Shown: in pieces, positions 1 to 64,000 of the stretch | Layout of the letters: the number at the start of each line of letters is the position of its first letter | Position numbering within the stretch: position 1 is the first letter of the stretch | Assembly (NCBI GenBank): GCA_038222655.1 | Contig: JBBRHM010000001.1 | Location: 3,350-67,349 of the forward strand | Direction: 5' to 3' | Length of the DNA stretch: 64,000 bases | From: Chitinophagales bacterium | Lineage (GTDB): Bacteria > Bacteroidota > Bacteroidia > Chitinophagales > Chitinophagaceae | Made by a program: the position numbers and the translations under genes | Notes under the pieces: generated by a model | What the model was told of the DNA's origin: nothing | The model's database searches: none | Seen by the model: the letters and a program-made list of their open reading frames with translations, nothing else

Positions 1-101
1 GCCCCCTGTTCAAATAACAATTGTGCATGTGCCCGGCCTAAAACCCCGCAGGCACCTAACAAAAGAATTCTTTTATTTTTTATACCGGTATCTATACTCA
101 T
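1..101 (-). CDS. N-terminus of an SDR oxidoreductase (PtmA/ElaC-like), runs off the window edge
   Basis: Read by hand (not in track): ATG at 101 overlaps the neuA stop (ATGA); MSIDTGIKNKRILLLGACGVLGRAHAQLLFEQG has a Rossmann GxxGxxG motif. Confidence 0.75.
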   Translation of the reverse strand, partial: MSIDTGIKNKRILLLGACGVLGRAHAQLLFEQG

Positions 102-814
102 ACTAGTAACCCATGTTTGCGTTTCATAAGATATTCTATAAGAAGAAAGTCAAAATCGGAATCCACATCCAAACTTTTCTCACTGCCGATATCATAACCT
201 TCTGTATGGCCATCCAGTAAATAATCGGCACGGCGTATATAGTCTGGCGATAATGCATAAATACTTGCTACATGTTCAAACACCGCAGGAGCATCCTGTC
301 TGCGAACAACTGTACCGGGTAATTTTTTACAAATTTTTAGGGCACCTTCTTCATTTGATTCGAGCAAATTGAAGTAGGGATTTTTGCGTGCTTCACAAAT
401 TGAAAAGACACCATCAACACCATGAATTTTGCGTTCATGAAATTTCGCAATACATGCGGAGATATCGCTAACATCTCTTAGCGGACTGGTGCAATCGAGA
501 TCTACATATAAATCATAGAACTCATTATAATGCTTTTCACATGCGTCGAGTGCGTGTTTAAATACACCAAATTTTCCGGCTTCCGAAGTTGATAAATATT
601 CCGGGCGAAGAAATGGTGTTTCGGCTCCTGCAGCACGTGCTATCTCAGCAATCATTTCAGAATCTGTTGACACAACTACTTTATCAATTTCTTTTGTAGC
701 CAACGCCTGTTCAATAGACCAAACGATTAACGGTTTGCCAAGCATGGGTCTGATATTCTTCCCTGGTAACCCACGGCTTCCTCCACGGGCTGAGATTACA
801 CAAATTGTTTTCAT
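98..814 (-). CDS. neuA: CMP-nonulosonate synthetase (acylneuraminate cytidylyltransferase, NeuA/LegF/PtmB family)
   Basis: ISARGGSRGLPGKN N-terminal motif, VVSTD, RP..LS, CTSPLR, SLDVD. Confidence 0.9.
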   Translation of the reverse strand: MKTICVISARGGSRGLPGKNIRPMLGKPLIVWSIEQALATKEIDKVVVSTDSEMIAEIARAAGAETPFLRPEYLSTSEAGKFGVFKHALDACEKHYNEFYDLYVDLDCTSPLRDVSDISACIAKFHERKIHGVDGVFSICEARKNPYFNLLESNEEGALKICKKLPGTVVRRQDAPAVFEHVASIYALSPDYIRRADYLLDGHTEGYDIGSEKSLDVDSDFDFLLIEYLMKRKHGLLV

Positions 815-1794
815 ACACTTATTTTTTGACCTTTCGCATCTGCCTCCCTTGCACCAACTGCCACACGAAGTGCGGCTATGCCATCTTCAAGAGAACACAA
901 AGGTTGTATAGAAGGGTTTTGTATCCTTTGCAGGAAATGAGACATATGTGAAAGAAACAGATCGTTCCTTTGAAAATTATCGGCAACCCTGTTAATCACT
1001 GAAGTTGATTCCGGCGAATCACTCGATAAAGTTCCATCAATATATGACCAGTTAAAGATGGCTGTGCTTGTCATCACTTCTGCTTCACAACGGTAAACAG
1101 GACTTGCCATATCTAATTGAATATGTCCGGTAAGGCCGTTGGTGTGTGTAAGTAAGAGATTGGTAACATCATCGCCCTTGATATCCAAAGAACTTCGTTT
1201 AGATAACACAGCATTTACATTTTCAACCGGACCAAAAAGCCAGAGTGCGATATCTATTTGATGGATAAGATCAAAAAGTGCTCCGCCGCCACGTGCTGCA
1301 TCAGCACTATAGATATTTCGATAATCTTTACCCTTTCTCCACGCATCTAACCGGTGCCCCATCGCAAGCCGGTAAGTAAGTATTTGACCGCTATCCTGCT
1401 GTTGCAATATTTTGGATAGTGCAATAAGGTTTTGATGAGCCCTGAACTGGCAACCTACTTCTACAATTTTTCCCGAAGCTGCATCAGCCAGTTGGTCAAT
1501 TCCTGTTAAATTATTTGAAAGCGGCTTCTCAATAAAAAGTGCCTTCCCTGCGCGCAAAACATCTATGGCAATGCCCATGTGATTATCAGTGGCTGTTGCA
1601 ACAACCACTGCATCTGCGTTATTAATCGCATCATTGAGGTCAGCATTTACATCAACATTAAATTCATCCTTAACAGATGAAAGTAAATGAGCCTGTGAGC
1701 GCCAAACGGAAACCTTTGCTCCCAGTTGCAGTAAATTGGCAATATGCCTTTTTCCTATTGAACCGGCCCCACAAACAAGTACAGACTGTTGCAT
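811..1794 (-). CDS. Gfo/Idh/MocA-family oxidoreductase (PtmF/ElaA-like)
   Basis: GAGSIGKRH Rossmann motif, FIEKP, GGALFDLIHQID; start moved to ATG 1794 (MQQSV), 1 nt after the neuC stop. Confidence 0.85.
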   Translation of the reverse strand: MQQSVLVCGAGSIGKRHIANLLQLGAKVSVWRSQAHLLSSVKDEFNVDVNADLNDAINNADAVVVATATDNHMGIAIDVLRAGKALFIEKPLSNNLTGIDQLADAASGKIVEVGCQFRAHQNLIALSKILQQQDSGQILTYRLAMGHRLDAWRKGKDYRNIYSADAARGGGALFDLIHQIDIALWLFGPVENVNAVLSKRSSLDIKGDDVTNLLLTHTNGLTGHIQLDMASPVYRCEAEVMTSTAIFNWSYIDGTLSSDSPESTSVINRVADNFQRNDLFLSHMSHFLQRIQNPSIQPLCSLEDGIAALRVAVGAREADAKGQKISV

Positions 1795-1795
1795 A

Positions 1796-3022
1796 TTAAC
1801 GGAACCATCCATTTTCATGTTTGCCTTCCAATGTCATCCCTTTCCTGAGAATATATTTAGGATCAAGATTTACTGTTGCCAGGCTTTCTGCAATTAATTT
1901 TCCGGAATTTCCACCACCATATGGATTAACTGTTGCAGCACATACCGAACGGAATGCATCATCAGCAATACATTTTTTTATAGCGTTATATATTTCCTCT
2001 GCATTATAATCTGCATCAATTACATTATCTCCCCGTAACCTTCCCTGCTGGCGTGATCCGATATTGACTGTAGGACAGCCGAAAACCGGTGTTTCTTTAA
2101 TGCCGGATGATGAGTTTCCAACACAAGCTACGCGCCATCCCGGCTGCTTAGCCAATGCCAATATTCCATGATATACAAAACGACCCAATGATGCGTGCAA
2201 TTGTATATTCGGGTTATTGAGTTCTGAAGTTGTCCTCAAATCTTTTGACATGGTTTCGCCACCCGCATCGTTATTCGGGTAAGTAAGAATTACCTGTACA
2301 CCTTCATCAGCCAGTTTTATCAAGGCTTCTAAGGATGGTTGCAATTGTGAAGCACCGTCTTCAAATTCTGTGGTAACCGAATGTTGTGTAAAGAGAACAA
2401 CTGGTCTGTTCTTATCAAGCTTTAATCGTGCAATAAGATTTTCCGGTGTTTCAAATGAACCGTCTTTTATCAGGTCAATTGCAGGGAAGCCAACTGTGTG
2501 CACCCGCCATTCATCTTCACCCATAGCAAGAATACGGTTGCTTGCCTGTTGATTGGTTGTATAATGTAAGTGTGCAAGTTTTGACATGGCATGACGAACT
2601 GAATCATCCAAAGCGCCTCCTTCTGTAATATCTCCGCCTTCCACATGTGCAGTTGGAATATTCATTTGCGAACTCGTAATTACAGCGGCCAATCCTTCAA
2701 ACCTGTCGGCGTAAACAAGAAAAACATCGGGGTTCAATTCATCTAATACCGGTGTTAGGTTAAGTATACCCGAACCAATGGCGCGAGCAGTAGAAGTTCT
2801 TTTATCACCACTCATATCAATTTTCACTTCAGCATAAATATCAAACCCATCTTTTTTTATTTCTGAAATGGTAGAACCAAAATTATTGTCCAGGTGTGCG
2901 CCCGATACAATAAGGCGGTACTCAAGTAAAGGATGATTTTTAATTGCCTGTAAAATCGGGAACTGTAATCCGTATTCCGCACGGTTTCCCGAAAAAACGG
3001 CAATCACTCTTTTTTTATTCAT
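1796..3022 (-). CDS. neuC: Hydrolysing NDP-GlcNAc 2-epimerase (NeuC/LegG family)
   Basis: GNRAEYG, SGAHL, ADRFE, HVEGG, DDSVRHAMSKLAHLH, GNSSSG, NIGSRQQGR. Confidence 0.9.
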   Translation of the reverse strand: MNKKRVIAVFSGNRAEYGLQFPILQAIKNHPLLEYRLIVSGAHLDNNFGSTISEIKKDGFDIYAEVKIDMSGDKRTSTARAIGSGILNLTPVLDELNPDVFLVYADRFEGLAAVITSSQMNIPTAHVEGGDITEGGALDDSVRHAMSKLAHLHYTTNQQASNRILAMGEDEWRVHTVGFPAIDLIKDGSFETPENLIARLKLDKNRPVVLFTQHSVTTEFEDGASQLQPSLEALIKLADEGVQVILTYPNNDAGGETMSKDLRTTSELNNPNIQLHASLGRFVYHGILALAKQPGWRVACVGNSSSGIKETPVFGCPTVNIGSRQQGRLRGDNVIDADYNAEEIYNAIKKCIADDAFRSVCAATVNPYGGGNSGKLIAESLATVNLDPKYILRKGMTLEGKHENGWFR

Positions 3023-3836
3023 TGTTCATTTTCAATTTAAGTAAATGTGAAAGTCCCTGTACAAGGTCTACTTCGGGCGACCAATTAAGCAGTGACTGTG
3101 TTTGGGATATATCAATCAGTAAACAGGAATCTTTTTCTGCGACTGTTTTCGAAACAACTTTCCTGTTGCTTTCACCGGCAAGCTGCAATGTTTTTATAGC
3201 GAGGTCTCCTACACTTATTCCTATGCCACTTCCAGCATTTATGATACAACCGGGCATATGCATTGATGCTGCTATAATACAAGAAGCCGCATCGTTTATC
3301 CAAAGAAAATCCCTTACGGGTGATGTATCTCTCAGGATCAATTCATCCTTTCCGGGTATTTGGCGCAGGATGTCCGCAAGAACTGTATTTGATCCCATAC
3401 CCTGTCCATATACATTGGAAAAACGTATAGAAGTTCCTCCGGCTTCAGCGATAATTTCTTCGCAAGCAAGTTTTACTTTTATATACTCACTCGTTGCTGA
3501 TACTTCTTCATCAGAACGCCGTGGATATTGTTTCGAATCTCCGTATACAACAGAACTGGAAGCATAGATGATATGTTTCCATTGTCCTTGTGCCAGTTTA
3601 CTGCAAAGGCTGGTCTCATCTCCTTCTGACAATGTAGCTGCATCACGAGGTTGTGCAAGATGTATCAAAACACTGTTTGGTGAAGAAGCTATATCCGCAT
3701 AAGAATTAACAGTAGAGAATCCCTTCAGCGTTCTCCGCGACACCCCTCTAACAGGAATTTTTTTTTCTGAAAACTGTTGTATCAATGCCCGTCCCATGAA
3801 ACCTGTTGCACCAGTAATCACTACCTCAAAAGACAT
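3015..3836 (-). CDS. NAD-dependent epimerase/reductase (extended SDR)
   Basis: ITGATGFMG, ASSSVVYG, YxxxK (YIKVK), RFSNVYG, RDFLWIND. Confidence 0.8.
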   Translation of the reverse strand: MSFEVVITGATGFMGRALIQQFSEKKIPVRGVSRRTLKGFSTVNSYADIASSPNSVLIHLAQPRDAATLSEGDETSLCSKLAQGQWKHIIYASSSVVYGDSKQYPRRSDEEVSATSEYIKVKLACEEIIAEAGGTSIRFSNVYGQGMGSNTVLADILRQIPGKDELILRDTSPVRDFLWINDAASCIIAASMHMPGCIINAGSGIGISVGDLAIKTLQLAGESNRKVVSKTVAEKDSCLLIDISQTQSLLNWSPEVDLVQGLSHLLKLKMNNE

Positions 3837-3871
3837 TCATTAAGTTTTATTAAGAACATATTTATAGACTA

Positions 3872-4912
3872 TTATTTGCTTATATCATCGCGGTTGATCC
3901 TCGTCCCGCGTGAAATTTTCACCAATGCCTTTTTACCTATTAATGTTTCATAATCCGAAGCATTAAAATCGCCACCTCCGGGTCTTCTCAACCAAAGGTT
4001 TTCTTCAGTCAGTTCTTCACCTGGTGCGATCTCTTTATTTGCAACTAGTGAAGCGAATGCAAATGCTATGGTTGGCGCTTCCGCTGAAACAGCCGCTTTG
4101 CTTCCGCCACGTGCCGAAAAAATTGTTTTTGAACCATTGATCAGGTCTGAAAGTGCAGCCGGATCCATTGAGCAAACAATATCAGGGCCGGGGCGATTCA
4201 TGCTGTCCGTAAAATGTCTTTCTAAAATAGAAGCACCCAATGCTACTGCGCCCAAACAGGTATAATTTGAAACAGTATGATCCGATAAACCGATCACTGC
4301 ATCTGGAAATGCTTCTTTTAAAATTTTCATAGCACCCAAACGCACCAACTCCGGTGGAGTGGGGTATACATTGGTGCAATGAAGCAATGCAAACGGAATA
4401 TTTGCTTTGCGCAATATATCAACAGAAGGTCGAACCGTTTCGATTGAATTCATACCCGTGCTGATGATAACAGGTTTGCCAAAACGCGCAATGTATTTTA
4501 TTAAAGGATAATTATTGCACTCACCCGACCCGATTTTGAACGCAGGAATATCAAATGCCACCAGCCTGTCTACAGCCACTCTTGAAAAAGGTGTACTGAT
4601 AAAAATAGCGCCGCGTTGCTGAACATATTCCATCAGCTTTCTCTCATCAGATTCATTGAGTGCACAGCGGGCCATTATTTCATAGATCGATTCAACCGTA
4701 TGTCCGGGTATCACTGATTTTGCTTCATCAGACATCTCGTCTTCAACAATATGTGTCTGGTGTTTGATAATTTCAGCGCCGGCATCAATTGCTGCATCAA
4801 CCATTTGTTTCGCTGTTTCCAATGAGCCTTCATGGTTGATACCGATCTCGGCAAATACTACCGGTGGATGGTCATCCCCTATCAACCTATTCTGTATTTT
4901 AAATTCAGCCAT
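3872..4912 (-). CDS. neuB: Nonulosonate (N-acetylneuraminate) synthase with C-terminal SAF/AFP domain
   Basis: AEIGINHEGSL, KHQTHIVEDEMS, ISTPFS, KIGSGE, LHCTNVYPT, GLSDHT, LERHFT; the motif style matches Neisseria SiaC/NeuB as recalled. Confidence 0.92.
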   Translation of the reverse strand: MAEFKIQNRLIGDDHPPVVFAEIGINHEGSLETAKQMVDAAIDAGAEIIKHQTHIVEDEMSDEAKSVIPGHTVESIYEIMARCALNESDERKLMEYVQQRGAIFISTPFSRVAVDRLVAFDIPAFKIGSGECNNYPLIKYIARFGKPVIISTGMNSIETVRPSVDILRKANIPFALLHCTNVYPTPPELVRLGAMKILKEAFPDAVIGLSDHTVSNYTCLGAVALGASILERHFTDSMNRPGPDIVCSMDPAALSDLINGSKTIFSARGGSKAAVSAEAPTIAFAFASLVANKEIAPGEELTEENLWLRRPGGGDFNASDYETLIGKKALVKISRGTRINRDDISK

Positions 4913-4935
4913 TTATTTTTTTTACTGATTTATAA

Positions 4936-5946
4936 TTAGACGTTGTAGATATTCGATTTATAATTTTTTAAATTTTCAGTCTGTGTAAACCAATCAATCG
5001 TTTCTGAGAGCCCGCGTTTAAATCCGTCTAGGCCACCATATTCCGGCGACCAGTTAAATAATTCTTTTGCTTTTGCATTAGCGGCCCACAATCTTTCTAC
5101 TTCTGAATTTTCCGGCCGCATACGTGCTTCATCTGTGATGATCTCGATTTTTGTATTCATCACTTCCGCGATAAGTCTAACCGTGTCTCCAACTGAAATT
5201 TCGTAATTACTTCCCAGATTAATTACTTCGCCTAATCCTTTATCTGAATTAGCAGCTGCCATAAATCCTGAAACAGTATCTTTTACATAATTAAAATCGC
5301 GCGTTGGAGTAACAGAACCAAGTTTAATATGTCTTTGACCATTTGCAATTTGCGTAATGATTGTTGGTATTACGGCTCTTGCCGACTGGCGCGGGCCATA
5401 CGTATTAAACGGCCGTACAATAACTACCGGGGTATTGAAAGATGCATAAAAAGAAAATGCCATCTGGTCAGCTCCTATCTTGGATGCCGAATAAGGTGAT
5501 TGCCCCTGTAGTGGATGTTCTTCCGTAATAGGTACAAACCGTGCGGTTCCGTAAACTTCACTGGTTGAAGTGTGAATTACGCGTTGTACACCTAATTCGC
5601 GTGCGGCCTGTAAAACATTCAAAGTGCCTTTTACATTTGTGTCTACGTAGGTATCAGGCGAATGATACGAATACGGAATCGCAATAAGTGCCGCAAGATG
5701 GAGTACAATATCACAACCTTTCATTGCCTCTTTCATTCCATGAGGGTCGCGGATATCGCCTGAAAATACTTCTACATTTTCACGGATCTCTTTGGGAGAC
5801 TGGTCGAGCCAACCCCATGAGTTAAATGAATTGTATAAAACAAATGCCCGCACTTTGTAACCCTGCCGAACGAGTTCCTCGGTTAGGTGCGAACCTATAA
5901 AACCATCCGCTCCCGTAACTAGTATTTTTTTGTCTGTGATACCCAT
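4936..5946 (-). CDS. legB: NDP-GlcNAc 4,6-dehydratase, LegB type
   Basis: VTGADGFIGSHL, YNSFNSWGWLD, LIAIPYSY, TSTSEVYG, QSPYSASKIGAD, RPFNTYGPRQSARAVIP. Confidence 0.85.
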   Translation of the reverse strand: MGITDKKILVTGADGFIGSHLTEELVRQGYKVRAFVLYNSFNSWGWLDQSPKEIRENVEVFSGDIRDPHGMKEAMKGCDIVLHLAALIAIPYSYHSPDTYVDTNVKGTLNVLQAARELGVQRVIHTSTSEVYGTARFVPITEEHPLQGQSPYSASKIGADQMAFSFYASFNTPVVIVRPFNTYGPRQSARAVIPTIITQIANGQRHIKLGSVTPTRDFNYVKDTVSGFMAAANSDKGLGEVINLGSNYEISVGDTVRLIAEVMNTKIEIITDEARMRPENSEVERLWAANAKAKELFNWSPEYGGLDGFKRGLSETIDWFTQTENLKNYKSNIYNV

Positions 5947-5977
5947 ATAATTATATAGTTATTCTTTGTTTGGTCTT

Positions 5978-7282
5978 TTATGCAAGCCAGTCTCTATTTT
6001 CCCTAAGAAATTTTGCAGAAAAATGAGTAAGTACTTTTCCATGGACATTCCTACCAAGAGAATTTTTGATATCTAAAGGGAAAATTTCCCAGAATTTTTT
6101 TTGCAAGTCATCATCCACGGTCATTTTCACCCATTCCTTTTTGATCCGTTCGAGTAATTCAAATACGGCATCTTTGATTTCTTCAGGGCTATTATCTACC
6201 AGTTCCACTCCTTCTCTTTGGTATTCATTTGAATAAACACAGAAACCAACATTCCGGTCAAATATTTCAGAAACCGTCAGCAACCGCTTTTCAGAAGTCA
6301 GCCAATGTTTTTTTGGCAAATAAACTGAATCCTTTATAAAGGTAGAAACCAGTCCCATAGGTGCTGCATTTACAAATACCATTGGCCTTCTAAAGATCAT
6401 CGGTACAGCATCGTATCCGGTTCCAACGGTAATGCAGAACGCACATTTTGCACCGAGGTAAATGTCCATAAAATCAGTTCGAAACCCTGTTGTGGCATAA
6501 TCAATCACTTTAGGATTGTTTGCTTTCATGGCCGTATTAACCACTTCACCCATACGAAGTACATAAAATCCACGCTCCGCAAGTGCATCTGCAGCCATTA
6601 CATAAGACTGAATATCGCTATCCCTGTAGCTATGGTAATTCCATTTTTCAGGGTTAGGAAGTACCGCATTCAGGTAAGCACTATCTCTTACTATAAGGCA
6701 AACAAATTCAGCATCTCCAAGTATACCTAATTTTGTTAATCCTGCTTTACCGCGGGCTTCTTCATCTGGTGTAAAAGAGAGATGCGCGGGCGAGTTTGCC
6801 ATTAAACTTTTTGTGTCACGTCCATATTGAAAATCGCTTTCTGAATTTTCAACTTCATGGATAGCTCCTCCGGCCAAAGAACGGTTCATAAAAAACAATG
6901 GCTCAAGAAGCCATTTGGGCCAGATGTGTAAATGGCGTTTCCACATTTTCCCTAATTGTTTATTCGCCAGCCTGGCACCTCCAAAAAAAGCAATATCAAT
7001 ATATTTTTGTTTAGGTACATTAATCCCCGCATCTATTTCGCATAGATAAAACTCAGTATTAGCTGCCAGATGGCCAATGCGCAGACCTATCAGCCGGTTT
7101 ATCCTGATCAGCAATAAGGGACGCATCAACCTCATAATTATAAGGAAGATAAAAGCAGGAATTAACCCTATTAAAAACTGGAAAGCGCGGTTGAATATAG
7201 AAAAAAAAACCTTCCAGCCACCTTGTACAACCGATGAATATTGCCGATTGAAAAACTGAAACGCCCTGCTGATTTTACTCAC
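5978..7282 (-). CDS. Putative glycosyltransferase, TIGR04372-like
   Basis: RIGHLA, YRDSDI, MDIYLGAKC, GTGYDAVP, DNSPEEI motifs recalled for this family; GTG start. Confidence 0.65.
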   Translation of the reverse strand: MSKISRAFQFFNRQYSSVVQGGWKVFFSIFNRAFQFLIGLIPAFIFLIIMRLMRPLLLIRINRLIGLRIGHLAANTEFYLCEIDAGINVPKQKYIDIAFFGGARLANKQLGKMWKRHLHIWPKWLLEPLFFMNRSLAGGAIHEVENSESDFQYGRDTKSLMANSPAHLSFTPDEEARGKAGLTKLGILGDAEFVCLIVRDSAYLNAVLPNPEKWNYHSYRDSDIQSYVMAADALAERGFYVLRMGEVVNTAMKANNPKVIDYATTGFRTDFMDIYLGAKCAFCITVGTGYDAVPMIFRRPMVFVNAAPMGLVSTFIKDSVYLPKKHWLTSEKRLLTVSEIFDRNVGFCVYSNEYQREGVELVDNSPEEIKDAVFELLERIKKEWVKMTVDDDLQKKFWEIFPLDIKNSLGRNVHGKVLTHFSAKFLRENRDWLA

Positions 7283-7329
7283 TTAAAAAAAAATTAATTG
7301 CTGCCACAACAATAATAAATCTGCCTCCC

Positions 7330-8007
7330 TTAAATGTTGGCTGCCATGTATGTTTCAGGTGTTCCGATATCCAGGAATGTTTCTTTTGTTTCGTAGGTAT
7401 AAATTTTGCACATTAGCAGTGGTAATATCTCTGTACTAAAATCGGTCATCCCGGGTTTCAACTGTTTTAATAAATCTGCTGAAAGAATATATATTGCTCC
7501 ATTAGCCAGGTTACCTGGTGGAGACTGTTGCTTTTCATACATTTTAATTACCACTCCCTCTTCGTCTATTTCAAGAATTCCACATGAAGATGGATTATCT
7601 GTCTGGAATGTCATCATTGTCATTACACATTTTTGTGGGCGGTTTTGATGTGCCTCCAAAAAAGAGCCAAAGTCTGCCAAACAGTAATTGTCAGCGTGTA
7701 TTAGTAATGCGTCCCCGCCTTCAAAAAAATCTATATTAGCCATTAATGTTCCGGCAGTGCCTAATAGTTCTGGTTCATATGCGATCGTAACTACATCCTT
7801 ATAATTACTAGTATTAATAAACTCTTCCACAACTTTTGGCAGGTAGTGTGTATTCACTAAAAAAGGAGAAATACCTTCCTTAGACAATCGCTCAAGCCAG
7901 ATCTCCAATAAAGGCTTACCCCTTATTGGCACAAGACATTTGGGAATAGTATTAGTGAGTGGCCGCAGGCGGGTTCCAAAACCTGCGGCAAGAAGTAGCG
8001 CTTTCAT
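7330..8007 (-). CDS. Sugar-1-phosphate nucleotidyltransferase (HddC/GmhD-like)
   Basis: LLAAGFGTRLRPLT..PKCL, LLGTAG, NGAIY, DIGTPE; true start ATG 8007 overlaps the upstream stop (ATGA). Confidence 0.88.
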   Translation of the reverse strand: MKALLLAAGFGTRLRPLTNTIPKCLVPIRGKPLLEIWLERLSKEGISPFLVNTHYLPKVVEEFINTSNYKDVVTIAYEPELLGTAGTLMANIDFFEGGDALLIHADNYCLADFGSFLEAHQNRPQKCVMTMMTFQTDNPSSCGILEIDEEGVVIKMYEKQQSPPGNLANGAIYILSADLLKQLKPGMTDFSTEILPLLMCKIYTYETKETFLDIGTPETYMAANI

Positions 8008-9443
8008 TTTGTTAACTCTTCTAAAAGTTCTTTTGTTTTCAGTGGTGTATTGCCAACACGGCCTACCTGAATAGCTGCCGCGAGCGAGCCAATGCAGGCA
8101 GCTTCCCAAATGGTACCTCCAACTGCCATTACCATTGATGTTGCAATCAGTAAAGAGTCTCCTGCTCCTGAGACATCTTTAGGCGATGAATTCAATGCGG
8201 CAATCCGATCTGTGAACATATTTCCCTTCCGGTCATTAATACCAACGTAGATAAGCATTCCCTCTGAACCCAACTTCAATAAAATATTTTTTGCGTTTGA
8301 AGTCGCCAGCATTTTATCCGCCAATATTACCAATCCATCATCATGGTTACGTATACTCAGTCGTGCTTCTCGTTCAGTTGGTGTTATTAAATCCATGTTT
8401 TTAAACCTCGAAATGTCTCCTTCCTGCGAAGAAGACTGGCTATCGGCAGCAAGAAATATTTTTTTATCGATACAAAGTTCTATTATCTTATCAACCAGGT
8501 CCTGTGGCAGGCATCCATAATTAAAATCAGAAAAAACCAATAGGTCACACGAACCGATGCACTCTTTCACCTGCGCTAATATCTGTATTTGCAGTTCTTG
8601 TGAGATAGGATTCTGGTGCAAATGACTCACCCTTAAAAGTGTTTTGCCTTTGCTGCGAAATCTTTGCTTTAAAGTAGTTGGGCGGGTGGAATCAATTATC
8701 AGTTTATGATCAATTCCATAATCCGATAATTTCTCAGTTGCATAATTCCTTAATTCATCATCACCGGTAATAGATATAAATCTAACGTCGGCACCTAATC
8801 CTTTTGCATGTGCAGCCACAATTCCTGCACCACCGATAAACTTAATCGAATCAATTGGGGTAACCACTATTGTTGGATCCTCCTGTGACATACCCAATGC
8901 TTCACAGGTAATGTATTCATCAATTATCAGGTCGCCGATAATACACACTTTCAATTTTGAAATTTTTGTAACCCATTGGCTTAAAGATGCGACACTAAGT
9001 CGATTTCTCGCAATAAACTCGTTAGGAAGACTTATTGATCTCGTTTCAGCAAACGAAATTTCATTTCGTATTAAATCAATTGAAGAAAATAATGATTCGC
9101 CGGAACTGAAAATTAATTTACCGCCGTAGCTTTCCAAAATTGAACTTTCAATATTTTCTGAAAATTCATGTTCTTTCCCCTTTACAACAAGGTCAGGTTT
9201 AATACCCTCCAGTACAGAAATCAAATCTTCATCAAATATAAAAGACTCATCAATCCATGAAATACTACGGATACTTTCTAACCGCAGATCTTGTTGTATA
9301 TAAGCAGCTTTTCCTGCAATCTTATCGCTTTCTACACCAACGATCAATCGAGTTCCACATTCTTTGGCAAACCGCAATAAACGAAGATGTCCAACATGAA
9401 GTACATTAAAGTGACCTGAAACAAAAACGACTTTTTCACTCAT
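8004..9443 (-). CDS. Bifunctional HldE/RfaE-like protein: N-terminal nucleotidyltransferase plus C-terminal PfkB kinase
   Basis: N-term GHFNVLHVGH (HxGH), RLES, VKGKE; C-term IGDLIIDEY, GGAGIVA, LVFSDFNYG, ITPTEREA, DVSGAGD. Confidence 0.85.
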   Translation of the reverse strand: MSEKVVFVSGHFNVLHVGHLRLLRFAKECGTRLIVGVESDKIAGKAAYIQQDLRLESIRSISWIDESFIFDEDLISVLEGIKPDLVVKGKEHEFSENIESSILESYGGKLIFSSGESLFSSIDLIRNEISFAETRSISLPNEFIARNRLSVASLSQWVTKISKLKVCIIGDLIIDEYITCEALGMSQEDPTIVVTPIDSIKFIGGAGIVAAHAKGLGADVRFISITGDDELRNYATEKLSDYGIDHKLIIDSTRPTTLKQRFRSKGKTLLRVSHLHQNPISQELQIQILAQVKECIGSCDLLVFSDFNYGCLPQDLVDKIIELCIDKKIFLAADSQSSSQEGDISRFKNMDLITPTEREARLSIRNHDDGLVILADKMLATSNAKNILLKLGSEGMLIYVGINDRKGNMFTDRIAALNSSPKDVSGAGDSLLIATSMVMAVGGTIWEAACIGSLAAAIQVGRVGNTPLKTKELLEELTK

Positions 9444-9491
9444 ATTATGAGACCATTATTTCGGAAAACAGATACTATTATAAATTGCATA

Positions 9492-10661
9492 TTATGCTTT
9501 CTGGAATATCACATTATGCGTTCCCATACCCCAGGTAGAAATAAAAACCTCTTCAGTTTGACAATAAGCGGTCAAGTCGCCTGTTTTCTTGCTGCTGATC
9601 ATTTCAAAAATATCCTTTATCATCTTGAAAAGGTTTTGCACATACGCTAAATCATCTGTCATGGGTATATGTGCCTGTAGGAATTTATTTATGTCGGCAA
9701 TCAATCCAAGTGCTTCTTTACAGCCCTCTTCGGAATCAGCATCGATAAGACCGTCAGTGATTTCAACAATCCTTTTCAGTTTGGTACTCAGTTCTTCAGA
9801 ACTTACCGGTATAAAACATTTATTTCCTAAAAAATGACTGAGACGGCTTTGCTGAATAAATGAAACAGATGAATTTAATTCGCTTTCTGCAGTAAAAGGT
9901 TTTTTGATCCAGTCCATCGAATGTGCATTCCGGTAAGTTGGCCATGAAGAGAATAACCTGAATCCTTCAGAATGTGCATCACGTAAAAGATCTGCAGGAT
10001 CTATCAGGTATTTTAATCTTACGAATGGATTTTCAATAACATCCATAAACCACGATTCGATTTTTCGGGTATGGATGATACTGTTCCATTTATTAAGGAA
10101 AAGCGTTTGTGCCAGTTCAAGGCCTTCGCCTCCCTGTCCGTTTCTTTTCACAGAATTGTAAATCGCTTTTTGCAATAATTCAATAAACCCTCCATATAGG
10201 TCAATAAAACTTATTACAAACAAACCATCTTCTTCAAGACATTCTTTTGCTTTTTTGATCCAGGCAATATTTGGCTGTATCGTATAAATAAAGCCTTCCG
10301 CATCGATCACATCAAATTTCGATTCGTTTTTGAATTCCAGAAGTGATGCCGCCACGAGGCCATTGATGCTACTTTCCAAACCATATTGCGACAAATAATT
10401 ACGGATATAACTATGCGCTTCTATATTGGGTTCAACAAGGGTTAAAGTGGCACCCCATTTAGCGAACACCAAAGCATTTTCTCCTGTATCAGGGCCAAAC
10501 TCTAATATTTTTTTACCCTTGAAAAAAGTATAGGGCAGGTTAAGGCGATAAAAAAAGTTTTTACGCTGTTCTGAGTACCTGTTCAATTGCTCATCATTGC
10601 CAAAAGCGGCATATGTTGGGCGGATATCTTTTGTTTCATAATAATTAAACAAACTTTCCAT
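9492..10661 (-). CDS. Class I SAM-dependent methyltransferase
   Basis: KILEFGPDTG SAM motif, FDVI, long unassigned C-terminal half. Confidence 0.7.
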   Translation of the reverse strand: MESLFNYYETKDIRPTYAAFGNDEQLNRYSEQRKNFFYRLNLPYTFFKGKKILEFGPDTGENALVFAKWGATLTLVEPNIEAHSYIRNYLSQYGLESSINGLVAASLLEFKNESKFDVIDAEGFIYTIQPNIAWIKKAKECLEEDGLFVISFIDLYGGFIELLQKAIYNSVKRNGQGGEGLELAQTLFLNKWNSIIHTRKIESWFMDVIENPFVRLKYLIDPADLLRDAHSEGFRLFSSWPTYRNAHSMDWIKKPFTAESELNSSVSFIQQSRLSHFLGNKCFIPVSSEELSTKLKRIVEITDGLIDADSEEGCKEALGLIADINKFLQAHIPMTDDLAYVQNLFKMIKDIFEMISSKKTGDLTAYCQTEEVFISTWGMGTHNVIFQKA

Positions 10662-10717
10662 AATCGCTAAATATTATTTTACATATTTTAATTTAATACA
10701 TCGAGGGTTTCGCTCTG

Positions 10718-11962
10718 TTATTCTACAATCCTGAAATGAGGTACAGGTATGATATACTTTCCGGCAGTTTCCAGGTATTTTTTATTTTTCCCAATAAATG
10801 TATCCGCAAAACGCCATGCAAGAATCACTACATAATCAGGTTTCTTTTCATACATAGCATTGGATGGATATACCGGTAAATGATGGCCAGGGCTAAACCT
10901 GCCCTGTTTAGCAATATTATCGTCAACGAGATAATCGAAATATTCTCCCATTTCAAAATGATAAATCAGTGTAGTTCCGGTTACAGAAGCACCAAAACCT
11001 GCTACAGTTTTACCTTCCGCTTTCGCTTTTCGGAGAAAATCAAGCATCTGCTGTTTCAGACCGTCTATCTTCTGCGCATACTTTTCGTAAGTTTCTTTTT
11101 TATAGAGACCATAATTTTCTTCGAAACTAATCAGCTCTTCAACGCTTTTATCTTTTGCTCTTGGCCCGTCCTTATGCTGTACAAAATAACGCAGCGAACC
11201 TCCTTTGGTGGGAACCCTGTCTACTGAAAAAAGCTCCAGCCCGTGTTTCTCAAATAGTGTTTTTACAGGTTTAACAGAAAAAGAAGTGATATGCTCATGG
11301 TATATGAAATCAAATACCATATTCTCTACAAGATCGGCTAAATAATAACTTTCAAAAACGTATACACCTTTCTCATCCAGCAATTCTTTAATGCAGGCAA
11401 CCCATGTATTGATATCATCAATATTGGCAAATACATTATTGGAAGTGATCAGTTTTGGCTTGCTATGTTCTGCTATTATCTTTTTAACCAGGTCCGGACC
11501 GAAATAACCATTCATGGTTGGAACACCGTTTCCATTGGCTAATTCGGCAATATGTGGTGCCGGTTCAATTCCCAATGCATTCAGCCCGTTTTGCTGAAAG
11601 AAATGTAAAAGAGTTCCATCATTACTTCCAATATCTACTACAAGTGATTTATCTTCTAATTTAGATTTAGCTACTACATCGGCAGCGTATTGTTTAAAAT
11701 GACTATCCAATCCAAAAGAACTAGAAGTGTTATATATGTATTCGCCATACAAAACATCTGAATCGATTACATCGGGCAACTGTGCAAGGCCACAATCCTG
11801 GCACATAAAAAGATCAATCGGATAGGAAGGTTGAAAAACACCTACTTTTTCTTTCAGCACATATGCATCCCCGATAGGTGAAGGTTTCAGGCTAAAGAAT
11901 AATTCCATGTTTTCACTGCCGCAACCACGGCAGTCTTTTCTTCTGTAAATAACTTGATCCAT
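10718..11962 (-). CDS. NDP-sugar C-methyltransferase family protein
   Basis: CRGC...CQDC Zn motif, VDIGSNDG, GIEP, FDFIYHEH, GGSLR, GFGAS, VDDN, ILAWRF. Confidence 0.85.
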   Translation of the reverse strand: MDQVIYRRKDCRGCGSENMELFFSLKPSPIGDAYVLKEKVGVFQPSYPIDLFMCQDCGLAQLPDVIDSDVLYGEYIYNTSSSFGLDSHFKQYAADVVAKSKLEDKSLVVDIGSNDGTLLHFFQQNGLNALGIEPAPHIAELANGNGVPTMNGYFGPDLVKKIIAEHSKPKLITSNNVFANIDDINTWVACIKELLDEKGVYVFESYYLADLVENMVFDFIYHEHITSFSVKPVKTLFEKHGLELFSVDRVPTKGGSLRYFVQHKDGPRAKDKSVEELISFEENYGLYKKETYEKYAQKIDGLKQQMLDFLRKAKAEGKTVAGFGASVTGTTLIYHFEMGEYFDYLVDDNIAKQGRFSPGHHLPVYPSNAMYEKKPDYVVILAWRFADTFIGKNKKYLETAGKYIIPVPHFRIVE

Positions 11963-11963
11963 A

Positions 11964-12494
11964 TTATAAGTGATTCTGTTTGTTTATTTTTTCCTCAAGC
12001 GTTGTAATAAAATCTGCTGATCCTTGTAAATCTGCATCTTCCGGCGACCATGGTGCAAAGACGGTATCGCTCCTGTCGAAAGGACCATTGGTTGTTTCGT
12101 GAAACACCAATACCTCAGACCTGATTAGGAGGGTATGGTAAACGGGTTCGCCAATACGTAAGTAAAAGGATACACCGGAGGAAAAATCTCCCATCGGAAT
12201 TATCTTTTTTATTTCGCCATTGTCTTCAAAGAAAACGATGTCTACTTTGCCCTGGATGATATGTATAGATTCTGATTTACCCGGGTGTTTATGCGGCCTT
12301 ACATAACAATCTTTTTCATGAATGATGAGCATTTCATGTAGCCTGTCATCCACACCGCTATGGGTGCATAAACGAATCCGTCTTCTTGGATTTTGATTGG
12401 CCTCGAGTGTTAACTTCTCTATCATCCCTGCATTAGATTCTGTCAGGAGAGATGTTGAATAATATACCTCGTTATTTACTTTTTTTAGATCCAT
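11964..12494 (-). CDS. WbuC-family cupin
   Basis: RRRIRLCTH, YVRPHKH..KSE, YHTL, FHETTNGPF, FAPWSP. Confidence 0.8.
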   Translation of the reverse strand: MDLKKVNNEVYYSTSLLTESNAGMIEKLTLEANQNPRRRIRLCTHSGVDDRLHEMLIIHEKDCYVRPHKHPGKSESIHIIQGKVDIVFFEDNGEIKKIIPMGDFSSGVSFYLRIGEPVYHTLLIRSEVLVFHETTNGPFDRSDTVFAPWSPEDADLQGSADFITTLEEKINKQNHL

Positions 12495-12497
12495 ATA

Positions 12498-13715
12498 TTA
12501 TCCGGTAATAAAACTTTTCCAAAATGGTGGTAATAAATCGGAAGGTGGTATCAATGACCAGAACTGTCCGCCACCATCTACCCATTTTTGATGTTTGCCA
12601 ATTACTTTATGTTCATTTTCAACATTTACGGCCAGGAAACAGATATCAATATTGGAAGAATACAATTCGACACCGGATACAATTGGAATTTTACAACCAG
12701 GTGTAAACAGGTTTTGTTTTTCTTTTTGATCATCAAGGATAAGGTCGACATAACCACCAACCTCTAAAAAATTAAGTAGGCAGAATGTACTTGAACCTGC
12801 ACCATAGACGGCAATTTTTTTCCCTTTCTCTTTTTCGGTTTTCAGGTACTGCAGAAAATTATCTTTAAAACTGCTCCACCTGTCTGCATACTGCTGATTT
12901 AATGAAAGCAATGATTCAAGATACTTTGTATCGGGCTTTACATCTTTTGTTTTGCGGCCAATAACAAATAATGCTTCCCCGCTAAAAACAATAATATCTT
13001 CCTGAACAGCTTTAATCCCTATTTGAGCCAAATACCATTTCATTGTCTCCATAGTGAAATAATTGACATGCTCTTCCCAAAGCGCATAATTATAAGACTC
13101 AAGGCAACGTTTAAAATTTGGAACTTCTATCAAAATATATCCATTATCAGCCAATAATAGATCTATAGATTTGATCATATCCGGAAGATCACTGATATGC
13201 TCAAGTACGTGCCTGGCCATCAAAAGATCAAATGTTCCGTGTTCATCTTTGATCTTTTTTGCAGTTTCTATATTGAGATAATCATGAATTACATTGTATC
13301 CTTTCTCTTTGGCTATATTAAAGCCGTCGGTAGTGGGTTCTATTCCCATGAAATTGGTAAAACCATTTGCTGCAAAATGATCAAAGAATATCCCGTCATT
13401 GCAACCGATCTCAAAAATTTTTGAGTCTGTTGTAAACCCTTCCAGTGATTTTAAAATCTCAATTTCCTTTGGAATTTGCGGTTGCGACTTCCATGAACTT
13501 AAAGTAACATAGTTGTCGTACAATAAGTTCGGCGGACATGAATCTACCAGCTGTGTAAGACCACAGGATTTACATACATATAAGTTCATTGGGAATACCG
13601 GTTGAACTTCGTCCCTGTATTTGGTGTAATGCTTCATAATTGGATAGTTTCCAAACTCAATCAACGCTGATAGGTCGGTGCCGGAACAAAGATTACAGCT
13701 ATACAAATTCTTCAT
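12498..13715 (-). CDS. Second NDP-sugar C-methyltransferase family protein
   Basis: CNLC...CKSC, FEIGCNDG, GIEP, RHVLEHI, IEVPN, EEHVNYF, YGAG. Confidence 0.8.
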   Translation of the reverse strand: MKNLYSCNLCSGTDLSALIEFGNYPIMKHYTKYRDEVQPVFPMNLYVCKSCGLTQLVDSCPPNLLYDNYVTLSSWKSQPQIPKEIEILKSLEGFTTDSKIFEIGCNDGIFFDHFAANGFTNFMGIEPTTDGFNIAKEKGYNVIHDYLNIETAKKIKDEHGTFDLLMARHVLEHISDLPDMIKSIDLLLADNGYILIEVPNFKRCLESYNYALWEEHVNYFTMETMKWYLAQIGIKAVQEDIIVFSGEALFVIGRKTKDVKPDTKYLESLLSLNQQYADRWSSFKDNFLQYLKTEKEKGKKIAVYGAGSSTFCLLNFLEVGGYVDLILDDQKEKQNLFTPGCKIPIVSGVELYSSNIDICFLAVNVENEHKVIGKHQKWVDGGGQFWSLIPPSDLLPPFWKSFITG

Positions 13716-13786
13716 ATTTATTTTTTATTGGGAAAAGAGATTTAGGTAATTAAACCAGATTATTTACAAACGAATTAACTATTTGA

Positions 13787-14830
13787 TCAAAGTGCATGCC
13801 CCATATTAACCAGAATACGCCCACAATCACCTTGCCGCATGAGGTCGAGAGCCATATTAATATCATCGAGTGAAAATTCGTGTGTTATCAGTCCGTCTAA
13901 ATTCATCTTATTGGCATTCATTAATTTAATAAGCCTGGGAATCTCAACATCAGGAACGGCATCGCCGCCATGAGACCCGGTTAATTGCTTATTGAAATGG
14001 AGCGGCAGCGTATAGATAGACACATTGTCTCCTTTTTTAGGTACCCCTACCAAAATAGTTTTTCCATCAACATTAGTAAGATCGTATGCCTGTTCTATTA
14101 CCCGTGCGTTACCAGTCGTATCAATTACCACATCTGCACCTTTGGAGCCTACAATTGCCTTAATCTTCTCTGTAAGATCAGTTTCGTTTTTACTGTTGAA
14201 ACCGTGGGTCATTCCGAATTTTTTTCCGAGCTCCAGTTTTTGGGCATTGATATCAATACCTATAATAGGGTGTGCCGAAACCATGCCTGCAGATTGGGCG
14301 AGGTTAATGCCAACACCACCCATACCAAAGATTACGACAGACTGTCCTATCTTAACCTTTGCATCATTATTAATAACCCCAACCGCAGTAGTTACTGCAC
14401 AACCAAAAAGAGGTGCCAGTCTAAGGTCAAAATCTTTTGGGATAACGGTTAAACGGTTTTCCGAAATAACAGCATAATCGTTGAAGGTGGTTACCCATCC
14501 TGCATTAACTGTTTTGCTGCCCCAGTGATATTTTGCCGTGGGTGCCTGTATGCCACTGCTTGGCCTCCAGTGAAGTACAACATGATCATCCTCTTTAACA
14601 GTTGTTACGCCGGGTCCGGTTTTTAAAACTTTGCCTGATCCTTCATGCCCTAACAAATGTGGTAAAAACTTATCCGGCCCCTTACTCGCATTTATTTCAT
14701 TCAACTGGGCACCGCAAATACCACTGAAATAGATTTGTACCAGCACCTGTCCATACTCAAGATTATCGTTATAAGAAATATTATCAATAACCAGGGGCTT
14801 ACCACTTTCAACCAGTATTGCTGCTTTCAT
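13787..14830 (-). CDS. Zn-dependent alcohol dehydrogenase (MDR family)
   Basis: GICGAQ, GHEGSG, GCAVTT, FGMGGVG; lacks the structural Zn Cys cluster. Confidence 0.85.
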   Translation of the reverse strand: MKAAILVESGKPLVIDNISYNDNLEYGQVLVQIYFSGICGAQLNEINASKGPDKFLPHLLGHEGSGKVLKTGPGVTTVKEDDHVVLHWRPSSGIQAPTAKYHWGSKTVNAGWVTTFNDYAVISENRLTVIPKDFDLRLAPLFGCAVTTAVGVINNDAKVKIGQSVVIFGMGGVGINLAQSAGMVSAHPIIGIDINAQKLELGKKFGMTHGFNSKNETDLTEKIKAIVGSKGADVVIDTTGNARVIEQAYDLTNVDGKTILVGVPKKGDNVSIYTLPLHFNKQLTGSHGGDAVPDVEIPRLIKLMNANKMNLDGLITHEFSLDDINMALDLMRQGDCGRILVNMGHAL

Positions 14831-14839
14831 GTAGTTGTT

Positions 14840-15505
14840 TTATTCAAAATAAATAAACTCGAAATCTCCTGTGTAGCCAAAGTGTTCATATAACCATATC
14901 CACTCTTCTTTGTCGAAGAATGATTCGCAGGTAAGTGCCCAGCACTGTAAATTAAACTGCTCCAGTTCATTGCGGTAGCTCTCCAGCATTACATATCCTT
15001 GTTTTCCTACACGCTCGATTTCTTTTAATGCCGGCTGTAATTCAAACAGGCGCAGGTTATGAAGCGTTGTTAAACTGATCACCAGGTCAAATTCCTTATC
15101 TCCGAATGGGTATGGATCCTGAGCCCTTTGTACCATTATATAGGGTTTGATATCGGGATGAGAATTCTCTATTCCATGTTTGGAAATATCAAACCCAACG
15201 ACATGTATACCAGGAAGAATTTTTTTGATTTCATATAAAAGAAAACCTTTGCCGCAACCTACATCCAGGATTTTTGAATCATTGGTGAGATGATAATCAG
15301 CAATTAATGCTTCTGCAACCGGCTTCCATCGGCCTTCAATAAAACGGTATCCTCCATATCCATATCTTCTGTCCCCATCCCAATAATCGCCTTCGTATTC
15401 TTTAGCCTTTAACATGCACTTTACTTTCTCATCAACCATTCTTGCGAGGTAATCCCTTTTGGTAGCCTGGTGTAAAGGAGTTACAAAATTTTTGAGTTGT
15501 TTCAT
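14840..15505 (-). CDS. Class I SAM-dependent methyltransferase
   Basis: ILDVGCGKG, GFDIS, PFGDKEFDLVIS, ALKEIERV. Confidence 0.85.
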   Translation of the reverse strand: MKQLKNFVTPLHQATKRDYLARMVDEKVKCMLKAKEYEGDYWDGDRRYGYGGYRFIEGRWKPVAEALIADYHLTNDSKILDVGCGKGFLLYEIKKILPGIHVVGFDISKHGIENSHPDIKPYIMVQRAQDPYPFGDKEFDLVISLTTLHNLRLFELQPALKEIERVGKQGYVMLESYRNELEQFNLQCWALTCESFFDKEEWIWLYEHFGYTGDFEFIYFE

Positions 15506-15906
15506 TTACTTATTGAATTTGAATGTGATAAAATTTGCTTAACGCGCCATATATTTTCAATCCGTTCCATATCTTGCCTGTTTCTCATCGATAAGCCTTC
15601 TACGCAAAAATGCAGTTCCTTTTTTTGAATCAATACTTTTTCATAGATAACATTCCTTTCTACTTCATCTTCCGGTAACTGAAAAAGGCTATATGCTGCA
15701 ATGCCGTCTAACTGTGGCAATTCATCAAGGAGTAGTTTAAAGATGAGATGGCAGTGTTCCATCGCGTATTCGCTTGCACTTAATAAAAAATGTAAGCTGT
15801 TCTTATCGCAGTAATCCCTGATCACTATGTTCTGGATGTGTTGCGGCACGCGTTCATCCATAAAACTCCTGCTGAAAACATAACCCCTTACTTTTTTCTT
15901 CCTCAT
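15502..15906 (-). CDS. Sporadic carbohydrate cluster protein (TIGR04323/LIC12192-like)
   Basis: RGYVFSRSF..ERVPQHIQNIVIRDYC, LSASEY, YSLFQLP; adjacent to the 2OG oxygenase as recalled for this family. Confidence 0.7.
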   Translation of the reverse strand: MRKKKVRGYVFSRSFMDERVPQHIQNIVIRDYCDKNSLHFLLSASEYAMEHCHLIFKLLLDELPQLDGIAAYSLFQLPEDEVERNVIYEKVLIQKKELHFCVEGLSMRNRQDMERIENIWRVKQILSHSNSISK

Positions 15907-16694
15907 ACTTTAGGCAGTTTATAAGCCATCCCCGTTCGTGTTGCTGCGCGAAGTGTAATCGGTTCAAAAAATTCGCCAAGTTTTTTATCACCATACGGAG
16001 TGAATACACCTTTAAACCGGCAATTCATTGACCATCTTGTTTCAGATTCTGTATTAACCCTGTTCCCATGTGGAAGCGACTGATCAAAGATCAACACTTC
16101 ACCATATTTTACTTCCAGCCATGTAACATCATTAACGATGGCCTGGTAAAGATCTTCACTACTTTTACCTGCGCGGTTTGTAAAATCGCGGTTCAATTCT
16201 GCGGCGTGGTCTGGAGGTAGCAGATACATCGCTTTGGTTCCATAGCAGTTTACCAGAGGTAACCAAACCACTACTTCGTAAGGAGAATCACCAGACCATG
16301 TATCTGCATGTACCGGCAACAGCGAGCTGTTATCGTCGGGAAACTGTATACTTAAATTTACACGCAGTTGCATAGCCAGTTCATTGCCCACAATTATGTC
16401 AAGATAATTTTTTGCTACGCGGTAATACATTTCACGAAAGCCTTCCACATCATTAAATCCCCTGATGATCTTCAGCCTGAAAGCATTCAATTCTGCTACC
16501 GGTACTTTTTCATGAATGTGATTTAACAAATCTTCCGGCGTTGCATCAATGGCTATATCCAGTGTTTCTCCAACCAACCTTACAAACTGGTTACGCATCC
16601 AGTCCAATGCTTCCGTGTCTTCGATCTGGCGTATCACGTATCCCTGTTCAAGGTATTCTTCCGATAATTTATTTTCTGATTTACTCAAAAACAT
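15903..16694 (-). CDS. Sporadic carbohydrate cluster 2OG-Fe(II) oxygenase (TIGR04324-like)
   Basis: HxD (VHADTWSGDS), distal His (PHGN), RWSMNCRFK. Confidence 0.75.
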   Translation of the reverse strand: MFLSKSENKLSEEYLEQGYVIRQIEDTEALDWMRNQFVRLVGETLDIAIDATPEDLLNHIHEKVPVAELNAFRLKIIRGFNDVEGFREMYYRVAKNYLDIIVGNELAMQLRVNLSIQFPDDNSSLLPVHADTWSGDSPYEVVVWLPLVNCYGTKAMYLLPPDHAAELNRDFTNRAGKSSEDLYQAIVNDVTWLEVKYGEVLIFDQSLPHGNRVNTESETRWSMNCRFKGVFTPYGDKKLGEFFEPITLRAATRTGMAYKLPKV

Positions 16695-16696
16695 AT

Positions 16697-17626
16697 TTAC
16701 TTCTTTTGTATTTTTTTACGCATCGTTTCCATGAGCGTTTCTACTGTGATACCCCAATGTTTCCAGAGACTTTCCTGTGACCCATATTGTTTTGCAAACT
16801 GATCAGGAATTCCAATGCGCGCTATTTTTGAAGATTGCTGTGGCATATGATCATTTGTAAATTCCAATACTGCGGAACCCAGCCCGCCTATGCGGGTATG
16901 CTCCTCAACAGTTACTACAGCATCTACACCAGGTAATAAGTTGGAGAGGGCGGATTCGTCAAGTGGTTTGATCGTGTGCATATGTAAAACGCCGCATACC
17001 AATCCTTCGTCTTTCAATTTATCAGCCGCTTCGAGCGCAAGTTGTGTCATCACTCCGGTTGAAATAAAAAGTCCTTCGCCAACTTCACGCATCAATATCG
17101 CTTTACCTATCTGGAAGCCGTGTTTTTCTTCACTTACCACTTTATCGCCGCCTTTTCCAAGACGGATATAAATAGGGTGCGGCCAGTCAAGCGTTGTTGC
17201 CATAAAGCGTTTCATTTCATCTGCATCACAAGGTGCTACAACAGCCATATTAGGAAGTGCGCGCATGATAGCGATGTCTTCAACAGCCAGATGTGTTGGC
17301 CCCAGCGGCGCGTAAACTACGCCACCGCCATTGGCTATCAACCGCACGGGTAAATCCTGCAGGCAAAGATCAAGTGCAACTTGCTCATAACAGCGCCGTG
17401 TAAGAAAAGTAGCAATGGTATTTACATAAGGAATAAATCCTTCCATGGCCAAACCGGCAGCCATACCTACAATGTGTTGTTCACTCACCCCTTCCATAAA
17501 GAAACGCTCAGGCATTTCTTTTTTCATGGCAAGCAATACATCGGGGCCTAGATCTGATCCAATAAAAATAACCTTGTCATTTACCTTAGCAAGTTCGTAT
17601 ACGGAGTCAAGGGCTTTTTTTCTCAT
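16697..17626 (-). CDS. Transketolase, C-terminal (pyrimidine-binding) subunit
   Basis: RFFMEGVSEQ, YEQV, GPTH, YIRLGK, VTVEEH..IGGLG. Confidence 0.9.
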   Translation of the reverse strand: MRKKALDSVYELAKVNDKVIFIGSDLGPDVLLAMKKEMPERFFMEGVSEQHIVGMAAGLAMEGFIPYVNTIATFLTRRCYEQVALDLCLQDLPVRLIANGGGVVYAPLGPTHLAVEDIAIMRALPNMAVVAPCDADEMKRFMATTLDWPHPIYIRLGKGGDKVVSEEKHGFQIGKAILMREVGEGLFISTGVMTQLALEAADKLKDEGLVCGVLHMHTIKPLDESALSNLLPGVDAVVTVEEHTRIGGLGSAVLEFTNDHMPQQSSKIARIGIPDQFAKQYGSQESLWKHWGITVETLMETMRKKIQKK

Positions 17627-17633
17627 ATTTAAA

Positions 17634-18431
17634 TTATTCTAAGCATTTATACATATCCGCTATTTCTTCGGGTTTCATGTTTGATTTATGATGCCATTCC
17701 GCTTTTCCTTCTGCATACGGAAAGCCTTTGGATTTGATGGTATGACAAATAACCGTGGTAGGCTTTTCTTTATTAACCGGCAACTGTTTTACAACCGCTT
17801 CCAATGCGTTTACATCATGGCCATCTACTTCTATCACTTCAAAACCAAAGCTTCGCCATTTATCTGCAAGTGGTTCCAGATCGAGTACTTCTTTGGTAGC
17901 TCCGTAAGATTGGAGTTTATTGTAATCTATAAAAACAGTGAGGTTAGAAAGTTTGTGTTTTGATGCAGACATAGCAGCCTCCCAAACAGACCCTTCGTTG
18001 ATCTCTCCATCACCGCAAATAACCACAACACGAAAATCTTTTTTTTGCAGCCTTGCTGCGATGGCCATTCCTACACCCATCGGAAGACCATGCCCCAAAG
18101 CACCTGTAGAAGCTTCTACACCGGGTATTTTACCGCGTTCAGGATGTCCGCCGATACGTGCTGTTGATTTGCAAAAAGTTTTCATTTCTTCCCTTTCAAT
18201 AAATCCTTTATCCGCAAGAATAGCATACAGTGCAAGACATCCGTGACCTTTACTCAGGATAAGCCGGTCGCGGTCGGCCCACGTTGCATTGTCGGGCTTA
18301 AAATGAAGATAAGAATCATAGAGTACGCGCAGCATTTCTACCAGTGACATGGATGAGCCGAGATGTCCTCTTCCGCCTCCTTCAAGACCTTCGACGATTA
18401 ATTTTCTCAAATATTTAGAACGTTGATCCAT
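17634..18431 (-). CDS. Transketolase, N-terminal (ThDP-binding) subunit
   Basis: GHLGSSMS, DRLILSKGH, STGALGHG, GDGEINEGSVWEA...DYN, VDGHD, WHH. Confidence 0.9.
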   Translation of the reverse strand: MDQRSKYLRKLIVEGLEGGGRGHLGSSMSLVEMLRVLYDSYLHFKPDNATWADRDRLILSKGHGCLALYAILADKGFIEREEMKTFCKSTARIGGHPERGKIPGVEASTGALGHGLPMGVGMAIAARLQKKDFRVVVICGDGEINEGSVWEAAMSASKHKLSNLTVFIDYNKLQSYGATKEVLDLEPLADKWRSFGFEVIEVDGHDVNALEAVVKQLPVNKEKPTTVICHTIKSKGFPYAEGKAEWHHKSNMKPEEIADMYKCLE

Positions 18432-18436
18432 GTGGT

Positions 18437-20059
18437 TTAGATTGATTTTTTTATACTTTTTAAAAGATCTTTAGATTTTTTCAGTTGCAGACTTAATATA
18501 CTTTGTGAGTCTGTTTCTTTTGCATGGTCTGCATGTATTCTTTTAGCAAGGCGCTCAGGAAGAAATTCGTTAAGTAATATCAGACACCATCTCAATCCGA
18601 ATAGTGGCAGGTAGGCTTCCAGTCTCTTTTCAATTAAAAGATCATTGGTAAATATGCCTCTCACCTTATCAATCCATTGCCCTCTTACTTCTTCAGAAAG
18701 ATTCATTGCGGGATGCCAATAAAAATCAGCAACCAGCTTAACAGGATCATCCCACCCAAAATATTCAAAATCAATAAAAGTGATTTGCCCTCTTTCATTT
18801 CTTATCGCATTGTGTGCGCCAAAATCAGAGGGGCTGGGTATCCGCAACGATGAATCAAGTGTATTTTGAAATGTGTTACCGGTTATTATTTTTGCAGATT
18901 TTACAGCCTGAACGAACACAGGCATGAAATCATTTTCTAAGAAATCTGCCAGCGGAGCAGCGTTTACTTCATTTAAGCGGGACAATCTTTTTTCGATTTG
19001 CTTTGTAATTTCCAGGCCACTTAAGCAGGCTTCTGAAGCTTCTGAAAATTGACGAAACTGATCTGTTGCCCGACTCATTAACGCAAGCCGTTTGATAAAT
19101 TCTACACAAGTTTCGATGAATACATGGTCAGGCTTATCAATCACATGTCCATCAATCCATGAGTATATGGCCCAGTTCAGATTCTCATCTTTAGCCAAAG
19201 CATTTGTTACAGGGAAACCTGCTTTCGCAAGAATGGTACAGGCCGAAAATTCTGTTTCGAGTCTGGTACGACGGTCAGATTGTAAGTCGGGATAAATTTT
19301 CAGTGCACACTTATCTCCGTTTACCATGCTAAGCATAAATATCCTGCTGTTGCCACGCCCTTTTTTTAACGCTGCTTTTTCTATCTGTAAAAAAGGAAAA
19401 ACTATTTGTGCGGATTTACAGATATCTTCTGTTGTCCATTCACCAATCAATTCTCTGGTAATGGACCGCCATGAAGAGATAACTTTTGCGCTGGTTTTTT
19501 CGCCGGCTTTTTTCTGCGGATCAAAAAGATATTGATTTGTCGTTACAGGAAATGATGATTCATCAAATACTTCCTGAAGGTCATCAATAAAATGCGTACA
19601 GCCAAGTGAAATGATGCGATCTATTTTCGATTCACGCGTAGGTTCAAAAAAAACTTTATCCTGGGGAACAGAAGGTGCGTTATCTCCCGCAAGTTTATTA
19701 GCAAGTAACCACTTCATTGCTTCAACACGCAACGGGATTTTTTCTTCATCGAAATGACCGTAAGGGGATTTATGACTTACAACTGATACCTGATGCCCTT
19801 TTTGGTTTGCAAGAAAAAGAAATTCTGTAAACCCGGGGAAGATACTTGCTTTATGCATGTATTTACCATAGATCTGACCTTGTAATCTTTGCCAATTAAT
19901 ATCACCATCAGGCTGTGACATGATCATGTCTTTAACCTGCGCTTTGGAAAGTCCCTCAACTTTATCCTCAATCAGGTAAAGCTCTTTAGCTATAATAACA
20001 AAAACATTATCATAACAGGCAATGGTATTATCAAAATCAACACCTATACAAAACTTCAT
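18437..20059 (-). CDS. HAD-like hydrolase fused to an APH/choline-kinase-like phosphotransferase
   Basis: N-term GVDFDNT and HFIDDL (HAD motifs I and IV); C-term GRGNSR, ALKIY, SPSDFGAHN, IDFEYFGWDDP. Confidence 0.7.
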   Translation of the reverse strand: MKFCIGVDFDNTIACYDNVFVIIAKELYLIEDKVEGLSKAQVKDMIMSQPDGDINWQRLQGQIYGKYMHKASIFPGFTEFLFLANQKGHQVSVVSHKSPYGHFDEEKIPLRVEAMKWLLANKLAGDNAPSVPQDKVFFEPTRESKIDRIISLGCTHFIDDLQEVFDESSFPVTTNQYLFDPQKKAGEKTSAKVISSWRSITRELIGEWTTEDICKSAQIVFPFLQIEKAALKKGRGNSRIFMLSMVNGDKCALKIYPDLQSDRRTRLETEFSACTILAKAGFPVTNALAKDENLNWAIYSWIDGHVIDKPDHVFIETCVEFIKRLALMSRATDQFRQFSEASEACLSGLEITKQIEKRLSRLNEVNAAPLADFLENDFMPVFVQAVKSAKIITGNTFQNTLDSSLRIPSPSDFGAHNAIRNERGQITFIDFEYFGWDDPVKLVADFYWHPAMNLSEEVRGQWIDKVRGIFTNDLLIEKRLEAYLPLFGLRWCLILLNEFLPERLAKRIHADHAKETDSQSILSLQLKKSKDLLKSIKKSI

Positions 20060-21048
20060 TTCAGATCTATGCTCTGCATTCTTTTAATATTGAAATACTG
20101 TTCGCCGGACAGAGAATCGGGAAGTAAGCCTTCTTCAAATGCGCGTTTCAGGTCTTCCGCCGCTTCGCGGATCGTGTGTTGTGGCACGAATCCCAGTTTT
20201 TCGGCTATTTTTTTTGAAGAGATATGATATGACCTGTTATCATTGGTTGGTGTTGCTATTAATTTAACATCATCACCTACTACTTTCTGAACTGTTTCAG
20301 CAAGTTCCAGCACAGTTTGATTTTCAAAGCCAGCATTAAATATTTCACCGGCTATTTTTTCCTTTGGTGCACGCAGTAAAGTAATGTATGCATCAACCAT
20401 ATCGGCAATATGTATGTTAGGACGGAGTTGTTTGCCGCCAAATACACTGATTTCTCTTTTATGAAAAGCCAGGTTGGTAAGAATATTCACCACAACATCT
20501 AAGCGTTGCCGTGTGGAATATCCGCATACTGTTGCCGGACGGATCGTAACTGTTGTAAAATCGTGTGTCTGGAATTTAGCAAGTATTTTTTCGCAATCTG
20601 CTTTGAACTTTGAGTAATCAGTTAACGGTTCAAGAGACATTTCTTCATGCACATCCTGCTCTTCTTTAACACCGTATACAGATGAAGATGAGGCATAAAT
20701 AAAACGTTCAACGCCTGCATCTTTACTGATCCGTACAAGTGGTTCGAATGCATCCAGGTTGATCGATTTTCCGAGATTGGGATTCAATTCAAAACTTGGA
20801 TCATTGGAAATACAGGCAAGGTGTATCACTGCATTGTGGCCCGGAATTGTTTTGCGCAATAAATCTGCATCGCGAATATCACCTTTTACAAGCGTAAGAT
20901 CAATATGGGGTTTCAAAACGCTTTCTCCATACATCATTAGGTCAAGCACGGTTACTGAAAATCCTTCACTAAGTAATTTTGGTACCAGCATGGCGCCAAC
21001 GTAACCTGCACCCCCCGTGATATAAACTTTTCTATTTGTGCTGCTCAT
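20056..21048 (-). CDS. NAD-dependent epimerase/dehydratase
   Basis: ITGGAGYVG, HLACISND, ASSSSVYG, YSKFK, RPATVCG. Confidence 0.88.
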   Translation of the reverse strand: MSSTNRKVYITGGAGYVGAMLVPKLLSEGFSVTVLDLMMYGESVLKPHIDLTLVKGDIRDADLLRKTIPGHNAVIHLACISNDPSFELNPNLGKSINLDAFEPLVRISKDAGVERFIYASSSSVYGVKEEQDVHEEMSLEPLTDYSKFKADCEKILAKFQTHDFTTVTIRPATVCGYSTRQRLDVVVNILTNLAFHKREISVFGGKQLRPNIHIADMVDAYITLLRAPKEKIAGEIFNAGFENQTVLELAETVQKVVGDDVKLIATPTNDNRSYHISSKKIAEKLGFVPQHTIREAAEDLKRAFEEGLLPDSLSGEQYFNIKRMQSIDLK

Positions 21049-21084
21049 CGCTATGTTTGTTTGGTTAAATGATATTTATTTCGG

Positions 21085-22077
21085 CTAAGATGATGCTTGT
21101 GGACCCAGGTATTTGAACCAGTCCTGCGTTGCCGAGGCAATACTGTCGGGTGTCCATACAGGAGCGTTGTGCCAGTAGTCAATACTGTCAACCACTTTTG
21201 ATACGCCTTCTTCAATCGGTACTCTTGGTTTCCAGCCAAGCTCCGTATTAATCTTACTTATATCGGCAAAAGTACAATCCGGTTCGCCGGGGCGTTTAGG
21301 AATATGTGTTTTTTCGCCACCCAAAAGTTCTACCAACCTGTTTACTGAAACTGTTTGCCCACTGCCGATATTGTATATTTTTCCAACCTCATTACTTTGG
21401 GCTGCGGCAATTAGGGCCTGGGCTACATCTGTAACGTAGGTAAAATCACGTGTCTGTTCTCCATCCCCAACTATTGTCAAAGGCTTATTGGCTAATTTTT
21501 GGGCCAGAAAAACGCCAAACACTGCACCATAGGTTCCTGATGTGCGTGAGCGGGTACCATATACATTAAAGAACCTGCAAGATAAGGCAGCTAATTTATA
21601 TACCTGCGCCCAATGCATAACCAGTTCCTCGCCCATGCGTTTAGTAAGTGCATATGGATATTGTGGACGGATCTCTGCCGTTTCGGGTGTTGGATAATTA
21701 TCCGGAATACCGTAACATGATGATGAGGCTGCGTATATAAATTTTTTAACTCCTGCAGCATTACTTGCCTGCAATACATTAAAAGTACCATCAACATTTG
21801 CCCGGAAATAAGCTTCGGGTTTTTGAATACTTGGAACGATATCTGCTAATGCAGCCAGATGAAATACCCAGTCAACATCCTGAAAATTTTTGACCCATTC
21901 TCCGGATACAGAGAGATCACATTCAACAAGGTTAACCTTGCCTTTTACATGATCAAGGTTTTCGCGACGACCCGTACTGAAATTATCCAGCACAGTAACG
22001 TCATGTCCCAATTCAATAAGTGCATCCACCAAATGACTACCAATAAATCCAGCGCCGCCTGTTACAATAGACTTCAT
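21085..22077 (-). CDS. NAD-dependent epimerase/dehydratase
   Basis: VTGGAGFIGSHL, HLAA, ASSSCYG, PYALTK, RFFNVYG, TRDFTYV. Confidence 0.9.
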   Translation of the reverse strand: MKSIVTGGAGFIGSHLVDALIELGHDVTVLDNFSTGRRENLDHVKGKVNLVECDLSVSGEWVKNFQDVDWVFHLAALADIVPSIQKPEAYFRANVDGTFNVLQASNAAGVKKFIYAASSSCYGIPDNYPTPETAEIRPQYPYALTKRMGEELVMHWAQVYKLAALSCRFFNVYGTRSRTSGTYGAVFGVFLAQKLANKPLTIVGDGEQTRDFTYVTDVAQALIAAAQSNEVGKIYNIGSGQTVSVNRLVELLGGEKTHIPKRPGEPDCTFADISKINTELGWKPRVPIEEGVSKVVDSIDYWHNAPVWTPDSIASATQDWFKYLGPQASS

Positions 22078-22087
22078 AGGTCTTAAA

Positions 22088-22657
22088 TTATTTTTTTTCG
22101 ATTTTGTGTTTGCTTAACCATTGCATGCACATATGGCCTACCATCATTTGCAAGTCTTCTGAAACCTGCATATCGTTGATCTCAAAATGGATCGGGTGTT
22201 GCGCAATGTCTTTACATTTTCCACCTGAAAAACCAAGGATCGCAAAGGATATTAGGCCTTTACTATTCGCCATTTCTAATGCCTTTACAATATTGGGAGA
22301 ATTACCACTGCCTGATAATACAACGAGTACATCTCCTGCATTGGCTTTTACACGCAACTGTTCGGCATATACATTTTCATAACCGATATCATTGGCAAGA
22401 CAGGTTAAAATAGATGTATTGGCACTTAAAGATTCTACCCGTAATCCAATACCATTTTTGATACCGGCACCATAGAGAAAATCGTTTGCAAGATGCACGG
22501 CATTACCTGCGCTCCCGCCATTACCGCAAAAATAAATGGTCTTGCTATTTTCCCATGCCTGTTTAAGCGCTTCTCCTAATACCGGTATCTGGTTTATAGC
22601 AGGAAGTGTGAATGCGTAATTTATTTTCTCCAAATACGTTTGTACAATGTCCAACAT
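22088..22657 (-). CDS. gmhA: SIS-domain phosphosugar isomerase (GmhA, sedoheptulose-7-P isomerase family)
   Basis: CGNGGSA, CLANDIGY, SGSGNSPN, GFSGG, EDLQM. Confidence 0.82.
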   Translation of the reverse strand: MLDIVQTYLEKINYAFTLPAINQIPVLGEALKQAWENSKTIYFCGNGGSAGNAVHLANDFLYGAGIKNGIGLRVESLSANTSILTCLANDIGYENVYAEQLRVKANAGDVLVVLSGSGNSPNIVKALEMANSKGLISFAILGFSGGKCKDIAQHPIHFEINDMQVSEDLQMMVGHMCMQWLSKHKIEKK

Positions 22658-24414
22658 CAGAAAAGGTTTTTATTAGATAAAATTTCACTTGGTGCTCCTT
22701 CTAACACAACCTTGCCATGTTTCAGTCTGTAAATTTTGTCGCAATCTTCAACTGTCGAAAGGCGGTGTGCTACTATGATCAGTGTTTTTGTTCCATGTAA
22801 TGCTTTCAATGCCATCATCACATCCTGTTCAGTTGCTGTATCAAGCGCGCGGGTTGCTTCATCCAATACCAATACTTCCGGGTTGTGATACATAGCCCTG
22901 GCAATGCCAATTCGCTGTCGCTGGCCACCTGAAAGTCTTACTCCTCTTTCCCCTACCATCGTGTCAAGTCCTTCCGGCAGGCTGCTCACAAATTCTTCCA
23001 ATTGCGCTGCATGAATAGCATTTAGTACTGCATCTTCATTGATTTTTCCTTGGGGAATTCCAAATGCCACATTTTTTCTTAGTGTATCATCTGTCAGGTA
23101 AATAGACTGAGGAACATATCCTAATTGATTCTGCCATGCGCGCAGGTTAGTACTAATATCCAGCCCATCTACCACTATCTGGCCGGATGAAGGCTGGAGA
23201 AGACCCAGAATAATATCTACAAGCGTGCTCTTACCCGAACCGCTATGGCCAATAAACCCAACAGCCGATCCTTTAGGAATTGTGATATTTATATTATTGA
23301 GTGCATTTGAATTAGCTACCGGGTAACGGAAACCTAATTCTTTGATCTCAATTTTCTCTTTAAATGCAGCTATAGAATGATCAGTAACCGGCACTTCATT
23401 ATCCCTGATCAGGTTAAACTCATTAAAAAGAACATCAACAACAGGTTTTGAATAAGATATGTTTTGAAAGGAGGCCATGATCCTATTTACCGAAGGGATC
23501 ATACGAAATGCGGCGGCAACGAAAATTCCTAAAGTAGGCACCAGTTGGTCTAATGGTTTTGATTGCAAAACCATGATGACAATCAATCCGGCCAGTCCCG
23601 ATACTGCCAACAATTCCAGATAAAGCCTTGGCACCTGTCCCAAAGTTGTTACCCGGGTAATAATATTTGCATATTTAATATTGTGTTCTGAGTATTCATC
23701 AAGAAAATATTCTTCCCTTCCCAAAAGTTTTACATCTTTTACACCTCCAAGGCCCTGCATAAGATATTGCCCCGTAAGCCCCGCATGAAACTGTCTTCTT
23801 TCTCCCCAGAATATTAGTTTTTTTTTCGTAGCCTTATGAAATGCGTATCCGAATAAGCCTAAAAAAGAAGTAATGGTAATGGCGCCCACGGGTTCAATTA
23901 AAATGAGCATGAAGGCAACTCCAAAAACAACTGAAAGTTCAGTAGAAAGAAATATGGCTGATTGAGATAAGCCGGTAAATATCCCAACCTCACCCTGTAT
24001 GTTTCGGAGGAGTTGTGCCGAATTTCTTTGAAGATGAAAAGTATAGGGTAAACGCAGGTACCCAAGAAAAAGGTTTTGAGAAAGGTCCGCAGAAAGCTTT
24101 GCGGTAAATCTGGATTGCTTCCATGTGAGGAATAATAAAAAAGTGGCTTTAAGAAAGTACATCAGTACAAGAATTGACATCCCCCAAAAAACCAATGTAC
24201 TTTGCTTTGGATTGCCTAAATGATTGAGTAAGGGTTGTACAGCCGGGTATGATTTACCAATATCAGGTTTAAGCATCAGGCTTACAGCCGGAAGCATCAT
24301 TCCTAACCCAAGCATTTCAAATAACATTCCAATAATAATCAAGCCTGTCAGAATCAACAGTGCCCGTTTTTGAGAATGGGAAAGAAGTTGAAATATTTTT
24401 TTATAAAAAGACAT
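22657..24414 (-). CDS. ABC exporter/flippase (PglK/Wzk/MsbA-like, TMD+NBD)
   Basis: TM helices, Walker A GHSGSGKST, LSGGQRQR, Walker B LVLDE; stop overlaps the gmhA start (TGATG). Confidence 0.88.
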   Translation of the reverse strand: MSFYKKIFQLLSHSQKRALLILTGLIIIGMLFEMLGLGMMLPAVSLMLKPDIGKSYPAVQPLLNHLGNPKQSTLVFWGMSILVLMYFLKATFLLFLTWKQSRFTAKLSADLSQNLFLGYLRLPYTFHLQRNSAQLLRNIQGEVGIFTGLSQSAIFLSTELSVVFGVAFMLILIEPVGAITITSFLGLFGYAFHKATKKKLIFWGERRQFHAGLTGQYLMQGLGGVKDVKLLGREEYFLDEYSEHNIKYANIITRVTTLGQVPRLYLELLAVSGLAGLIVIMVLQSKPLDQLVPTLGIFVAAAFRMIPSVNRIMASFQNISYSKPVVDVLFNEFNLIRDNEVPVTDHSIAAFKEKIEIKELGFRYPVANSNALNNINITIPKGSAVGFIGHSGSGKSTLVDIILGLLQPSSGQIVVDGLDISTNLRAWQNQLGYVPQSIYLTDDTLRKNVAFGIPQGKINEDAVLNAIHAAQLEEFVSSLPEGLDTMVGERGVRLSGGQRQRIGIARAMYHNPEVLVLDEATRALDTATEQDVMMALKALHGTKTLIIVAHRLSTVEDCDKIYRLKHGKVVLEGAPSEILSNKNLF

Positions 24415-24491
24415 TCGTGTTTTAATAAATACTTTTATCAGTGAGACTGTAATTTCTTAAACAGGTAACCGGCATCTGATCCTGTTTATTC

Positions 24492-25580
24492 CTACTTGCT
24501 TGATTCAATTGCAAACAATCCTTTCCATAACCTGACACCTACCAGGCAGATAATAACCAGGAGCCCGGCCAAAAGGCCTCCTGTGGCAATTGATTTTATC
24601 CTGCTTACTTTGGTTTTTGGCAATGGTAAAATGGGTTTATCTATTACTTGTATCAACGGTGTTTCTTTCCTGAGAGAGACCTTGGCTATTTCTACGTTTT
24701 GGACCAGTTGTGTTAAGATAGCAGTATTTGCCTGCACATCTATCTGTTTTCGCGAAGAAGTAACACGTTTAATATTTAAAGCAGGATTTAAGTTAAAGGT
24801 ATTATCGTTGGCTGAGGCAACTCCTGAGATACCTGCATTTAATTCGGCACGAATTGAATCTGATTGTTTTTCGAGTATCGCGAGATTGATCTTTGCCTTT
24901 TTTGATTTTGTATCAATATAAAATTCAGATACTTGTTTAACAAGTTCTTCGGTAAAAAGTTTTGAGAAGAGTTCATCTTCACAAACTACTTCTACATATG
25001 TTATAGAAACTTTTTTATCTTTTTGTCCAACAGAAAGCATCCCCCCCGATATAATGGCTCCCGATATGGAGCCCATGATCTTATTTTTTTCTAATGAATA
25101 ATCTTCAAGATTCTCATTTGGTAAAAACTGGATATTTTGATTTTCTGACCCTTCTTTTTTCCATTCATTTCTTAGACCTGTAAACTGAATATAATACTCA
25201 GCCAACGACATGTCTTTCCCTCCAATTTTTACTGGATTCAGCAAGGTTTTTTCAACCAGTGTTCTCGACCTCATTAGTTCCATCAGGTTTGCGCCACTGA
25301 ATATACCTCCACCACTACTACCTAAATCAAAGCCAAACTGGCTGGCAAATCCACCGATCCCCCCGGCTGAACCACCTGAGGCTTTTTCATCTTCCAAAGC
25401 AAAGCTTAAGGTGGCAGTATAAACAGGTTTATGCATATTAGCATAGATAAATCCGATAGATCCGCCCAACAGTCCTACAACAAAAATCACCAACCATTTA
25501 GTTAACAAATAGTTTTTCCATTCATTAATCTTCAGAATAACGTCTTTGATAGTGATTTCTTCTTCCGCTTTTTCTTCCAT
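24492..25580 (-). CDS. Wzz-like chain-length regulator (polysaccharide co-polymerase, no kinase domain)
   Basis: Two TM helices at the termini, coiled-coil centre, QVIDKPILP proline motif before the C-terminal TM. Confidence 0.8.
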   Translation of the reverse strand: MEEKAEEEITIKDVILKINEWKNYLLTKWLVIFVVGLLGGSIGFIYANMHKPVYTATLSFALEDEKASGGSAGGIGGFASQFGFDLGSSGGGIFSGANLMELMRSRTLVEKTLLNPVKIGGKDMSLAEYYIQFTGLRNEWKKEGSENQNIQFLPNENLEDYSLEKNKIMGSISGAIISGGMLSVGQKDKKVSITYVEVVCEDELFSKLFTEELVKQVSEFYIDTKSKKAKINLAILEKQSDSIRAELNAGISGVASANDNTFNLNPALNIKRVTSSRKQIDVQANTAILTQLVQNVEIAKVSLRKETPLIQVIDKPILPLPKTKVSRIKSIATGGLLAGLLVIICLVGVRLWKGLFAIESSK

Positions 25581-25611
25581 GAATATTATTTTAACAACAA
25601 ATGCATTTTGC

Positions 25612-28074
25612 TTATCTTCTTAATATTGCAATCACAACCCCCGCCAAACTCGCCAACGCACTTGCAATACCAACTATTTCGCCTGTACTTGTCCCTTTCT
25701 TTACTGGTTTTCCCGGGACTACCAATTCACTACCTGGAAATATTTTAGGATAAGATTTAAAGAAAAAAAAGTGCTTAGTCGTAGCCGCCTTCCCATTTGC
25801 ATATACCACATAAGCTTTCCGCCGCCAGGCATCCCCATTAAAGCCACCCGCCTCATTAATGTAATCCTTTAAATTATTCTTCTTTTGATAAGGCACTTGT
25901 GTAGCAAGAAGCACGGCACCGCTAACCTTCACCTGCCCATCAAATTTTGGAATAAATAATTCATCTTTCGATTTAAGCACCAGGTCTTCAATTGAGCCTG
26001 GGGTTTTATTAATAGAAGGCAGGTCAAGCGGAATCTGGTCAAACTCCCTTTTGATCTCAGCTATTTCTTTATCCAATCCAGTGGTATCTTTTAACCTTTT
26101 TTGCAACTGTTTAATGACATCTTCAGATTTTTGTTTTTCTTTTTCCGTTTTGTAGCGTTTCAGGTAAGCACCTTCCGGGTAAGCATCCGGGGTTACCCCC
26201 CCAGCTCTTTTCAATAAATCACTTACTCTTTCATTTCTGCTGCTAAGTGCATACGGACCGGGATATTGCACCTGGCCGCTAACGGTAACTGTTTCCGGTA
26301 TGGCATATCCGGCCTTCCTTCGTATGGTTATTACATCAAATGCCTGTAAAGGTATATTCGCAGTTGGAGAGCTAAGATCACCATTAATAACTGAGTTGAT
26401 AATGGTACTGGCGCGGTTATCCGTAGTGGATATACTGTCTCTTTTGAGTAAACGGGCGATTTCAATATTCTTAAACGCTGCATCGGTAAACCCACCTGCT
26501 TGTAAAATAAGATCCTTCAGAGTAAGGTTCTCTACATAATCGTATTGACCGGGTAACCTTACCTCACCCTGGATAGTAACTTTAAAAGAATCTTTCAGGT
26601 CCTGCACAGAACTGATCAACACTTCATCTTCACGCCGCAATGCAGAATTATTGGTAGCATCTCCAGCAAGCGCTTTTTTAATATCGAATGAAACAATACT
26701 CCGGGTAAGATCTTCCTGTAAACGGATAATCTGGCCTCTCCCTGTGAAAGCATCTTCTTTCAGCCCATCGGCTCTGCGGATAAGTTCTGCTACTGTTAAT
26801 CCGGGAGTTAACTCGTATGCATCAGGACGGAAAACTGCTCCGCTGATTCGAACACGATTCTGAAAACGATTCAATATTTTTGATATGACAAAAAGATCCC
26901 CGGATTGGGGTTGGTAGCTGTCATAAGCAGTAGATACAAGATCAAATACTTTTCTTTCTTTATCACTGCGTTGAAAAACTTTTATAGAAGAATAATATGC
27001 AGTATCCGTGAAACCTGAAGCAAACGCTACAATGTTGGAAAAATGCTCGCCAGGCAAAACTTCAAATATTCCAGGCCTCTTAACCTGCCCCTCCAGCTCA
27101 ACCCTTGTTTTATAAGCAGGAATACGGATCACATCATTATCTTTCAAACCAATATTATCGGACTGATCACCCTGCAGGAGCAAACGGTAGAGATCAATCT
27201 TGCGTTCCAATTTGTTATTGCGAAAAAGTTCTATTTCCCGGAAACTGCCGAATGCCGAGGGGCCACCGGCAATATATAATACATTGAATACGGTTGACAG
27301 AGAAGAAACGGTGAAATTGCCTGGGCGGTTACTGCCAACAACAGTAACCCGGATACTGCGTATCTTACTTAAGGTTACTGATAATTTTGACCCACCAGAC
27401 CGCAAATAAGGATATACACTGTTGCCCATTACCGTTCTTAGTTTTTGGGTGGCCGCTTCTATAGTAAGCCCTGCCAGTTTTACCTGGCCCACATTGGGTA
27501 TAGAAATGCTGCCTTCGGGAGAGACGGTCAGTTCACCTTCGTATTGCTGTACGCCATATACAGATACCTGTATCTGGTCGTTAGGGCCCAGGATATAATT
27601 GACTGGCGTAGCCAGGCTTAAATTAGGTTCGAAACTTGGCGCTACGCCTGTGTATAATTCGGAACCGAATATAAGCGGGTTGATAAGGGGTTTTGTTTTC
27701 TCTGTTTTGCTGTAAGTATCCAAAGAATCAGGACTATTGTTACTACGCAAGGGCGCTGTTTCTTTCTTACCGTTTAATTTTCCTATTCCGGAATTATTAG
27801 TATCCATTGAGGAAAGTCTTTGCTTTAATTTAGCGAATTCAGCAGGGGGCATGCCTTTAGCAAGCGCCGCCTGCTCTGCCTGTTCAATCGTCATTCCGGA
27901 ACTTGTCAATTGGGTCTTCAGCTTGGCAATATCTGCATCGCTCAACTGATCAACCTTTAGCTGGCTTAGATCCTTCCCTTTTAACAGATCTTGCGCATGG
28001 AGTTCCTGGCTTCCAAAGAAAAGACAAAACGCGAAAAATATATATTTCAAAAAAACTGGTTTACGCATGTACAA
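25612..28074 (-). CDS. Polysaccharide export protein with multiple SLBB domains (Wza/KpsD-like)
   Basis: Signal peptide, YILGPND Poly_export motif, repeated V.G.V..PG.Y SLBB units, C-terminal hydrophobic helix. Confidence 0.88.
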   Translation of the reverse strand: MYMRKPVFLKYIFFAFCLFFGSQELHAQDLLKGKDLSQLKVDQLSDADIAKLKTQLTSSGMTIEQAEQAALAKGMPPAEFAKLKQRLSSMDTNNSGIGKLNGKKETAPLRSNNSPDSLDTYSKTEKTKPLINPLIFGSELYTGVAPSFEPNLSLATPVNYILGPNDQIQVSVYGVQQYEGELTVSPEGSISIPNVGQVKLAGLTIEAATQKLRTVMGNSVYPYLRSGGSKLSVTLSKIRSIRVTVVGSNRPGNFTVSSLSTVFNVLYIAGGPSAFGSFREIELFRNNKLERKIDLYRLLLQGDQSDNIGLKDNDVIRIPAYKTRVELEGQVKRPGIFEVLPGEHFSNIVAFASGFTDTAYYSSIKVFQRSDKERKVFDLVSTAYDSYQPQSGDLFVISKILNRFQNRVRISGAVFRPDAYELTPGLTVAELIRRADGLKEDAFTGRGQIIRLQEDLTRSIVSFDIKKALAGDATNNSALRREDEVLISSVQDLKDSFKVTIQGEVRLPGQYDYVENLTLKDLILQAGGFTDAAFKNIEIARLLKRDSISTTDNRASTIINSVINGDLSSPTANIPLQAFDVITIRRKAGYAIPETVTVSGQVQYPGPYALSSRNERVSDLLKRAGGVTPDAYPEGAYLKRYKTEKEKQKSEDVIKQLQKRLKDTTGLDKEIAEIKREFDQIPLDLPSINKTPGSIEDLVLKSKDELFIPKFDGQVKVSGAVLLATQVPYQKKNNLKDYINEAGGFNGDAWRRKAYVVYANGKAATTKHFFFFKSYPKIFPGSELVVPGKPVKKGTSTGEIVGIASALASLAGVVIAILRR

Positions 28075-28098
28075 TAGATTTTGATCTTAGGATTAATA

Positions 28099-28638
28099 TT
28101 AACTGTCCATCAAACTAATCATCACCCCTAAATCTTTTAAATGCTCTTCATTAAACTCATCGGCAGTGAATAAACCTACCCGTATTTTCTTACCGATTAA
28201 GGGTTCTACGTTTTCAATCAGTTTGTATAAGTAGGGCTTATCAATATCTCCCACTAAAACAAGGTCAACAAAAGTGGAGTTCTTACCCTGGGCGAGATCT
28301 CCGGTGAGATACACTTTATCGACATTGCCTAATTTTTGGATGATTTGTTCTACAATCTGATCGAGGCCCACATATTGTAATATAATGCGCCGTAAAGGGG
28401 TAAACAGGGGGTGTTGGATATTGACTGAATATTGCTTGAGCTTGGTATTTGCTTCCTCTGCCTGCACTTCTATTAGGTGCATATCAGAAAGTTTGTTTAA
28501 CTCAAGCCGGACCGTATTGCTGCTTACTCCCAGTTCCCTCTCTAACCCCCGTAAATATACTTTACTGGCTGGATTGAGTAATAGCTTTGTCAATAACCTG
28601 ACACGAATTTTTCCCGTAAATAGATTGCTTAATACCAA
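28099..28638 (-). CDS. Winged-HTH regulator fused to a degenerate nucleotidyltransferase-fold domain
   Basis: YLRGLERELGVSSNTVRLELNKL wHTH; VYLTGDLAQG...VDLVLVG MNT-like; start reassigned to TTG 28638 (the track GTG 28680 lies in the ops-like element). Confidence 0.7.
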   Translation of the reverse strand: MVLSNLFTGKIRVRLLTKLLLNPASKVYLRGLERELGVSSNTVRLELNKLSDMHLIEVQAEEANTKLKQYSVNIQHPLFTPLRRIILQYVGLDQIVEQIIQKLGNVDKVYLTGDLAQGKNSTFVDLVLVGDIDKPYLYKLIENVEPLIGKKIRVGLFTADEFNEEHLKDLGVMISLMDS

Positions 28639-28667
28639 TAGTAAGGGTTGAAATGTAAGATGCAAGA

Positions 28668-28683
28668 ACGGCTTCGCCACCGT
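28668..28683 (-). promoter_or_regulatory. ops-like pause/antitermination element (ACGGTGGCGAAGCCGT)
   Basis: GGCGAAGCC core in the leader of a polysaccharide operon, about 30 nt before the first start codon; resembles GCGnAGC ops cores of RfaH/UpxY loci. Confidence 0.5.
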
Positions 28684-28954
28684 GACTCACATACATTGAG
28701 CAGCAGAATGACACATTATCGAGTAGCTAAACTAAATTAATATGTGTTAATATTCAAAAAGATTTAATAGGACTTAGTAGAAAAACCACTCTTTGGTTCC
28801 CTGATAGTATAACCACTATGAAATTGATCTAATTTATGTAGTTCAATTTATTGAAAAAAAAGTATTTAAATGATAGCAAATATGTTTCTAAAAAAATGAT
28901 TACCAATACTTTAGATATTATTCGGGAGGTTGCGTGAAATGTTCAAATGAGGTG

Positions 28955-28985
28955 CAAATATAGGGGGGATAGGTTGGCCTGCAAA
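28955..28985 (-). promoter_or_regulatory. Bacteroidota primary-sigma promoter (-33 TTTG, 19-nt spacer, -7 TATATTTG)
   Basis: Minus strand TTTG-caggccaacctatcccccc-TATATTTG is an exact consensus match. Confidence 0.75.
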
Positions 28986-29069
28986 AAGTTTTGAACAAAG
29001 GGAAGAGAAAGATCTGCTCGGGTAAGATTCCACACTTCCCTAAGACGTCCGAGATGGCGGCCAGCTAAA

Positions 29070-30002
29070 TCAATCCCAATGCTCCTCCTTAACCATCTCA
29101 TAAACTTTTGCAATCCCTTCTTCCAAACCAATCGATGCTTTCCAGCCAAGAGCATTCATTTTAGAAACATCCATTAATTTTTTGGGGGTGCCATCTGGTT
29201 TGCTTTGATCCAGACAGATCTGACCTTTATAACCAACAATTCCTTGCACCAGATGGGCCAGTTCCATTATGGAAATATCCTTTCCAGAGCCTACATTTAT
29301 GAGGCCCTTCTCATTGTAGTTTCTCATCAGGAAAAGACATGCATCCGCAAGATCATCCACATGCAAAAATTCTCTTTGGGGTGTACCTGTTCCCCAAAGA
29401 ATCACAGAAGGATCACCATTTCTTTTAGCCACAATGAATTTTCTTAATAACGCAGGTAATACATGTGATTTTTCGAGATCATAATTATCATTTGGACCAT
29501 ACAGGTTCGAAGGCATTACTGAAATAAAATTGTCGCCATATTGTGCCCTGTAAGAGTCGCACAACTCAATTCCTGCGATCTTGGCAATTGCATAGGGTTG
29601 ATTGGTATGCTCGAGATAACCTGATAATATATATTCTTCTTTTAACGGCTGTGGTGCTTTTTTGGGATAAATGCAGGATGACCCCAGGAAAAGAAGCTTG
29701 GTAACCTTATTAATATGCGATGCATGTATAACATTTGCTTCGATTAGAAGGTTTTGGTATATAAAATCAGCACGATAAGTATCATTGGCAATAATTCCAC
29801 CAACTTTTGCTGCAGCAAGAAAAACAAAATCCGGCTTAGTTTCTTCAAAGAAATTATTTACTGATTGCTGGTTGCGTAGGTCTAACGCTTCTGATGTGCG
29901 GGTTATTATATCTGAATAGCCATCCTGCACCAAACGTCGCATTATTGCGCTGCCAACCATTCCCCTATGCCCTGCTATGTATATTTTAGCGACTTTATCC
30001 AT
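29070..30002 (-). CDS. fcl: GDP-L-fucose synthase
   Basis: AGHRGMVGSA, AAAKVGGI, LGSSCIYP, YAIAKIAG, NLYGPNDN, HVLPALL. Confidence 0.95.
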   Translation of the reverse strand: MDKVAKIYIAGHRGMVGSAIMRRLVQDGYSDIITRTSEALDLRNQQSVNNFFEETKPDFVFLAAAKVGGIIANDTYRADFIYQNLLIEANVIHASHINKVTKLLFLGSSCIYPKKAPQPLKEEYILSGYLEHTNQPYAIAKIAGIELCDSYRAQYGDNFISVMPSNLYGPNDNYDLEKSHVLPALLRKFIVAKRNGDPSVILWGTGTPQREFLHVDDLADACLFLMRNYNEKGLINVGSGKDISIMELAHLVQGIVGYKGQICLDQSKPDGTPKKLMDVSKMNALGWKASIGLEEGIAKVYEMVKEEHWD

Positions 30003-30025
30003 TTGTTCTCTTGTCTTACTATCAC

Positions 30026-31135
30026 TTATTCAAATTCATTCTTAACATCAAACCCGCTGTTTTTTAAGAACTGTTGCTTTTCAAATATCCTGATATCACT
30101 GGCTACCATTTCTTTAATCGTATCAGCCAAGGTATACTTTGGTTTCCATCCCAGTTTCTGGTTTGCTTTTGTTGCATCGCCAATCAGCAGATCTACTTCT
30201 GTAGGGCGGAAATAACGTTTGTCTACTTTCACAACTTCTTTTCCTATTGCAATTTGATGTTGACCGGTGCAGGTTGTTACTACACCAATTTCTGTTGCAT
30301 CTTTTCCTTCAAATTTTATTTCAACACCAATCTCTTTGAAAGCAAGCCTTACAAAATCCCTGATGCGCGTAGTAACACCGGTGGCAATCACAAAATCTTC
30401 CGGCTTTTCCTGTTGCAGCATCAGCCACATTGCTTCTACATAATCTTTTGCGTGGCCCCAATCCCTTTGTGCGTCGAGGTTTCCGAGGTATACGGTATCC
30501 TGCAAACCAAGTGCGATCTTTGCTACTGCCCGCGTGATCTTGCGTGTAACAAATGTTTCACCACGAAGCGGAGATTCATGGTTAAATAAAATACCATTAC
30601 ATGCAAACATATTATACGCTTCCCTGTAATTTACAGTAATCCAAAAGGCGTACATTTTCGCAACAGCATAAGGCGATCTTGGATAAAATGGCGTCGTTTC
30701 ACTTTGCGGTACTGCCTGAACAAGACCGTATAATTCTGATGTGGATGCCTGGTATACTTTTGTTTTACTGATCAAACCTAAGAGCCTAACAGCTTCTAAT
30801 ATTCTCAAAGTGCCTATACCATCTACATCGGCTGTATATTCAGGGGTTTCAAAACTCACTTGTACATGGCTCATCGCTGCAAGATTATATATTTCATCAG
30901 GCTGTACTTCCTGAATGATCCTGATCAGGTTTGTGGAATCAGAGAGATCCCCATAATGCAGTATCAAATGCCTGTCTGGTATATGTGGATCTTCGTAGAA
31001 ATGATCAATCCTGCTGGTATTTAAAAGGGAGCTTCTCCTTTTTATACCATGTACTTCGTAACCTTTTTTCAGTAATAGCTCTGCCAGATAAGCACCATCC
31101 TGTCCTGTAATCCCTGTTATTAATGCTCGCTTCAT
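30026..31135 (-). CDS. gmd: GDP-mannose 4,6-dehydratase
   Basis: [44 protein letters not shown]. Confidence 0.97.
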
Positions 31136-31223
31136 AATACTGAATTAGAAATTGATCTTTGAATTTGCAAAGTAACGGTTTTCAAGAAATTATTAATGAG
31201 AAGATGCCGGTAATGACAGATAG

Positions 31224-32501
31224 TTACAGCCGCGCATCAACCAGTTTCCTTTCAATAAAACCCTGCGTATCAAATATGACCGCACCTTCTTTTTTAAACA
31301 ATGAAAAATCTATTTCTTTAAATTCTTCGTGTGCCACTGCCAATATCACTGCATCAAAATCATAACTGATTGATTCTAGTAACAGAATACCATACTCAGC
31401 AAAAACCTCCGTACTATTGGCCCACGGATCGTATACATTGGTTTCGATGCCCGCCTGAACAAGTGTTCGATAAATGTCTACCGTTTTTGTATTTCTTGTA
31501 TCTGAACAATTTTCTTTAAACGAAATTCCTAATATCAGTGCTTTAGCGCCGTTGATCATTCCTTTCTTTTTTGCAGCCAGCATCGCAATCGTTTTTTCGG
31601 CAACAAATAGTCCCATCTGTTCGTTTACTTTTCTGCCCGATAAAATAACAGCAGGCTGATATCCCAATGCAATGGCTTTGTGTGCGAGATAATGTGGGTC
31701 TACACTAATACAATGCCCACCAACTAATCCCGGTTTGAAAGGAAGAAAATTCCATTTTGTAGCAGCCGCCGCAAGTACATCCTGCGTATCAATTCCCATT
31801 CGGTCGAAGATCAGTGCGAGTTCATTCATAAAAGAAATGTTCACATCACGCTGCGCGTTTTCAATGGCTTTGGAGGCTTCGGCTACTTTGATACTTGGCG
31901 CTTTGTGCGTGCCTGCTATGATGATGCTTGCATATAATGCATCCACAACCGTTGCAATTTCTGGTGTGGACCCTGACGTGACTTTTTTTATGTTAATGAG
32001 TTTGCGCGTTTTATCACCCGGATTAATGCGTTCGGGCGAATAACCACAATAAAAATCTTTATTGTATACAAGGCCGCTTGTTTTTTCCAATACAGGTACA
32101 CAATCTTCTTCTGTACAACCGGGGTATACCGTTGACTCATAGATAACCAAATCCTCTTTTTTAAGCAGCCTTCCTATCATTGTTGAAGCATTTACCAGAA
32201 ACTGCAGGTCGGGTTTTTTATCGGCATCAAGCGGTGTGGGAACCGTAACAATAAATACATTGCAGTTCTTCAATTCATTTTCAACATCGGTAAAGCTGAG
32301 ATTGGTAGCTTTTTGTAACTCATCTGTTGTTAGTTCTTTGGTACGGTCAATGCCTTGTTTTAATTCGGCTATCCTTTCTGCATTGGTATCAAATCCGATC
32401 ACGCGGTATTTATCTGCAAACGCAACTGCCAGTGGAAGCCCTACATAACCCAGCCCTATTACTGCTATTGTATATGTTGAATGGAGAGAAGCCTGGTTCA
32501 T
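31224..32501 (-). CDS. tviB: UDP-N-acetylhexosamine 6-dehydrogenase (TviB/WbpO family)
   Basis: IGLGYVGLP, TVPTP, YESTVYPG, SPERINPG, KAIENAQRD, GGHCI, FKENC. Confidence 0.88.
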   Translation of the reverse strand: MNQASLHSTYTIAVIGLGYVGLPLAVAFADKYRVIGFDTNAERIAELKQGIDRTKELTTDELQKATNLSFTDVENELKNCNVFIVTVPTPLDADKKPDLQFLVNASTMIGRLLKKEDLVIYESTVYPGCTEEDCVPVLEKTSGLVYNKDFYCGYSPERINPGDKTRKLINIKKVTSGSTPEIATVVDALYASIIIAGTHKAPSIKVAEASKAIENAQRDVNISFMNELALIFDRMGIDTQDVLAAAATKWNFLPFKPGLVGGHCISVDPHYLAHKAIALGYQPAVILSGRKVNEQMGLFVAEKTIAMLAAKKKGMINGAKALILGISFKENCSDTRNTKTVDIYRTLVQAGIETNVYDPWANSTEVFAEYGILLLESISYDFDAVILAVAHEEFKEIDFSLFKKEGAVIFDTQGFIERKLVDARL

Positions 32502-32568
32502 GTGGACAAATTAACCATTATTTACGAAGAGGAATGTTTGAGTGGGTAAAGGGAAGGGTGCATAACAA

Positions 32569-33048
32569 TTAAGCTGACTGTAATAAACAGGCCGCATGGG
32601 CCACCAGCCCTTCCTTTCTGCCAACAAAACCCATTGTTTCAGTAGTGGTGGCTTTAATGGAAACATCTTTTATGGTGAGATGGAGTATATCTGCAATCAC
32701 CTGTTGCATCTGCGGTACGAAAGGCATTATTTTAGGAGATTCCAGACAAAGTGTAGAATCAATATTGATGATGGAATAACCCTCCGCCTTAATCAGTGCA
32801 TAGGCTTTAGACAATAATATTTTACTATCAATACTTTTAAATTCAGCAGATGTATCGGGAAAATGAACACCGATATCACCCAGACAAGCCGCACCCAGCA
32901 AGGCATCACAGATAGCATGCAGCAAAACATCCGCATCACTGTGGCCCAATGCCCCTTTTTCATGGGGTATTTTAACTCCGCCAATGAATAGATCACGGCC
33001 TTCTACTAATTGATGGAAATCGATACCGTAACCGATGCGTATTGACAT
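32569..33048 (-). CDS. ispF: 2-C-methyl-D-erythritol 2,4-cyclodiphosphate synthase
   Basis: [44 protein letters not shown]; true start ATG 33048. Confidence 0.96.
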
Positions 33049-33070
33049 TAATAGCTGTTTAAAATTATTT

Positions 33071-33390
33071 AACTCACCCTGGCTTCGCTTCGCTGGCCAC
33101 CCCTCTCTGCTTCGCAAAGAGGGGGAAGATCTCTCCCCTCTCCACAAAGTGGATAGGGGCCGGGGGTGAGGTTATTAGTCACTTAAATTAAACACAATCC
33201 CAAACCGGATCGTATTAGACAATGCATTTCAACTCACCCCGGCCTCGCTTCGCTGGCCACCCCTCTCTGCTTCGCAAAGAGGGGGAGGATTTCTCCCCTC
33301 TCCACAAAGTGGAGAGGGGCCGGGGGTGAGGTTATTCGTCACTTAAATTAAATACAATCCCAAACCGGATCGTATTGGACAATGGATTTC
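33071..33390. repeat. 160-bp tandem duplication made of a REP-like palindrome plus the porV 3' end
   Basis: 33071-33230 vs 33231-33390 aligned by hand: 9 mismatches in 160 nt; copy 2 includes the porV stop region. Confidence 0.95.
33233..33330. repeat. REP-like GC-rich multi-hairpin element (second copy at 33073-33170)
   Basis: Outer arms CTCACCCCGGCC/GGCCGGGGGTGAG, inner hairpins CCCTCTCTGC-TTC-GCAAAGAGGG and perfect CCCCTCTCCAC-AAA-GTGGAGAGGGG. Confidence 0.8.
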
Positions 33391-34483
33391 TGGTTACCCC
33401 GCTTCCTGAAGGTACCAGGTAGGAAAAATTAATATTCAGCTTATCCAGGTTAAACCCTGCTCCCAATGAAAAGAATTTACGGTTACCCCTGTTTTTATTT
33501 TCGTAAAAATAACCCGCCCTCACAAAGAACTGATCATTATATGCATACTCCGCACCCAATGATGCCTGTAAAGAATTTAATTGATTGGTACCATCGCTGA
33601 ATGATTTTGTATAACTCGAGATGACACCCGTATTACGGTACTCAGAAAGTTTTGCTGAATCCGTTGAAAAATTACCGGTTGCTGTGGGCGCTGAAGGAAC
33701 CAGCAGCTTATTAATATCTAATCCAAATGTGATCTTATTGCTTTCATTGATGGCACGCGTATAAGAAAGTCCTGCTCCCAGATTAGCAGGGATATAATCC
33801 TTGTTACGTGAATCATTGGTATAGCCGATTTTACTGCCGAGGTTTGATAACACTACTCCCCAGTTAAGTCCTTCTCCTTCCGCATTCACACCATGATAAA
33901 ACAAAGACACATCACCGGCAACGGCATTGCCTGCCTTGTATACCACGCCGGTACCCACATCGCCTATCACCAATCTTGAATTGATATAGCGCAGTGCCAC
34001 ACCAATACTCAGCTTTTCATTTATTATCCGCGAATAGCCTGCATCGATAGAGAATTCACTGGGCTTTACCGTATTCAAAATATTACCGGAATAATCGGTT
34101 AACTGGATATTACCGAGACTGAAATAACGAAGTGAGGTAGAAATGGCGCTCTGGTCGTCTAACTTGTAATAAGCCGCAAGACTGGCCAGGTACACATCAT
34201 TCAATCCCAGGTCCTTTAACCAGGGTGTATAATTTACGGCCACTGCCGAGCGCTTCTTTGCAAAAGGCACTTTGGCGAGGTTCCAGAAAGGGGCATTTGC
34301 ATCCGGGGAGGTGGCAATGGCAAGGTCGCCCATACCACCCGCTCGCGCATCCGGTGATATACGCAGAAAAGGAACTGCTGTAGACACAATATTGATAGAA
34401 TCTGCTTGTGCCTGTGATGTAACGACTGCAAAAATAACAGCCATTACTACCATACTTGATTTTTTCAAAATAGAACGCATCAA
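33332..34483 (-). CDS. porV: Type IX secretion outer-membrane shuttle PorV
   Basis: TAVPFLRISPDARAGGMGD, YTPWL, YFSLG, GAEY.Y, RKFF.LGAG; lies downstream of porU. Confidence 0.92.
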   Translation of the reverse strand: MMRSILKKSSMVVMAVIFAVVTSQAQADSINIVSTAVPFLRISPDARAGGMGDLAIATSPDANAPFWNLAKVPFAKKRSAVAVNYTPWLKDLGLNDVYLASLAAYYKLDDQSAISTSLRYFSLGNIQLTDYSGNILNTVKPSEFSIDAGYSRIINEKLSIGVALRYINSRLVIGDVGTGVVYKAGNAVAGDVSLFYHGVNAEGEGLNWGVVLSNLGSKIGYTNDSRNKDYIPANLGAGLSYTRAINESNKITFGLDINKLLVPSAPTATGNFSTDSAKLSEYRNTGVISSYTKSFSDGTNQLNSLQASLGAEYAYNDQFFVRAGYFYENKNRGNRKFFSLGAGFNLDKLNINFSYLVPSGSGVTRNPLSNTIRFGIVFNLSDE

Positions 34484-34702
34484 AAAGGATTTGATTTTAC
34501 AATGATAAAATGTAAGAGCATAAAATCATAGTATTCGCTTGCCGGGCAAAAAAAGATTATGAAAGCCTTGTCTTTTCTTACGCCGTCAACCACGGGAACA
34601 ACTATTTTTTTTCAAAAAATGATTGTTCCGCCAATACAATGATATTAAATAAAACAGTAACCTAAAAAATCAATAGAGTAGAAATCAAGCCATTCGGAAA
34701 AT

Positions 34703-37700
34703 TTAGAGGATCATCAATTGCTGGGTGCTTTCTGTTTTATTACCACCTGCAACAACCATTACACGGTAAATATAAATACCTTTTGCCAATTTTGCACCTG
34801 ATTGGTTATCTCCCTCCCATTTTATCTGGCAATTGCGGGTTCCTCCTGTATTTACCACCTGCCTTATCTCCTTTACAAAAGCCCCTGTGGTGTTATAAAT
34901 ACGGATAGTAACATCAAGGTCGGTGTTTGGCTGGTTATGCTCAAAAGCAAAAACGGTGGAAACCCTGAATGGATTGGGATAATTGCGCACATTACTAATC
35001 TGCAATTGCGTTTGCTTTGCTACCATAAATGTTATGGTTGCCTCACTTGAATTATTAGCCACATCCCATGCTTTTATGCGTATGGTATGTTTTCCCTCCG
35101 ATAATGTGGGTAACTGAAAACGGACCCGTCCTTCCTGGTAACTGTCAAGCAATGCGGTATAAAAACTATTCAACACTAAAACATTCCGTTCATTACCATC
35201 GATCACGGCAGTAATATCATGACCGATTCCATTGCCTGAAGTGCTGATGCCGGATGAATCAAAGAGCTTTGCCAATAGTACCGGATTCTCATGGGTAAGT
35301 CCTCCATCCTTAAATTTATCATCATTGATATAGAGATTGATAACGGGGCCGGCATTATCAGCCAACACATTGTTTGTTGTTCCTCCAATATAAAAAGAGG
35401 TATTGATTCCATTGGCATCCCGTTTTCCGTCATCCGCATATAAACTGATACGTGCTTTTCCGGCCTGGTAATTAATATCCTTTGGTACAATAAAGGAAAA
35501 ACTAAAACTGCCATTTGTCACCGTTGCTTCGGCTTTGTACAATACACCGGTTTGCTGGGTAAAAGTTGTTACGGGACTTGCCGCATCATTACCCAATGTC
35601 TTTACCTGTTGGGCCTTATCAAAAACAACAGGACTTAATTTTCCATTAAAATCCGTAACCGGGTTACCGGATGCATCTGTTACGATACCGGTAAATGTAT
35701 ATTTTCCCAAAGCATGCAATGTATCGGCGCCTGTGATGGATTGATTATTGATGGAAGTTAGCTGAAGTCTAAGTTCAGGAAAACCCAAGCGCATGGCGGG
35801 GTCACCGAGTAAAGTGAATTTGCGATTATTTAAAACATCACCCGAACTTTGCTGGGTAAAATTTTTCGCTTTTTGCACCGATTCACCCAAACTTAGGTAC
35901 TGCCCATTTGAAAGAGGTTGCAAAGCTATCCTGAGATAATTATCATTGATCAATCGATTACTATACGCAAATACCAGCCGTGTAGTGGTAAGCAAAGCAA
36001 TGGCTCCATTGGAATTGCCGGTTAAAATTGCGGCACCCAAAGAGTTTTTTGCAGGATCGTCGTGGGGTGCAAAATCACAACTGGCAGTAATAAAGAGAGG
36101 AAGTTTATTTGAGTTATTAAACCGGTTAAGCTCCTCCTGCGTAACTACAGCTTCTTCGGCCAAACGCTGGTAACTACCGTGACCGCTGTAATTAAAAATC
36201 AGTGTGCCATCAAACACCTGGTTTACAATCGCATCATTCACTGCAGGATAACGTGCACCACCACTACCACTTTGTAATGGATAGGCATCCAGGTAAATTT
36301 TATATTGATTGAATAAAGGATTTGCATTGGCAGCATCCGCTGAAATAGTTTCTGCATCGGAAAGATGGAGGTTATTATCCTGGTCATCCGCCACAAAAAC
36401 GGTTTTATTATGCCAGGCGCCAAGGCTTTCTTTGCTATGATAGCGGATGATCTTGTCTACCATAATCTTTGCCTCAGCTGCATTGCGCGCAGGTATCCTG
36501 CCGATACCAATATCCAGCAAGGAAGCAGTATTGTTTTGATTGATGTCATCCGAATCATCCAGCAACCCGAAAAAATCATCAGAAGTATAGGTATTCAGCG
36601 GGTCGAGTGAATTGATGCTTTCATATCCGGGCACCAGGTTAACATTGCCCGTTACCCGTGAACGGTAATCGTAAGAAGCGGTTCCGAATAACAAAAGATA
36701 TTTGGGGCGCTGCGAAATAGTTGCGCCCGCTTTATCATAAAACATTTTTACAAAATCGCGGATCGCCGTGGGATCAGGTGTGCCGCTGGCAAATTCCTGA
36801 AAAATCTGATCAGTAGTGGCAACCACCATTTTATACCCATCTCTTTGCTGGTGAAACTGTGCAAGCCGCTGCGCTTCTACTAACAGTGAAGCATGGGTAA
36901 TGATCAAAAAATCTGCAGTGGTCGCATTATGCAGGTCCTGATTGGGTTGCTTGCCAAGAGCAAATGGGGTAAGCAGACCGGTATTTGCAAAAGCTACATA
37001 TTCCCTCAACCTTGATGCATCATTCGTAAAATTGGTTTGTGTTCCGGTAGTATTTGCATTCATTTTTTGTGGCTGCAAAGGATCAGTTATATCCCAGACA
37101 TTGGTAGTTGTGCTGCCATTACTGATCGTATAAGCTGCCACTGCACTGGGTTGTACAGGTTTCCAGTCCCGAAAAAATAATGTGTTAGTGCCAGTAAGAG
37201 AAAGATTTCTTCTACCAAATACTTCAAACCCGTTGAGCCAGCCCTTTGCTCCTGAAACGGGGGAACTAAAAGCAAAACTTACCGCAATACTTGTCTGGCT
37301 TACCGTAAATAAATTACGCTGGCTAGAAGACACACCATAGGCATCTAAAAAATTGCCGCTTACACCCGGAAGATTTACTGACTGAACCAACTGCCCATTT
37401 ACCGAAACATCAAATTTACCATTAGCTCCAACACTACGGGAAGCAAGATCGGAAATCAATGTAACCGGCTGGCCAGTTAACAATCCCGGCCAGTCAATCG
37501 TGAATGAACGGCTTGTTATAGCACCCGGGGAATTGGTAAATTCTTCCCCATACCATTCTTTGCCACTGTTGAGTAAATTAACCAGGTCATTCTCATAAAA
37601 ATATCTTTCCTGGTAAGTGTTTACAGTAACCGTTGGCTGTGCAGCCAATGGTTGGAGCGATATTCTTTTTCCTGTTCCACCAAGGGTGATATAATAAAAA

Positions 37701-38125
37701 GCAGTATCCGTATACAGGTTCTTTTGATGTATAAAACTTTGACGGGTACTGTCTTTTTTCCAGCGTTGCGGGCCGGCTGCATAGAAAATAAAATAGTCTG
37801 TACCGTTAAAAATCCCATCGCCTCCATCTACCATCTCAATAGGGTTTTCAAAAAGATCATCCGTTCGGGGTAAGGCGTTATTTTCTTCCAGCATGCCACC
37901 ACCATTTCCATATAACCGGATAGATGAGGAGCTAAGATTGGCAGTAGCAATACCTAATGCGGATAGCATTGATGCATCTACTTTATACAAGCCTTCCTGT
38001 TTTACGCCTATTTTATACCAATTACCGGTAGCAAGAACGGAATGTGCAGAATAACTACGTTGTGCGGTAGCCAGCCCTACAAAAAACAGCGTGAAAACTA
38101 TCATTAAAAGCCCCTTCCCCTTCAT
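34703..38125 (-). CDS. porU: Type IX secretion sortase PorU (peptidase C25 plus CTD)
   Basis: GKEWYGE, C25 His/Cys motifs YSGHG and ITASCDF, LLGDP, C-terminal NYPNPF CTD. Confidence 0.93.
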   Translation of the reverse strand: MKGKGLLMIVFTLFFVGLATAQRSYSAHSVLATGNWYKIGVKQEGLYKVDASMLSALGIATANLSSSSIRLYGNGGGMLEENNALPRTDDLFENPIEMVDGGDGIFNGTDYFIFYAAGPQRWKKDSTRQSFIHQKNLYTDTAFYYITLGGTGKRISLQPLAAQPTVTVNTYQERYFYENDLVNLLNSGKEWYGEEFTNSPGAITSRSFTIDWPGLLTGQPVTLISDLASRSVGANGKFDVSVNGQLVQSVNLPGVSGNFLDAYGVSSSQRNLFTVSQTSIAVSFAFSSPVSGAKGWLNGFEVFGRRNLSLTGTNTLFFRDWKPVQPSAVAAYTISNGSTTTNVWDITDPLQPQKMNANTTGTQTNFTNDASRLREYVAFANTGLLTPFALGKQPNQDLHNATTADFLIITHASLLVEAQRLAQFHQQRDGYKMVVATTDQIFQEFASGTPDPTAIRDFVKMFYDKAGATISQRPKYLLLFGTASYDYRSRVTGNVNLVPGYESINSLDPLNTYTSDDFFGLLDDSDDINQNNTASLLDIGIGRIPARNAAEAKIMVDKIIRYHSKESLGAWHNKTVFVADDQDNNLHLSDAETISADAANANPLFNQYKIYLDAYPLQSGSGGARYPAVNDAIVNQVFDGTLIFNYSGHGSYQRLAEEAVVTQEELNRFNNSNKLPLFITASCDFAPHDDPAKNSLGAAILTGNSNGAIALLTTTRLVFAYSNRLINDNYLRIALQPLSNGQYLSLGESVQKAKNFTQQSSGDVLNNRKFTLLGDPAMRLGFPELRLQLTSINNQSITGADTLHALGKYTFTGIVTDASGNPVTDFNGKLSPVVFDKAQQVKTLGNDAASPVTTFTQQTGVLYKAEATVTNGSFSFSFIVPKDINYQAGKARISLYADDGKRDANGINTSFYIGGTTNNVLADNAGPVINLYINDDKFKDGGLTHENPVLLAKLFDSSGISTSGNGIGHDITAVIDGNERNVLVLNSFYTALLDSYQEGRVRFQLPTLSEGKHTIRIKAWDVANNSSEATITFMVAKQTQLQISNVRNYPNPFRVSTVFAFEHNQPNTDLDVTIRIYNTTGAFVKEIRQVVNTGGTRNCQIKWEGDNQSGAKLAKGIYIYRVMVVAGGNKTESTQQLMIL

Positions 38126-38314
38126 ATCATTGTATAAGATCGTTTAAAAACAGGCAGCGCTTGCCAAACATTCAGAATCCTGTTTAAAATTAGGCTTTTG
38201 CTAACAGACAAAAGGACAGCAGCTTTTAAAATCATTAACGGAAATCTTATATATTCGCATATACGTTTTCCAAATATCTATTAGAAACCTATATTCCAAA
38301 TTCAATCTATCGAC

Positions 38315-39883
38315 ATGCAGTTATTGAAAACAGGCAAAAATTTAGTTTTGCTTCTTGCAGTGGCAGGTACTGTGGCATCTTGCAGTGCTTTGAAAAAAAA
38401 GCATGATAAATCCACCGCTACCGGTTGGAATTACAATGATAAAGATCAGGGCAATTTTACCGTTGCCAAACCGAAAGACATACAAACTGCTCCCGGTCTT
38501 GTTTTTGTGCAGGGTGGTACTTTTACCATGGGCGCTACACAGGAAGACGTGATGGGCGACTGGAACAATATACCCAGGCGTGTTACCGTAAACTCATTCT
38601 TTATTGATAAAACGGAAGTAGCCAACGTTCACTACCGCGAATACCTGTATTGGCTGGAGAATGTATTTGGCCAGGCAGGAATGGACTCCGTGGTTGATCA
38701 GGCAAAACCTGATACACTGGTTTGGAGAAGTGAACTTGCTTTTAATGAGCCCTACGTTGAATATTATTTCCGTCACCCTTCTTATAACTATTACCCAGTA
38801 GTGGGCGTAAGCTGGCAACAGGCCAATGAATATTGTATCTGGCGCACGGACCGTGTAAATGAACTGGCCCTGATCAGCAAAGGTTTTCTCGATAAAAAAA
38901 GCCAGATCAAAAAAGAAATTAACGGTGGCGGACAGGATAATTTTAACAGCAAAGCTTACCTGATGGGTGAATACCAAGCTACACCGGGCAAACAGGCAAC
39001 TTCCAAAAGCAATCCTTTAAAAGATGCTCAGGGAAAACCCCGCACCACGGTGAAATTTGAAGATGGTATTTTATTTGGCGATTACCGTTTGCCAACAGAA
39101 GCAGAATGGGAATATGCTGCGTATGGTTACATTATGCAGAACCCCCAGAAGAAAGTAAACGGTTCTAAAAATCGTGGGGAAGAAGTGATCTCCAACAAAC
39201 AGATTTACGCCTGGAAAAATGATGGTTTTGATAATATCCGCTACACCAAAAAAAGCGCTTTTCAGGGTGCTATGTTAGCCAACTTTAAACGCGGCGCCGG
39301 TGATAATATGGGTGTGGCCGGAGGACTTAATGATAATGCTGCTATTCCTGCTGAAGTAACTTCTTTTATACCCAATGGGTTTGGTTTGTATAATATGAGT
39401 GGTAATGTTAGTGAGTGGGTACAGGATGTTTACAGACCTGTGACCAATATTGGTGATGATGATTTTAACCCCTTCCGCGGTAATGTTTTCAAGAAAGTTG
39501 ACATGAGCGGTGGCGCTGGTAATCTTAGAGATGATAAGGGCCGTATTAAAATGATACCGGAATCAGATTCTGCCTTGCGCAACAGAAGAAATTACCAGAA
39601 GTCTTATGCTGTCAATTATCTGGACGGAGATTCATCCAGCACTGCTTTATACAATTATGGTACTACAACTCTGATCTCCGATAAATCAAGGGTATATAAG
39701 GGCGGAAGCTGGAACGACAGGGCATACTGGTTAAGTCCGGGCACTCGCCGTTACCTCGAAGAAGACCTTAGCACCAACACTTTGGGCTTCCGTTGCGCCA
39801 TGACTCATTATGGGGCGCCGGAAACTACTTCGCGCAAAGGAAAAACAGGAACATTCTTTCCGCAACGTCGAAATAAAAGATAA
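38315..39883 (+). CDS. gldJ: Gliding motility lipoprotein GldJ (FGE-sulfatase fold)
   Basis: Lipobox VASC, PGLVFVQGGTFTMG, YPVVGVSW, RLPTEAEWEYAA, MSGNVSEW, GFRCAM; divergent from porU, upstream of murF. Confidence 0.92.
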   Translation: MQLLKTGKNLVLLLAVAGTVASCSALKKKHDKSTATGWNYNDKDQGNFTVAKPKDIQTAPGLVFVQGGTFTMGATQEDVMGDWNNIPRRVTVNSFFIDKTEVANVHYREYLYWLENVFGQAGMDSVVDQAKPDTLVWRSELAFNEPYVEYYFRHPSYNYYPVVGVSWQQANEYCIWRTDRVNELALISKGFLDKKSQIKKEINGGGQDNFNSKAYLMGEYQATPGKQATSKSNPLKDAQGKPRTTVKFEDGILFGDYRLPTEAEWEYAAYGYIMQNPQKKVNGSKNRGEEVISNKQIYAWKNDGFDNIRYTKKSAFQGAMLANFKRGAGDNMGVAGGLNDNAAIPAEVTSFIPNGFGLYNMSGNVSEWVQDVYRPVTNIGDDDFNPFRGNVFKKVDMSGGAGNLRDDKGRIKMIPESDSALRNRRNYQKSYAVNYLDGDSSSTALYNYGTTTLISDKSRVYKGGSWNDRAYWLSPGTRRYLEEDLSTNTLGFRCAMTHYGAPETTSRKGKTGTFFPQRRNKR

Positions 39884-39951
39884 TCACTGATTACTAGGAC
39901 TGAAATATTTTCCCTGAAGGGAATAAAAGATAAGGAAAAGGTAGATACAGC

Positions 39952-39984
39952 AAAAGAGCCATCCTCCAGTAGGGTGGTTTTTTT
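39952..39984 (+). terminator. Rho-independent terminator of gldJ
   Basis: AGCCATCCT-ccagt-AGGGTGGTT stem (with GU pairs) followed by a T run. Confidence 0.7.
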
Positions 39985-40014
39985 ATGCAAGCAACTGGTT
40001 CATTTCTGAGCTTT

Positions 40015-40154
40015 AGAAGCTGCTTGAGGTATTAATATTTTAAACCCATTGCCACAGATACACAGATTAGACACAGAAAAAATCTGTGAAAATCTGTGCA
40101 TCTGTGGCTAAAAATGCTTCATAACTAACTTTATATAAAACTCAACCAGCTTCT
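40015..40154. repeat. Nested inverted-repeat element (MITE/REP-like)
   Basis: Outer AGAAGCTGCTTGAG (40015-40028) / CTCAACCAGCTTCT (40141-40154), 13/14 match; inner GCCACAGATACACAGATT (40051-40068) / AATCTGTGCATCTGTGGC (40091-40108), 17/18 match. Confidence 0.65.
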
Positions 40155-40270
40155 TAATCTTTACAGTGGGATTGTTGTCTTTCTATTGCAAGAAGATTAA
40201 TCCTATTTACTTCTCATTCCAAATGCACACACTACAGAAAGATTAAATAAGTTTACCAAAATAATCAGCT

Positions 40271-41551
40271 GTGACCATCCCGGAACTATATCAATTATTT
40301 CTACAACATCCCTCAGTACAAACAGATACCCGTAAATTAAAAAGCGGCGATATCTTTTTTGCATTGAGTGGCCCAAATTTTAATGGCAATGCATTTGCAG
40401 AGCAGGCATTGGGTATGGGCGCGTCATATTGTATCGTGGATGAAGAAATCAACGCAAATGATTCACGCATCGTTAAAGTGCCGGATACCTTACTGGCTTT
40501 GCAGGAGTTGGCCAAATATCATCGTGAACAGTTCACTGTTCCCTTTATCGCCATAACAGGAAGTAATGGCAAGACCACCAGTAAAGAACTGGTGTATGCT
40601 GTGCTCTCATCACATTACCGGACATACACCACACAGGGCAACCTGAATAATCATATTGGTGTACCGCTTACCTTGTTAAGCGTTAAGAAAGATGCAGAAG
40701 TGGCGGTGATAGAAATGGGCGCCAATCACCAGAAAGAAATTGAAAGCTATTGCCGCTATACACAACCCACCCATGGCCTCATCACAAACTGCGGAAAGGC
40801 ACACCTCGAAGGTTTTGGCGGTGAAGAAGGCGTAAAGAAAGGAAAAGGTGAACTCTTTGATTTTTTGCGTACACATAAGGGTACCGCTTTTGTATATACT
40901 GATTATGATTACCTGCGCGAAATGAGTATGGGCATTTCGAAAATCGTGAAGTATGGATCATCTGAGGGAGAGGTGCAGGGAAATATTTTGTCTTCCGAAC
41001 CATTCCTCGAAGTAATTATCAATAAAGGATTACAGGAGATTGGTTCTATCCAGACACAATTGGTGGGAGATTATAATCTTCCGAATATTTTATGTGCGGT
41101 GGCCATAGGAAAATATTTTCAGGTACCGGATGAAAAAATAAAAGAAGCTATTGAAAAGTATGTTCCGTCTAACAGCCGTTCACAACTGCTGAAACAGGGT
41201 ACCAATACTTTCATACTCGATGCTTACAATGCCAACCCAACCAGTATGAAAGCGGCCATTGAAAATTTCGCCCGTTTACATGCTGTAAAAAAAGTGTTGA
41301 TGCTGGGCGGCATGATGGAACTGGGTGAAGAAAGTCTGGAAGAACACCGCGCAATGATTGACCTGATTAAAAAATATACCTGGACAGGTGTTGTTTTGGT
41401 AGGGGGTGATTTTACCCATATAGATCATGGCTTCACCTTTTTTTCCAGTTCGGACGAAGCCGGCGAATGGTTCAGACAAAATAAGTTTGAACAAACTTAT
41501 TTTCTTATCAAAGGTTCCCGCGGAATACAGATGGAAAAAATACTTGGGTGA
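40271..41551 (+). CDS. murF: UDP-MurNAc-tripeptide--D-Ala-D-Ala ligase
   Basis: TDTRK, ITGSNGKTTSK, NNHIGVP, IEMGANH, DAYNANPTS, GGMMELG, KGSRG. Confidence 0.95.
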   Translation: MTIPELYQLFLQHPSVQTDTRKLKSGDIFFALSGPNFNGNAFAEQALGMGASYCIVDEEINANDSRIVKVPDTLLALQELAKYHREQFTVPFIAITGSNGKTTSKELVYAVLSSHYRTYTTQGNLNNHIGVPLTLLSVKKDAEVAVIEMGANHQKEIESYCRYTQPTHGLITNCGKAHLEGFGGEEGVKKGKGELFDFLRTHKGTAFVYTDYDYLREMSMGISKIVKYGSSEGEVQGNILSSEPFLEVIINKGLQEIGSIQTQLVGDYNLPNILCAVAIGKYFQVPDEKIKEAIEKYVPSNSRSQLLKQGTNTFILDAYNANPTSMKAAIENFARLHAVKKVLMLGGMMELGEESLEEHRAMIDLIKKYTWTGVVLVGGDFTHIDHGFTFFSSSDEAGEWFRQNKFEQTYFLIKGSRGIQMEKILG

Positions 41552-41625
41552 TTTTGGGAAGGAGATTGTGACTTCTGTTTAGAGTCCCCTCGGAGCTACT
41601 ACTAAGAAAAATGTGGGACCTCTAT

Positions 41626-41674
41626 TTACTTTCTTTGTCTTGATACAAAGAAAGTAACAAAGAAAAATCAAGGC
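41626..41674. repeat. Palindromic intergenic element with pseudoknot potential
   Basis: Perfect 13-bp stem TTACTTTCTTTGT/ACAAAGAAAGTAA; loop CTTGAT is complementary to ATCAAG at 41667-41672. Confidence 0.6.
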
Positions 41675-41814
41675 ATACACGATCGCTCCGCGCGTTTTTC
41701 CAAGCCTGCACACACTTTTCTTTCTTTATATTGAATGGTGCTATTTTGATGTTTAGAATTTAATATTTTCTCTTCCCGTCTCCACAAAAGCAACAGTGCG
41801 CTCCACAAACAAAA

Positions 41815-42324
41815 ATGATGAACCGAATTGATGGAGTAACTTTACGCCACTTAACCTTTTACCTGATGCCGCAAATTATGAAAAACAGAAATTATATATG
41901 GAGCGTTTTAACCAGCCGTTGTCCGAGATGCAGGGAGGGCAAGGTTTTTCTGATTGACGGTGCTTATAAAAAAAACAGCCTTAAAATGCATGATCAATGC
42001 CCGGTATGTGCGCAGCCTACTGAAATAGAAGTGGGCTTTTATTACGGTACAGGCTATGTGAGTTATGCATTAAGTATCGCTTTACTGGTAGCCACTTTCA
42101 TCGCATGGAAAATAATTATTGGCGTAACCTTTTCTATAGATGATAACCGGATATTTTACTGGATGGGTTGTGCTTTTATATTATTGTTTCTAATGCAACC
42201 CATACTCATGCGCTTATCACGTGTACTCTGGTTAAGCTGGTTTGTAAGTTATGATCCTGATTGGAAAAATCATCCTATCGAAAGACAGGAAAGAGTGAAT
42301 AAAGAACAGCAGCATAATTGGTGA
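41815..42324 (+). CDS. DUF983-like membrane protein
   Basis: CPRC...CPVC, GFYYGTGYVSY, two TM helices; true start probably ATG 41866 or 41878. Confidence 0.75.
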   Translation: MMNRIDGVTLRHLTFYLMPQIMKNRNYIWSVLTSRCPRCREGKVFLIDGAYKKNSLKMHDQCPVCAQPTEIEVGFYYGTGYVSYALSIALLVATFIAWKIIIGVTFSIDDNRIFYWMGCAFILLFLMQPILMRLSRVLWLSWFVSYDPDWKNHPIERQERVNKEQQHNW

Positions 42325-42366
42325 ATCGTGAATTGAAAGCTGAAAATTTACCATTACCCATCCACC

Positions 42367-42405
42367 AAAAAGGAAAGGTTCGCAATGCGAACCTTTCCTT
42401 TTTTT
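42367..42405. terminator. Bidirectional intrinsic terminator
   Basis: Perfect 17-bp stem AAAAAGGAAAGGTTCGC-aat-GCGAACCTTTCCTTTTT between convergent genes. Confidence 0.9.
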
Positions 42406-42423
42406 ATGCTACATATTTTGTTA

Positions 42424-45400
42424 TCAGAAATTAAATTTGATACCCACCTGTCCCTGCCAACGTGAGTTGATAGGATCCACAGTGTAGTATTGATTAGTAA
42501 GACCTGTTGGCTTATTAAATGTAAACGCCGGATTATAACCGGAACTTGGCTTTCCAACCGGAACAATACCCGTAGGATTAGAGGCCGTGATCAACGAAGC
42601 TTTTGTATTGGAAGGATCCGCAGCAAAAGACAATAAGTTAACCGTGTAGTTATTGACATTCGTTACAAACGTGATATGTCCCCAGTCATTGTTGATAAGG
42701 TTTAATACATTGAATACATCCAGACTAATCTGCAGGCTCTGCATCTTGTTGGTTTTACTCAGCTTGAACTCATGCATTAATTTCAGATCCAATTCATGGT
42801 TCCATGGTGTATGTAAACCATTTCTTTCTGCATACTGTCCCCTTCTTGTACTCAGATATTTATCGCCTGAGAGTAAAGTATTCAGGTCATTCCATTGTTG
42901 TGAAGCAGTATACACCTGGCCACTTTTTACAACATCCACCAGTTTAATATCGTTCTGATCCTTTGGAATATAAGGCAGGTTAGCATTAGCGCCATTGCCG
43001 AAAGGATTTCCTCCGGAAGAATACACCACTGTATAAGGGCTGCCCGATTGACCTGAATAAAAGAAACTAAGTGAAGTAGCATTTGTTTGATTCCAGATAA
43101 GATTGGTGCTGAACGTACCCACTATGCGGTTACGCAGGTCGAAATTGGAATAGGATAATTGTGCACTGTTTGGAGTGATGGCCGGATTCACTTCGTAGTT
43201 AGACTGGAAGGAGTTACGGATACCATTGCTGATATCTTTACTCACACCATAGGTATACGCCAAACTCCAGTTAAGGTTCAAAGTATGTTTACCCATCGCG
43301 ATATTATTGGTCGCTTTACTTAACTGTGCGGTAAGGTTGTAGCGGTATCCTTCGCTCGTATTGGTTAAGAAATAAGCATTGGAATATTGAGCATATAATT
43401 TACCTCCGGTATATACAGGGGTTTGTGTTGGACCGGTTGTATAATATTCAGTCTGGTCCTTCAAATTAATCTGCTGGAACTTCACATCATGTATCGTTTT
43501 TGTATACAACGCATCCAATGTTAATTTATATCCTTTACCGAATTTAAAATCTACCGCTGCACTTGAGCGCCAGATTGTAGGCAGTTTAAAATTATTATCA
43601 ATAATATCAACCTCTCTTGTATTGCTGGCAGATACACCACCATATTTAGAAACCGTGTCTTTCAGGTTCAAGGGATTGATAGCAAGGGGAACTACTGTTC
43701 CACTGGCCGGTCTGTAATCAATATTACCATACACACTGCCGTTAAGTGTATACGCATATCCTAACCAGGCAAAAGGCATCCTTCCTACAAATACACCTGT
43801 ACCACCGCGTAATACAATTGACTGATCACCATTAATATCCCAGTTAAAACCGATACGGGGAGATAAGGTTGCTTTACCCAGCCATTTATTGTTAAGCTGT
43901 GAAAAAGAAGTATTGGAAAATGTAGGACTGGAAGAATTATTATCAGGCACACTGTTTAAGGCAGGATCCGTAGAAGGTTGCTCACCAATGGCTGAATAAT
44001 CAATACGCAAACCCGGTGTTACTTTAAAGGTAGGACTTACCGTAATCTCATCCTGTGCATAAGCACTTAACAAAGCCACTGTAAATGGATTGGGCGGATT
44101 GTTATACAGAGCAGTTCTGTCGTTTGGATATTTTGGATCGGTTGTAAATGCACCACGGATACGGCTCGGCTTATCATTCAGGAAATTATTTACGTTCGAA
44201 TATTCCCAACGGCCATTCCATGAGTTGATAAACCCATACGTAAGATGGTAAAACTCGTTATGCGTACCAAAAGTAAATTTATTAATACCGCTGGTTAACG
44301 TAACATTATCGCTTAGCTCAAAAGTTTTTTGCTTCATGTTATAGATAGAAGCTTCTCTCCAGGTACCTGCCCAGATAGCGCCGCTACCAATATCCATAAA
44401 AGGCGAAAGAACACCAGGAAAATCCCTGTATTCATGAACATTGATATAACTCGCATTAAACTGATTACTCAGGTTATTGCTGAATTTTGTTTTCAACTCT
44501 GCTACCAGATTCAGATTTTTGGTGTGCTGGGTAAAATCAGTTGAAGAAAACTGGAAATTGCTGCTGGAACGTTCTATATTATTACCCACACCATTTGTAT
44601 AGATAGCTCGCAGGGTTAAAGAGTTTTTATTATTAAGGTTAAAGTCAAGACGGGCAAAAAGTTTATCGCTGTTAGTATACAATTTATAAGCATCATACGA
44701 ACCTACATCATACCCATACTTATTTTTTAACTGGTTCTGTATAGCCTGCGCATCAGCGATGGTTATAGCAGCTCCCGGATCGCCTGCATTGAGGAAGGTA
44801 GGTTCCTGTCGGCGGGTTTGCTCATAGTTAACAATAAAAAAGGCTTTATTTTTTGCTATCGGTCCGCTAATAGTAGCACCATATTGATAATCATGAAAAG
44901 CGGATCCTATTTTAGTTTTCAATCCATCTACACTTTTTCCAACCAAACTCTGGTTACGTCCATAACTATATACAGAGCCATGAAAAATGTTACCGCCGCT
45001 TTTGGTTACTGCGTTCACGCTGCCTCCCGTAAAATTACCCAGCTTTACATCATACGGAGCCAATTGAACCTGCACTTCCTGTATCACATCCAGACTGTAA
45101 GGGTTGGTACGGGTACCCGCACCGGCTGCACCACTCTGGCCTCCACCACTGATACCACCAGCTGAATTACTGAATCCTATCGCATCATTATTAATAGCAC
45201 CATCGATGGTAAGGTTATTATAACGGAAATTGGTTCCGGCAAAAGAGTTGTTATTTGATTGAGGGGTTAACCTTGTAAAATCTGATAAACTTCTGCCTAA
45301 TGTTGGCAAAGTGGCTAACTGCCTGGATCCAATGGTTGTTGATCCTACGATTTGTTTTCTGCCGGCTGTGGTTACCGTTACCTCAGTTAATACAGTTGCA

Positions 45401-45738
45401 GAACTGATAAGGTTAACAGTCATATCAGGGTTAGATCCTAATCCCAGATTTACATCATTGAAAACTTCATCTTTATACCCAACAAATGAAACCTTAACCG
45501 TATAGGGTCCGCCTGCTTTCAGGTTAGGAATTACAAAGATACCTTTACTGTTTGTCTGGGTGGTTGTTACAAACCCCGTAGGTTCGTGTTTCACCGTAAT
45601 GGTGGCACCGTTTACAAAAGCGCCTTTGCTTTCTTTTACGTGACCATTAAAAGTTGCAGATGTTTCCTGCGCAAATGTGGTTGCAGATAAGAAAAATAAT
45701 ACTATACATGGTATAGCTGCAAGCATCTTCTTAAACAT
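42424..45738 (-). CDS. Oar-like TonB-dependent outer-membrane receptor with carboxypeptidase-regulatory N-domain
   Basis: Signal peptide, G.V.....V.GATI, FRYNNLTIDG, PYDVKLGNFTGG.VNAVTKSG, C-terminal GQVGIKFNF. Confidence 0.85.
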   Translation of the reverse strand: MFKKMLAAIPCIVLFFLSATTFAQETSATFNGHVKESKGAFVNGATITVKHEPTGFVTTTQTNSKGIFVIPNLKAGGPYTVKVSFVGYKDEVFNDVNLGLGSNPDMTVNLISSATVLTEVTVTTAGRKQIVGSTTIGSRQLATLPTLGRSLSDFTRLTPQSNNNSFAGTNFRYNNLTIDGAINNDAIGFSNSAGGISGGGQSGAAGAGTRTNPYSLDVIQEVQVQLAPYDVKLGNFTGGSVNAVTKSGGNIFHGSVYSYGRNQSLVGKSVDGLKTKIGSAFHDYQYGATISGPIAKNKAFFIVNYEQTRRQEPTFLNAGDPGAAITIADAQAIQNQLKNKYGYDVGSYDAYKLYTNSDKLFARLDFNLNNKNSLTLRAIYTNGVGNNIERSSSNFQFSSTDFTQHTKNLNLVAELKTKFSNNLSNQFNASYINVHEYRDFPGVLSPFMDIGSGAIWAGTWREASIYNMKQKTFELSDNVTLTSGINKFTFGTHNEFYHLTYGFINSWNGRWEYSNVNNFLNDKPSRIRGAFTTDPKYPNDRTALYNNPPNPFTVALLSAYAQDEITVSPTFKVTPGLRIDYSAIGEQPSTDPALNSVPDNNSSSPTFSNTSFSQLNNKWLGKATLSPRIGFNWDINGDQSIVLRGGTGVFVGRMPFAWLGYAYTLNGSVYGNIDYRPASGTVVPLAINPLNLKDTVSKYGGVSASNTREVDIIDNNFKLPTIWRSSAAVDFKFGKGYKLTLDALYTKTIHDVKFQQINLKDQTEYYTTGPTQTPVYTGGKLYAQYSNAYFLTNTSEGYRYNLTAQLSKATNNIAMGKHTLNLNWSLAYTYGVSKDISNGIRNSFQSNYEVNPAITPNSAQLSYSNFDLRNRIVGTFSTNLIWNQTNATSLSFFYSGQSGSPYTVVYSSGGNPFGNGANANLPYIPKDQNDIKLVDVVKSGQVYTASQQWNDLNTLLSGDKYLSTRRGQYAERNGLHTPWNHELDLKLMHEFKLSKTNKMQSLQISLDVFNVLNLINNDWGHITFVTNVNNYTVNLLSFAADPSNTKASLITASNPTGIVPVGKPSSGYNPAFTFNKPTGLTNQYYTVDPINSRWQGQVGIKFNF

Positions 45739-45760
45739 AAATTCTGTTTTTATTATTGCG

Positions 45761-45817
45761 CAAAGTTGCTTTCCCTATGTTACCGCAATGTTACCACGAG
45801 GTTACCTCAGTGTTAAC
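45761..45817 (-). promoter_or_regulatory. Promoter (-7 CAACTTTG) with four 11-bp-period direct repeats (G[G/T]TAAC)
   Basis: Plus-strand GTTACC at 45779, 45790, 45801 and GTTAAC at 45812; -7-like box at 45761-45768. Confidence 0.6.
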
Positions 45818-45876
45818 AAAGGATTTTTTGATTGAGCCATCCTGCGTTATCTTGTGTTAAATATTCCCCTTCCGTC

Positions 45877-46590
45877 ATGGAAACGCATCATCACCATCAT
45901 CATACGCATACGGAAGAGCATTTAACGAGTTCGGAAATACTGAAAGATGTAGTTATCGGTATGGCTGATGGCCTAACCGTTCCTTTTGCATTGGCAGCGG
46001 GCTTAAGCGGCGCGGTAAAAGATGTGCACCTGATTGTGATTGCCGGTATCGCCGAAATTGCTGCGGGTTCTATTGCCATGGGACTGGGCGGCTACCTGGC
46101 CGGTAAAACAGAACTTGATCATTATAACAGCGAGCTGAAAAGGGAATATGATGAAATTGAACATTTGCCCGAAGTGGAAAAAGAAGAGGTAAGGGAATTT
46201 TTTGCAGGATTGGGCCTGAGCCCCGATGTACAAAAACAGGCCGTGGAAGAACTGATTAAGGATAAAGACCGGTGGGCCGATTTTATGATGAAGCATGAGC
46301 TGGGACTGGAAAAGCCCGATCCAAAAAGAGCAAGGAAAAGTGCTTTTAATATTGGTGCTTCTTATATTGTAGGTGGTTTGATACCCCTTAGTCCTTATTT
46401 TTTTGTAAAGGATGGTATTAGCGGATTAGAGATATCCGCCGTGATAACTTTATTATGCCTGATGGTATTTGGTTATTTCAAAAGTAAACTTACCGGAACA
46501 CCTCCATGGGAAGGTGCCTTAAAAGTGGCTTTTATCGGCGCAATGGCCGCAGGCTTCGCATTCTGGATTGCCAAACTGATAGGCAGCTAA
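45877..46590 (+). CDS. VIT1/CCC1-family Fe/Mn transporter
   Basis: DVVIGMADGL, AG.IAMGLGGYL, P...A.....SYIVGGLIPL; start ATG 45877 with an N-terminal His6 run. Confidence 0.9.
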   Translation: METHHHHHHTHTEEHLTSSEILKDVVIGMADGLTVPFALAAGLSGAVKDVHLIVIAGIAEIAAGSIAMGLGGYLAGKTELDHYNSELKREYDEIEHLPEVEKEEVREFFAGLGLSPDVQKQAVEELIKDKDRWADFMMKHELGLEKPDPKRARKSAFNIGASYIVGGLIPLSPYFFVKDGISGLEISAVITLLCLMVFGYFKSKLTGTPPWEGALKVAFIGAMAAGFAFWIAKLIGS

Positions 46591-46599
46591 ACCCTTTTA

Positions 46600-46842
46600 C
46601 TACAACAATTCTTGCCTTGTCTGAAGGATGGCCTGTGCGGCTGCGCAAATCTCATAATCCTCGGTAGGTAAAGCTATTTGCTGGCATATCCATCGCAAAG
46701 TGGCAGAATCCTGTTCGCTTAAGGCGTCCATAATTTCCGATTGGGTTTTACCCCGCAGGGCCTCACGTATTTTATCAAATGTTTCCAGCATTTCTGCATT
46801 TGAATTTCCAAATGATTTATTGTATTCTTCCTGAAAATCCAT
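46600..46842 (-). CDS. Small hypothetical protein (80 aa, acidic, helical)
   Basis: Clean ATG ORF converging on VIT1; no motif recognised. Confidence 0.55.
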   Translation of the reverse strand: MDFQEEYNKSFGNSNAEMLETFDKIREALRGKTQSEIMDALSEQDSATLRWICQQIALPTEDYEICAAAQAILQTRQELL

Positions 46843-47005
46843 GACGTCGGTTTAAATAATGGCAGGCTTACTTCTTTACTTATTGAAAGTAAGATAAATA
46901 AAGCCAGAAAGAAGATTTTGTGCATTGCCCAATGCAAAAATAGAAAATCATACGACAACCTGCAACAGCTCTATAAACTGAACGTTGTTATTGTATCTTT
47001 AACCC

Positions 47006-47566
47006 ATGCAGTTGTATATAAAAAATATGGTTTGCCCCAGATGTATTGCTTCAGTAAAACACATACTGAAGGAGTCAGGCGTTACCTATTCATCTGTTCA
47101 TTTGGGAGAGGTAAAAACGGAAACTGACCCAACAGAAAAGCAGTTAGGATTATTACAAACAAAATTATTAGCTGCAGGGTTTGAATTACTGGATGATACA
47201 AGGAAGCGACTCATCGAAAAAATAAAAACCATCATAATTGAACAGGTACATTATGATGCAGATACTAAAAAGCAAAAACTATCAGAGGTACTTTCATCGA
47301 GTCTCCGCAAAGATTATTCTTTTCTAAGTAACCTTTTTTCGGATGTGGAAGGCATTACTATTGAAAAGTATCTTATTCAACAGAAAATAGAAAGGGCCAA
47401 AGAATTAATAGTCTACAATGAACTCACTGTAAGCGAAATTGCCTTTCAACTGGGCTATACAAGCGTTTCGCATCTTTCTGCACAGTTTAAATCGGTAACC
47501 GGTCTTACGCCCACCCATTTTAAGAAGGTTGGTAATGCACATCGTAAAACACTCGATAGCATCTGA
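47006..47566 (+). CDS. AraC-family regulator with N-terminal HMA-like CxxC domain
   Basis: KNMVCPRC; C-terminal IERAKELI...SEIAFQLGYTSVSHLSAQFKSVTGLTP. Confidence 0.9.
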   Translation: MQLYIKNMVCPRCIASVKHILKESGVTYSSVHLGEVKTETDPTEKQLGLLQTKLLAAGFELLDDTRKRLIEKIKTIIIEQVHYDADTKKQKLSEVLSSSLRKDYSFLSNLFSDVEGITIEKYLIQQKIERAKELIVYNELTVSEIAFQLGYTSVSHLSAQFKSVTGLTPTHFKKVGNAHRKTLDSI

Positions 47567-47569
47567 ACC

Positions 47570-47631
47570 ATAATTCTATAACAGGTTTCCACAATTGTAT
47601 AACAGCCCCCAAAGCTGGACAGGTACCTTTG
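47570..47631 (+). promoter_or_regulatory. Tandem 21-bp-spaced direct repeat plus -7 box TACCTTTG (candidate AraC site)
   Basis: ATAATTCTATAACAG at 47570 and ACAATTGTATAACAG at 47591; TACCTTTG at 47624-47631. Confidence 0.7.
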
Positions 47632-47647
47632 TAAAATAAAAAATAGT

Positions 47648-48382
47648 ATGACACATACCTATACAGTAACCGGCATGACCTGCACAGGGTGCCAGGCAAA
47701 AGTGCAACAACTGCTATCACAAATACCCGGCATTCAACAAGTAGCTATTGATTTGGCTAAGGCTGAAGCCACCTTATCCATGGAAACGCATGTGCCTACA
47801 GAACAATTGCAGGCAGCGCTAAAAGACTATCCCAAATATCAACTCAGTGATCAAAAAGCGCCAATACCGGCACGGCTGGAATTATCGGAAGAAAAAAAAT
47901 CATGGCTAACCACTTATAAACCTATTCTTCTGATTGGTGCATACATTACAGGTATTTCATTAATAATGGAACTCGTAAATAATACCTTTCAATGGCAGTC
48001 ATGGATGGAACATTTTATGGCGGGATTCTTCCTTACTTTCTCATTCTTTAAATTATTAAATATTGAAGGGTTTGCCGATAGTTATGCCATGTATGATGTA
48101 ATTGCAAAAAAAATACGCGTATGGGGTTATATCTATCCATTTGTTGAATTAATGCTGGGTATTGCTTACCTGACATCCTTTAGTCCTGTATATACCAATA
48201 TGGTCACTTTCCTTATCATGTCGATCAGTATGATAGGTGTATTACAAAGCGTTCTTGCTAAAAGAAAAATAAAATGTGCCTGTCTGGGTGCCGTGTTTGA
48301 TTTGCCCATGAGTACTATAACCATTATTGAAGATCTTGCCATGATTGCCATGAGTGGTGCTATGCTATTAGTAATGTTATAA
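47648..48382 (+). CDS. HMA-domain plus MauE/DoxX-like membrane protein
   Basis: GMTCTGC, then TM helices and a CACLG motif. Confidence 0.85.
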   Translation: MTHTYTVTGMTCTGCQAKVQQLLSQIPGIQQVAIDLAKAEATLSMETHVPTEQLQAALKDYPKYQLSDQKAPIPARLELSEEKKSWLTTYKPILLIGAYITGISLIMELVNNTFQWQSWMEHFMAGFFLTFSFFKLLNIEGFADSYAMYDVIAKKIRVWGYIYPFVELMLGIAYLTSFSPVYTNMVTFLIMSISMIGVLQSVLAKRKIKCACLGAVFDLPMSTITIIEDLAMIAMSGAMLLVML

Positions 48383-48467
48383 TGACCTGAAAACCAACCT
48401 ATTTAAAATAATTAACAACTCCTGTATTCCGTCAGTAGAAAATAATGATACCTTTACCTTGTTAAAA

Positions 48468-48854
48468 ATGAAAAAGTTTCTTGTAACCATATTGGCTTTA
48501 GTATATCTCTCCGTTTCGAGTGGGGCCACTATCAGTATGCATTACTGCATGGGAAAGCTAATGGCCTGGGAGTTGCAAGAAACAAGGAATACTGCTTGCG
48601 GCACTTGTGGCATGGAAAAATCAAGTCACAAAGGATGTTGCAAAGACGAACAAAAAAAATTACAGATTGATAAAGACCAGAAAATTTCTGAATCTTCTTT
48701 TCATTTTCTAAAGATTACGCCGGAGGCAATGAATTTTCATTCCCGGTCCTTCTTTTATTCATCGCTTTTTTCAATTAATTATCCCCTTGCGCATGGACCT
48801 CCTGCATTAACGACCGTGCCGATTTTTATTCGTAATTGCAACTTCCGCATTTAA
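48468..48854 (+). CDS. Cys/His-rich small exported protein (HYC..CC..PP type)
   Basis: Hydrophobic N-terminus, MHYCMG, CGTCG, GCCKD, AHGPP near the C-terminus; start ATG 48468. Confidence 0.75.
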   Translation: MKKFLVTILALVYLSVSSGATISMHYCMGKLMAWELQETRNTACGTCGMEKSSHKGCCKDEQKKLQIDKDQKISESSFHFLKITPEAMNFHSRSFFYSSLFSINYPLAHGPPALTTVPIFIRNCNFRI

Positions 48855-49002
48855 TAGTTTTCTCCTTGTAACATACTCGGCTTTCTGCCGTAATGGGCCA
48901 TGCAATATCAGTTGCCCAGTCTTAGTCTTACTATTATCATCAAAATAGGTTTCAGCATTAGCGTATACTAGTGTTGCTGCCTATACCACTAAAAAAAATA
49001 CA

Positions 49003-49461
49003 ATGAAAACTTTCAAAATAATATTTGCCATACTGTTTGCATTTTCAATAAGCCAATCAGTTCATGCTCAAAGTAATAAATCAGATCGTATAAAAGACGA
49101 TAAAAAATCTGTTACCCTGGTAGAATATACATGTCCTATGCATCCGGATGTAACGAGTGATAAACCCGGCAAATGTTCTAAATGCGGAATGTATCTTAAC
49201 CGTTCAAAAAAAGAACAGCTGAAACAGGATGCAGTAAACTATACCTGTTCCATGCACCCCGACGTAGTGAGTGATAAGCCCGGCCAATGTGCTAAATGTG
49301 GCATGAATTTACATCTTTCCAAAAAGGAAGAAATGAAATCAGCTGTGATAAATGGGTATACCTGCCCTATGGATACGGATGTAAAGAGTGATAAACCCGG
49401 CAAATGTCCCAAATGCGGTATGACAATGGCTGCCGCAAAAACAAAAGTTAAGAAAGCATAA
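49003..49461 (+). CDS. Exported protein with three heavy-metal-binding (HMBD) repeats
   Basis: Signal peptide; YTCPMHP..PGKCSKCGM, YTCSMHP..PGQCAKCGM, YTCPMDT..PGKCPKCGM. Confidence 0.85.
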   Translation: MKTFKIIFAILFAFSISQSVHAQSNKSDRIKDDKKSVTLVEYTCPMHPDVTSDKPGKCSKCGMYLNRSKKEQLKQDAVNYTCSMHPDVVSDKPGQCAKCGMNLHLSKKEEMKSAVINGYTCPMDTDVKSDKPGKCPKCGMTMAAAKTKVKKA

Positions 49462-49499
49462 ACCTTATTTATTTACATTGATCATTTAAAATTAGTATC

Positions 49500-49988
49500 A
49501 TGAAAACATTTATTTTTTTAATAGCAGGTCTTATTTGTATGTCAGCATCTGCACAGGTATCTAAGGTTACCATACAGGCTAGTGGGCTAACCTGCAGTAT
49601 GTGTAGTAATTCTATCAACAAATCTTTGAAGACGATTGATTTTGTTCAGAATGTAAATCCAAATATTCAGAATTCTTCTTTTGAAATAACTTTTAAAACA
49701 GGATCTGCAGTTGATTTTGACAAGCTGAAAAAAAAGGTAGAAGATGCGGGATTTACGGTTGCCAGCTTTACAGCCCTCGTTAACTTCAATAATGTACAGG
49801 TTAAAGCTAACCAGCCGATCAAGGTTGGTGACAAAACACTATATATTCTCAATGCAAAAGATCTGTCGTTGAATGGGGCAAAGCAGATAAGAGTACTTGA
49901 TAAAGGCTTTGTATCAGGCAAAGAATTTAAAAAGAATGTATTAGCTACTGCCGGTGGCGGCAACGGTACCTATAATGTAACTATTTAA
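49500..49988 (+). CDS. Exported HMA-domain metal chaperone
   Basis: Signal peptide, GLTCSMC, V.DAGF. Confidence 0.8.
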   Translation: MKTFIFLIAGLICMSASAQVSKVTIQASGLTCSMCSNSINKSLKTIDFVQNVNPNIQNSSFEITFKTGSAVDFDKLKKKVEDAGFTVASFTALVNFNNVQVKANQPIKVGDKTLYILNAKDLSLNGAKQIRVLDKGFVSGKEFKKNVLATAGGGNGTYNVTI

Positions 49989-49994
49989 GTATAC

Positions 49995-50025
49995 AGGTGG
50001 TTTTACCTCCTAGGTAAAACCACCT
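49995..50025. other. Perfect intergenic hairpin
   Basis: AGGTGGTTTTACCT-cct-AGGTAAAACCACCT, 14-bp stem, no T-tract. Confidence 0.7.
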
Positions 50026-50038
50026 TAAATCTTACCAG

Positions 50039-50848
50039 ATGAAAACCAAACTACTCATAGCCATGTTGCTTGTTTCCTTAACGGGCATGGCACAGGAGCT
50101 TTTTGTATTTACAGAACCGGCCAGTAATATGGCAGCAAAAAGTATAGGGTTACGGTTGAATAATTTTATCATGCCGGAAACCTATACAAACAAAACCAAC
50201 TACAACCTTGTTCCTGAGATAATGTTAGGTGTTTCCAAAAAACTGATGGTACATGGCGATCTTTTTTTTAGTAACCGCAACAAACCATTCTCTGCGGAAG
50301 GTGCGAGCGTGTATGCTAAGTATCGTTTTATAAGTAATGATGAGGTTCAAAGACATTTCCGCATGGCCGCCTATGGCAGGTATAGTTTTAACAACGGCAC
50401 TATTGACCAGGAAGAGATTAATTTATATGGGCGTAATACGGGTTATGAAGCTGGTATTATTGCCACGCAACTACTGCATAAAGTGGCCCTTTCTTCCGGC
50501 TTATCATTTACAAAAGCTATGGACAATGGAGGTAATCATACATTCATATATGGGAAGCCCGACAGTAAAGCCATCAATTATACCTTATCAATTGGAAAAT
50601 TAATGTTGCCAAAAGAATATACCGATTATAAACAAACCAATGTTAACCTGATGGTAGAGTTCCTTAACCAATTGAACCTGGGGTCAGGCAAATATTATAT
50701 GGATGTTGCGCCATCCGTGCAGTTTATATTTAACAGCGTTGCCCGGGTTGATATCAGTTACCGGAAAGAGTTAACCAGTACTTTATTCAGGACGGCCGCA
50801 GATGGATTTTTTGTGCGTCTGGAATACAATTTGTTTAATGCGTTTTAA
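50039..50848 (+). CDS. Uncharacterised outer-membrane beta-barrel-like protein
   Basis: Signal peptide, alternating aromatic/hydrophobic strands, C-terminal Phe. Confidence 0.6.
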   Translation: MKTKLLIAMLLVSLTGMAQELFVFTEPASNMAAKSIGLRLNNFIMPETYTNKTNYNLVPEIMLGVSKKLMVHGDLFFSNRNKPFSAEGASVYAKYRFISNDEVQRHFRMAAYGRYSFNNGTIDQEEINLYGRNTGYEAGIIATQLLHKVALSSGLSFTKAMDNGGNHTFIYGKPDSKAINYTLSIGKLMLPKEYTDYKQTNVNLMVEFLNQLNLGSGKYYMDVAPSVQFIFNSVARVDISYRKELTSTLFRTAADGFFVRLEYNLFNAF

Positions 50849-50875
50849 GGGTGAGAATCAAGCTACTGAAAGTGG

Positions 50876-50936
50876 CAATCATGTAAGTTTTTAGGGCAAT
50901 TGTATAACTTTAAGAAGGCGTCAACTATTAATTTTG
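50876..50936 (+). promoter_or_regulatory. Second copy of the tandem repeat plus -7 box TAATTTTG
   Basis: CAATCATGTAAG (50876) and CAATTGTATAAC (50897), 21 bp apart; -7 box starts 32 nt after the second repeat, as at 47592/47624. Confidence 0.6.
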
Positions 50937-50945
50937 TAGTACTCC

Positions 50946-51398
50946 ATGATAACAAACAGATCAATACAGTTCAAAGCGGCTTTCCTGCTTGTTGTATTCG
51001 CATTGAATACAGTAGTAGGCTTTGCCTGTTCTGTGGGTGTGGATATGGGATTTAATACTTCACACCATGGGCCTGAATTAAAAGGCACAGTGCATATTCA
51101 TAAAGATGGAAAAAAGCATTTGCACAAATCAGGTAACGATAAACACCATCATGCTAACAAACAGGCGGCTTCAAAGAAAGATGATTGCTGCAAGGATAAG
51201 GTAATCAAATTACAAACCTCTGATAAAAGCTCTCAATACGCACAAACAGTAATTAAAGCCCCTGAATTTAACGTAAACTCCATTTTTCAAACACCGGTTT
51301 TTAATACAGTAAAGGGTGTAAGACAAAAAGAGATAGATTACTATTTTCATCCGCCGCCCCGTAATATCTACTTACACATCCAGCATTTGCTGATATGA
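50946..51398 (+). CDS. His/Cys-rich small protein with C-terminal polyproline
   Basis: Hydrophobic N-terminus, FAC, HHG..HIH..KHLH..KHHH, DDCCKD, FHPPPR. Confidence 0.7.
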   Translation: MITNRSIQFKAAFLLVVFALNTVVGFACSVGVDMGFNTSHHGPELKGTVHIHKDGKKHLHKSGNDKHHHANKQAASKKDDCCKDKVIKLQTSDKSSQYAQTVIKAPEFNVNSIFQTPVFNTVKGVRQKEIDYYFHPPPRNIYLHIQHLLI

Positions 51399-51474
51399 TT
51401 TGATGTAAATTTTACTACTTCATGGCTATGCCATGTCTGTAATCCATTCTTTACTACTATTAAATCATACAAAA

Positions 51475-52056
51475 ATGAAAAATATAATTATAGGGATTGC
51501 CCTTACTTCTATCGCAATTACAGCTTGTAATACCAGCCCTGACAAAAATAAAGATGCAATACTAGTTAACAGTGCTGACGTAAAAGAGGTTACTGAATCA
51601 CCAAAAAAAGATCCTAATGTGGATGGGGCGATGCGTGAAATGATCAGTCAGTATTTACAAATAAAGAACGCCTTAGCGAATGATAATGGTAAGGATGCTG
51701 CCAATGCAGGCAATGCTTTTGTAGAATCTATGGGCAAAATGGAAAAAAATTCATTATCGCCGGAGAAAAAGAAAGTATGGGATGATCTTTCTGATGACGC
51801 CAAGGAAATGGCTGAACACATAGGCAAGAATGGAGATAAGCTCGCGCACCAACGGGAGCATTTTGACATGCTTAGCAAAGACATGTATGATATGGTGAAA
51901 ACATTTGGAGCAAGCCAGCCACTATATAATGATTATTGCCCCATGTATAATAATAACAAAGGCGCAACCTGGTTAAGTGAAACCAAAGAAATAAAAAATC
52001 CATACCTCGGTAAAAAAATGCCCACTTGCGGTTCAGTTAAAGAAGAGATGAAATAA
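51475..52056 (+). CDS. DUF3347-like metal-binding lipoprotein
   Basis: Lipobox ITAC (start ATG 51475), YLQIKNALAND, QREHF, YCPM, WLS...IKNPYLG..MPTCG. Confidence 0.8.
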   Translation: MKNIIIGIALTSIAITACNTSPDKNKDAILVNSADVKEVTESPKKDPNVDGAMREMISQYLQIKNALANDNGKDAANAGNAFVESMGKMEKNSLSPEKKKVWDDLSDDAKEMAEHIGKNGDKLAHQREHFDMLSKDMYDMVKTFGASQPLYNDYCPMYNNNKGATWLSETKEIKNPYLGKKMPTCGSVKEEMK

Positions 52057-52062
52057 TTAAAG

Positions 52063-52536
52063 ATGAACTGGAAAAAGAAAATATTGCTTTCAGTCATAGC
52101 CGTATTTATCATTATACAATTTATACAACCTGTCCACAACACAAGCGGGCAGGTATTACCGGCAGATATCACCCAAACATTGAGTGTTCCGGATAATGTG
52201 AGAGAGATTTTTACAAAGGCCTGTAATGATTGTCATAGTAACCATACCCGGTACCCATGGTATGTATATATACAACCCATAGGATGGATGATGGAAAACC
52301 ATATTAAGAAAGGAAAAGAAAATCTGAATTTTAGTGAGTTTGGAAATTACTCAAAAAGAAAACAAGCTAATAAGCTTAGATCAATTGGAATAAGCCTTGA
52401 AGATGGGTCAATGCCGCTCTACGGATATACTATACTGCACCAAGCGGCGAGACTGAGTACAGAAGAGAAAAAAATGATTATTGCCTGGGTATCCAATACA
52501 AAAGACAGTCTTTCAAAAAACCAGTATGGAAAATGA
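52063..52536 (+). CDS. Haem-binding-domain (c-type) protein
   Basis: ACNDCHS (CxxCH), YPWY, LNFSE, MPL..Y...H. Confidence 0.82.
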   Translation: MNWKKKILLSVIAVFIIIQFIQPVHNTSGQVLPADITQTLSVPDNVREIFTKACNDCHSNHTRYPWYVYIQPIGWMMENHIKKGKENLNFSEFGNYSKRKQANKLRSIGISLEDGSMPLYGYTILHQAARLSTEEKKMIIAWVSNTKDSLSKNQYGK

Positions 52537-52607
52537 AAAAATTAAAAATAATCTTCATCAAAATTTTTAAAGCAATTTTTATCAGGAAAAAAGATTGCTG
52601 TAAATAA
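52533..52607 (+). CDS. Putative 24-aa peptide MKKLKIIFIKIFKAIFIRKKDCCK (not in track)
   Basis: ATG overlaps the upstream stop (ATGA); stop TAA 52605-52607 is 8 nt before the next ATG. Confidence 0.55.
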   Translation: MKKLKIIFIKIFKAIFIRKKDCCK

Positions 52608-52615
52608 CAGAATAT

Positions 52616-53182
52616 ATGGGAGACATACAAGCTATAATATTTGTAGTACCGGTCATTGCATTGATACTGACAAGTATATTGTATCTCTATTGTCTACATA
52701 CAGTTACCGATAAGAAAGGTTTTACTACATTCGTTTTTATAGCAGCTGCTTTAGCTTTTCTGTTAAACTTTACATGGGAAGTAATTCAAATACCGCTATA
52801 TAAAGGTTCGTCTTTTACGGCAAATCATATTGCATTTTGTGCACTGGGGTCACTCGCAGATGTGATAATGGTTTTACTTCTCTACCTGGGGTTTGCATTT
52901 ATATTTAGAAAACCATTTTGGATACAGGATGCAAGATGGCAAAAAGTAATCATACTGATTTTGATAGGTGCAATAGGGGCCATTTTATCTGAGATGCGAC
53001 ATTTATCATTAGGAAGTTGGTCCTATGATGATTCGATGCCTATCATTCCGGTTGTGAAAGTGGGTATATCACCCGTATTGCAATTTATGATTCTGCCGCT
53101 GATAATTTATCGGATAAGCTTTAACTACTCATTACTAATGAAACGAAGAAAAGAAAAGAAATTTTACTCACACCAATTATAA
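52616..53182 (+). CDS. Hypothetical multi-pass membrane protein
   Basis: About 5 TM helices, NFTWEVIQ.PLY, HIAFC, G.SP..Q. Confidence 0.65.
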   Translation: MGDIQAIIFVVPVIALILTSILYLYCLHTVTDKKGFTTFVFIAAALAFLLNFTWEVIQIPLYKGSSFTANHIAFCALGSLADVIMVLLLYLGFAFIFRKPFWIQDARWQKVIILILIGAIGAILSEMRHLSLGSWSYDDSMPIIPVVKVGISPVLQFMILPLIIYRISFNYSLLMKRRKEKKFYSHQL

Positions 53183-53184
53183 AA

Positions 53185-55251
53185 ATGGAACACAATCATC
53201 ATAAGGAAGCACCTGCCAAAACTCCCACTATGGATCATTCCGGTATGCACCATGATGCCATGCAACATAGTACCGGGCCAGGCATGGGAATGGAAGGCCA
53301 TAACCATCATGCCATGATGATTGCTGATTTTAAAAAGCGGTTTTATGTGGTGCTGATACTGACTATTCCTATCATGCTGCTATCGGCAATGATACAGCAA
53401 TTTATGGGCGTAAACTGGCAGTTTAAAGGCTCTTCCTATATACTATTCGCACTATCATCCATAGTATTCGTTTATGGCGGATGGCCTTTTTTAAAGGGGT
53501 TAGTTGATGAAGTGAAAACAAAGAATCCCGGTATGATGTTTTTAATTGGCTTTGCTATATCCGTAGCTTACATCTACAGTGTAGCTATTGTATTTGGCCT
53601 ACAGGGTATGGATTTCTTTTGGGAACTGGCCACCTTAATACTCATTATGCTTTTAGGTCACTGGATAGAAATGAAATCTGTAGCCGGAGCCTCAAAAGAA
53701 TTGGAGTTGTTAGTACAATTGATGCCGTCAGATGCGCATATGGTTATGCCTGATATGGTACATGATGTACAGACAGCTAGCCTAAAAGAAAAGGATATTA
53801 TCCTCGTAAAGCCTGGCGAAAAAGTGGCCGCGGATGGCATCATCCTTGAAGGTGAGAGTTATCTAAATGAATCTATGCTTACCGGCGAATCAAAACCGGT
53901 ACAAAAAATTAAAGGAGATAAAGTAATTGCCGGGTCAATTAATGGCAATGGTTCCATAAAAGTTACCATCTCTCATGCTGCAAAAGATTCCTATCTCTCA
54001 CAGGTAATCAAATTAGTGGAAGATGCACAAAAATCAAAATCAAAAACCCAGCTACTGGCAGATACCGCTGCAAAATGGTTAACGGTTATTGCTATTATTT
54101 CAGGCATCGCTACTTTTTTGTATTGGTTTTTAACAGGCCAGTCTCTAGCATTTTCGATGGAACGAATGGTTACGGTAATTGTAATTTGTTGCCCCCATGC
54201 TTTAGGACTCGCAGTGCCTTTAGTGGTTGCCAAATCAACCGCCCTATCTGCTAAAAACGGTTTACTCATTAAAAACCGGACAGCTTTTGAAAACGCAAGA
54301 AAAATCACCACTATCGTATTTGACAAAACGGGCACTTTAACGGTTGGGAAATTTGAAGTATCCAAAATTATTTCCCTTCAAAGCGGTGTTACAGAAAATG
54401 AAATTATACGCCTGGCTTCCGCGTTAGAGCAAAAATCGGAACATCCTATTGCTACGGGCATCCTGCAAAAAGGGAAAGATTTATCCATCGCTGTTCCTGC
54501 CACTGAAAATTTTAATGCTATTACTGGTAAAGGTGTAGAAGCTACGGTAGACGGCAAAAAGATAAGGGTAGTAAGTCCCGGCTATTTAAAAGAAAACAAT
54601 ATTTCTATCCCCGCAGAATTCACGGCCAATGATACGGAAACAGTTGTGTTTGTATTAATCAATGATGGGATGGCAGGATACATCGCCTTATCAGATCAGA
54701 TACGACCTGAATCAGCAGAAGCGATCAGTACCTTACAGAAAAATCACATCAAATCAATTTTACTAACCGGCGATAACCGCAACGTAGCAAAAACAGTGAG
54801 TGAAACATTAGGGATGGATAGCTTTATTGCCGAAGTATTGCCGCACCAGAAATTAGAAAAGATAAAAGAGCTGCAAGGAAAAGGAGAATTTGTAGCAATG
54901 ACGGGTGACGGCGTAAATGATGCACCGGCCCTTGCGCAAGCAGATGTAGGCATTGCCGTAGGCAGTGGCAGTGATATAGCTGCAGAAACAGCAGGTATTG
55001 TTTTAGTGAACAGTAATCCTAAAGATATTGTGAGTTTACTCTTATTTGGCAAAGCCACTTATAGAAAGATGATTCAAAATTTAATTTGGGCAACCGGCTA
55101 CAATATAATTGCGCTGCCATTGGCAGCCGGTGTTTTATATAAGCAGGGCATATTATTAAGTCCCGCGGCCGGTGCGGTTTTGATGACAGTAAGTACCGTA
55201 GTGGTTGCCATTAATGCAAGTATGTTAAGCGTACAAAAAAGTAAACTTTAA
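53185..55251 (+). CDS. copB: Copper-translocating P1B-3-type ATPase with His/Met-rich N-terminus
   Basis: TGES, CPH (ICCPHALGLA), DKTGT, SEHP, GDGVNDAPAL, YN and MxxST TM motifs. Confidence 0.93.
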   Translation: MEHNHHKEAPAKTPTMDHSGMHHDAMQHSTGPGMGMEGHNHHAMMIADFKKRFYVVLILTIPIMLLSAMIQQFMGVNWQFKGSSYILFALSSIVFVYGGWPFLKGLVDEVKTKNPGMMFLIGFAISVAYIYSVAIVFGLQGMDFFWELATLILIMLLGHWIEMKSVAGASKELELLVQLMPSDAHMVMPDMVHDVQTASLKEKDIILVKPGEKVAADGIILEGESYLNESMLTGESKPVQKIKGDKVIAGSINGNGSIKVTISHAAKDSYLSQVIKLVEDAQKSKSKTQLLADTAAKWLTVIAIISGIATFLYWFLTGQSLAFSMERMVTVIVICCPHALGLAVPLVVAKSTALSAKNGLLIKNRTAFENARKITTIVFDKTGTLTVGKFEVSKIISLQSGVTENEIIRLASALEQKSEHPIATGILQKGKDLSIAVPATENFNAITGKGVEATVDGKKIRVVSPGYLKENNISIPAEFTANDTETVVFVLINDGMAGYIALSDQIRPESAEAISTLQKNHIKSILLTGDNRNVAKTVSETLGMDSFIAEVLPHQKLEKIKELQGKGEFVAMTGDGVNDAPALAQADVGIAVGSGSDIAAETAGIVLVNSNPKDIVSLLLFGKATYRKMIQNLIWATGYNIIALPLAAGVLYKQGILLSPAAGAVLMTVSTVVVAINASMLSVQKSKL

Positions 55252-55318
55252 AAAAAGGTGTTAGATAACAACAATTGATTATCTAACTTTTAAAAAAAGA
55301 TTCATAAAATTCTAATAA

Positions 55319-58300
55319 GTGAAAACAGAAAGCAACATAAAAAAAATAATTATATCGATACTATTTTTTGGGGCATGTTCTTTTGTATCTGCACAGGATA
55401 TGAAAAGAATGGATATGTCTAAAATGGAAACTACAAAAAAGGTACAGCCAACAACCTATACCTGTGTCATGCATCCGGAAATCCATGCAACCAAGCCAGG
55501 TAATTGTCCAAAATGCGGGATGAAACTGATAAAAGAAAAACCAAAAGTCGCCTCCAGGCCAGAAGCTAAAAAAATGGACGGAATGCAAATGCCGAAAGAT
55601 CCCGTTAAGGTAAAAAAGATGGATAATATGGATGGGGTGAAAATGGATGATATGCAAATTTCTTCCACTAATAATCAATCTCAGCCGGTAACGTATACAT
55701 GTCCCATGCACCCGGAGATTCATGCCAGCAAACCGGGTAATTGTCCAAAATGCGGAATGAAACTAGTTAAAGAAAAACCCAAGGCTGCCGCTCCAGAATC
55801 AAAAATGCAACAGCAGGATGGCATGCAAATGCCCATAAAAAACGATTCAAAAAAGATGGATAATATGGAAGGGATGAAGATGGACAATATGCAAGTGCCT
55901 TCCACCAATAACCCATCTCAGCCGGTAACGTATACCTGCCCCATGCACCCGGAGATTCACGCCGGTAAACCCGGCAATTGTCCAAAATGCGGAATGAAAC
56001 TGGTTAAAGAAAAACCGAAGGCTACCCCTACCGAATCAAAAATGCAACAGCATGATGGCATGCAAATGACCATGAAAAACGATTCAAAAAAGATGGATCA
56101 TATGGAAGGAATGAAACTGGATGATATGGGCCATATGGAAATGTCAAAAGCATTACTTGGACCCATAAAAACAATTTTCAACCCTACCCCTCCTCATACG
56201 GTGCGTTACGATTTATATATACGGGACACAACCGTAGTTTTTGGAAAAAAACAAAAACGGGCCATTGCCGTAAATGGAAGTATACCTATGCCCACGCTTA
56301 CTTTTACCGAAGGCGATACTGCTGAGATTTATGTACACAATGAACTGAATGAGGAAACATCCCTGCACTGGCATGGTCTTTTTCTTCCTAATAGATACGA
56401 TGGCGTACCCAATCTCACCCAAATGCCTATTAAACCTCATACAACACATCTCTATACATTCCCAATCATTCAGCACGGAACGCATTGGTACCATAGTCAT
56501 ACCGGATTACAGGAACAGATTGGCATGTATGGCGCTTTTATCATGAATAAAAGAAAGGAATGGGATATTCCCACCATCCCATTAGTAATTAGTGAATGGG
56601 CAGATATGAAGCCAGAAGAAATTCATAGAAGTCTTCATAATGCCACCGATTGGTTTGCTATACAAAAAGGAACTACCCAAAGTTATACAGAAGCTATACA
56701 AAAGGGCCAATTAAAAACCAAGCTTACCAATGAATGGAAACGGATGAATGCAATGGATGTAAGTGATGTGTTTTATGATGCATTTCTGATAAATGGCAAA
56801 AATCAAAATGAACAGCCGCAATTTAAGGCAGGCGATAAAGTAAGATTACGGATAGCAAACGGTGGAGCATCAGATTATTTCTGGTTAACCTATGCGGGTG
56901 GTAAAATAACGGTTGTAGCCAATGATGGTAATGATGTAGAACCAGTTGATGTAGACAGGCTGATTATAGCCGTATCCGAAACATATGATGTAGTGGTAAC
57001 CATTCCGGAGAACAAGCGCTATGAATTTTTGGTAACACCCGAGGACCGCACAAAATCAGCATCGCTATGGTTAGGCAGCGGGGAAAAAGTACCTGCTATA
57101 AAGTTGCCAAAACTTAAATATTTCGCCGGCATGAAGATGATGAATGAAATGATGGATATGAAAGGCAACATGATACAAATGGAAGGTATGCAAATGAGCA
57201 ACCAGGTAATGGATATGAATACGGTTATGTACCCTGAAATAACAGGACCTGAAAATGCAAAAGATATCATGAAATCAGAGCAGATGCAGGGAATGAAAAT
57301 GGCTACTCCTTCTTCAAGTAGCACCAATACAATGAAAATGGAGACTGGTAAACAGATGCAGATGAATAATGGCAGCCACAGTATGGCTGGGATGGATATG
57401 AGTGCTGATATTGCTGATATAGTAACGCTTAATTATGGGATGCTTCGTGCCCCTGACAAAACAACGCTGCCTTCCGGTCCGTTAAAAGAATTAAAATTTG
57501 ATTTAACCGGAAATATGAACCGCTACGTGTGGACATTAGATAATAAAACAGTGTCAGAGTCGGATAAGATTTTAATTAAAAAAGGTGAAAATGTAAGAAT
57601 GATCATTTTCAACAATAGTATGATGCGGCATCCTATGCACCTTCATGGCCATGACTTCAGGGTATTAAACGGACAGGGCGAAAATGCGCCGATGAAAAAT
57701 GTGATAGACATAATGCCCATGGAAAGAGATACCCTTGAATTTGCTGCTACCGAAAGTGGTGATTGGTTTTTTCACTGCCATATTTTATACCATATGATGA
57801 GTGGCATGGGCAGGATATTCAGTTATGAAAATTCGCCCCCTAACCCGGAAATACCTGACCCCAAATATGCCACGCGTATGCTCTTCAAAGATGACCGAGA
57901 AGCACACTTCATGGTAAAAGCAGGTATAGAAAGCAATGGCTTCGATGGTGAAGCCATGCTCGCAAATACACGCTGGAAATTAAGTACCATGTGGCACCTG
58001 GGGCATCAGGACATGCATGGCTATGAAAGTGAAACCATGATTGGCCGTTACCTGGGTCGTATGCAATGGTGGTTTCCCTATATAGGTTTTGATTACCATT
58101 ATAAAGTGGAAGGCGGCCCCAAAAATATATTTGGTAATGAAGAAAAAAATTGGTTAGGCCAAATGAGTAATAAAAATAATCGCAAAACACTTGTAGCCGG
58201 TGTAGCCTATACCTTACCGATGCTGATTATTGCAGATGGTCGCATAGATGGTGATGGCAAGTTCCGATTTCAGGTAAGCAGAGAAGGTATTACCCTTACC

Positions 58301-58444
58301 CCCAGAATACGTTTCAACTGGATGCTGAATACTGACAAGGAATATGCTGCGGGCTTACGGTATACGGTTACCAAATACTTTTCTCTTTCAACCCACTATG
58401 ACAGTGATATGGGACTGGGAGCCGGCATTACTATAACTTATTAA
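55319..58444 (+). CDS. Multicopper oxidase with three N-terminal HMBD/Met-rich repeats and a C-terminal barrel-like domain
   Basis: HWHG, WYHSH, HPMHLHGH, HCHILYHM copper motifs; signal peptide; amphipathic-strand tail ending in Tyr. Confidence 0.9.
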   Translation: MKTESNIKKIIISILFFGACSFVSAQDMKRMDMSKMETTKKVQPTTYTCVMHPEIHATKPGNCPKCGMKLIKEKPKVASRPEAKKMDGMQMPKDPVKVKKMDNMDGVKMDDMQISSTNNQSQPVTYTCPMHPEIHASKPGNCPKCGMKLVKEKPKAAAPESKMQQQDGMQMPIKNDSKKMDNMEGMKMDNMQVPSTNNPSQPVTYTCPMHPEIHAGKPGNCPKCGMKLVKEKPKATPTESKMQQHDGMQMTMKNDSKKMDHMEGMKLDDMGHMEMSKALLGPIKTIFNPTPPHTVRYDLYIRDTTVVFGKKQKRAIAVNGSIPMPTLTFTEGDTAEIYVHNELNEETSLHWHGLFLPNRYDGVPNLTQMPIKPHTTHLYTFPIIQHGTHWYHSHTGLQEQIGMYGAFIMNKRKEWDIPTIPLVISEWADMKPEEIHRSLHNATDWFAIQKGTTQSYTEAIQKGQLKTKLTNEWKRMNAMDVSDVFYDAFLINGKNQNEQPQFKAGDKVRLRIANGGASDYFWLTYAGGKITVVANDGNDVEPVDVDRLIIAVSETYDVVVTIPENKRYEFLVTPEDRTKSASLWLGSGEKVPAIKLPKLKYFAGMKMMNEMMDMKGNMIQMEGMQMSNQVMDMNTVMYPEITGPENAKDIMKSEQMQGMKMATPSSSSTNTMKMETGKQMQMNNGSHSMAGMDMSADIADIVTLNYGMLRAPDKTTLPSGPLKELKFDLTGNMNRYVWTLDNKTVSESDKILIKKGENVRMIIFNNSMMRHPMHLHGHDFRVLNGQGENAPMKNVIDIMPMERDTLEFAATESGDWFFHCHILYHMMSGMGRIFSYENSPPNPEIPDPKYATRMLFKDDREAHFMVKAGIESNGFDGEAMLANTRWKLSTMWHLGHQDMHGYESETMIGRYLGRMQWWFPYIGFDYHYKVEGGPKNIFGNEEKNWLGQMSNKNNRKTLVAGVAYTLPMLIIADGRIDGDGKFRFQVSREGITLTPRIRFNWMLNTDKEYAAGLRYTVTKYFSLSTHYDSDMGLGAGITITY
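55445..56129 (+). repeat. Three intragenic tandem repeats, 237-bp (79-aa) period
   Basis: CAGCC anchors at 55445, 55682, 55919; each unit is YTC.MHPEIHA.KPGNCPKCGMKL plus a Met-rich linker; third unit truncated. Confidence 0.9.
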
Positions 58445-58522
58445 AATATATTTCCCTTTACAGGAAGACCATGAAAATAAAAATCGTTAACCCCTATTTC
58501 TTAATTATTAAAATCAAAAATT

Positions 58523-58855
58523 ATGAGCCATGTGAAAAATCAGGCATTGCTTACTGCCTTACATAATTGCCAATCAGAGTGCAACCATTGTATAACAGCC
58601 TGCCTGGATGAAGCAGACATAAAAATGCTGGCAAAATGTATTAAGCTGGATATTGATTGCGCGGAAATTTGTACGCTTACTGCTGCATTAATTGCACGCG
58701 GTTCTGAACACGGCAAACATATGCTGAAAGAATGCGCCGAAGTGTGCAATGCCTGCGCAGAAGAATGCGAAAAACATGCAAAGATGGGAATGGAGCATTG
58801 CAAAGCCTGTGCAGAAGCCTGCAGGACCTGTGCCCAGTTATGCAGTGCAGCTTAA
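58523..58855 (+). CDS. Four-helix-bundle copper storage protein (Csp3/DUF326-like, cytosolic)
   Basis: Repeated CxxxC/CxxC Cys spacing, DCAEIC, no export signal. Confidence 0.85.
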   Translation: MSHVKNQALLTALHNCQSECNHCITACLDEADIKMLAKCIKLDIDCAEICTLTAALIARGSEHGKHMLKECAEVCNACAEECEKHAKMGMEHCKACAEACRTCAQLCSAA

Positions 58856-58866
58856 GCATTATTGAA

Positions 58867-58899
58867 GAAGGCAGGTAGATTACCTGTCTTCCTTTTTTT
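58867..58899 (+). terminator. Intrinsic terminator after csp
   Basis: GAAGGCAGGTA-gat-TACCTGTCTTC followed by a T run. Confidence 0.7.
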
Positions 58900-58939
58900 A
58901 GTAACCTCAACAACATTATTTACGATAAAATCAACAATT

Positions 58940-59617
58940 ATGAAAACGAACAGAATTTTTCTTCCCTTGTTTGCAGTCACAATGGTGGCTACCAGTTGCC
59001 ATAGCGACAAAACAACCATTGATATGGCAAATACCGATTCAGCAAAAATGAGAAGTATGGGAAAAGATGCGGCAGATAAAAAGATGGGAATGGATGACAT
59101 GAAAAACAATGTATCTATGGTTAGTATGTCGGCCATGATGGAGAAAATGAATGGAATGAAAATGACCGGGGATTTTGATATAGATTTCGCAGCTATGATG
59201 ATAGAACATCACCAGGGAGCCATTGATATGAGTGAAGCTGAAAGCAAGTCAGGTTCAGATGCACAAATGAAAGCCATGGCAGAGATGATGATTAGGATTC
59301 AAAAAGAAGAGCAAAATACATTAAGAGACATGATAAAAAATAACAAGCCCGTGAAAATGAATATGGGGCAGGGCGATGCATTAAGCAAAGCAATGGAGGA
59401 AATGAAAACGAAGATAGGTGCAATGCAAATGACAGGAAATACAGATAAGGATTTTGCCGTGATGATGATTCCTCACCATGAGAGTGCAGTAAGAATGGCA
59501 AAAAATGAATTGTCTTATGGCATGAAAACAGGCCTAAAACAAATGGCAAAAAAAATGATTACTGACCAAACCAAAGAAATTAATGAATTCAAAAAATGGT
59601 TGTCGGCACAGAAATAA
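58940..59617 (+). CDS. DUF305/CopM-like Met-rich lipoprotein
   Basis: Lipobox ATSC (start ATG 58940); two D.DFA.MMI.HH..A..M repeats; Q..EI. Confidence 0.85.
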   Translation: MKTNRIFLPLFAVTMVATSCHSDKTTIDMANTDSAKMRSMGKDAADKKMGMDDMKNNVSMVSMSAMMEKMNGMKMTGDFDIDFAAMMIEHHQGAIDMSEAESKSGSDAQMKAMAEMMIRIQKEEQNTLRDMIKNNKPVKMNMGQGDALSKAMEEMKTKIGAMQMTGNTDKDFAVMMIPHHESAVRMAKNELSYGMKTGLKQMAKKMITDQTKEINEFKKWLSAQK

Positions 59618-59782
59618 GCGCTTACATAAGATGATAGATTAGGTTTCCCGGTGGGAGCAAAGACGGTAAAGCCATCCAAAGCCCTTGCCTCCTTTCTTTT
59701 CTTTGCATTAAATTATTTAAACAAACGAGACACATCTAAAGCGCTCGTGTCTAAAATAATATTGACGTCAATGTTATGTAAA

Positions 59783-60826
59783 CTATAATGCAATCAGGCG
59801 CAGCTGAATATTAACAGGTGTTTGCCACACGCAAAGCACATTTTTATCATCCACTGCTTTCAATAAAGGCAGACTTCCTTTTCCGATATTACTGGCGATA
59901 CCGCTATTTTTCTTTACCATAATATTACCTTTCTCACCCCATGCATACACAGTGTTAGTCTGAATAGTTTCAATAGACCCATTACGACCTTCCCCAATTT
60001 GTGTTTCATTCATACCTGGTGAAGCCGTGTAGATTTTGCCTTCCCGCTGCCATATTGTTTCGGGAGTGCCCGCCTGATTGATTACGATACCACCACCATC
60101 CATAGGGCATCCGTTTAATTTCCAGTTGCCGTTTCCTAATTTTTCTGCCGCGCCAAATGTCTGGCCCCTATCTGATGAATGAACGAGATACATATCACGA
60201 TTTCCATTTAACCAGTTCCGAAACATCACATATACCTGGTTACCTTTCATCACCACCGATGGCTTGCAGCATTCACAAATAGTATTATCGGGAGATTCAT
60301 ACACAACCCCATTTTTACTCCAGCTTTTTCCACCATTTACTGATTTTACACCATAGAGATTTTGCCCTTTCGAATTTTTTACGCTTAGCCATATGGCATA
60401 GACATTTAATCCATCTGCACTCAGTGCCATCAAAGCTTCTTTGGCTGTCTCTGGTCTTTCATTAAGCCTCACTGGTTTGGTCCAGATTGCGCCTGATTTT
60501 TTAAAAGAGAAAATGTCACCCTTTTTTGTACAAGCCGTTACCACCAAGCCATCAGTGGTAGCCGCTATTTGCGGGCCCCGCATAGCTGTAGTGAACACGT
60601 TGGGTACAACAGCAATTAAAAGAGGCTTGGAAAATACTTTTCCGTCTTTAGAAGAAATATACATTAGGCTATCGCCCATACCATACGTAATATGGAGCAC
60701 CCCTTTACTGTCTTTTGCTATATTGGGCATCTGGCCCTTTATCATTACCGTACCATTTTCTGCAGACTGTGTATTACCGGAAAGTGTCGCCAAAATAGCG
60801 ATTATAAAAAAATGGATGAATTTCAT
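59783..60826 (-). CDS. Exported BNR/Asp-box beta-propeller-like protein
   Basis: The translation reads on the minus strand (track strand is wrong); S.NGGKSW and SSDRGQTF Asp-boxes, CECCKP, GCPMDGG; start ATG 60826. Confidence 0.75.
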   Translation of the reverse strand: MKFIHFFIIAILATLSGNTQSAENGTVMIKGQMPNIAKDSKGVLHITYGMGDSLMYISSKDGKVFSKPLLIAVVPNVFTTAMRGPQIAATTDGLVVTACTKKGDIFSFKKSGAIWTKPVRLNERPETAKEALMALSADGLNVYAIWLSVKNSKGQNLYGVKSVNGGKSWSKNGVVYESPDNTICECCKPSVVMKGNQVYVMFRNWLNGNRDMYLVHSSDRGQTFGAAEKLGNGNWKLNGCPMDGGGIVINQAGTPETIWQREGKIYTASPGMNETQIGEGRNGSIETIQTNTVYAWGEKGNIMVKKNSGIASNIGKGSLPLLKAVDDKNVLCVWQTPVNIQLRLIAL

Positions 60827-60856
60827 GATAATTTTATTTAAATGAGTGCCTGATGT

Positions 60857-60889
60857 GTTATACAATACTACACCTAACTTACATATATC
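60857..60889 (-). promoter_or_regulatory. Third copy of the tandem repeat motif
   Basis: Minus strand GATATATGTAAG-N9-GTATTGTATAAC; no correctly spaced -7 box. Confidence 0.4.
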
Positions 60890-60925
60890 TTACAACCTTC
60901 CCTTAGCTTACTATTTTATTAGCTT

Positions 60926-63382
60926 CTATAAGTTAGCCGGAATATAAATATCGAAAGTGGCACCCTTATTTATTACACCATTAGCAAGGATAAAACCATG
61001 GTGGTTCTCTATTATTTTTTTTACAATCGCCAGCCCGATACCGGTTCCACTATATGCTTCCCTGCCATGTAATCTCTGGAAAAGTTCAAATATTTTTTTA
61101 CTGTACCCTTTATCAAAGCCAATGCCATTATCTGAAACACTGATATGACAGTAAGTTTTATGATGGGAAATTATGTCTTTTGCAAAGGGTATATCATCAG
61201 TTACCATTTCACTATTGATTTGTATATGCGGTGATTGTCCGGGAATAGAAAATTTTAGTGAATTACTGATAAGATTATGCAGCAGTTGGCGGAATTGAAA
61301 AGGAATGATAGGGATATCATACATTTTACCAATTTCTATGGTTGCGCCGGCCTGTTGAAATTCTTCTGCAAAATCTGATTTTACTTCTTCCATAATTTTT
61401 CCCAGATTGACGATTTCAAACTTTCTTTCATCAATATTGGTGTGAGAATAGGCAAGTAAATCATCAATCAGTGTTTGCATACGTTCGGCCGCTTTACGCA
61501 TTCTAACAAATTGATCTTTGCCGTTATCTGAAAGATTTTCATATTCTTTCTCTAAAATACGTGAGGCAAATGTTTGAATTTTTCGAAGCGGTTCCTGTAA
61601 GTCATGGCTTGATATATAGGCGAATGATTGCAATTCTTTATTCATTTTTTCCAGATCAATATTTTTTTGCTCCAGTTGAGCCGTACGTTCCTTCACCTCT
61701 TTCTCTAACTGGTTGGTAAATATTTTCTGATCCTCTATATCTGTACTCGTGCCTACCCACATCTGGATATTGCCGTATGCATCTTTTTGCGGAATAGCGC
61801 GGCTTAACTGCCAGCGATACTCACCATCATGTCTGCGAAAACGATGCTCAAACAAAAAAGGCTCGCCGGTGGTCACTGATTTTGTCCACGCGTTAATATT
61901 TCCCTCCTTATCATCCGGATGTACAATTTGTATCCATCCATCTTTATTTATTTCTTCAATGGTTAACCCGGAAAAATCAAATACAGATTGATTAAAATAA
62001 TTCAGGTTCCCTTCGGTATCGGATGTCCAGATATGCTGTAGCATTGAATCGGCAAGCAGACGAAATTTTTGTTGGCTTTTGAAAAGAATTTGTTGCTGTA
62101 TTTGTTGGTTCTTTTCTGCTCTTTTTTGTTCAGTAATATCAGTATGTACCCCCACCCATTCACGGATGGATCCATCATCATTTAAAATAGGTCTTGCCCT
62201 GATAGAAAATTGACCCCAGCTGCCATCGGTTAATTTTATCCTATGTTCAAAAACAAATGTTTTTCGTTCCTGTACTGCTTCATTCCATGCAACAACAGTA
62301 GGTTGTGCATCATCCGGATGTACCGCATTGGCCCATCCATAACCCTGGTACTCTTCATATGTCTGGCCAGTAAGTATGGCCCATGCAGGTTGTTCCCCAG
62401 CCATTTTACCTTCCGGAGTATTGGTCCACAAAAAGCCCTTAACAGCAGCTATGGCAGCAAGGAAACGCTGCTCACTGATTTCCATTATTTTTCGTGCGCG
62501 AACTTCTTTTGAAACATCCTGTAAAGTGCCATTAAAACGATAGGCTATTTTTTGCTCAGTAAACCAGGCTCTTCCTTTGGCACGGACAAACGTTTCTTTT
62601 TTTGTAAGAGGATGTACAATCGTGTATTCCATATCGTAGTGACCACCGCTCGAAAAATTCAATGTCTTTTGGATGGCATCCACCACTTTTTCTCTGTCAT
62701 TTTGTGCAATGGCTGCTATGGCATGTTGCAGTTCAATCTCCGCTTTTGGAGGAAGACCAAACCATTCTTTAAGTCTGGCGTTAGCAGAAAATTTATTAGT
62801 GACAGGATTATAATCAAAAGTTCCCAGTTCAGTTCCTTCAATAGCAAATTCTAAGGCATCATTAATGCTGGTAAGCTCTTTAAGATATTTTACCTTATCG
62901 GTGGTTTCATTACAGGTAGCGATAACACCGGCTTTGTCACCTGCTTCATCATAAACCGGACTAAAGTTCAATGTCCAGTACACATCTTCCATAATATTAT
63001 TTTTGAAAATAGGAATTAGCAGGTCTTCATGCAAGATGGCTTCTCCCGTATCCTGCACCTGAACCAGTAAAGGTTTAATAACGTGCCATATGGCATCCAG
63101 GGTCTGTTCAGCAGGCCTTCCAGGGATAAAAGGATATTTTCCATCTTGTCCTAAACTAAGGCGAAAGGCATCGTTATAAAAGCAAATGAGTTTCGGGCCC
63201 CAGCATAAAAACGTAGGAAATTTTGAATGGAGAATAATGCTGAGTGAAGTGAGCAAGCTTTGGGGCCATGTTTCAGGTTTGCCGATAGCAGAGTTACTCC
63301 AGTCATGTGAACGGATAAGATCACCCATTTCTCCGCCGCCGGAAAGGAAATGATGCTTAAGTTGGGGTGAAGCTACTTTCAT
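60926..63382 (-). CDS. Cytoplasmic multi-PAS sensor histidine kinase
   Basis: GGGEMG N-terminus, PAS/PAC units (VHPDD twice), SHDLQEPLRKI H-box, NLISNSLKF, DNGIGF, GTGIGLA. Confidence 0.92.
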   Translation of the reverse strand: MKVASPQLKHHFLSGGGEMGDLIRSHDWSNSAIGKPETWPQSLLTSLSIILHSKFPTFLCWGPKLICFYNDAFRLSLGQDGKYPFIPGRPAEQTLDAIWHVIKPLLVQVQDTGEAILHEDLLIPIFKNNIMEDVYWTLNFSPVYDEAGDKAGVIATCNETTDKVKYLKELTSINDALEFAIEGTELGTFDYNPVTNKFSANARLKEWFGLPPKAEIELQHAIAAIAQNDREKVVDAIQKTLNFSSGGHYDMEYTIVHPLTKKETFVRAKGRAWFTEQKIAYRFNGTLQDVSKEVRARKIMEISEQRFLAAIAAVKGFLWTNTPEGKMAGEQPAWAILTGQTYEEYQGYGWANAVHPDDAQPTVVAWNEAVQERKTFVFEHRIKLTDGSWGQFSIRARPILNDDGSIREWVGVHTDITEQKRAEKNQQIQQQILFKSQQKFRLLADSMLQHIWTSDTEGNLNYFNQSVFDFSGLTIEEINKDGWIQIVHPDDKEGNINAWTKSVTTGEPFLFEHRFRRHDGEYRWQLSRAIPQKDAYGNIQMWVGTSTDIEDQKIFTNQLEKEVKERTAQLEQKNIDLEKMNKELQSFAYISSHDLQEPLRKIQTFASRILEKEYENLSDNGKDQFVRMRKAAERMQTLIDDLLAYSHTNIDERKFEIVNLGKIMEEVKSDFAEEFQQAGATIEIGKMYDIPIIPFQFRQLLHNLISNSLKFSIPGQSPHIQINSEMVTDDIPFAKDIISHHKTYCHISVSDNGIGFDKGYSKKIFELFQRLHGREAYSGTGIGLAIVKKIIENHHGFILANGVINKGATFDIYIPANL

Positions 63383-63391
63383 GAAAATTAT

Positions 63392-63838
63392 TTACGGTTG
63401 TATTACAAATGAATCCTTACCGGGTTTCGAAATATTTTTTTGAATGATCAGGGTCAAAACTTCGTGAATAGTTTTTTTGAGTTGCGAAAACTCCGCTGGT
63501 TTCCTGATGTAATAGTTTGCCCCGTTTGCATAAAGCAGGTTTACTGTATCACTATGGCAGGAAGTAGAGAAAATTACAATCGGAAGGTCTTTTAGTTTAT
63601 TATTATTTTTTATTTCAGACAAACATTCCATACCTGTTTTACGGGGCATGTTCAGGTCAAGAAAAAGAATATCGGGAAGTGTGGTTTCTTCTGTGGTAAG
63701 CAATTGCATAAGTTCTACTCCGTCATGCACAGTAAGCAGGTTAACTATAAGTGGCAATTCGTGCAAGGCTTCTGTAAAAAAAATACAATCATCCGTATCA
63801 TCATCGGCAAGTAACAGATTGTATTTTTTTATTGTCAT
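63392..63838 (-). CDS. Single-domain response regulator (CheY/Rcp1-like)
   Basis: LLADDD, PDILFLDLNMP, FSTS, GANYYIRKP. Confidence 0.92.
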   Translation of the reverse strand: MTIKKYNLLLADDDTDDCIFFTEALHELPLIVNLLTVHDGVELMQLLTTEETTLPDILFLDLNMPRKTGMECLSEIKNNNKLKDLPIVIFSTSCHSDTVNLLYANGANYYIRKPAEFSQLKKTIHEVLTLIIQKNISKPGKDSFVIQP

Positions 63839-64000
63839 CTAAATAAAATTATTACCGGTGTTGACTTAGTTTGATTTGCTATGCGAAACCAGATTCAAAA
63901 AAAGTAGCGGTTTCTCCTAATTGGTTACTCTCAATTTACATGAAATTAATAAAATAGGGTATTAATAAATAACCATAAGCAACCTACATTCCTACCAAAT

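What the first reader, a model, noticed from the sequence alone, without database searches (positions are those of the whole stretch)
1..5946. Aminotransferase-free Leg-like pathway: candidate route to a 9-deoxy-sialic (fusaminic-type) nonulosonate
Seen: the order is legB, neuB, SDR, neuC, Gfo, neuA, SDR. No LegC aminotransferase or LegH acetyltransferase follows legB, and an extra SDR (3015-3836) sits between neuB and neuC. The NeuB carries the EIGINHEGSL/KHQTHIVEDEMS motifs I recall from Neisseria SiaC (ManNAc-using), not the AEAGVNHNG style of LegI. Established: legionaminate needs LegB+LegC+LegH, and 5-N-acyl-3,5,9-trideoxy-nonulosonates (fusaminic acid) occur in Fusobacterium O-antigen. 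Inference: LegB makes the 4-keto-6-deoxy sugar, the SDR reduces C4 to OH, NeuC releases a 6-deoxy-ManNAc and NeuB condenses it with PEP, giving a 7-hydroxy-9-deoxy nonulosonate.
Basis: partly seen in the sequence, partly recalled or inferred. Interest (0 to 1): 0.72.

Follow-up and report, generated by a model that had tools for sequence, protein, structure and literature searches.

The report
Aminotransferase-free legionaminic-like sialic acid gene cassette
A Bacteroidota polysaccharide locus carries a recurring gene set that starts like the legionaminic acid pathway but swaps the amination steps for a small reductase-like enzyme and a meningococcus-type sialic acid synthase, so it probably makes a 9-deoxy sialic acid that has no described biosynthesis.

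Summary
On the minus strand, 5946 to 1 encodes LegB, NeuB, a 273-aa SDR, NeuC, a Gfo/PtmF-like oxidoreductase, NeuA and the start of a PtmA-like SDR, tightly packed or overlapping. No aminotransferase or acetyltransferase was found in the 34-kb cluster. None lies in the 2.5 kb beyond the left edge either, which holds PtmA, a methyltransferase and a PtmE-like CBS-nucleotidyltransferase.

The arrangement is a conserved cassette. All 28 species genomes with an ortholog of the 273-aa SDR have NeuC directly downstream. Most also have this NeuB type (25), LegB (24) and PtmE (23), and none has a DegT inside the cassette. Canonical clusters found through LegB have a LegC directly after LegB in 48 of 68 loci and never this SDR.

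NeuB is 66% identical to N. meningitidis SiaC. It falls in a 100%-bootstrap clade with SiaC, apart from the synthases of LegC-containing clusters.

Best reading (about 0.6): PtmE and LegB make the NDP-4-keto-6-deoxy-GlcNAc, the SDR reduces C4, and NeuC, NeuB and NeuA yield a CMP-5-acetamido-3,5,9-trideoxy-nonulosonate. "Fusaminic-type" fits the composition only. The LegB route predicts Neu/Leg stereochemistry, meaning 9-deoxy-Neu5Ac or its 7-epimer. Nothing is shown biochemically.

The parts
4936..5946 (-). LegB-type NDP-GlcNAc 4,6-dehydratase (336 aa)
   Evidence: TIGR04180 544 bits, above the 475 cutoff. It is 62-82% identical to LegBs that sit directly before LegC in canonical clusters. T128/E130/Y152/K156 are invariant in alignment A2.
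3872..4912 (-). NeuB, SiaC-type nonulosonate synthase (346 aa)
   Evidence: 66% identity over 342 aa to N. meningitidis SiaC, 506 bits. It shares a clade with SiaC at bootstrap 100/100. It is only 29-39% identical to NeuBs of LegB+LegC clusters.
3015..3836 (-). Compact 273-aa extended SDR ('SDR273'), proposed C4 ketoreductase
   Evidence: GxxGxxG, S94, Y118 and K122 are invariant. Val96 sits where LegB has the dehydratase Glu130. Arg34 after beta-2 is invariant. The AF2 model has pLDDT 91. The gene lies directly upstream of NeuC in 28/28 genomes and in 3/3 loci sampled through NeuC.
1796..3022 (-). NeuC, hydrolysing NDP-HexNAc 2-epimerase (408 aa)
   Evidence: TIGR03568 373 bits, above the 236 cutoff. 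The best solved relative is A. baumannii LegG 5ZLR at 218 bits. It belongs to a monophyletic group distinct from the LegG-type NeuCs.
811..1818 (-). Gfo/Idh/MocA oxidoreductase, PtmF-like (335 aa); accessory
   Evidence: Pfam GFO_IDH_MocA N- and C-terminal domains. It is present in about 9 of 28 cassette loci and also in canonical Leg clusters as Gfo-NeuA-PtmA. PtmF occupies this position in P. shigelloides (PMC4481668).
98..814 (-). NeuA, CMP-nonulosonate synthetase (238 aa)
   Evidence: Pfam CTP_transf_3; PseF model 121 bits, below cutoff. Best PDB match is 6IFD at 92 bits; Nm SiaB scores 73 bits.
1..101 (-). 5' end of a PtmA-like short-chain dehydrogenase (261 aa in full; the rest lies beyond the window edge)
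   Evidence: ATG at 101-99 overlaps the neuA stop. The full gene is on the 100%-identical contig L002: adh_short_C2, FlagModPtmA model 136 bits, below cutoff.
5978..7282 (-). TIGR04372-family glycosyltransferase (434 aa), candidate transferase for the nonulosonate
   Evidence: TIGR04372 229 bits, above the 45 cutoff. It lies 31 nt upstream of legB. Homologs sit directly before NeuB in L004/L019 and before LegB in a canonical cluster, L091.

Best explanation
The seven genes, together with a PtmE-like CBS-nucleotidyltransferase just beyond the left edge, form one pathway. It is a variant of the GDP-dependent legionaminic acid route in which C4 is reduced instead of aminated and acetylated.

Proposed steps:
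1. PtmE activates GlcNAc-1-P to an NDP-GlcNAc. GDP is assumed by analogy.
2. LegB makes the NDP-2-acetamido-2,6-dideoxy-hexos-4-ulose.
3. The 273-aa SDR reduces the 4-keto group with NAD(P)H to an NDP-6-deoxy-HexNAc.
4. NeuC removes the nucleotide and epimerises C2, giving 6-deoxy-ManNAc (or 6-deoxy-TalNAc).
5. The SiaC-type NeuB condenses it with PEP to a 5-acetamido-3,5,9-trideoxy-non-2-ulosonic acid. This is most simply 9-deoxy-Neu5Ac.
6. NeuA makes the CMP-sugar for the neighbouring TIGR04372 glycosyltransferase.

Shown: gene identities, gene order, absence of aminotransferase, the conserved cassette and the clade memberships.
Inferred: the reductase activity, the nucleotide, the substrates of NeuC and NeuB, and the stereochemistry.
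For: (a) Family assignments and operon packing.

(b) No DegT or acetyltransferase in the 34-kb cluster or in 2.5 kb of left flank. That flank does hold a PtmE-like gene.

(c) Conserved cassette. Of 28 species genomes with an SDR273 ortholog, 28 have NeuC directly downstream, 25 have this NeuB type, 24 have LegB and 23 have PtmE. None has a DegT inside the cassette. The genomes span Bacteroidota, Chlorobiaceae, NC10, Acidobacteriota, Gemmatimonadota, Cyanobacteria and Alpha-, Beta- and Gammaproteobacteria. Three loci sampled through NeuC instead show the same set.

(d) Contrast set. LegB-seeded metagenome loci have a DegT right after LegB in 48 of 68. All six tested pass the LegC model at 493-541 bits against a 420 cutoff. 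None has SDR273.

(e) The top-of-pathway enzymes are orthologous to canonical ones: LegB 62-82% and PtmE up to 72% identity. NeuC, NeuB and NeuA are only about 30-40% identical to theirs, so divergence begins where the chemistry would differ.

(f) NeuB is in the SiaC clade at bootstrap 100/100. It shares the pocket residue Phe288, which is Val/Ile/Leu/Ala in the LegC-linked clade (residue list from PMC6795526).

(g) SDR273 has the Ser-Tyr-Lys triad, lacks the dehydratase Glu and has an NADP-type Arg after beta-2.

(h) Minimal cassettes such as Ferribacterium (L008) hold no other redox enzyme that could deal with the 4-keto group.
Against: - There is no biochemical or glycan data.
- Sequence and fold searches place SDR273 equally near 4-epimerases (MoeE5, GalE, a UDP-GlcNAc 4-epimerase) and 4-ketoreductases (Rmd), at TM 0.80-0.84.
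- N. meningitidis SiaC, a genuine Neu5Ac synthase, nests inside this NeuB clade (88/100). Clade membership is therefore equally compatible with plain ManNAc as substrate.
- The closest Bacteroidota relatives (L004, L019) have SDR273-NeuC-NeuB-NeuA but no LegB or PtmE within 10 kb.
- The rest of this organism's genome was not available, so a remote legC/legH cannot be excluded.
Confidence: 0.6

Rival explanations
1. There are two separate pathways that happen to be co-located. NeuC, NeuB and NeuA make ordinary CMP-Neu5Ac from UDP-GlcNAc, as in N. meningitidis. PtmE, LegB and the SDR make an NDP-6-deoxy-HexNAc (QuiNAc or FucNAc type) that is used directly as a glycosyl donor.
For: NeuB is 66% identical to the Neu5Ac synthase SiaC, and SiaC nests in the same clade. 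From general knowledge, a dehydratase plus a 4-reductase is the known two-step route to QuiNAc and FucNAc nucleotide sugars. L004 and L019 keep SDR273-NeuC-NeuB-NeuA without LegB or PtmE nearby.
Against: Every SDR273 ortholog found sits directly upstream of NeuC, usually with overlapping stop and start, and none occurs in another context (28/28; 3/3). The genes of the two supposed pathways are interleaved (NeuB-SDR-NeuC-PtmE-LegB-NeuA) across many phyla. NeuA is not close to meningococcal SiaB (73 bits). PtmE orthologs otherwise belong to nonulosonate clusters.
Confidence: 0.2
2. It is a canonical legionaminic acid pathway whose LegC aminotransferase and LegH acetyltransferase are encoded elsewhere in the genome.
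For: LegB passes the curated LegB model, and the Gfo-NeuA-PtmA-PtmE genes match the 'ptm' part of canonical clusters (PMC4481668). The rest of the genome could not be inspected.
Against: NeuB and NeuC fall outside the clades found with LegC. NeuB is 29-39% identical to those, and the structurally characterised A. baumannii LegG groups with the LegC-linked NeuCs rather than with this one. No DegT lies inside any of the 28 cassettes. Nearby DegTs in L004 score 148-168 bits against the LegC cutoff of 420. The extra SDR would have no role.
Confidence: 0.06
3. It is an integrated pathway but with different chemistry at the SDR step. The SDR might be a 4-epimerase or 3,5-epimerase/reductase. The product would then be another stereoisomer or a further modified sugar, such as a methylated nonulosonate.
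For: The closest solved structures include several 4-epimerases. Methyltransferases recur inside or next to the cassette: the 298-aa one left of the window, and a Methyltransf_24 between NeuB and the SDR in six loci.
Against: Without a reductase, the LegB 4-keto product has no outlet in the minimal cassettes. The invariant Arg after beta-2 replaces the acidic residue typical of NAD-retaining GalE-type epimerases (general SDR knowledge).
Confidence: 0.14

Closest known systems
GDP-dependent CMP-legionaminic acid pathway (C. jejuni type: PtmE, LegB, LegC, LegH, LegG, LegI, LegF, with PtmF/PtmA)
   Same: The LegB ortholog is 62-82% identical to LegBs of LegC-containing clusters. A PtmE-like CBS-nucleotidyltransferase is present. 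The Gfo(PtmF)-NeuA-PtmA order and the overall gene order match P. shigelloides (PMC4481668).
   Different: There is no LegC and no LegH, and a 273-aa SDR is inserted before NeuC. NeuC, NeuB and NeuA belong to different clades from LegG, LegI and LegF of LegC-containing clusters.
Neu5Ac pathway of Neisseria meningitidis (SiaA, SiaB, SiaC)
   Same: NeuB is 66% identical to SiaC, with the same pocket residues (E25, Q55, T110, F112, K129, N184, Y186, S213, H215, E234, F288, R314). Only Asn74 differs, being His here. The logic of a hydrolysing 2-epimerase followed by a CMP-synthetase is the same.
   Different: It is linked to a 4,6-dehydratase, an SDR and a dedicated nucleotidyltransferase. NeuA is only distantly related to SiaB. 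The expected substrate lacks the 6-hydroxyl.
Fusaminic acid of Fusobacterium nucleatum O-antigen (5-acylamino-3,5,9-trideoxy-glycero-L-gluco-non-2-ulosonic acid)
   Same: The predicted elemental composition and substitution pattern match: 7-hydroxy, 9-deoxy, with a single nitrogen at C5.
   Different: The configuration is L-gluco. Its biosynthesis is undescribed in the papers searched. The dehydratase here is the retaining LegB type and not a PseB-like inverting one, so a D-glycero-D-galacto-series product is expected.
NDP-QuiNAc/FucNAc synthesis by a 4,6-dehydratase plus a 4-ketoreductase (WbpM/WbpV type; from general knowledge)
   Same: The proposed first two sugar-modifying steps are the same (dehydratase, then C4 reduction).
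   Different: Here the 6-deoxy-HexNAc nucleotide is proposed to be an intermediate fed to NeuC and NeuB, and not the final glycosyl donor. The SDR is a distinct compact family with no equivalog model.

Membership tests
Canonical legionaminic acid biosynthesis cluster | LegB-type NAD-dependent 4,6-dehydratase | tested here: met
   TIGR04180 544 bits, cutoff 475.
Canonical legionaminic acid biosynthesis cluster | LegC-family aminotransferase (TIGR04181) in the cluster | tested here: not met
   No DegT in window 1-34 kb or in 2.5 kb of left flank. No DegT inside any of 28 cassettes. Control clusters have LegC at 493-541 bits.
Canonical legionaminic acid biosynthesis cluster | LegH/NeuD-type N-acetyltransferase | tested here: not met
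   No hexapeptide acetyltransferase among the scanned ORFs of at least 120 aa. The rest of the genome was not available.
Canonical legionaminic acid biosynthesis cluster | LegI-type synthase and LegG-type epimerase (clades found with LegC) | tested here: not met
   NeuB is 29-39% identical to LegC-linked NeuBs and sits in a separate 100%-bootstrap clade. A. baumannii LegG groups with the LegC-linked NeuCs at 40-56% identity, against 34-39% to this group.
Canonical legionaminic acid biosynthesis cluster | PtmE-type CBS-nucleotidyltransferase supplying the NDP-GlcNAc | tested here: met
   A partial CBS+NTP_transferase gene lies 2.3 kb left of the window on the identical contig L002. The nucleotide specificity is untested.
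Neu5Ac (sialic acid) biosynthesis, NeuC/NeuB/NeuA | NeuB in the clade of a proven Neu5Ac synthase | tested here: met
   66% identity to SiaC, joint clade at 100/100.
Neu5Ac (sialic acid) biosynthesis, NeuC/NeuB/NeuA | Pathway starts directly from UDP-GlcNAc, with no 4,6-dehydratase | tested here: not met
   LegB, an SDR and PtmE are conserved parts of the cassette.
Neu5Ac (sialic acid) biosynthesis, NeuC/NeuB/NeuA | Product is Neu5Ac | not testable with these tools
   This needs mass spectrometry or NMR of the CMP-sugar or glycan.
Fusaminic acid producers | L-series configuration, implying an inverting PseB-like dehydratase/5-epimerase | tested here: not met
   The PseB model scores 80 bits against a 408 cutoff for the only dehydratase in the cassette. 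The Fus configuration is taken from PMC7371886.
Fusaminic acid producers | 5-acylamino-3,5,9-trideoxy composition of the product | not testable with these tools
   This is predicted from gene content only.
Extended SDR sugar 4-ketoreductases | Rossmann GxxGxxG and Ser-Tyr-Lys triad, without the dehydratase acid/base pair | tested here: met
   G9/G12/G15, S94, Y118 and K122 are invariant, and Val96 replaces the Glu of LegB. The AF2 fold matches the extended-SDR fold.
Extended SDR sugar 4-ketoreductases | NAD(P)H-dependent reduction of an NDP-4-keto-6-deoxy sugar | not testable with these tools
   Sequence and fold hits are split between epimerases and reductases.

The most novel reading that the evidence does not exclude
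This would be a widespread, so far undescribed bacterial route to a new natural nonulosonic acid, 9-deoxy-Neu5Ac or its 7-epimer. It would be built by grafting a compact 4-ketoreductase and a SiaC-type synthase onto the front end of the legionaminic acid pathway. The meningococcal sialic acid synthase SiaC would then be an offshoot of this environmental enzyme clade that reverted to, or kept, ManNAc as substrate.
Probability: 0.45. Interest if true: 0.75.

Novelty: new variant of a known kind. Interest (0 to 1): 0.62.

Why it matters
Nonulosonic acids cap bacterial capsules, O-antigens and flagella, and they shape recognition by phages and by immune lectins. The known biosynthetic families are Neu, Leg and Pse, with their epimers.

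A conserved fourth wiring would add a sugar class that current genome-based predictors label as 'sialic acid' or 'legionaminic acid'. It uses a Leg-type front end, reduction instead of amination, and a Neu-type back end.

It would give an enzymatic source of 9-deoxy sialic acids. In the papers searched, these appear only as synthetic Siglec and neuraminidase probes.

It would also offer a testable model for the unexplained 7-hydroxy-9-deoxy sugar of Fusobacterium, by analogy with a Pse-type front end. Finally, it places the meningococcal NeuB in an unexpected evolutionary setting.

Tried and rejected
- **Window contig beyond the left edge.** I could not retrieve it. Only a 5-kb identical metagenome contig was available, giving 2.5 kb of extra sequence.
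- **SDR273 function from solved structures.** The PDB sequence search and an AF2 model with Foldseek gave a generic extended-SDR answer with epimerases and reductases interleaved. This is not discriminating.
- **Named E. coli Leg cluster as an anchor.** A blastn of legB against E. coli genomes found nothing. I anchored the canonical set instead with NCBI's LegC model and the A. baumannii LegG structure sequence.
- **N. meningitidis SiaA among close NeuC relatives.** It is not in the top 120 hits, all at 64% identity or more. Its relation to this NeuC remains unknown.
- **The unassigned 'higher-carbon' CMP-ulosonic acid of Magnetospirillum (SugarBase preprint).** I rejected it as a possible product, because that sugar carries two N-acetyl groups.
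- **Literature searches** for fusaminic acid biosynthesis, 3,5,9-trideoxy or 9-deoxy nonulosonates, and aminotransferase-free Leg clusters found no description of such a pathway. 9-deoxy-Neu5Ac appeared only as a synthetic compound.
- **The NTP-transferase at 7330-8007 as the PtmE equivalent.** I rejected this. It lacks CBS domains, is only 27% identical, and sits with the heptose-like genes.

Full report
**What is in the window**

Positions 5946 to 1 carry seven genes on the minus strand. Their order and tight packing (gaps of 23 and 35 nt, then overlaps of 8, 23, 4 and 4 nt) indicate one operon.

| Gene | Position | Evidence |
|---|---|---|
| LegB-type 4,6-dehydratase | 4936-5946 | NCBIfam TIGR04180, 544 bits against a 475 cutoff; PseB model only 80 bits |
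| NeuB | 3872-4912 | TIGR03569, 377 bits, just under its 400 cutoff; PseI model 222 bits |
| 273-aa extended SDR ("SDR273") | 3015-3836 | no equivalog model |
| NeuC | 1796-3022 | TIGR03568, 373 bits against a 236 cutoff |
| Gfo/Idh/MocA oxidoreductase | 811-1818 | Pfam domains |
| CMP-transferase (NeuA) | 98-814 | Pfam CTP_transf_3 |
| SDR (start only) | 1-101 | ATG at 101 overlaps the neuA stop |

I scanned every ORF of at least 120 aa in the minus-strand cluster out to about 34 kb. No DegT-type aminotransferase or hexapeptide acetyltransferase was found.

PorV (33332-34483) and a PorU-like C25 peptidase (34703-38125) lie next to the cluster. The closest cassette relative is in a Tangfeifania MAG. 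Both place the organism in Bacteroidota.

**Beyond the left edge**

A metagenome contig (L002) is 100% identical to window 1-2572 and runs 2.5 kb further. It encodes:
- the rest of the SDR (261 aa; adh_short; PtmA model 136 bits, below cutoff);
- a 298-aa methyltransferase;
- the first 298 residues of a CBS+NTP-transferase, the architecture of PtmE.

It is not met over the stretch I could see. The nucleotide-activating enzyme of the GDP-type legionaminic route is present there.

**Is the arrangement an accident?**

It is not. SDR273 has hundreds of homologs of about 270 aa (268 at E no greater than 1e-10).

A scan of one genome per GTDB species with an alignment of the family, followed by blastp of all locus ORFs against the window proteins, gave 28 genomes with an ortholog.

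| Feature in the 28 genomes | Count |
|---|---|
| NeuC directly downstream of SDR273 | 28 |
| NeuB at least 44% identical to the window's | 25 |
| LegB at least 45% identical | 24 |
| PtmE | 23 |
| DegT inside the cassette span | 0 |
| DegT anywhere within 10 kb | 5 |

Where a DegT lies within 10 kb, it sits with other sugar genes or with a second, unrelated NeuB. In L004 these DegTs score 148-168 bits against the LegC model cutoff of 420.

The genomes span Bacteroidota, Chlorobiaceae, NC10, Acidobacteriota, Longimicrobiales, a Synechococcus MAG, and many Alpha-, Beta- and Gammaproteobacteria.

Sampling in the other direction gave the same result. Three close NeuC homologs chosen without regard to the SDR each showed NeuB-(methyltransferase)-SDR-NeuC-PtmE-LegB-NeuA, with the SDR stop overlapping the NeuC start and no DegT.

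The minimal form, as in Ferribacterium limneticum (L008), has no other redox enzyme.

**Contrast with canonical clusters**

A metagenome scan seeded with LegB returned 80 loci whose LegB is 62-82% identical to the window's.
- Of the 68 loci with room downstream, 48 have a DegT immediately after LegB, and none has SDR273.
- Six of these DegTs were tested, and all pass the curated LegC model at 493-541 bits against a 420 cutoff.
- NeuB in these loci is only 29-39% identical to the window's, and NeuC only 27-39%.
- PtmE reaches 72% identity to the PtmE of a cassette locus.

So LegB and PtmE at the top of the pathway are orthologous to canonical ones. Everything after the C4 step belongs to different lineages. 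The gene order otherwise mirrors a documented legionaminic cluster, LegB-LegC-LegG-LegI-LegH-PtmE-PtmF-LegF-PtmA in Plesiomonas (PMC4481668).

**NeuB and NeuC phylogeny**

The window NeuB matches N. meningitidis SiaC (PDB 1XUU) at 506 bits and 66% identity over 342 residues. By comparison, it scores 168 bits against B. subtilis SpsE and 139 bits against a pseudaminic acid synthase.

In a neighbour-joining tree of 84 NeuBs, all synthases next to SDR273 form one clade together with SiaC (100 of 100 bootstraps). SiaC nests among the more similar members in 88 of 100. The synthases of LegC-containing clusters form another clade.

Of the pocket residues listed for the meningococcal enzyme in PMC6795526:
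- Phe288 is invariant in the SDR273-linked clade but is Val, Ile, Leu or Ala in the LegC-linked clade.
- Asn184 is Asn or Ser in the first clade, against Thr or Ser in the second.

This is consistent with a substrate that carries a hydroxyl at hexose C4 in place of the bulkier acetamido group. That interpretation is an inference.

The NeuCs next to SDR273 are also monophyletic. The structurally characterised A. baumannii LegG is closer to the LegC-linked NeuCs (40-56%) than to them (34-39%).

It is therefore not met.

**The SDR**

Alignment of 19 family members shows an invariant GxxGxxG, Ser94, Tyr118 and Lys122. The Glu that acts in dehydration in LegB (E130, invariant) corresponds to Val96 here, so the SDR is not a dehydratase.

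The residue after beta-2 is an invariant Arg. GalE-type epimerases, which retain NAD, typically have an acidic residue there. By general SDR rules, this favours NADP(H) as a co-substrate.

The AlphaFold model is confident (pLDDT 91). However, Foldseek and PDB sequence searches return 4-epimerases (MoeE5, GalE, a UDP-GlcNAc 4-epimerase) and GDP-4-keto-6-deoxymannose reductases at similar scores.

The reductase assignment therefore rests on context and motifs, and not on homology to a characterised reductase.

**Most likely mechanism (confidence about 0.6)**

1. PtmE makes an NDP-GlcNAc.
2. LegB makes the 4-keto-6-deoxy sugar.
3. SDR273 reduces C4.
4. NeuC hydrolyses and 2-epimerises to 6-deoxy-ManNAc.
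5. The SiaC-type NeuB adds PEP.
6. NeuA activates the product with CTP.

The product would be a 5-acetamido-3,5,9-trideoxy-nonulosonate. LegB is the retaining type and the synthase is SiaC-like. I therefore expect the Neu/Leg configuration (9-deoxy-Neu5Ac), or its 7-epimer if the reductase gives the galacto alcohol.

Fusaminic acid has the L-gluco configuration (PMC7371886).

The Gfo and PtmA genes occur in only about a third of cassettes and also in canonical clusters. They are accessory, as in the 'ptm' genes of Campylobacter and Plesiomonas.

The TIGR04372 glycosyltransferase at 5978-7282 is the obvious candidate transferase. Homologs sit directly before NeuB in L004 and L019, and before LegB in a canonical cluster.

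**Rivals**

- *Two independent pathways (about 0.2).* This would be CMP-Neu5Ac plus an NDP-6-deoxy-HexNAc donor. It gains weight from SiaC nesting in the clade, and from two Bacteroidota relatives (L004, L019) that lack LegB and PtmE within 10 kb. It does not explain why the SDR is never found away from NeuC, or why the genes are interleaved across phyla.
- *A canonical legionaminic pathway with remote legC/legH (about 0.06).* This conflicts with the NeuB and NeuC clades and leaves the SDR without a role.
- *An integrated pathway with different SDR chemistry (about 0.14).* This cannot be excluded by computation.

**Novelty**

Full-text searches found no described biosynthesis for fusaminic acid or for any 7-hydroxy-9-deoxy nonulosonate. 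They found no description of an aminotransferase-free LegB cluster. 9-deoxy-Neu5Ac appeared only as a synthetic analogue.

The library does not cover subscription journals, so this absence is not proof.

I rate the finding a new variant of a known kind. The enzyme families are known, the wiring is conserved and apparently undescribed, and the predicted product is new. It is still unproven.

Noticed in passing
window 7330-24414 (-): Upstream in the same direction lies what looks like a second unusual-sugar pathway. It includes GmhA, an HldE-like kinase/nucleotidyltransferase with reversed domain order, an NTP-transferase, a split transketolase, the TIGR04323/TIGR04324 'sporadic carbohydrate cluster' pair, two C-methyltransferases and two other methyltransferases. 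It also has a WbuC cupin, a Zn-ADH, an APH-like kinase, two SDRs and a PglK-like ABC exporter. This suggests a modified or branched heptose-type sugar.
   Followed up: partly
NeuB tree; window 3872-4912 versus PDB 1XUU: N. meningitidis SiaC nests inside the NeuB clade that is otherwise tied to SDR273/LegB cassettes of environmental bacteria (88/100 bootstraps). Meningococcal SiaB is only distantly related to this NeuA. The meningococcal synthase may have been recruited from this family.
   Followed up: partly
L133:9998-17688 (also L104, L109, L110, L128, L152, L157, L158): This is another aminotransferase-free LegB cluster type. It holds LegB, a short NTP-transferase, a 276-aa SDR distantly related to SDR273 (hhalign probability 99.5, 26% identity), a radical SAM enzyme, a NeuB-like synthase, a cytidylyltransferase, a PseG-like hydrolase and a deacetylase.
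   Followed up: partly
L004 and L019 (Bacteroidota MAGs): These are the closest relatives of the window's NeuB, NeuC and NeuA (80-91% identity). They have GT4372-NeuB-SDR273-NeuC-Gfo-NeuA-PtmA but no LegB or PtmE within 10 kb. Their neighbouring DegTs are not LegC-type. Where the 4-keto sugar would come from in them is unexplained.
   Followed up: partly
L008, L017, L018, L024, L169 (between NeuB and the SDR); L008:14874-16439 and L171:11017-12588: Many proteobacterial cassettes carry a Methyltransf_24 gene between NeuB and the SDR. They also carry a roughly 525-aa Capsule_synth-like protein right after NeuA, in 10 loci. These are candidates for methylation of the sugar and for its transferase.
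   Followed up: no
window 7330-8109 (-): The mechanical ORF starts at a TTG at 8109 and overlaps the preceding gene by about 100 nt. The ATG at 8007 (MKALLLAAG...) gives a standard 225-aa nucleotidyltransferase and a 4-nt overlap, so it is the likelier start.
   Followed up: partly
window 33332-38125 (-) and 53185-58444 (+): There is a PorV plus PorU-like C25 peptidase pair, which are type IX secretion components. Further on lie a P-type ATPase and a multicopper oxidase with three heavy-metal-binding repeats, which look like a copper-handling module.
   Followed up: no

Follow-up and report, generated by a model that had tools for sequence, protein, structure and literature searches.

A widespread carbohydrate cassette in a Chitinophagales bacterium that most likely builds and exports a modified heptose-type surface sugar

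Genes of the locus

The window, i.e., the whole stretch of DNA that was analysed, comprises 64,000 nucleotides from a Chitinophagales bacterium. Positions 7330-22657 are tiled by 16 co-oriented open reading frames on the minus strand with inter-gene gaps of -4 to +71 nt, as an earlier sequence-only reading had described, and all of its domain labels were recovered with Pfam and NCBIfam profiles. Its view of this span as self-contained has to be widened, since the functional unit also includes a PglK-like ABC exporter and a TIGR04372 glycosyltransferase, which are recurrent members of the cassette. The same-strand gene run extends beyond the cassette down to position 98, and the cassette is embedded here in a Bacteroidota Wza/Wzz capsule or O-antigen export locus. 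The features are, from the highest coordinates down:

22657..24414, minus strand, fused TMD-NBD ABC exporter, PglK/MsbA-like (Pfam ABC_membrane and ABC_tran)
22088..22657, minus strand, GmhA-like phospho-ketose isomerase (SIS_2)
21085..22077, minus strand, SDR1, extended SDR of GalE/WbpP/UXS type, epimerase or ketoreductase (Pfam Epimerase)
20056..21048, minus strand, SDR2, probable NDP-heptose C4 dehydrogenase (PDB 6VO6/6VO8)
18437..20059, minus strand, fusion of an N-terminal HAD phosphatase and a C-terminal APH-fold kinase (Pfam APH, weak HAD-IB)
17634..18431, minus strand, TktN, transketolase N-terminal, ThDP-binding subunit (PDB 6YAK split transketolase, E 3e-72)
16697..17626, minus strand, TktC, transketolase C-terminal (Pyr + C) subunit with altered acceptor site (PDB 6YAJ, E 7e-54)
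15903..16694, minus strand, Fe(II)/2-oxoglutarate oxygenase (TIGR04324, 329 bits, cut-off 150)
15502..15906, minus strand, LIC12192-family protein (TIGR04323, 152 bits, cut-off 55)
14840..15505, minus strand, MT221, core class I SAM methyltransferase (Pfam Methyltransf_31/11/25)
13787..14830, minus strand, accessory Zn-dependent medium-chain dehydrogenase (Pfam ADH_N and ADH_zinc_N)
12498..13715, minus strand, CMT405, divergent C-methyltransferase-type enzyme (Methyltransf_13, 23 and 14)
11964..12494, minus strand, WbuC-family cupin metalloprotein (TIGR04366, 142 bits, cut-off 42)
10718..11962, minus strand, CMT414, predicted NDP-4-ketosugar 3-C-methyltransferase of TylC3/TcaB9/MtmC type (PDB 4RV9, Methyltransf_14)
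9492..10661, minus strand, MT389, additional class I methyltransferase (Methyltransf_23)
8004..9443, minus strand, reverse-order HldE-like bifunctional protein (rfaE_dom_I and rfaE_dom_II)
7330..8007, minus strand, sugar-1-phosphate nucleotidyltransferase (Pfam NTP_transferase; RmlA/ManC/HddC/MurU superfamily)
5978..7282, minus strand, TIGR04372-family putative glycosyltransferase (228.6 bits, cut-off 45)

The genes for sugar activation follow the NDP-heptose logic that had been proposed for them, with GmhA catalytic residues, HldA/HldC-like domains and an intact HAD phosphatase. Aligned to E. coli GmhA, the isomerase keeps S55, H61, D94, S119, S121, S124 and H180, while E65 is replaced by D and Q172 by E. 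The HldE-like protein has the reverse domain order of HldE, i.e., a cytidylyltransferase-like domain (HxGH motif, read HVGH) at the N-terminus and a PfkB sugar-phosphate kinase at the C-terminus; the domains match PDB structures of HldA (4E84) and HldC (5X9Q), and the scores for rfaE_dom_I (194 bits) and rfaE_dom_II (71 bits) are both under the cut-offs. In the fusion protein, APH covers residues 250-459, and the motifs DFDNT, VVSHK and FIDDL of the HAD part and SPSDFGxHN and DFEYFGWDDP of the kinase are invariant; a PDB search by sequence returned no solved relative. The starting sugar is inferred rather than shown, because no enzyme reaches the equivalog cut-offs of the heptose pathway (gmhA, TIGR00441, 105.6 bits against 209; HldE 166 against 521; HldD 135 against 275). 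The NTP_transferase reaches no NCBIfam equivalog cut-off; a TTG start at 8109 was rejected for this gene, and the real start is the ATG at 8007 (MKALLLAAGFGTRL...). Together with the APH kinase it may provide the alpha-anomeric NDP form or activate once more an intermediate that was released. Making one sugar does not call for two kinases and two nucleotidyltransferases, which counts against a single product.

Among the tailoring enzymes, SDR1 best matches the GalE-type structures 6DNT and 4ZRM (E about 1e-51), has the motif SSSCYG...YxxxK and lacks the dehydratase TDE motif in its sequence. The closest solved structure to SDR2 is 6VO6/6VO8 (E 5e-40), which we take to be the GDP-heptose C4 dehydrogenase Cj1427 of C. 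jejuni, and on this similarity SDR2 is a probable NDP-heptose C4 dehydrogenase. The function and chemistry of Cj1427 have been described (PMC10680097). Two of the four methyltransferases have the Methyltransf_13/23/14 architecture of C-methyltransferases in Pfam. CMT414 aligns with 4RV9 (E 7e-79) and with KijD1 and TcaB9 (E about 1e-57) over its full length, N-terminal Cys pairs included, and scores 171 bits with Methyltransf_14; it is thus clearly predicted to be an NDP-4-ketosugar 3-C-methyltransferase. MtmC, KijD1 and TcaB9, all of them matched by CMT414, require a 4-keto sugar. The WbuC cupin is possibly an epimerase or isomerase acting on a keto-sugar.

The oxygenase carries the invariant motif H129-x-D131...H209, and its AF2 model, of low confidence (pLDDT 65), matches PhyH-like oxygenases. 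EvdO2, HygX, SnoK/N and KanJ, all sugar-acting, are among these matches. The start of the LIC12192 gene overlaps the stop of the oxygenase gene by 4 nt, the two adjoin in every locus inspected, and the LIC12192 protein is an obligate partner of the oxygenase. Its AF2 model (pLDDT 88), with serine-recombinase catalytic domains as top Foldseek matches, predicts a resolvase-like alpha/beta fold, and in two homologues (P0250 and P0367) it is fused to a class I methyltransferase. The ABC exporter has PglK as its best NCBIfam match (359 bits, under the equivalog cut-off) and is probably the flippase for a lipid-linked product. The TIGR04372 protein has one N-terminal membrane anchor (TM segment at residues 29-62); profile and structure searches found no Pfam or PDB relative.

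Distribution and core of the cassette

NCBIfam defines a "sporadic carbohydrate cluster", originally recognised in the Leptospira LPS locus, for which the oxygenase (TIGR04324) and the LIC12192-family protein (TIGR04323) serve as signature proteins. We found 3,206 homologues of the oxygenase, and relatives of the cassette occur in at least 241 species genomes of many phyla. The core order, i.e., SIS isomerase, SDR1, SDR2, HAD-kinase, split transketolase, oxygenase, LIC12192 and methyltransferase, followed by the HldE-like protein and the nucleotidyltransferase, repeats at 45-80% protein identity in Leptospira, cyanobacteria, Acidimicrobiia, Beta-, Gamma- and Alphaproteobacteria, Pelagibacteraceae, Chloroflexota and a Chitinophaga MAG, often with the PglK-like exporter and the TIGR04372 glycosyltransferase alongside. 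An order repeated in dozens of unrelated genomes lies far outside what chance would give, and a horizontally mobile, phylum-hopping operon explains it best. The system had been put forward as the best candidate for a novel biosynthetic system in the left half of the window; it is a catalogued, widespread cassette that is not peculiar to this genome. A literature search found no paper on its product and no product chemistry for any carrier organism, which agrees with the earlier proposal of a probably undescribed sugar.

Gene counts were taken over 39 loci with full flanks. The oxygenase and the LIC12192 protein are present in all 39 and MT221, usually directly downstream of LIC12192, in 38, followed by the transketolase and SDR2 (33 each), the HldE-like protein (32), the HAD-kinase (28) and the TIGR04372 glycosyltransferase (21); all six variable core genes come together in 16. 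The loci without the transketolase also lack the HAD-kinase. Minimal cassettes retain only the HldE-like protein, the isomerase, the oxygenase, LIC12192 and the methyltransferase, therefore the last three form a trio tied to heptose-activation genes. The 16 genes are not all core: CMT405, the cupin and CMT414 recur as an optional three-gene module, MT389 has weak homologues in two loci (L001 and L014), and the Zn-dependent dehydrogenase, found in none of the 39 loci, is particular to the window. In Leptospira and cyanobacteria, two DegT-type aminotransferases are inserted right after SDR2, which we count as further 4-keto-sugar chemistry. SDR1 is 60-80% identical across most full cassettes, in many loci an exporter homologue (32-50% identity) sits immediately upstream of the isomerase gene, and the isomerases of full cassettes form a tight subfamily (56-71% identical), distinct from the isomerases (30-42%) of minimal clusters without transketolase. 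Within the fetched flanks of about 10 kb, no isomerase gene was found in six cassettes with transketolase (L023, L026, L066, L071, L073 and L076), which points to an ordinary substrate that could also come from a housekeeping GmhA.

Altered acceptor site of the split transketolase

In TktN, His26, His66, His100 and His261 (E. coli numbering) are retained, and its identity to the N subunit of the active split transketolase of C. hydrogenoformans is about 50%. TktC keeps Arg358, His473 and an Arg near position 520; His461 is replaced by Gly, Asp469 by Leu, and Ser385 is lost. All ThDP- and donor-binding residues are thus kept, and the residues lost are those that normally hold the 2-hydroxy-aldose phosphate. 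All canonical transketolases have Asp469 and His461, the C. hydrogenoformans enzyme included, whereas both are replaced in 63 of the 63 cassette homologues inspected. The motif GGxVYAPLGPTH occurs in 59 of 64 cassette TktC homologues; three have YAPQGMTH and one YANLGATH, in which the Asp is likewise absent, and one (L061) gave no readout. Since both residues are gone in all 63, the cassette transketolase, as judged from its sequence, is not a housekeeping enzyme. It is inherited with the cassette rather than with the genome, and the idea of a dedicated transketolase gains from its synteny across phyla and from an acceptor site altered in every copy inspected.

Proposed pathway and competing explanations

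The product is most likely a heavily modified seven-carbon-type surface sugar, built and exported by the cassette. We tentatively propose, at a little short of an even chance for the steps as given, that the cassette supplies a surface polysaccharide with a tailored heptose-type sugar, which it makes in nucleotide-activated form, transfers and flips. The earlier reading thus stands in so far as it described a dedicated NDP-heptose-type sugar-nucleotide pathway, not in confining it to 16 genes. Sequence comparisons support the initial steps, in which the GmhA-type isomerase would act on a ketose phosphate (in the simplest case sedoheptulose-7-phosphate), the HldE-like kinase/nucleotidyltransferase and the HAD phosphatase would yield an NDP-heptose, the Cj1427-like SDR2 would probably oxidise C4 to give a 4-keto sugar, and in the window CMT414 would C-methylate C3 of this sugar. 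The second C-methyltransferase and the WbuC cupin might also act on the 4-keto sugar, and the split transketolase could place a C2 unit of glycolaldehyde type on a non-canonical carbonyl, its acceptor most probably being an NDP-keto-sugar. SDR1, here also the extra Zn-dependent dehydrogenase, would then reduce the remaining carbonyls, and the invariant trio of PhyH-like oxygenase, LIC12192 and methyltransferase would oxidise a C-H position and O-methylate. Transfer of the sugar would finally fall to the TIGR04372 enzyme, and flipping of the lipid-linked product to the PglK-like ABC protein.

The transketolase could instead work upstream and build an unusual C7/C8 ketose phosphate (e.g., a heptulose or octulose phosphate that is 4-deoxy or modified in another way), to be converted by isomerase, kinase, phosphatase and nucleotidyltransferase into an NDP-heptose or NDP-octose. 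Octose logic has a precedent in lincomycin, the donor-side histidines are intact, the two retained arginines could still bind phosphate, the Leu in place of the 2-OH-binding Asp would agree with an aldose phosphate that is 2-deoxy or 2-substituted, and the isomerases of full cassettes form their own subfamily. Minimal clusters, however, work without any transketolase, and because the residues that grip the phosphate of the substrate (His461 and Ser385) are missing and six transketolase cassettes show no isomerase nearby, the evidence leans against ketose-phosphate synthesis and leaves it unlikely, though worth weighing. A pathway with nothing unusual, in which an NDP-heptose is O- and C-methylated and the transketolase merely raises the supply of sedoheptulose-7-phosphate, would accord with the complete catalytic apparatus and the similarity to the C. 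hydrogenoformans enzyme, but the universal replacement of Asp469 and His461 and the inheritance with the cassette make it highly improbable.

It is doubtful, in our judgement distinctly so, that the cassette yields two activated molecules, an NDP-beta-heptose derivative from the isomerase, the HldE-like protein and the oxygenase trio, and an NDP-activated ketose, polyol or small-alcohol phosphate from the transketolase, the HAD-APH kinase and the NTP_transferase, the latter molecule made in a LicA/LicC-like or CDP-2-glycerol-like manner to become a side group or phosphodiester. The duplicate kinases and nucleotidyltransferases would be accounted for, the three genes of the second set tend to co-occur, the HAD-kinase is missing together with the transketolase, an APH-fold kinase with an NTP_transferase is a known type of activation couple (AmgK/MurU, LicA/LicC), and a small aldehyde without a phosphate would go well with the lost phosphate- and 2-OH-binding residues of the transketolase. 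The TIGR04372 enzyme is, however, the sole dedicated transferase that is conserved; SDR1, SDR2 and the enzymes that tailor 4-keto sugars accompany the transketolase module and not the minimal one, and the NTP_transferase is missing in the fetched flanks of many alphaproteobacterial loci with transketolase. We attach a very slight probability to a cassette that tailors the neighbouring nonulosonic-acid (legionaminic-type) pathway instead of a heptose. Genes for LegB, NeuB, a NeuC-like protein and a CMP-synthetase come immediately after it (98-5946), a LegB homologue (57-79% identity) abuts the cassette in four loci (L014, L026, L045 and L055), and several marine loci have other nonulosonic-acid genes close to it; yet they are absent within 10 kb of most cassettes, the Leptospira NTP_transferase is nested in the cassette away from any LegB, and GmhA- and HldE-like genes have no role in nonulosonic-acid synthesis.

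The tailored NDP-heptose pathway with a late C2 addition has points against it as well, as we know of no transketolase that acts on a nucleotide sugar and ketone acceptors are unusual for these enzymes. ThDP enzymes that add C2 branches at C4 of NDP-4-keto sugars, two-subunit ones included, have been described (PMC4753412). The C2 addition proposed here would be analogous to that of YerE or AviB1/AviB2, with the difference that the branch would be hydroxylated.

Gene content and setting of the cluster

All open reading frames of at least 80 amino acids that tile 98-30002 in the window ORF scan lie on the minus strand. Exactly 16 of them fill 7330-22657. Their spacing ranges from -4 to +71 nt; where start and stop codons overlap, as in several cases, translational coupling is indicated. 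Pfam and NCBIfam scans bore out every domain label that the sequence-only reading had given these genes, which are listed below; two of the four methyltransferases have the TylC3-type C-methyltransferase architecture. The longest ORF of the NTP_transferase gene (7330-8109) begins at TTG and overlaps the upstream gene by 106 nt, while the conserved N-terminus MKALLLAAGFGTRL begins at ATG 8007; the start was corrected from TTG 8109.

Genes of the cluster and the glycosyltransferase gene downstream of it, all on the minus strand; fractions give presence among the 39 related loci with full 10-kb flanks
22088-22657, SIS, GmhA-like isomerase, 23/39
21085-22077, SDR1, extended SDR
20056-21048, SDR2, extended SDR, 33/39
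18437-20059, HAD-kinase, HAD-phosphatase/APH-kinase fusion, 28/39
17634-18431, TktN, and 16697-17626, TktC, split transketolase, 33/39
15903-16694, 2OG oxygenase, 39/39
15502-15906, LIC12192, small oxygenase partner, 39/39
14840-15505, MT221, methyltransferase, 38/39
13787-14830, Zn-ADH, 0/39
12498-13715, CMT405, C-methyltransferase
11964-12494, WbuC cupin, 18/39
10718-11962, CMT414, C-methyltransferase, 16/39
9492-10661, MT389, methyltransferase
8004-9443, HldE-like bifunctional protein, 32/39
7330-8007, NTP_transferase, 20/39
5978-7282, TIGR04372 glycosyltransferase, 21/39

The cluster sits within a polysaccharide export locus. Directly upstream are genes for a Wza-like protein with multiple SLBB domains, a Wzz-like protein and a PglK/MsbA-like ABC exporter; downstream, the TIGR04372 glycosyltransferase gene is followed by a legionaminic-type nonulosonic-acid gene set. 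Further features of the window are as follows.

98-5946, minus strand, nonulosonic-acid set directly downstream: LegB (TIGR04180, 544 bits, above cut-off), NeuB-type synthase, short SDR, NeuC-type hydrolysing 2-epimerase (above cut-off), GFO/IDH/MocA oxidoreductase and CMP-sugar synthetase
28099-28680, minus strand, 193-aa ORF heading the export/biosynthesis gene run, with weak helix-turn-helix matches only and without family assignment
29070-32501, minus strand, GDP-L-fucose synthase, GDP-mannose 4,6-dehydratase and a UDP-glucose/GDP-mannose dehydrogenase-family gene, upstream of the export genes
33332-39883, type IX secretion/gliding genes: PorV, PorU-like C25 peptidase and GldJ-like FGE-sulfatase-domain protein
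53185-58444, plus strand, P-type heavy-metal ATPase, then a 1041-aa multicopper oxidase with three HMBD (heavy-metal-binding) repeats

No aminotransferase or N-acetyltransferase is visible in the nonulosonic-acid set, which reaches the left edge of the window, and its pathway is therefore either incomplete in the window or not the classical legionaminic acid route. Fucose and a uronic acid, from the genes at 29070-32501, are probably also part of the same glycan, and the 193-aa ORF may encode a locus regulator. The ATPase and multicopper oxidase look like a copper-resistance pair. Promoter and terminator scans gave nothing above shuffled expectation, sigma-70 rules fitting Bacteroidota poorly. 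The type IX secretion/gliding genes place the source, an uncultured bacterium, in the Bacteroidota. Sediment, aquatic, glacier and soil metagenomes contain DNA nearly identical to that of the window.

Distribution and variants of the cassette

The oxygenase matches TIGR04324 with 328.8 bits (E 2e-98) against a cut-off of 150, and its partner matches TIGR04323, the LIC12192 family, with 151.9 bits against a cut-off of 55; their adjacent genes overlap by 4 nt and are translationally coupled. Judged by these profiles, the window cluster ranks as a bona fide member of the NCBIfam/TIGRFAMs 'sporadic carbohydrate cluster', a bioinformatic definition that also takes in the TIGR04372 glycosyltransferase and was first recognised at the LPS (rfb) locus of Leptospira interrogans. 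The cluster is not special to this genome; it is a widespread, catalogued cassette, and in a scan of one genome per species at least 241 genomes from many phyla encode a relative. In a 90%-clustered collection of 5.8 billion proteins the oxygenase has 3,206 homologues, and the top matches, 70-86% identical, come from very different taxa.

The best 80 of the 241 loci were kept for comparison, and all window proteins were run against them by tblastn. This set includes several Leptospira species, Phormidium, Spirulina and other cyanobacteria, Ilumatobacteraceae, Acidimicrobiia, Beta- and Gammaproteobacteria, Pelagibacteraceae, SAR116, Azospirillum, Thalassobaculum, Bdellovibrio, a Thermoflexus MAG and a Chitinophaga MAG. 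A syntenic core of SIS, SDR1, SDR2, HAD-kinase, TktN, TktC, oxygenase, LIC12192 and MT221, then HldE-like protein and NTP_transferase, recurs at 45-80% identity across phyla, often with an ABC exporter upstream and a TIGR04372 transferase downstream. Synteny with Leptospira spp. (loci L019-L022, L024 and L050) covers SIS, SDR1, NTP_transferase, HldE-like protein, SDR2, HAD-kinase, transketolase, oxygenase, LIC12192 and MT221.

The presence counts therefore divide the 16 genes into a conserved core, an optional module and genes particular to the window. The optional module, C-methyltransferase/cupin/C-methyltransferase, recurs in L013, L014, L020, L035, L060 and L066, while Zn-ADH and MT389 are particular or nearly particular to the window. 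Other lineages add different modules to the same core, such as a radical-SAM enzyme in the Thermoflexus MAG. In Leptospira and cyanobacteria, two tandem DegT/EryC1-type aminotransferase genes lie between SDR2 and HAD-kinase (L014 4342-6554, L019 4026-6238; also L026, L027 and L071), and on this account their product is probably an amino or deoxy derivative of the window's sugar. The minimal form, in Thalassobaculum litoreum (L079, 500-12054), retains HldE-like protein, SIS, oxygenase, LIC12192 and MT221 without transketolase, HAD-kinase or SDRs; two FkbM-type methyltransferases and a sulfotransferase adjoin its oxygenase/LIC12192 pair.

As far as PLSDB and IMG/VR show, the cassette is not plasmid- or phage-borne: no homologue was found among the PLSDB plasmids, and IMG/VR holds only one (L083, IMGVR_UViG_3300027357_000030, 3192-3965), an oxygenase 48% identical. 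Literature searches turned up no publication on the cassette or its product, in keeping with the earlier expectation that the product is probably undescribed, and we agree that no other biosynthetic system in this half of the window is of greater interest.

Predicted route from a heptose to a branched sugar

The putative entry enzymes resemble those of heptose activation. Aligned to E. coli GmhA, SIS is identical at S55, H61, D94, S119, S121, S124 and H180 and carries the conservative changes E65D and Q172E in all cassette copies; it scores 105.6 bits against the GmhA equivalog, below the cut-off of 209.45. The HldE-like protein resembles the heptose-7-phosphate kinase HldA (4E84) and the nucleotidyltransferase HldC (5X9Q), with the HxGH motif present. 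Against the HldE equivalog it reaches 166 bits, below the cut-off of 521; both domains are there, in the reverse of the HldE order, with the nucleotidyltransferase first and the PfkB kinase second. In the HAD-kinase, HAD motifs I-IV are intact, as are the catalytic Asp/Asn and DFE motifs of the APH domain. We strongly infer a heptose as the starting sugar, short of demonstration because all scores are below the equivalog cut-offs. The oxygenase, the HAD-kinase and the TIGR04372 protein had no match in PDB sequence searches.

By far the best solved relative of SDR2, aligned end to end, is 6VO6/6VO8 (E 5e-40), which we take to be Campylobacter jejuni Cj1427. The TDE motif of 4,6-dehydratases is absent from both SDR1 and SDR2, and the side-chain oxygens are therefore probably kept on the sugar. 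CMT414 aligns over its full length (residues 10-413) with MtmC (PDB 4RV9, E 7e-79) and matches KijD1 and TcaB9 at E of about 1e-57; it has the architecture Methyltransf_13 (Zn), SAM domain and Methyltransf_14, with the CxxC...CxxC zinc-binding Cys pairs present. By Pfam, CMT405 is a more distant member of the NDP-4-ketosugar 3-C-methyltransferase group. The MtmC, KijD1 and TcaB9 enzymes C-methylate C3 beside a 4-keto group, and DegT enzymes need a 4-keto intermediate likewise. Use of GDP-4-keto-6-deoxymannose from the upstream Gmd (30026-31135) by the C-methyltransferases is less parsimonious, since the C-methyltransferase/cupin module travels inside the cassette in other phyla. The cassette would work like an ADP-/GDP-heptose pathway whose product then undergoes 4-keto tailoring of the Cj1427 type; its enzymes do not pass the equivalog cut-offs of those families.

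The closest structure to the transketolase is the split-gene enzyme of Carboxydothermus hydrogenoformans, 6YAK (E 3e-72) and 6YAJ (E 7e-54). In canonical transketolases, Asp469 binds the acceptor 2-hydroxyl, and the substrate phosphate is held with the help of His461 and Ser385. The window enzyme has Gly for His461 and Leu for Asp469 and has lost Ser385; the Asp469 and His461 changes recur in 59 of 64 homologues, and Ser385 is replaced by Gly or Asp in 16 aligned sequences. The motif GGxVYAPLGPTH occurs in 59 of the 64 cassette homologues. In four more it is YANLGATH or YAPQGMTH, both likewise lacking the Asp, and the remaining one yielded no readout; the Asp is retained in the C. hydrogenoformans enzyme and DXS. 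In comparison with E. coli TktA and 6YAK/6YAJ, the ThDP/metal motif, the activating Glu and His26, His66, His100, His261 and His473 are conserved, and Arg358 of TktA is kept. Replacement of acceptor-site residues with retention of donor-side residues marks a dedicated subfamily with a different acceptor; judged by these positions, the cassette transketolase is not a housekeeping enzyme, nor one that simply raises the supply of sedoheptulose-7-phosphate. A C2 unit transferred by it would be hydroxylated rather than acetyl because His100 is kept, the residue that binds the donor C1 hydroxyl and is Phe in the pyruvate-using DXS (PMC7661550).

As the likeliest mechanism, we hypothesize that a ketose phosphate, in the simplest case sedoheptulose-7-phosphate, is converted into an NDP-heptose, that SDR2 oxidises this NDP-heptose at C4 and that tailoring happens in the keto form. 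In the window this tailoring would consist of C3-methylation, a second C-methylation and a cupin step. The variant transketolase would add a hydroxylated C2 unit to the nucleotide-linked carbonyl, analogous to YerE, AviB1/AviB2 and Pau11/Pau12, a plausible route by a ThDP enzyme to a C-4 branched higher-carbon sugar; no transketolase is known to use an NDP-keto-sugar as acceptor. SDR1, in the window also Zn-ADH, would reduce the remaining carbonyls, and the oxygenase, LIC12192 and the methyltransferase would oxidise and O-methylate the product. The membrane-anchored TIGR04372 transferase would then transfer it and the PglK-like flippase flip it, both being recurrent cassette members.

Against an upstream role of the transketolase, as builder of the ketose phosphate, stand two observations. 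In several of the cassettes with a transketolase the fetched flanks hold no SIS gene, a sign that housekeeping GmhA may suffice, and half of the phosphate-binding residues of the enzyme are lost. On this indirect evidence tailoring is favoured, and the upstream role appears rather unlikely. Cleavage of an NDP-6-keto-heptose as donor was rejected on mechanism, there being no free 3-OH equivalent. The tailoring model leaves over a surplus pair of APH kinase and NTP_transferase, which leaves some room for a cassette that makes two products, a reading that we consider quite unlikely. The NTP_transferase gene abuts a LegB homologue in the window, L014 and L026; its assignment to the neighbouring legionaminic-type pathway was rejected as a general explanation because in Leptospira the gene is nested between SDR1 and the HldE-like gene.

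The oxygenase carries the invariant H129-x-D131 and H209, plus Arg220 and Arg226. Foldseek places its modest AF2 model (pLDDT 65) among PhyH-like Fe/2OG enzymes (E about 5e-7, TM-score about 0.46), including the sugar-acting EvdO2, HygX, SnoK/SnoN and KanJ; the Pfam matches are sub-threshold only. The confident AF2 model of LIC12192 (pLDDT 88) has serine-recombinase catalytic domains as its nearest folds (Foldseek E 1e-4, top matches 9-18% identical). The protein has 134 aa and no DNA-binding domain and does not belong to the serine recombinases/resolvases; a profile search gave no recombinases, only the family itself among the 150 matches listed, and the resemblance is therefore at fold level only. 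LIC12192 appears to be a resolvase-like fold that sugar metabolism has taken over. The family comprises 848 clusters at 50% identity and is almost always stand-alone. Some relatives show tandem duplication and fusions to class I methyltransferases (proteins P0241, P0250 and P0367), and these fusions tie LIC12192 functionally to MT221.

Read jointly, the cassette would make an undescribed branched higher-carbon sugar, an NDP-heptose with a hydroxylated C2 branch, in the window also with one or two C-methyls and O-methyls. The branch would be added by a transketolase re-tooled for a nucleotide-linked keto-sugar acceptor, the final oxidation would fall to a 2OG oxygenase with a resolvase-fold partner of a new functional type, and the sugar would be an unrecognised Leptospira serovar determinant, since pathogenic Leptospira carry the cassette in the LPS locus. 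That all these elements hold together is unlikely.

The cassette is common, occurring in pathogenic Leptospira, abundant freshwater actinobacteria, SAR11, SAR116, cyanobacteria and plant-associated Azospirillum. Solving its product would give function to the orphan families TIGR04323, TIGR04324 and TIGR04372, the HAD-APH fusion and the variant transketolase, would probably enlarge the bacterial glycome by a new sugar and could extend transketolase chemistry to nucleotide sugars, which is of interest for biocatalysis. In Leptospira, the cassette bears on O-antigen and serovar chemistry; in the window, a mobile core decorated with optional modules (C-methylation, an extra reductase) diversifies a surface glycan.

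Relation to known pathways

The window cluster probably encodes a nucleotide-sugar tailoring pathway, a general kind already known, and the cassette holds at least three orphan enzyme types. Compared with its sporadic-cluster relatives, the window copy lies in a Bacteroidota capsule-type locus and has the extra Zn-ADH, found in none of the 39 related loci, and an extra methyltransferase. It shares its gene order with Leptospira L019-L022 and L050, the core genes being 36-75% identical, but the two DegT aminotransferases that Leptospira and cyanobacteria carry are absent from it.

The cassette is predicted to cover the same four activities as the ADP-L-glycero-beta-D-manno-heptose pathway (GmhA, HldE, GmhB, HldD): SIS keeps the GmhA catalytic residues, the kinase is of the PfkB type and is joined to a cytidylyltransferase-like nucleotidyltransferase, and a HAD phosphatase and an extended SDR supply the other two. 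The cassette differs in its scores below the equivalog cut-offs, in the reversed domains of the bifunctional enzyme and in many extra tailoring enzymes, and its phosphatase, in place of GmhB, is HAD-IB-like and forms one protein with an APH kinase.

The C. jejuni heptose pathways are linked to the cassette by the closest solved relative of SDR2 (6VO6/6VO8, probably Cj1427), by an NTP_transferase related to HddC (80 bits) and by the presumed logic in which a 4-keto-heptose is made and then epimerised, reduced or deoxygenated. In contrast to them, the cassette has no GHMP kinase. For those pathways, no C-methyltransferase, transketolase or 2OG oxygenase is mentioned (PMC10680097).

CMT414 shares full-length alignment, the three-domain architecture and the Cys pairs with the NDP-hexose 3-C-methyltransferases TylC3, TcaB9, KijD1 and MtmC. 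The substrates of these enzymes are dTDP-4-keto-2,6- or 6-deoxyhexoses of antibiotic pathways, whereas the cassette core has no 4,6-dehydratase and the substrate of CMT414 is likely a 4-keto-heptose.

The variant transketolase has in common with the C. hydrogenoformans enzyme, an active split-gene transketolase (PMC7661550), the two-chain architecture and the conserved ThDP/metal ligands and donor histidines, while the canonical acceptor motif H...D...H (tHaGltvGeDGasH) of the latter contrasts with nGGGvvyaPLGPTH in the cassette. YerE (yersiniose) and the two-subunit AviB1/AviB2 and Pau11/Pau12 are ThDP-dependent enzymes that install C2 branches at C-4 of NDP-4-keto sugars (PMC4753412). The cassette likewise encodes a ThDP enzyme, here of two subunits, beside a putative 4-keto-forming enzyme, but this ThDP enzyme belongs to the true transketolase family (6YAK/6YAJ-like) and keeps His100.

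Follow-up and report, generated by a model that had tools for sequence, protein, structure and literature searches.

The region described here lies in the window, the whole 64-kb stretch of DNA that was analysed, and comprises a regulator gene, two groups of genes behind it on the same strand and, on the opposite strand, a gene for a secreted BNR-type beta-propeller protein (Table 1). The genes of operon A probably form one operon, to judge from their common strand and short gaps; for operon B, the common strand, the short gaps and the terminator-like hairpin behind the genes suggest the same, and this hairpin, which is the top terminator match of the region, probably ends the operon. The window sequence was found in metagenomes only, and no RNA run contains it.

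Table 1. Features of the regulator locus, with positions counted along the window
Feature	Position	Strand	Description or basis
Regulator gene (186 aa)	47006..47566	+	HMA-like N-terminal domain and AraC-type DNA-binding domain
Site 1, predicted operator	47572..47603	+	AATTCTATAAC distal (47572-47582), AATTGTATAAC proximal (47593-47603), 21 bp apart
-7 box, operon A	47624..47631	+	TAccTTTG, by sequence reading; 35 nt from proximal AAT to TTTG
Operon A, predicted target of site 1	47648..50848	+	Pfam, NCBIfam
HMA-MauE membrane protein	47648-48382	+	operon A
HYC_CC_PP protein	48459-48854	+	operon A
Protein with three HMBD repeats	49003-49461	+	operon A
Secreted HMA protein	49500-49988	+	operon A
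269-aa protein, function unassigned	50039-50848	+	operon A
Site 2, predicted operator	50877..50908	+	AATCATGTAAG distal (50877-50887), AATTGTATAAC proximal (50898-50908), 21 bp apart
-7 box, operon B	50929..50936	+	TAatTTTG, by sequence reading; likewise 35 nt from proximal AAT to TTTG
Operon B, predicted target of site 2	50946..58855	+	Pfam
HYC_CC_PP/CopL-like protein	50946-51398	+	operon B
DUF3347 protein	51433-52056	+	operon B
Haem_bd protein	52063-52536	+	operon B
188-aa protein, function unassigned	52616-53182	+	operon B
CPH-type P1B ATPase (CopB-type), His-rich N-terminus	53185-55251	+	operon B; motifs CPH, NX6YNX4P
Multicopper oxidase with HMBD repeats	55319/55400-58444	+	operon B
DUF326 Cys-rich four-helix protein	58523-58855	+	operon B
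Intrinsic terminator-like hairpin	58867..58891	+	11 pairs, then T run
Secreted BNR-type beta-propeller protein (347 aa)	59783..60826	-	Pfam BNR_2
Site 3, doubtful non-canonical copy	60857..60888	-	ATATATGTAAG-N10-TATTGTATAAC

The regulator is composed of an HMA-like beta-alpha-beta-beta-alpha-beta domain with M8-V9-C10-P-R12-C13 (residues 1-62), a linker helix (residues 64-82) and an AraC-type DNA-binding domain with two HTH units (residues ~90-177), for which Pfam HTH_18 scored 61.6 bits (cut-off 33.6). In the AF2 model (pLDDT 85) the CxxC is located at the start of helix 1, and Foldseek gave MarA, SoxS, AraC and GadX as matches for the DNA-binding domain, with CopZ and HMA7 matching the N-terminal domain. 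The isolated N-terminal domain had HMA as its top Pfam match, with 17.8 bits, below the gathering score of 24.8, and the comparison of its profile with the HMA domains of CopA in hhalign gave a probability of 94.6% (E 6.5e-8) with CxxC aligned on CxxC. Among 59 regulator homologues, M8, C10 and C13 are strictly invariant and V9 and R12 at least nearly invariant, and the most conserved part of the protein is the DNA-binding domain. By its top Pfam match, the hhalign result and the invariant motif, the N-terminal MxCxxC domain recognised in a preliminary description of this DNA is a true but divergent HMA homologue; MxCxxC with a conserved Met is the form known from Cu(I) chaperones. As that description had held, the cluster (45.8-63.8 kb) encodes no other DNA-binding regulator, and its Pfam and NCBIfam annotation contains no CueR, CsoR, CopY or MerR domain. 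No paralogue of the protein occurs in the 64-kb window.

Through comparison with 160 loci from other Bacteroidota, the predicted operator was defined: AAT-N2-TRYAA(C/A) occurs twice in direct orientation, and the two half-sites are offset by exactly 21 bp, as in 128 of the 145 pairs. From 96 sites, all taken from other genomes and none from the window, a weight matrix was built that ranked site 1, which starts 6 nt past the regulator stop codon, as the best match on both strands of the 64 kb (18.3 bits; 0.03 expected per window), followed by site 2 (14.6 bits; 0.13 expected). The strings first reported for these sites (AATTCTATAAC at 47572 and AATTGTATAAC at 47593; CAATCATGTAAG at 50876 and CAATTGTATAAC at 50897) are present as quoted. 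The -7 box had been placed exactly 32 nt past the second repeat, which is correct for site 2 alone and only when the leading C is counted; with the proximal AAT (47593 and 50898) as reference point, the distance to the start of the box is 31 nt at both sites, whose geometry is identical. The start codon of operon B follows its -7 box by 9 nt, giving a very short leader. The string ATTGTATAAC has four exact copies in the window against 0.33 expected, three of them intergenic within the cluster and one (58587) inside coding sequence.

The same element recurs in distant relatives. In ~54-58 of 80 genomes whose regulators are only 49-62% identical to the one in the window, it begins at or just after the regulator stop codon. 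The genomes of loci L001-L080 contained 138 matches of at least 13 bits in 1.47 Mb, against ~5 expected, a statistic that is partly circular because the matrix was trained on these loci; the independent tests are the window and loci L081-L160. This independent set of 80 metagenomic loci, which had been fetched with the BNR protein and not with the regulator, yielded 41 matches of at least 12 bits in 0.4 Mb against ~1 expected, nearly all just 3' of the regulator-BNR pair and before CopA, CopZ-like, HMA-MauE or HYC genes. Orthologues of the gene downstream of site 2 are likewise preceded by a site, with 22.6 bits in L002, 23.5 in L125 and 33.3 in L144. The tandem motif with its 21-bp spacing is thus a phylum-wide conserved element, physically tied to the regulator family.

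The third site of the preliminary description, ahead of the BNR gene, fared differently from the first two, which are the top two matrix matches and for which the comparison with other Bacteroidota showed the motif to be genuine. The quoted arrangement on the minus strand, ATGTAAG-N9-GTATTGTATAAC, is present at 60884..60857, and the coordinate 60889 given for its start takes in five flanking bases. Site 3 retains both TRYAA cores at 21-bp spacing and has lost both AAT boxes; its matrix score of 4.1 bits, with 4.3 such matches expected per window, makes it indistinguishable from chance by this test. It agrees with 14 of 17 high-information columns and has exact blocks of 9 and 10 nt in common with site 2, and the overall identity of the two sites (21/36) is unexceptional. 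No TTTG was found at the expected place and no usable -7 box. Site 3 is followed after 30 nt by the ATG of the next gene, and the canonical activation geometry is impossible there because this start codon comes 2 nt past the end of the would-be -7 box. Site 3 is therefore at best an atypical site. The BNR gene itself, whose product has the invariant residues C184-x-C186-C187, C240-P-M242 and C332, accompanies the regulator in other genomes as a conserved partner: its orthologue stands immediately beside that of the regulator in ~28 of 80 metagenomic loci, and also in L003. In most of these neighbour loci it lies directly 3' of the regulator, with a strong site after the BNR stop codon. Overall, the stop codon at or shortly past which the element starts is, in most genomes, that of the regulator gene or of a partner gene. 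The BNR gene is possibly a member of the regulon of this window.

With respect to the targets, the first genes behind regulator-adjacent sites encode an HMA domain in 47 of 52 cases and P1B ATPases in 39 of 52; small CopZ-like proteins, HMA-MauE (with orthologues directly behind a site in 8/10 loci), HYC_CC_PP and DUF3347 are further site-preceded targets. The motif thus stands, at its fixed distance from the -7 box, before genes for Cu(I) ATPases, CopZ-like, HMA-MauE and HYC_CC_PP proteins. Of 100 CxxC regulators, 79 have a copper-gene homologue no more than 4 kb away, versus 0-1 of 8 SxxC paralogues. We consider it fairly probable that the protein is a metal-sensing HMA-AraC regulator which, from its tandem 21-bp repeats, would activate operons A and B in a Cu(I)-dependent manner.

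The protein and operator might be as proposed and the signal not specifically copper, with Ag, Hg, Cd, Zn or thiol-oxidising or electrophilic stress acting via a disulfide and copper genes as merely one class of targets. HMA domains bind several soft metals, and sites also precede one cation-diffusion-facilitator gene and two ATPases that lack the Cu(I) signature; however, CPC, NX6YNX4P and MxxSS, the full Cu(I)/Ag(I) signature, are all present in 44 of the 49 site-preceded ATPases, the cluster in the window includes a multicopper oxidase, a CPH-type ATPase and a DUF326 protein, and the MxCxxC with its Met has the Cu(I)-chaperone form. A paralogue branch, with SxxC for CxxC in some members, has a near-identical motif before small stress-type genes that have no copper genes in their vicinity, and CxxC-bearing relatives (MVCIRCK...) occur at loci where many sites precede such stress-type genes and copper genes are absent. 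CxxC alone therefore does not mean copper, and the HMA-AraC family is wider than copper; yet these stress-gene loci come from a sub-branch of their own within the regulator family, and a signal other than copper seems unlikely for the locus in the window.

For the copper-dependent activator, the following mode of action may be proposed. The 186-aa regulator would belong to a large family of one-component metal sensors in Bacteroidota, two copies of which would bind the direct repeat in tandem, 21 bp corresponding to two helix turns. The proximal half would occupy the usual place of the Bacteroidota -33 element, with the TTTG of the -7 box following 35-36 nt downstream. Cu(I), and probably also Ag(I), would be bound by the CxxC pair, and the metal-loaded protein would recruit or stabilise RNA polymerase at promoters devoid of a -33 element, so that both operons are switched on; copper might bridge two HMA domains into a dimer, or a change might be relayed via the linker helix.

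Since the proximal half-site covers the -33 region, where bound protein could block RNA polymerase, and a few AraC-family proteins repress, the regulator could instead work like CopY or CsoR, as a repressor covering the promoter until copper releases it. The promoters argue against this. A good -7 box (TAnnTTTG) is accompanied by no conserved -33 TTTG, columns 34-53 of the element alignment being without information, as is typical of activator-dependent promoters, and a tandem 21-bp repeat with its proximal half at -35 is the classical activation layout of AraC, RhaS and MelR. Moreover, 74 foreign sites place the TTTG 36 nt from the proximal AAT and 13 place it at 35 nt; of the 91 sites that have a TTTG in range, 87 hence agree to within 1 nt, which would be expected for polymerase contact and not for occlusion. 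Repression is accordingly regarded as improbable.

The element often overlaps the regulator stop codon. That it is recognised by another factor or belongs to the promoter architecture, its adjacency to the AraC-type gene reflecting only conserved gene order and its conservation partly a gene-end constraint, is very improbable, given that it recurs at second and third promoters kilobases away from the regulator (80 further matches of at least 13 bits) and stands after the BNR gene in place of the regulator, that a 21-bp direct repeat is what two tandem AraC-type domains require, and that the strong conservation of the DNA-binding domain matches the constancy of the motif across orders. We infer, on good grounds, that the regulator senses copper and activates its targets, and it is probably a so far undescribed copper-responsive gene switch of Bacteroidota. 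A literature search found no published description of this regulator, nor a characterisation of it or its operator, in line with the preliminary description.

Among known systems, AraC proteins activate from tandem half-sites about 21 bp apart; at araBAD (I1, I2), two AraC subunits occupy a direct repeat with this spacing, the proximal half overlapping the -35. AraC of E. coli, RhaS, RhaR, MelR and XylS, like the regulator, join a C-terminal two-HTH domain to an N-terminal sensor by a linker, and the predicted operator shares with theirs the layout of a class II activator, a direct repeat with the proximal half over the -35/-33 region. However, the AraC sensor is a cupin for sugar binding and dimerisation, whereas that of the regulator is a 62-residue HMA-like metal domain; the promoter in the window has the -7/-33 architecture of Bacteroidota, the half-sites are unrelated in sequence, and the operator bears no sign of a distant looping site. 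CueR, the Cu(I)-responsive MerR-family activator of copA and cueO in Proteobacteria, has the role predicted here, with cysteine-based Cu(I) sensing and activation of a Cu(I) P-type ATPase and a multicopper oxidase, but its fold and mechanism are unrelated: CueR remodels DNA at an inverted repeat that lies within an over-long -35/-10 spacer, whereas here a direct repeat lies upstream of the -7 box. Copper-dependent control of cop operons is also the role of CopY/CopZ from Enterococcus hirae and of CsoR, yet CopY and CsoR repress and differ in fold; Cu(I) reaches CopY by way of a separate HMA chaperone of the CopZ type, while here a chaperone-like domain lies within the regulator. Ada, with its N-terminal Zn-Cys4, and RclR, with redox-active cysteines, also combine an AraC-type domain with a cysteine-dependent switch, and the Foldseek matches of the regulator include 1u8b, the Ada N-terminal complex; these proteins, however, sense methylation damage and reactive chlorine, respectively, instead of metal, and their sensor folds differ. 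Finally, archaeal regulators of the CopR/CopT type, in which an HTH is fused to a TRASH metal-binding domain and the gene stands beside copA, follow the same principle of a DNA-binding domain joined to a small cysteine-based metal-trafficking domain, with different domains and in a different lineage.

The 186-aa predicted regulator of the copper cluster belongs to a protein family of more than 7,000 clusters at 90% identity, all of them named merely 'AraC family'. To examine what accompanies this family, 80 loci carrying homologues of the regulator (set 1) were taken from one-genome-per-species contigs of Chitinophagales, Sphingobacteriales, Cytophagales, Flavobacteriales and Bacteroidales, together with one of Balneolales; their regulators share 49-62% identity with that of the window. 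Most of these loci show the same element in the 110 nt past the regulator stop codon, namely two tandem half-sites of the form AAT-N2-TRYAA(C/A), and the stop codon TAA often supplies the element's first three bases. Motif discovery at orthologous clusters, which the preliminary description had proposed, was carried out with a Gibbs sampler and recovered the element without any prior pattern in about 56 of the 80 loci, with the consensus tAAATcTTAyAAAtc......A.AATt.yRTAAC followed by ...AacTTTG. Across the 1.47 Mb of set 1, a matrix made from these sites gave 138 matches of at least 13 bits, in comparison with about 5 expected from the shuffle rate; 58 adjoin a regulator stop codon, the remaining 80 were found at other places in those loci, and nearly all have a -7 box in register. 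A further 80 metagenomic loci (set 2) were fetched with the BNR-type propeller protein of the window to test site 3, the candidate site in front of its gene. Because they were chosen without regard to regulator or motif, these loci constitute an independent check, and 41 matches of at least 12 bits were found in their 0.4 Mb where about 1 was expected. Cultured carriers represented among the collected loci include Tenacibaculum discolor DSM 18842, Empedobacter brevis, Zunongwangia pacifica, Myroides sp. WP-1 and Sediminibacterium magnilacihabitans.

Spacing was measured by locating the proximal half alone and then the best distal half; of the 145 pairs, 128 are spaced by exactly 21 bp. TTTG follows the proximal AAT by 36 nt in 74 sites and by 35 nt in 13. 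Sigma-A promoters of Bacteroidota carry a -7 box TAnnTTTG and a -33 TTTG; the -7 box is conserved in the family, with A at column 56 in 87% of sites and TTT at columns 59-61 in 75-94%. The columns that separate the proximal half from the -7 box are uninformative, and a conserved -33 TTTG is missing, because its position is taken up by the proximal half-site. A sigma-70 promoter scan, which is uninformative for Bacteroidota, gave 55 matches for 52 expected.

Two copies of this element are found within the window. Site 1, just past the regulator gene, consists of AATTCTATAAC (47572) and AATTGTATAAC (47593), and site 2, between the two predicted operons, of (C)AATCATGTAAG (50876/50877) and (C)AATTGTATAAC (50897/50898). 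The strings that had been quoted for these sites and for site 3 were all read in the sequence at their places. The accompanying statement that the -7 box begins exactly 32 nt after the second repeat is one off at site 1, while the identical geometry of both sites holds: the box starts 31 nt past the AAT of the proximal repeat, and TTTG lies 35 nt from that AAT. With a matrix of 96 sites from other genomes, to which the window contributed none, the best match among all positions of the window on both strands was site 1, at 18.3 bits with 0.03 such matches expected per window, followed by site 2 at 14.6 bits with 0.13 expected. Of 10 loci with an orthologue of the gene behind site 1, 8 have the element directly in front of it, and orthologues of the gene behind site 2 have it in front in L002, L125 and L144, three of the collected loci. 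These two ranks and the site-preceded orthologues make sites 1 and 2 well supported as copies of the conserved element.

The string ATTGTATAAC occurs exactly 4 times in 64 kb (0.33 expected), three of the copies being intergenic within the cluster. The fourth (58587-58596, plus strand) was rejected as a site, as it lies inside the DUF326 coding sequence, encodes NHCIT of a CxxxC repeat and has no distal half; it is taken as a coincidence of coding. Autoregulation as a rule was also rejected, with a site upstream of the own gene in just 6 of 106 family members, mostly paralogues. Given this scarcity, a weak match upstream of the regulator gene (46944-46979, plus strand; 6.9 bits, its TAtcTTTA box shifted from the register by 5 nt) is probably due to chance, and the copper-type regulators would usually not be autoregulated through this motif.

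Features of the copper cluster and its immediate surroundings in the window
Feature	Position	Strand	Basis or remark
Regulator, AraC-type domain above Pfam threshold	47006-47566	+	Pfam
Site 1	47572-47603	+	
-7 box TAccTTTG	47624-47631	+	behind site 1
Predicted operon A: HMA-MauE, HYC_CC_PP, three-HMBD-repeat protein, secreted HMA protein, 269-aa unknown	47648-50848	+	behind site 1; Pfam
Site 2	50877-50908	+	
-7 box TAatTTTG	50929-50936	+	behind site 2
Predicted operon B: second HYC_CC_PP/CopL-like, DUF3347, Haem_bd, 188-aa unknown, P1B ATPase, multicopper oxidase, DUF326	50946-58855	+	behind site 2; Pfam
P1B ATPase: CPH in TM6, His/Met-rich N-terminus, no HMA domain	53185-55251	+	motifs
Multicopper oxidase, three N-terminal HMBD repeats	start ambiguous: GTG 55319 or ATG 55400	+	
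Strong terminator hairpin	58867-58891	+	after DUF326 gene, ahead of DUF305
Secreted BNR-type propeller	59783-60826	-	preceded by site 3
Site 3	60857-60888	-	
PAS/PAS histidine kinase (818 aa) and receiver-only response regulator (148 aa)	60926-63838	-	directly upstream of site 3

The nature of the genes behind the sites points to copper. Downstream of 52 regulator-adjacent sites, 47 first genes encode an HMA domain, with 39 HMA P-type ATPases and 7 HMA-MauE fusions such as that of the window. The other sites of set 1 precede 13 small CopZ-like HMA proteins, more ATPases, one CDF transporter, HYC_CC_PP and DUF3347 genes and five regulator genes. The enrichment of the motif near metal genes that had been anticipated is thus borne out by the 138 set-1 matches and by these first genes. 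The combination of CPC in TM6, NX6YNX4P in TM7 and MxxSS in TM8 is the Cu(I)/Ag(I) signature of P1B-1 (CopA) ATPases, and it is complete in 44 of the 49 ATPases that have a site in front of them in the 160 loci. P1B-1 CopA is the predicted main target of the regulator family. The ATPase of the window is, as judged by its motifs, CopB-like (P1B-3), unlike the CopA type behind most sites elsewhere.

Operon B probably ends at the terminator hairpin behind it. This hairpin and the TTG start of the longest DUF305 frame (58862-59617) overlap; the true start of the DUF305 gene is probably ATG 58940, with its own promoter and outside the predicted regulon. The absence of CueR, CsoR and CopY from the cluster, as initially claimed, was confirmed: no MerR domain was detected in the regulator or any cluster gene, and no gene between 45.8 and 63.8 kb matches CsoR (PF02583) or CopY/BlaI (PF03965). 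The kinase and receiver pair has no output domain, and no second member of the regulator family is present within the window. The copper cluster is flanked by a 1104-aa outer-membrane barrel protein and a VIT1 iron transporter, and positions 1-42000 hold a long minus-strand polysaccharide cluster (epimerases/dehydratases, methyltransferases, NeuB and a CMP-sugar transferase) as well as the type IX secretion genes PorU (Peptidase_C25) and PorV, in keeping with a Bacteroidota origin. DNA near-identical to positions 46900-52000 was found in metagenomes only (sediment, aquatic, glacier and soil), with at most 75% of sampled words shared; the nearest regulators in genomes, at 57-62% identity, are those of a Bacteroidota MAG, Ferruginibacter and Segetibacter, which points to an uncultured bacterium, probably of the Chitinophagales. 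No RNA runs containing the window were found.

The regulator itself combines two recognizable domains. Residues 107-174 match HTH_18 with 61.6 bits (cut-off 33.6) and HTH_AraC with 36.8 bits (cut-off 26.6), and the Pfam gathering score is thereby exceeded for a two-HTH AraC-type C-terminal domain. An AlphaFold2 model was built with 59 homologues and reached a pLDDT of 85 overall and about 90 across the DNA-binding helices 92-177. Its N-terminal domain follows the order E2-6, H11-23, E28-32, E35-38, H44-56 and E60-62, that is, the ferredoxin-like beta-alpha-beta-beta-alpha-beta fold, and a long helix (64-82) is then followed by the seven helices of the AraC domain. The loop that joins strand 1 to helix 1 carries the MxCxxC motif (M8-V9-C10-x-R12-C13), with CxxC (residues 10-13) where helix 11-23 begins, after strand 2-6; the alignment of the 59 homologues shows no variation at V9, C10, R12 and C13 and at least 90% conservation of M8. 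Through Foldseek searches, it was revealed that the DNA-binding domain resembles 3lsg, 3mkl (GadX), 3w6v (AdpA), 2k9s (AraC), 7w5w (SoxS) and 1bl0 (MarA), with target-normalised TM scores of 0.7-0.86, and that the N-terminal domain matches CopZ 2qif, HMA7 3dxs and TTHA1718 2roe with a probability of 0.96-0.99; none of the structure matches is a solved chain with both an HMA-like and an AraC domain.

The N-terminal domain does not reach the gathering score of Pfam HMA (PF00403; 17.8 bits vs 24.8, E 0.0045), yet HMA is still the top Pfam match of the isolated domain, across the whole profile length, and three homologues score 13-23 bits. A profile-profile comparison (hhalign) of 39 N-terminal domains with the CopA/CopZ HMA domains of the same genomes gave 94.6% probability and E 6.5e-8, with CxxC aligned on CxxC. 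Being below the Pfam cut-off yet supported by profile-profile homology, the domain is described as HMA-like, and by these comparisons it is a divergent member of the HMA superfamily. NCBIfam holds no specific model for the protein and returned generic AraC-domain matches only, far under their cut-offs. By every testable feature, the regulator is an AraC-family member, and membership of the CueR, CsoR or CopY families is excluded.

Site 3 is a different case from sites 1 and 2. The three sites had been proposed to define one regulon; the first two are upheld by their ranks with the foreign-site matrix, and the third is doubtful. Site 3 reads ATGTAAG-N9-GTATTGTATAAC on the minus strand (60884..60857) and obtains 4.1 bits with the same matrix, a score reached 4.3 times per shuffled window. 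Both TRYAA cores are kept, 21 bp apart, and 14 of the 17 high-information columns are matched; both AAT boxes, which are 90-99% conserved in the family, are absent, and at the expected -7 box position there is only TAAAATTA, with no TTTG. When site 3 is compared with site 2, the exact blocks ATGTAAGTT and ATTGTATAAC alone stand out, and the overall identity of 21/36 is within the range of shuffled sequences. The BNR gene has its ATG at column 64, two bases past the -7 box position, so the canonical geometry cannot drive this gene from site 3; the signal peptide is conserved in the BNR orthologues. Site 3 was accordingly rejected as a canonical site, and it is at best a doubtful copy, atypical or decayed.

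The BNR protein is, all the same, a conserved genomic partner of the regulator. An orthologue of the regulator adjoins the BNR gene in about 28 of the 80 metagenomic loci, mostly directly upstream at distances as short as 8 nt, with a few cases directly downstream, and the pairing recurs in the set-1 locus L003 (BNR 7893-8942). No site was found in front of BNR orthologues in other genomes; there, BNR follows the regulator and the site comes after BNR, a strong copy (25-38 bits) starting about 10 nt past the BNR stop codon, ahead of CopA, CopZ-like, HMA-MauE or HYC genes. C184-x-C186-C187, C240-P-M242 and C332 are invariant in the BNR orthologues, and these Cys and Met residues may fit a periplasmic metal (copper) or redox site.

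The family extends beyond copper. A copper gene lies near 79 of 100 CxxC members, and in seven or eight paralogues CxxC is replaced by SxxC; the latter have no copper gene nearby, except one that shares its locus with a CxxC copy. When the family was divided according to the residue that follows the second cysteine, the copper-linked members were not set apart; only the distinction between CxxC and SxxC separates them. A CxxC-bearing sub-branch (MVCIRCKMVVK...) shares loci with the SxxC paralogues (L039, L052, L062, L073, L074, L077, L078, L020 and L045). The N-termini there read MVCIRCK... or have lost one cysteine (MVSxRCK / NMESERC), with two to three copies per locus, and up to a dozen near-identical sites TGAATnATGTAAC-N10-AATTGTATAAC are present there. 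These sites precede small stress-type genes (CsbD-like, cupin, DJ-1-like, tiny membrane proteins and sensor-less histidine kinases), and no copper genes were found near them in those loci. This arrangement looks like a separate stress regulon on the same DNA motif. A CxxC sub-branch without copper genes implies that the family is broader than copper and that the cysteine pair alone is no proof of copper sensing; the window regulator belongs to the copper-linked majority.

Regarding the mechanism, two copies of the regulator would occupy the tandem half-sites and contact RNA polymerase, leading to activation. Activation through polymerase contact is favoured over repression because the sites are strictly phased to the -7 box, because a -33 element is missing and because of the general behaviour of the AraC family. 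Cu(I), and probably Ag(I), is proposed as the signal because of the target genes. Cu(I)-bridged domains are known from CopZ and Atx1 dimers, and our preferred guess is that Cu(I) bridges two HMA domains and so promotes cooperative filling of both half-sites; alternatively, a copper-induced change could be relayed through the linker helix. Copper sensing and activation by the regulator are likely, and the explanation as a whole, a copper-sensing HMA-AraC activator with a tandem operator, is one that we hold to be reasonably probable. A much bolder proposal, which we regard as tentative and rather unlikely, is that HMA-AraC proteins would be the principal copper sensor of the whole phylum, replacing CueR, CsoR and CopY, that the Cu(I)-bridged HMA pair would make the tandem dimer by a mechanism new for a transcription factor, and that the SxxC paralogues would have been re-used, with nearly the same motif, for a regulon of small stress proteins.

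Transcriptional control by copper is described in Proteobacteria (CueR, CusRS), Firmicutes (CopY, CsoR) and Actinobacteria (CsoR, RicR); to our knowledge, it has not been described for Bacteroidota, which are prominent in gut, soil and marine habitats. No description of an HMA-AraC copper regulator in this phylum was found in a literature search that left most subscription journals outside, and an earlier report is possible. Known domains and a known activation layout are apparently combined here as an undescribed metal sensor family, with an operator defined across the phylum. A candidate sensor with an operator of such strict geometry would enable its regulon to be predicted from the motif in any Bacteroidota genome and, if true, would extend the known repertoire of metal sensors by a design in which a metal-chaperone domain is fused to an AraC domain. 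The pair could furnish Bacteroidota genetics with a compact copper-inducible promoter and regulator, and it would place HYC_CC_PP, DUF3347, the Haem_bd protein, the 269-aa protein and the Cys-rich BNR propeller in a copper-handling context.

Among the classical copper regulators, CsoR is a four-helix bundle and CopY/BlaI a winged-helix protein. CueR and its MerR relatives have an N-terminal winged helix, a coiled-coil dimer and a C-terminal Cys pair, and recognize an inverted repeat within a promoter spacer of 19-20 bp. The predicted role of the regulator is like that of CueR, but the protein has no MerR domain, and its predicted operator, a direct repeat, is placed upstream of the -7 box. In AraC, RhaS and MelR, a direct repeat of 21 bp is bound by two two-HTH domains, of which the proximal one covers the -35/-33 region. 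In essence, the predicted operator resembles AraC I1-I2, with a 21-bp direct repeat whose proximal half lies over -35/-33.
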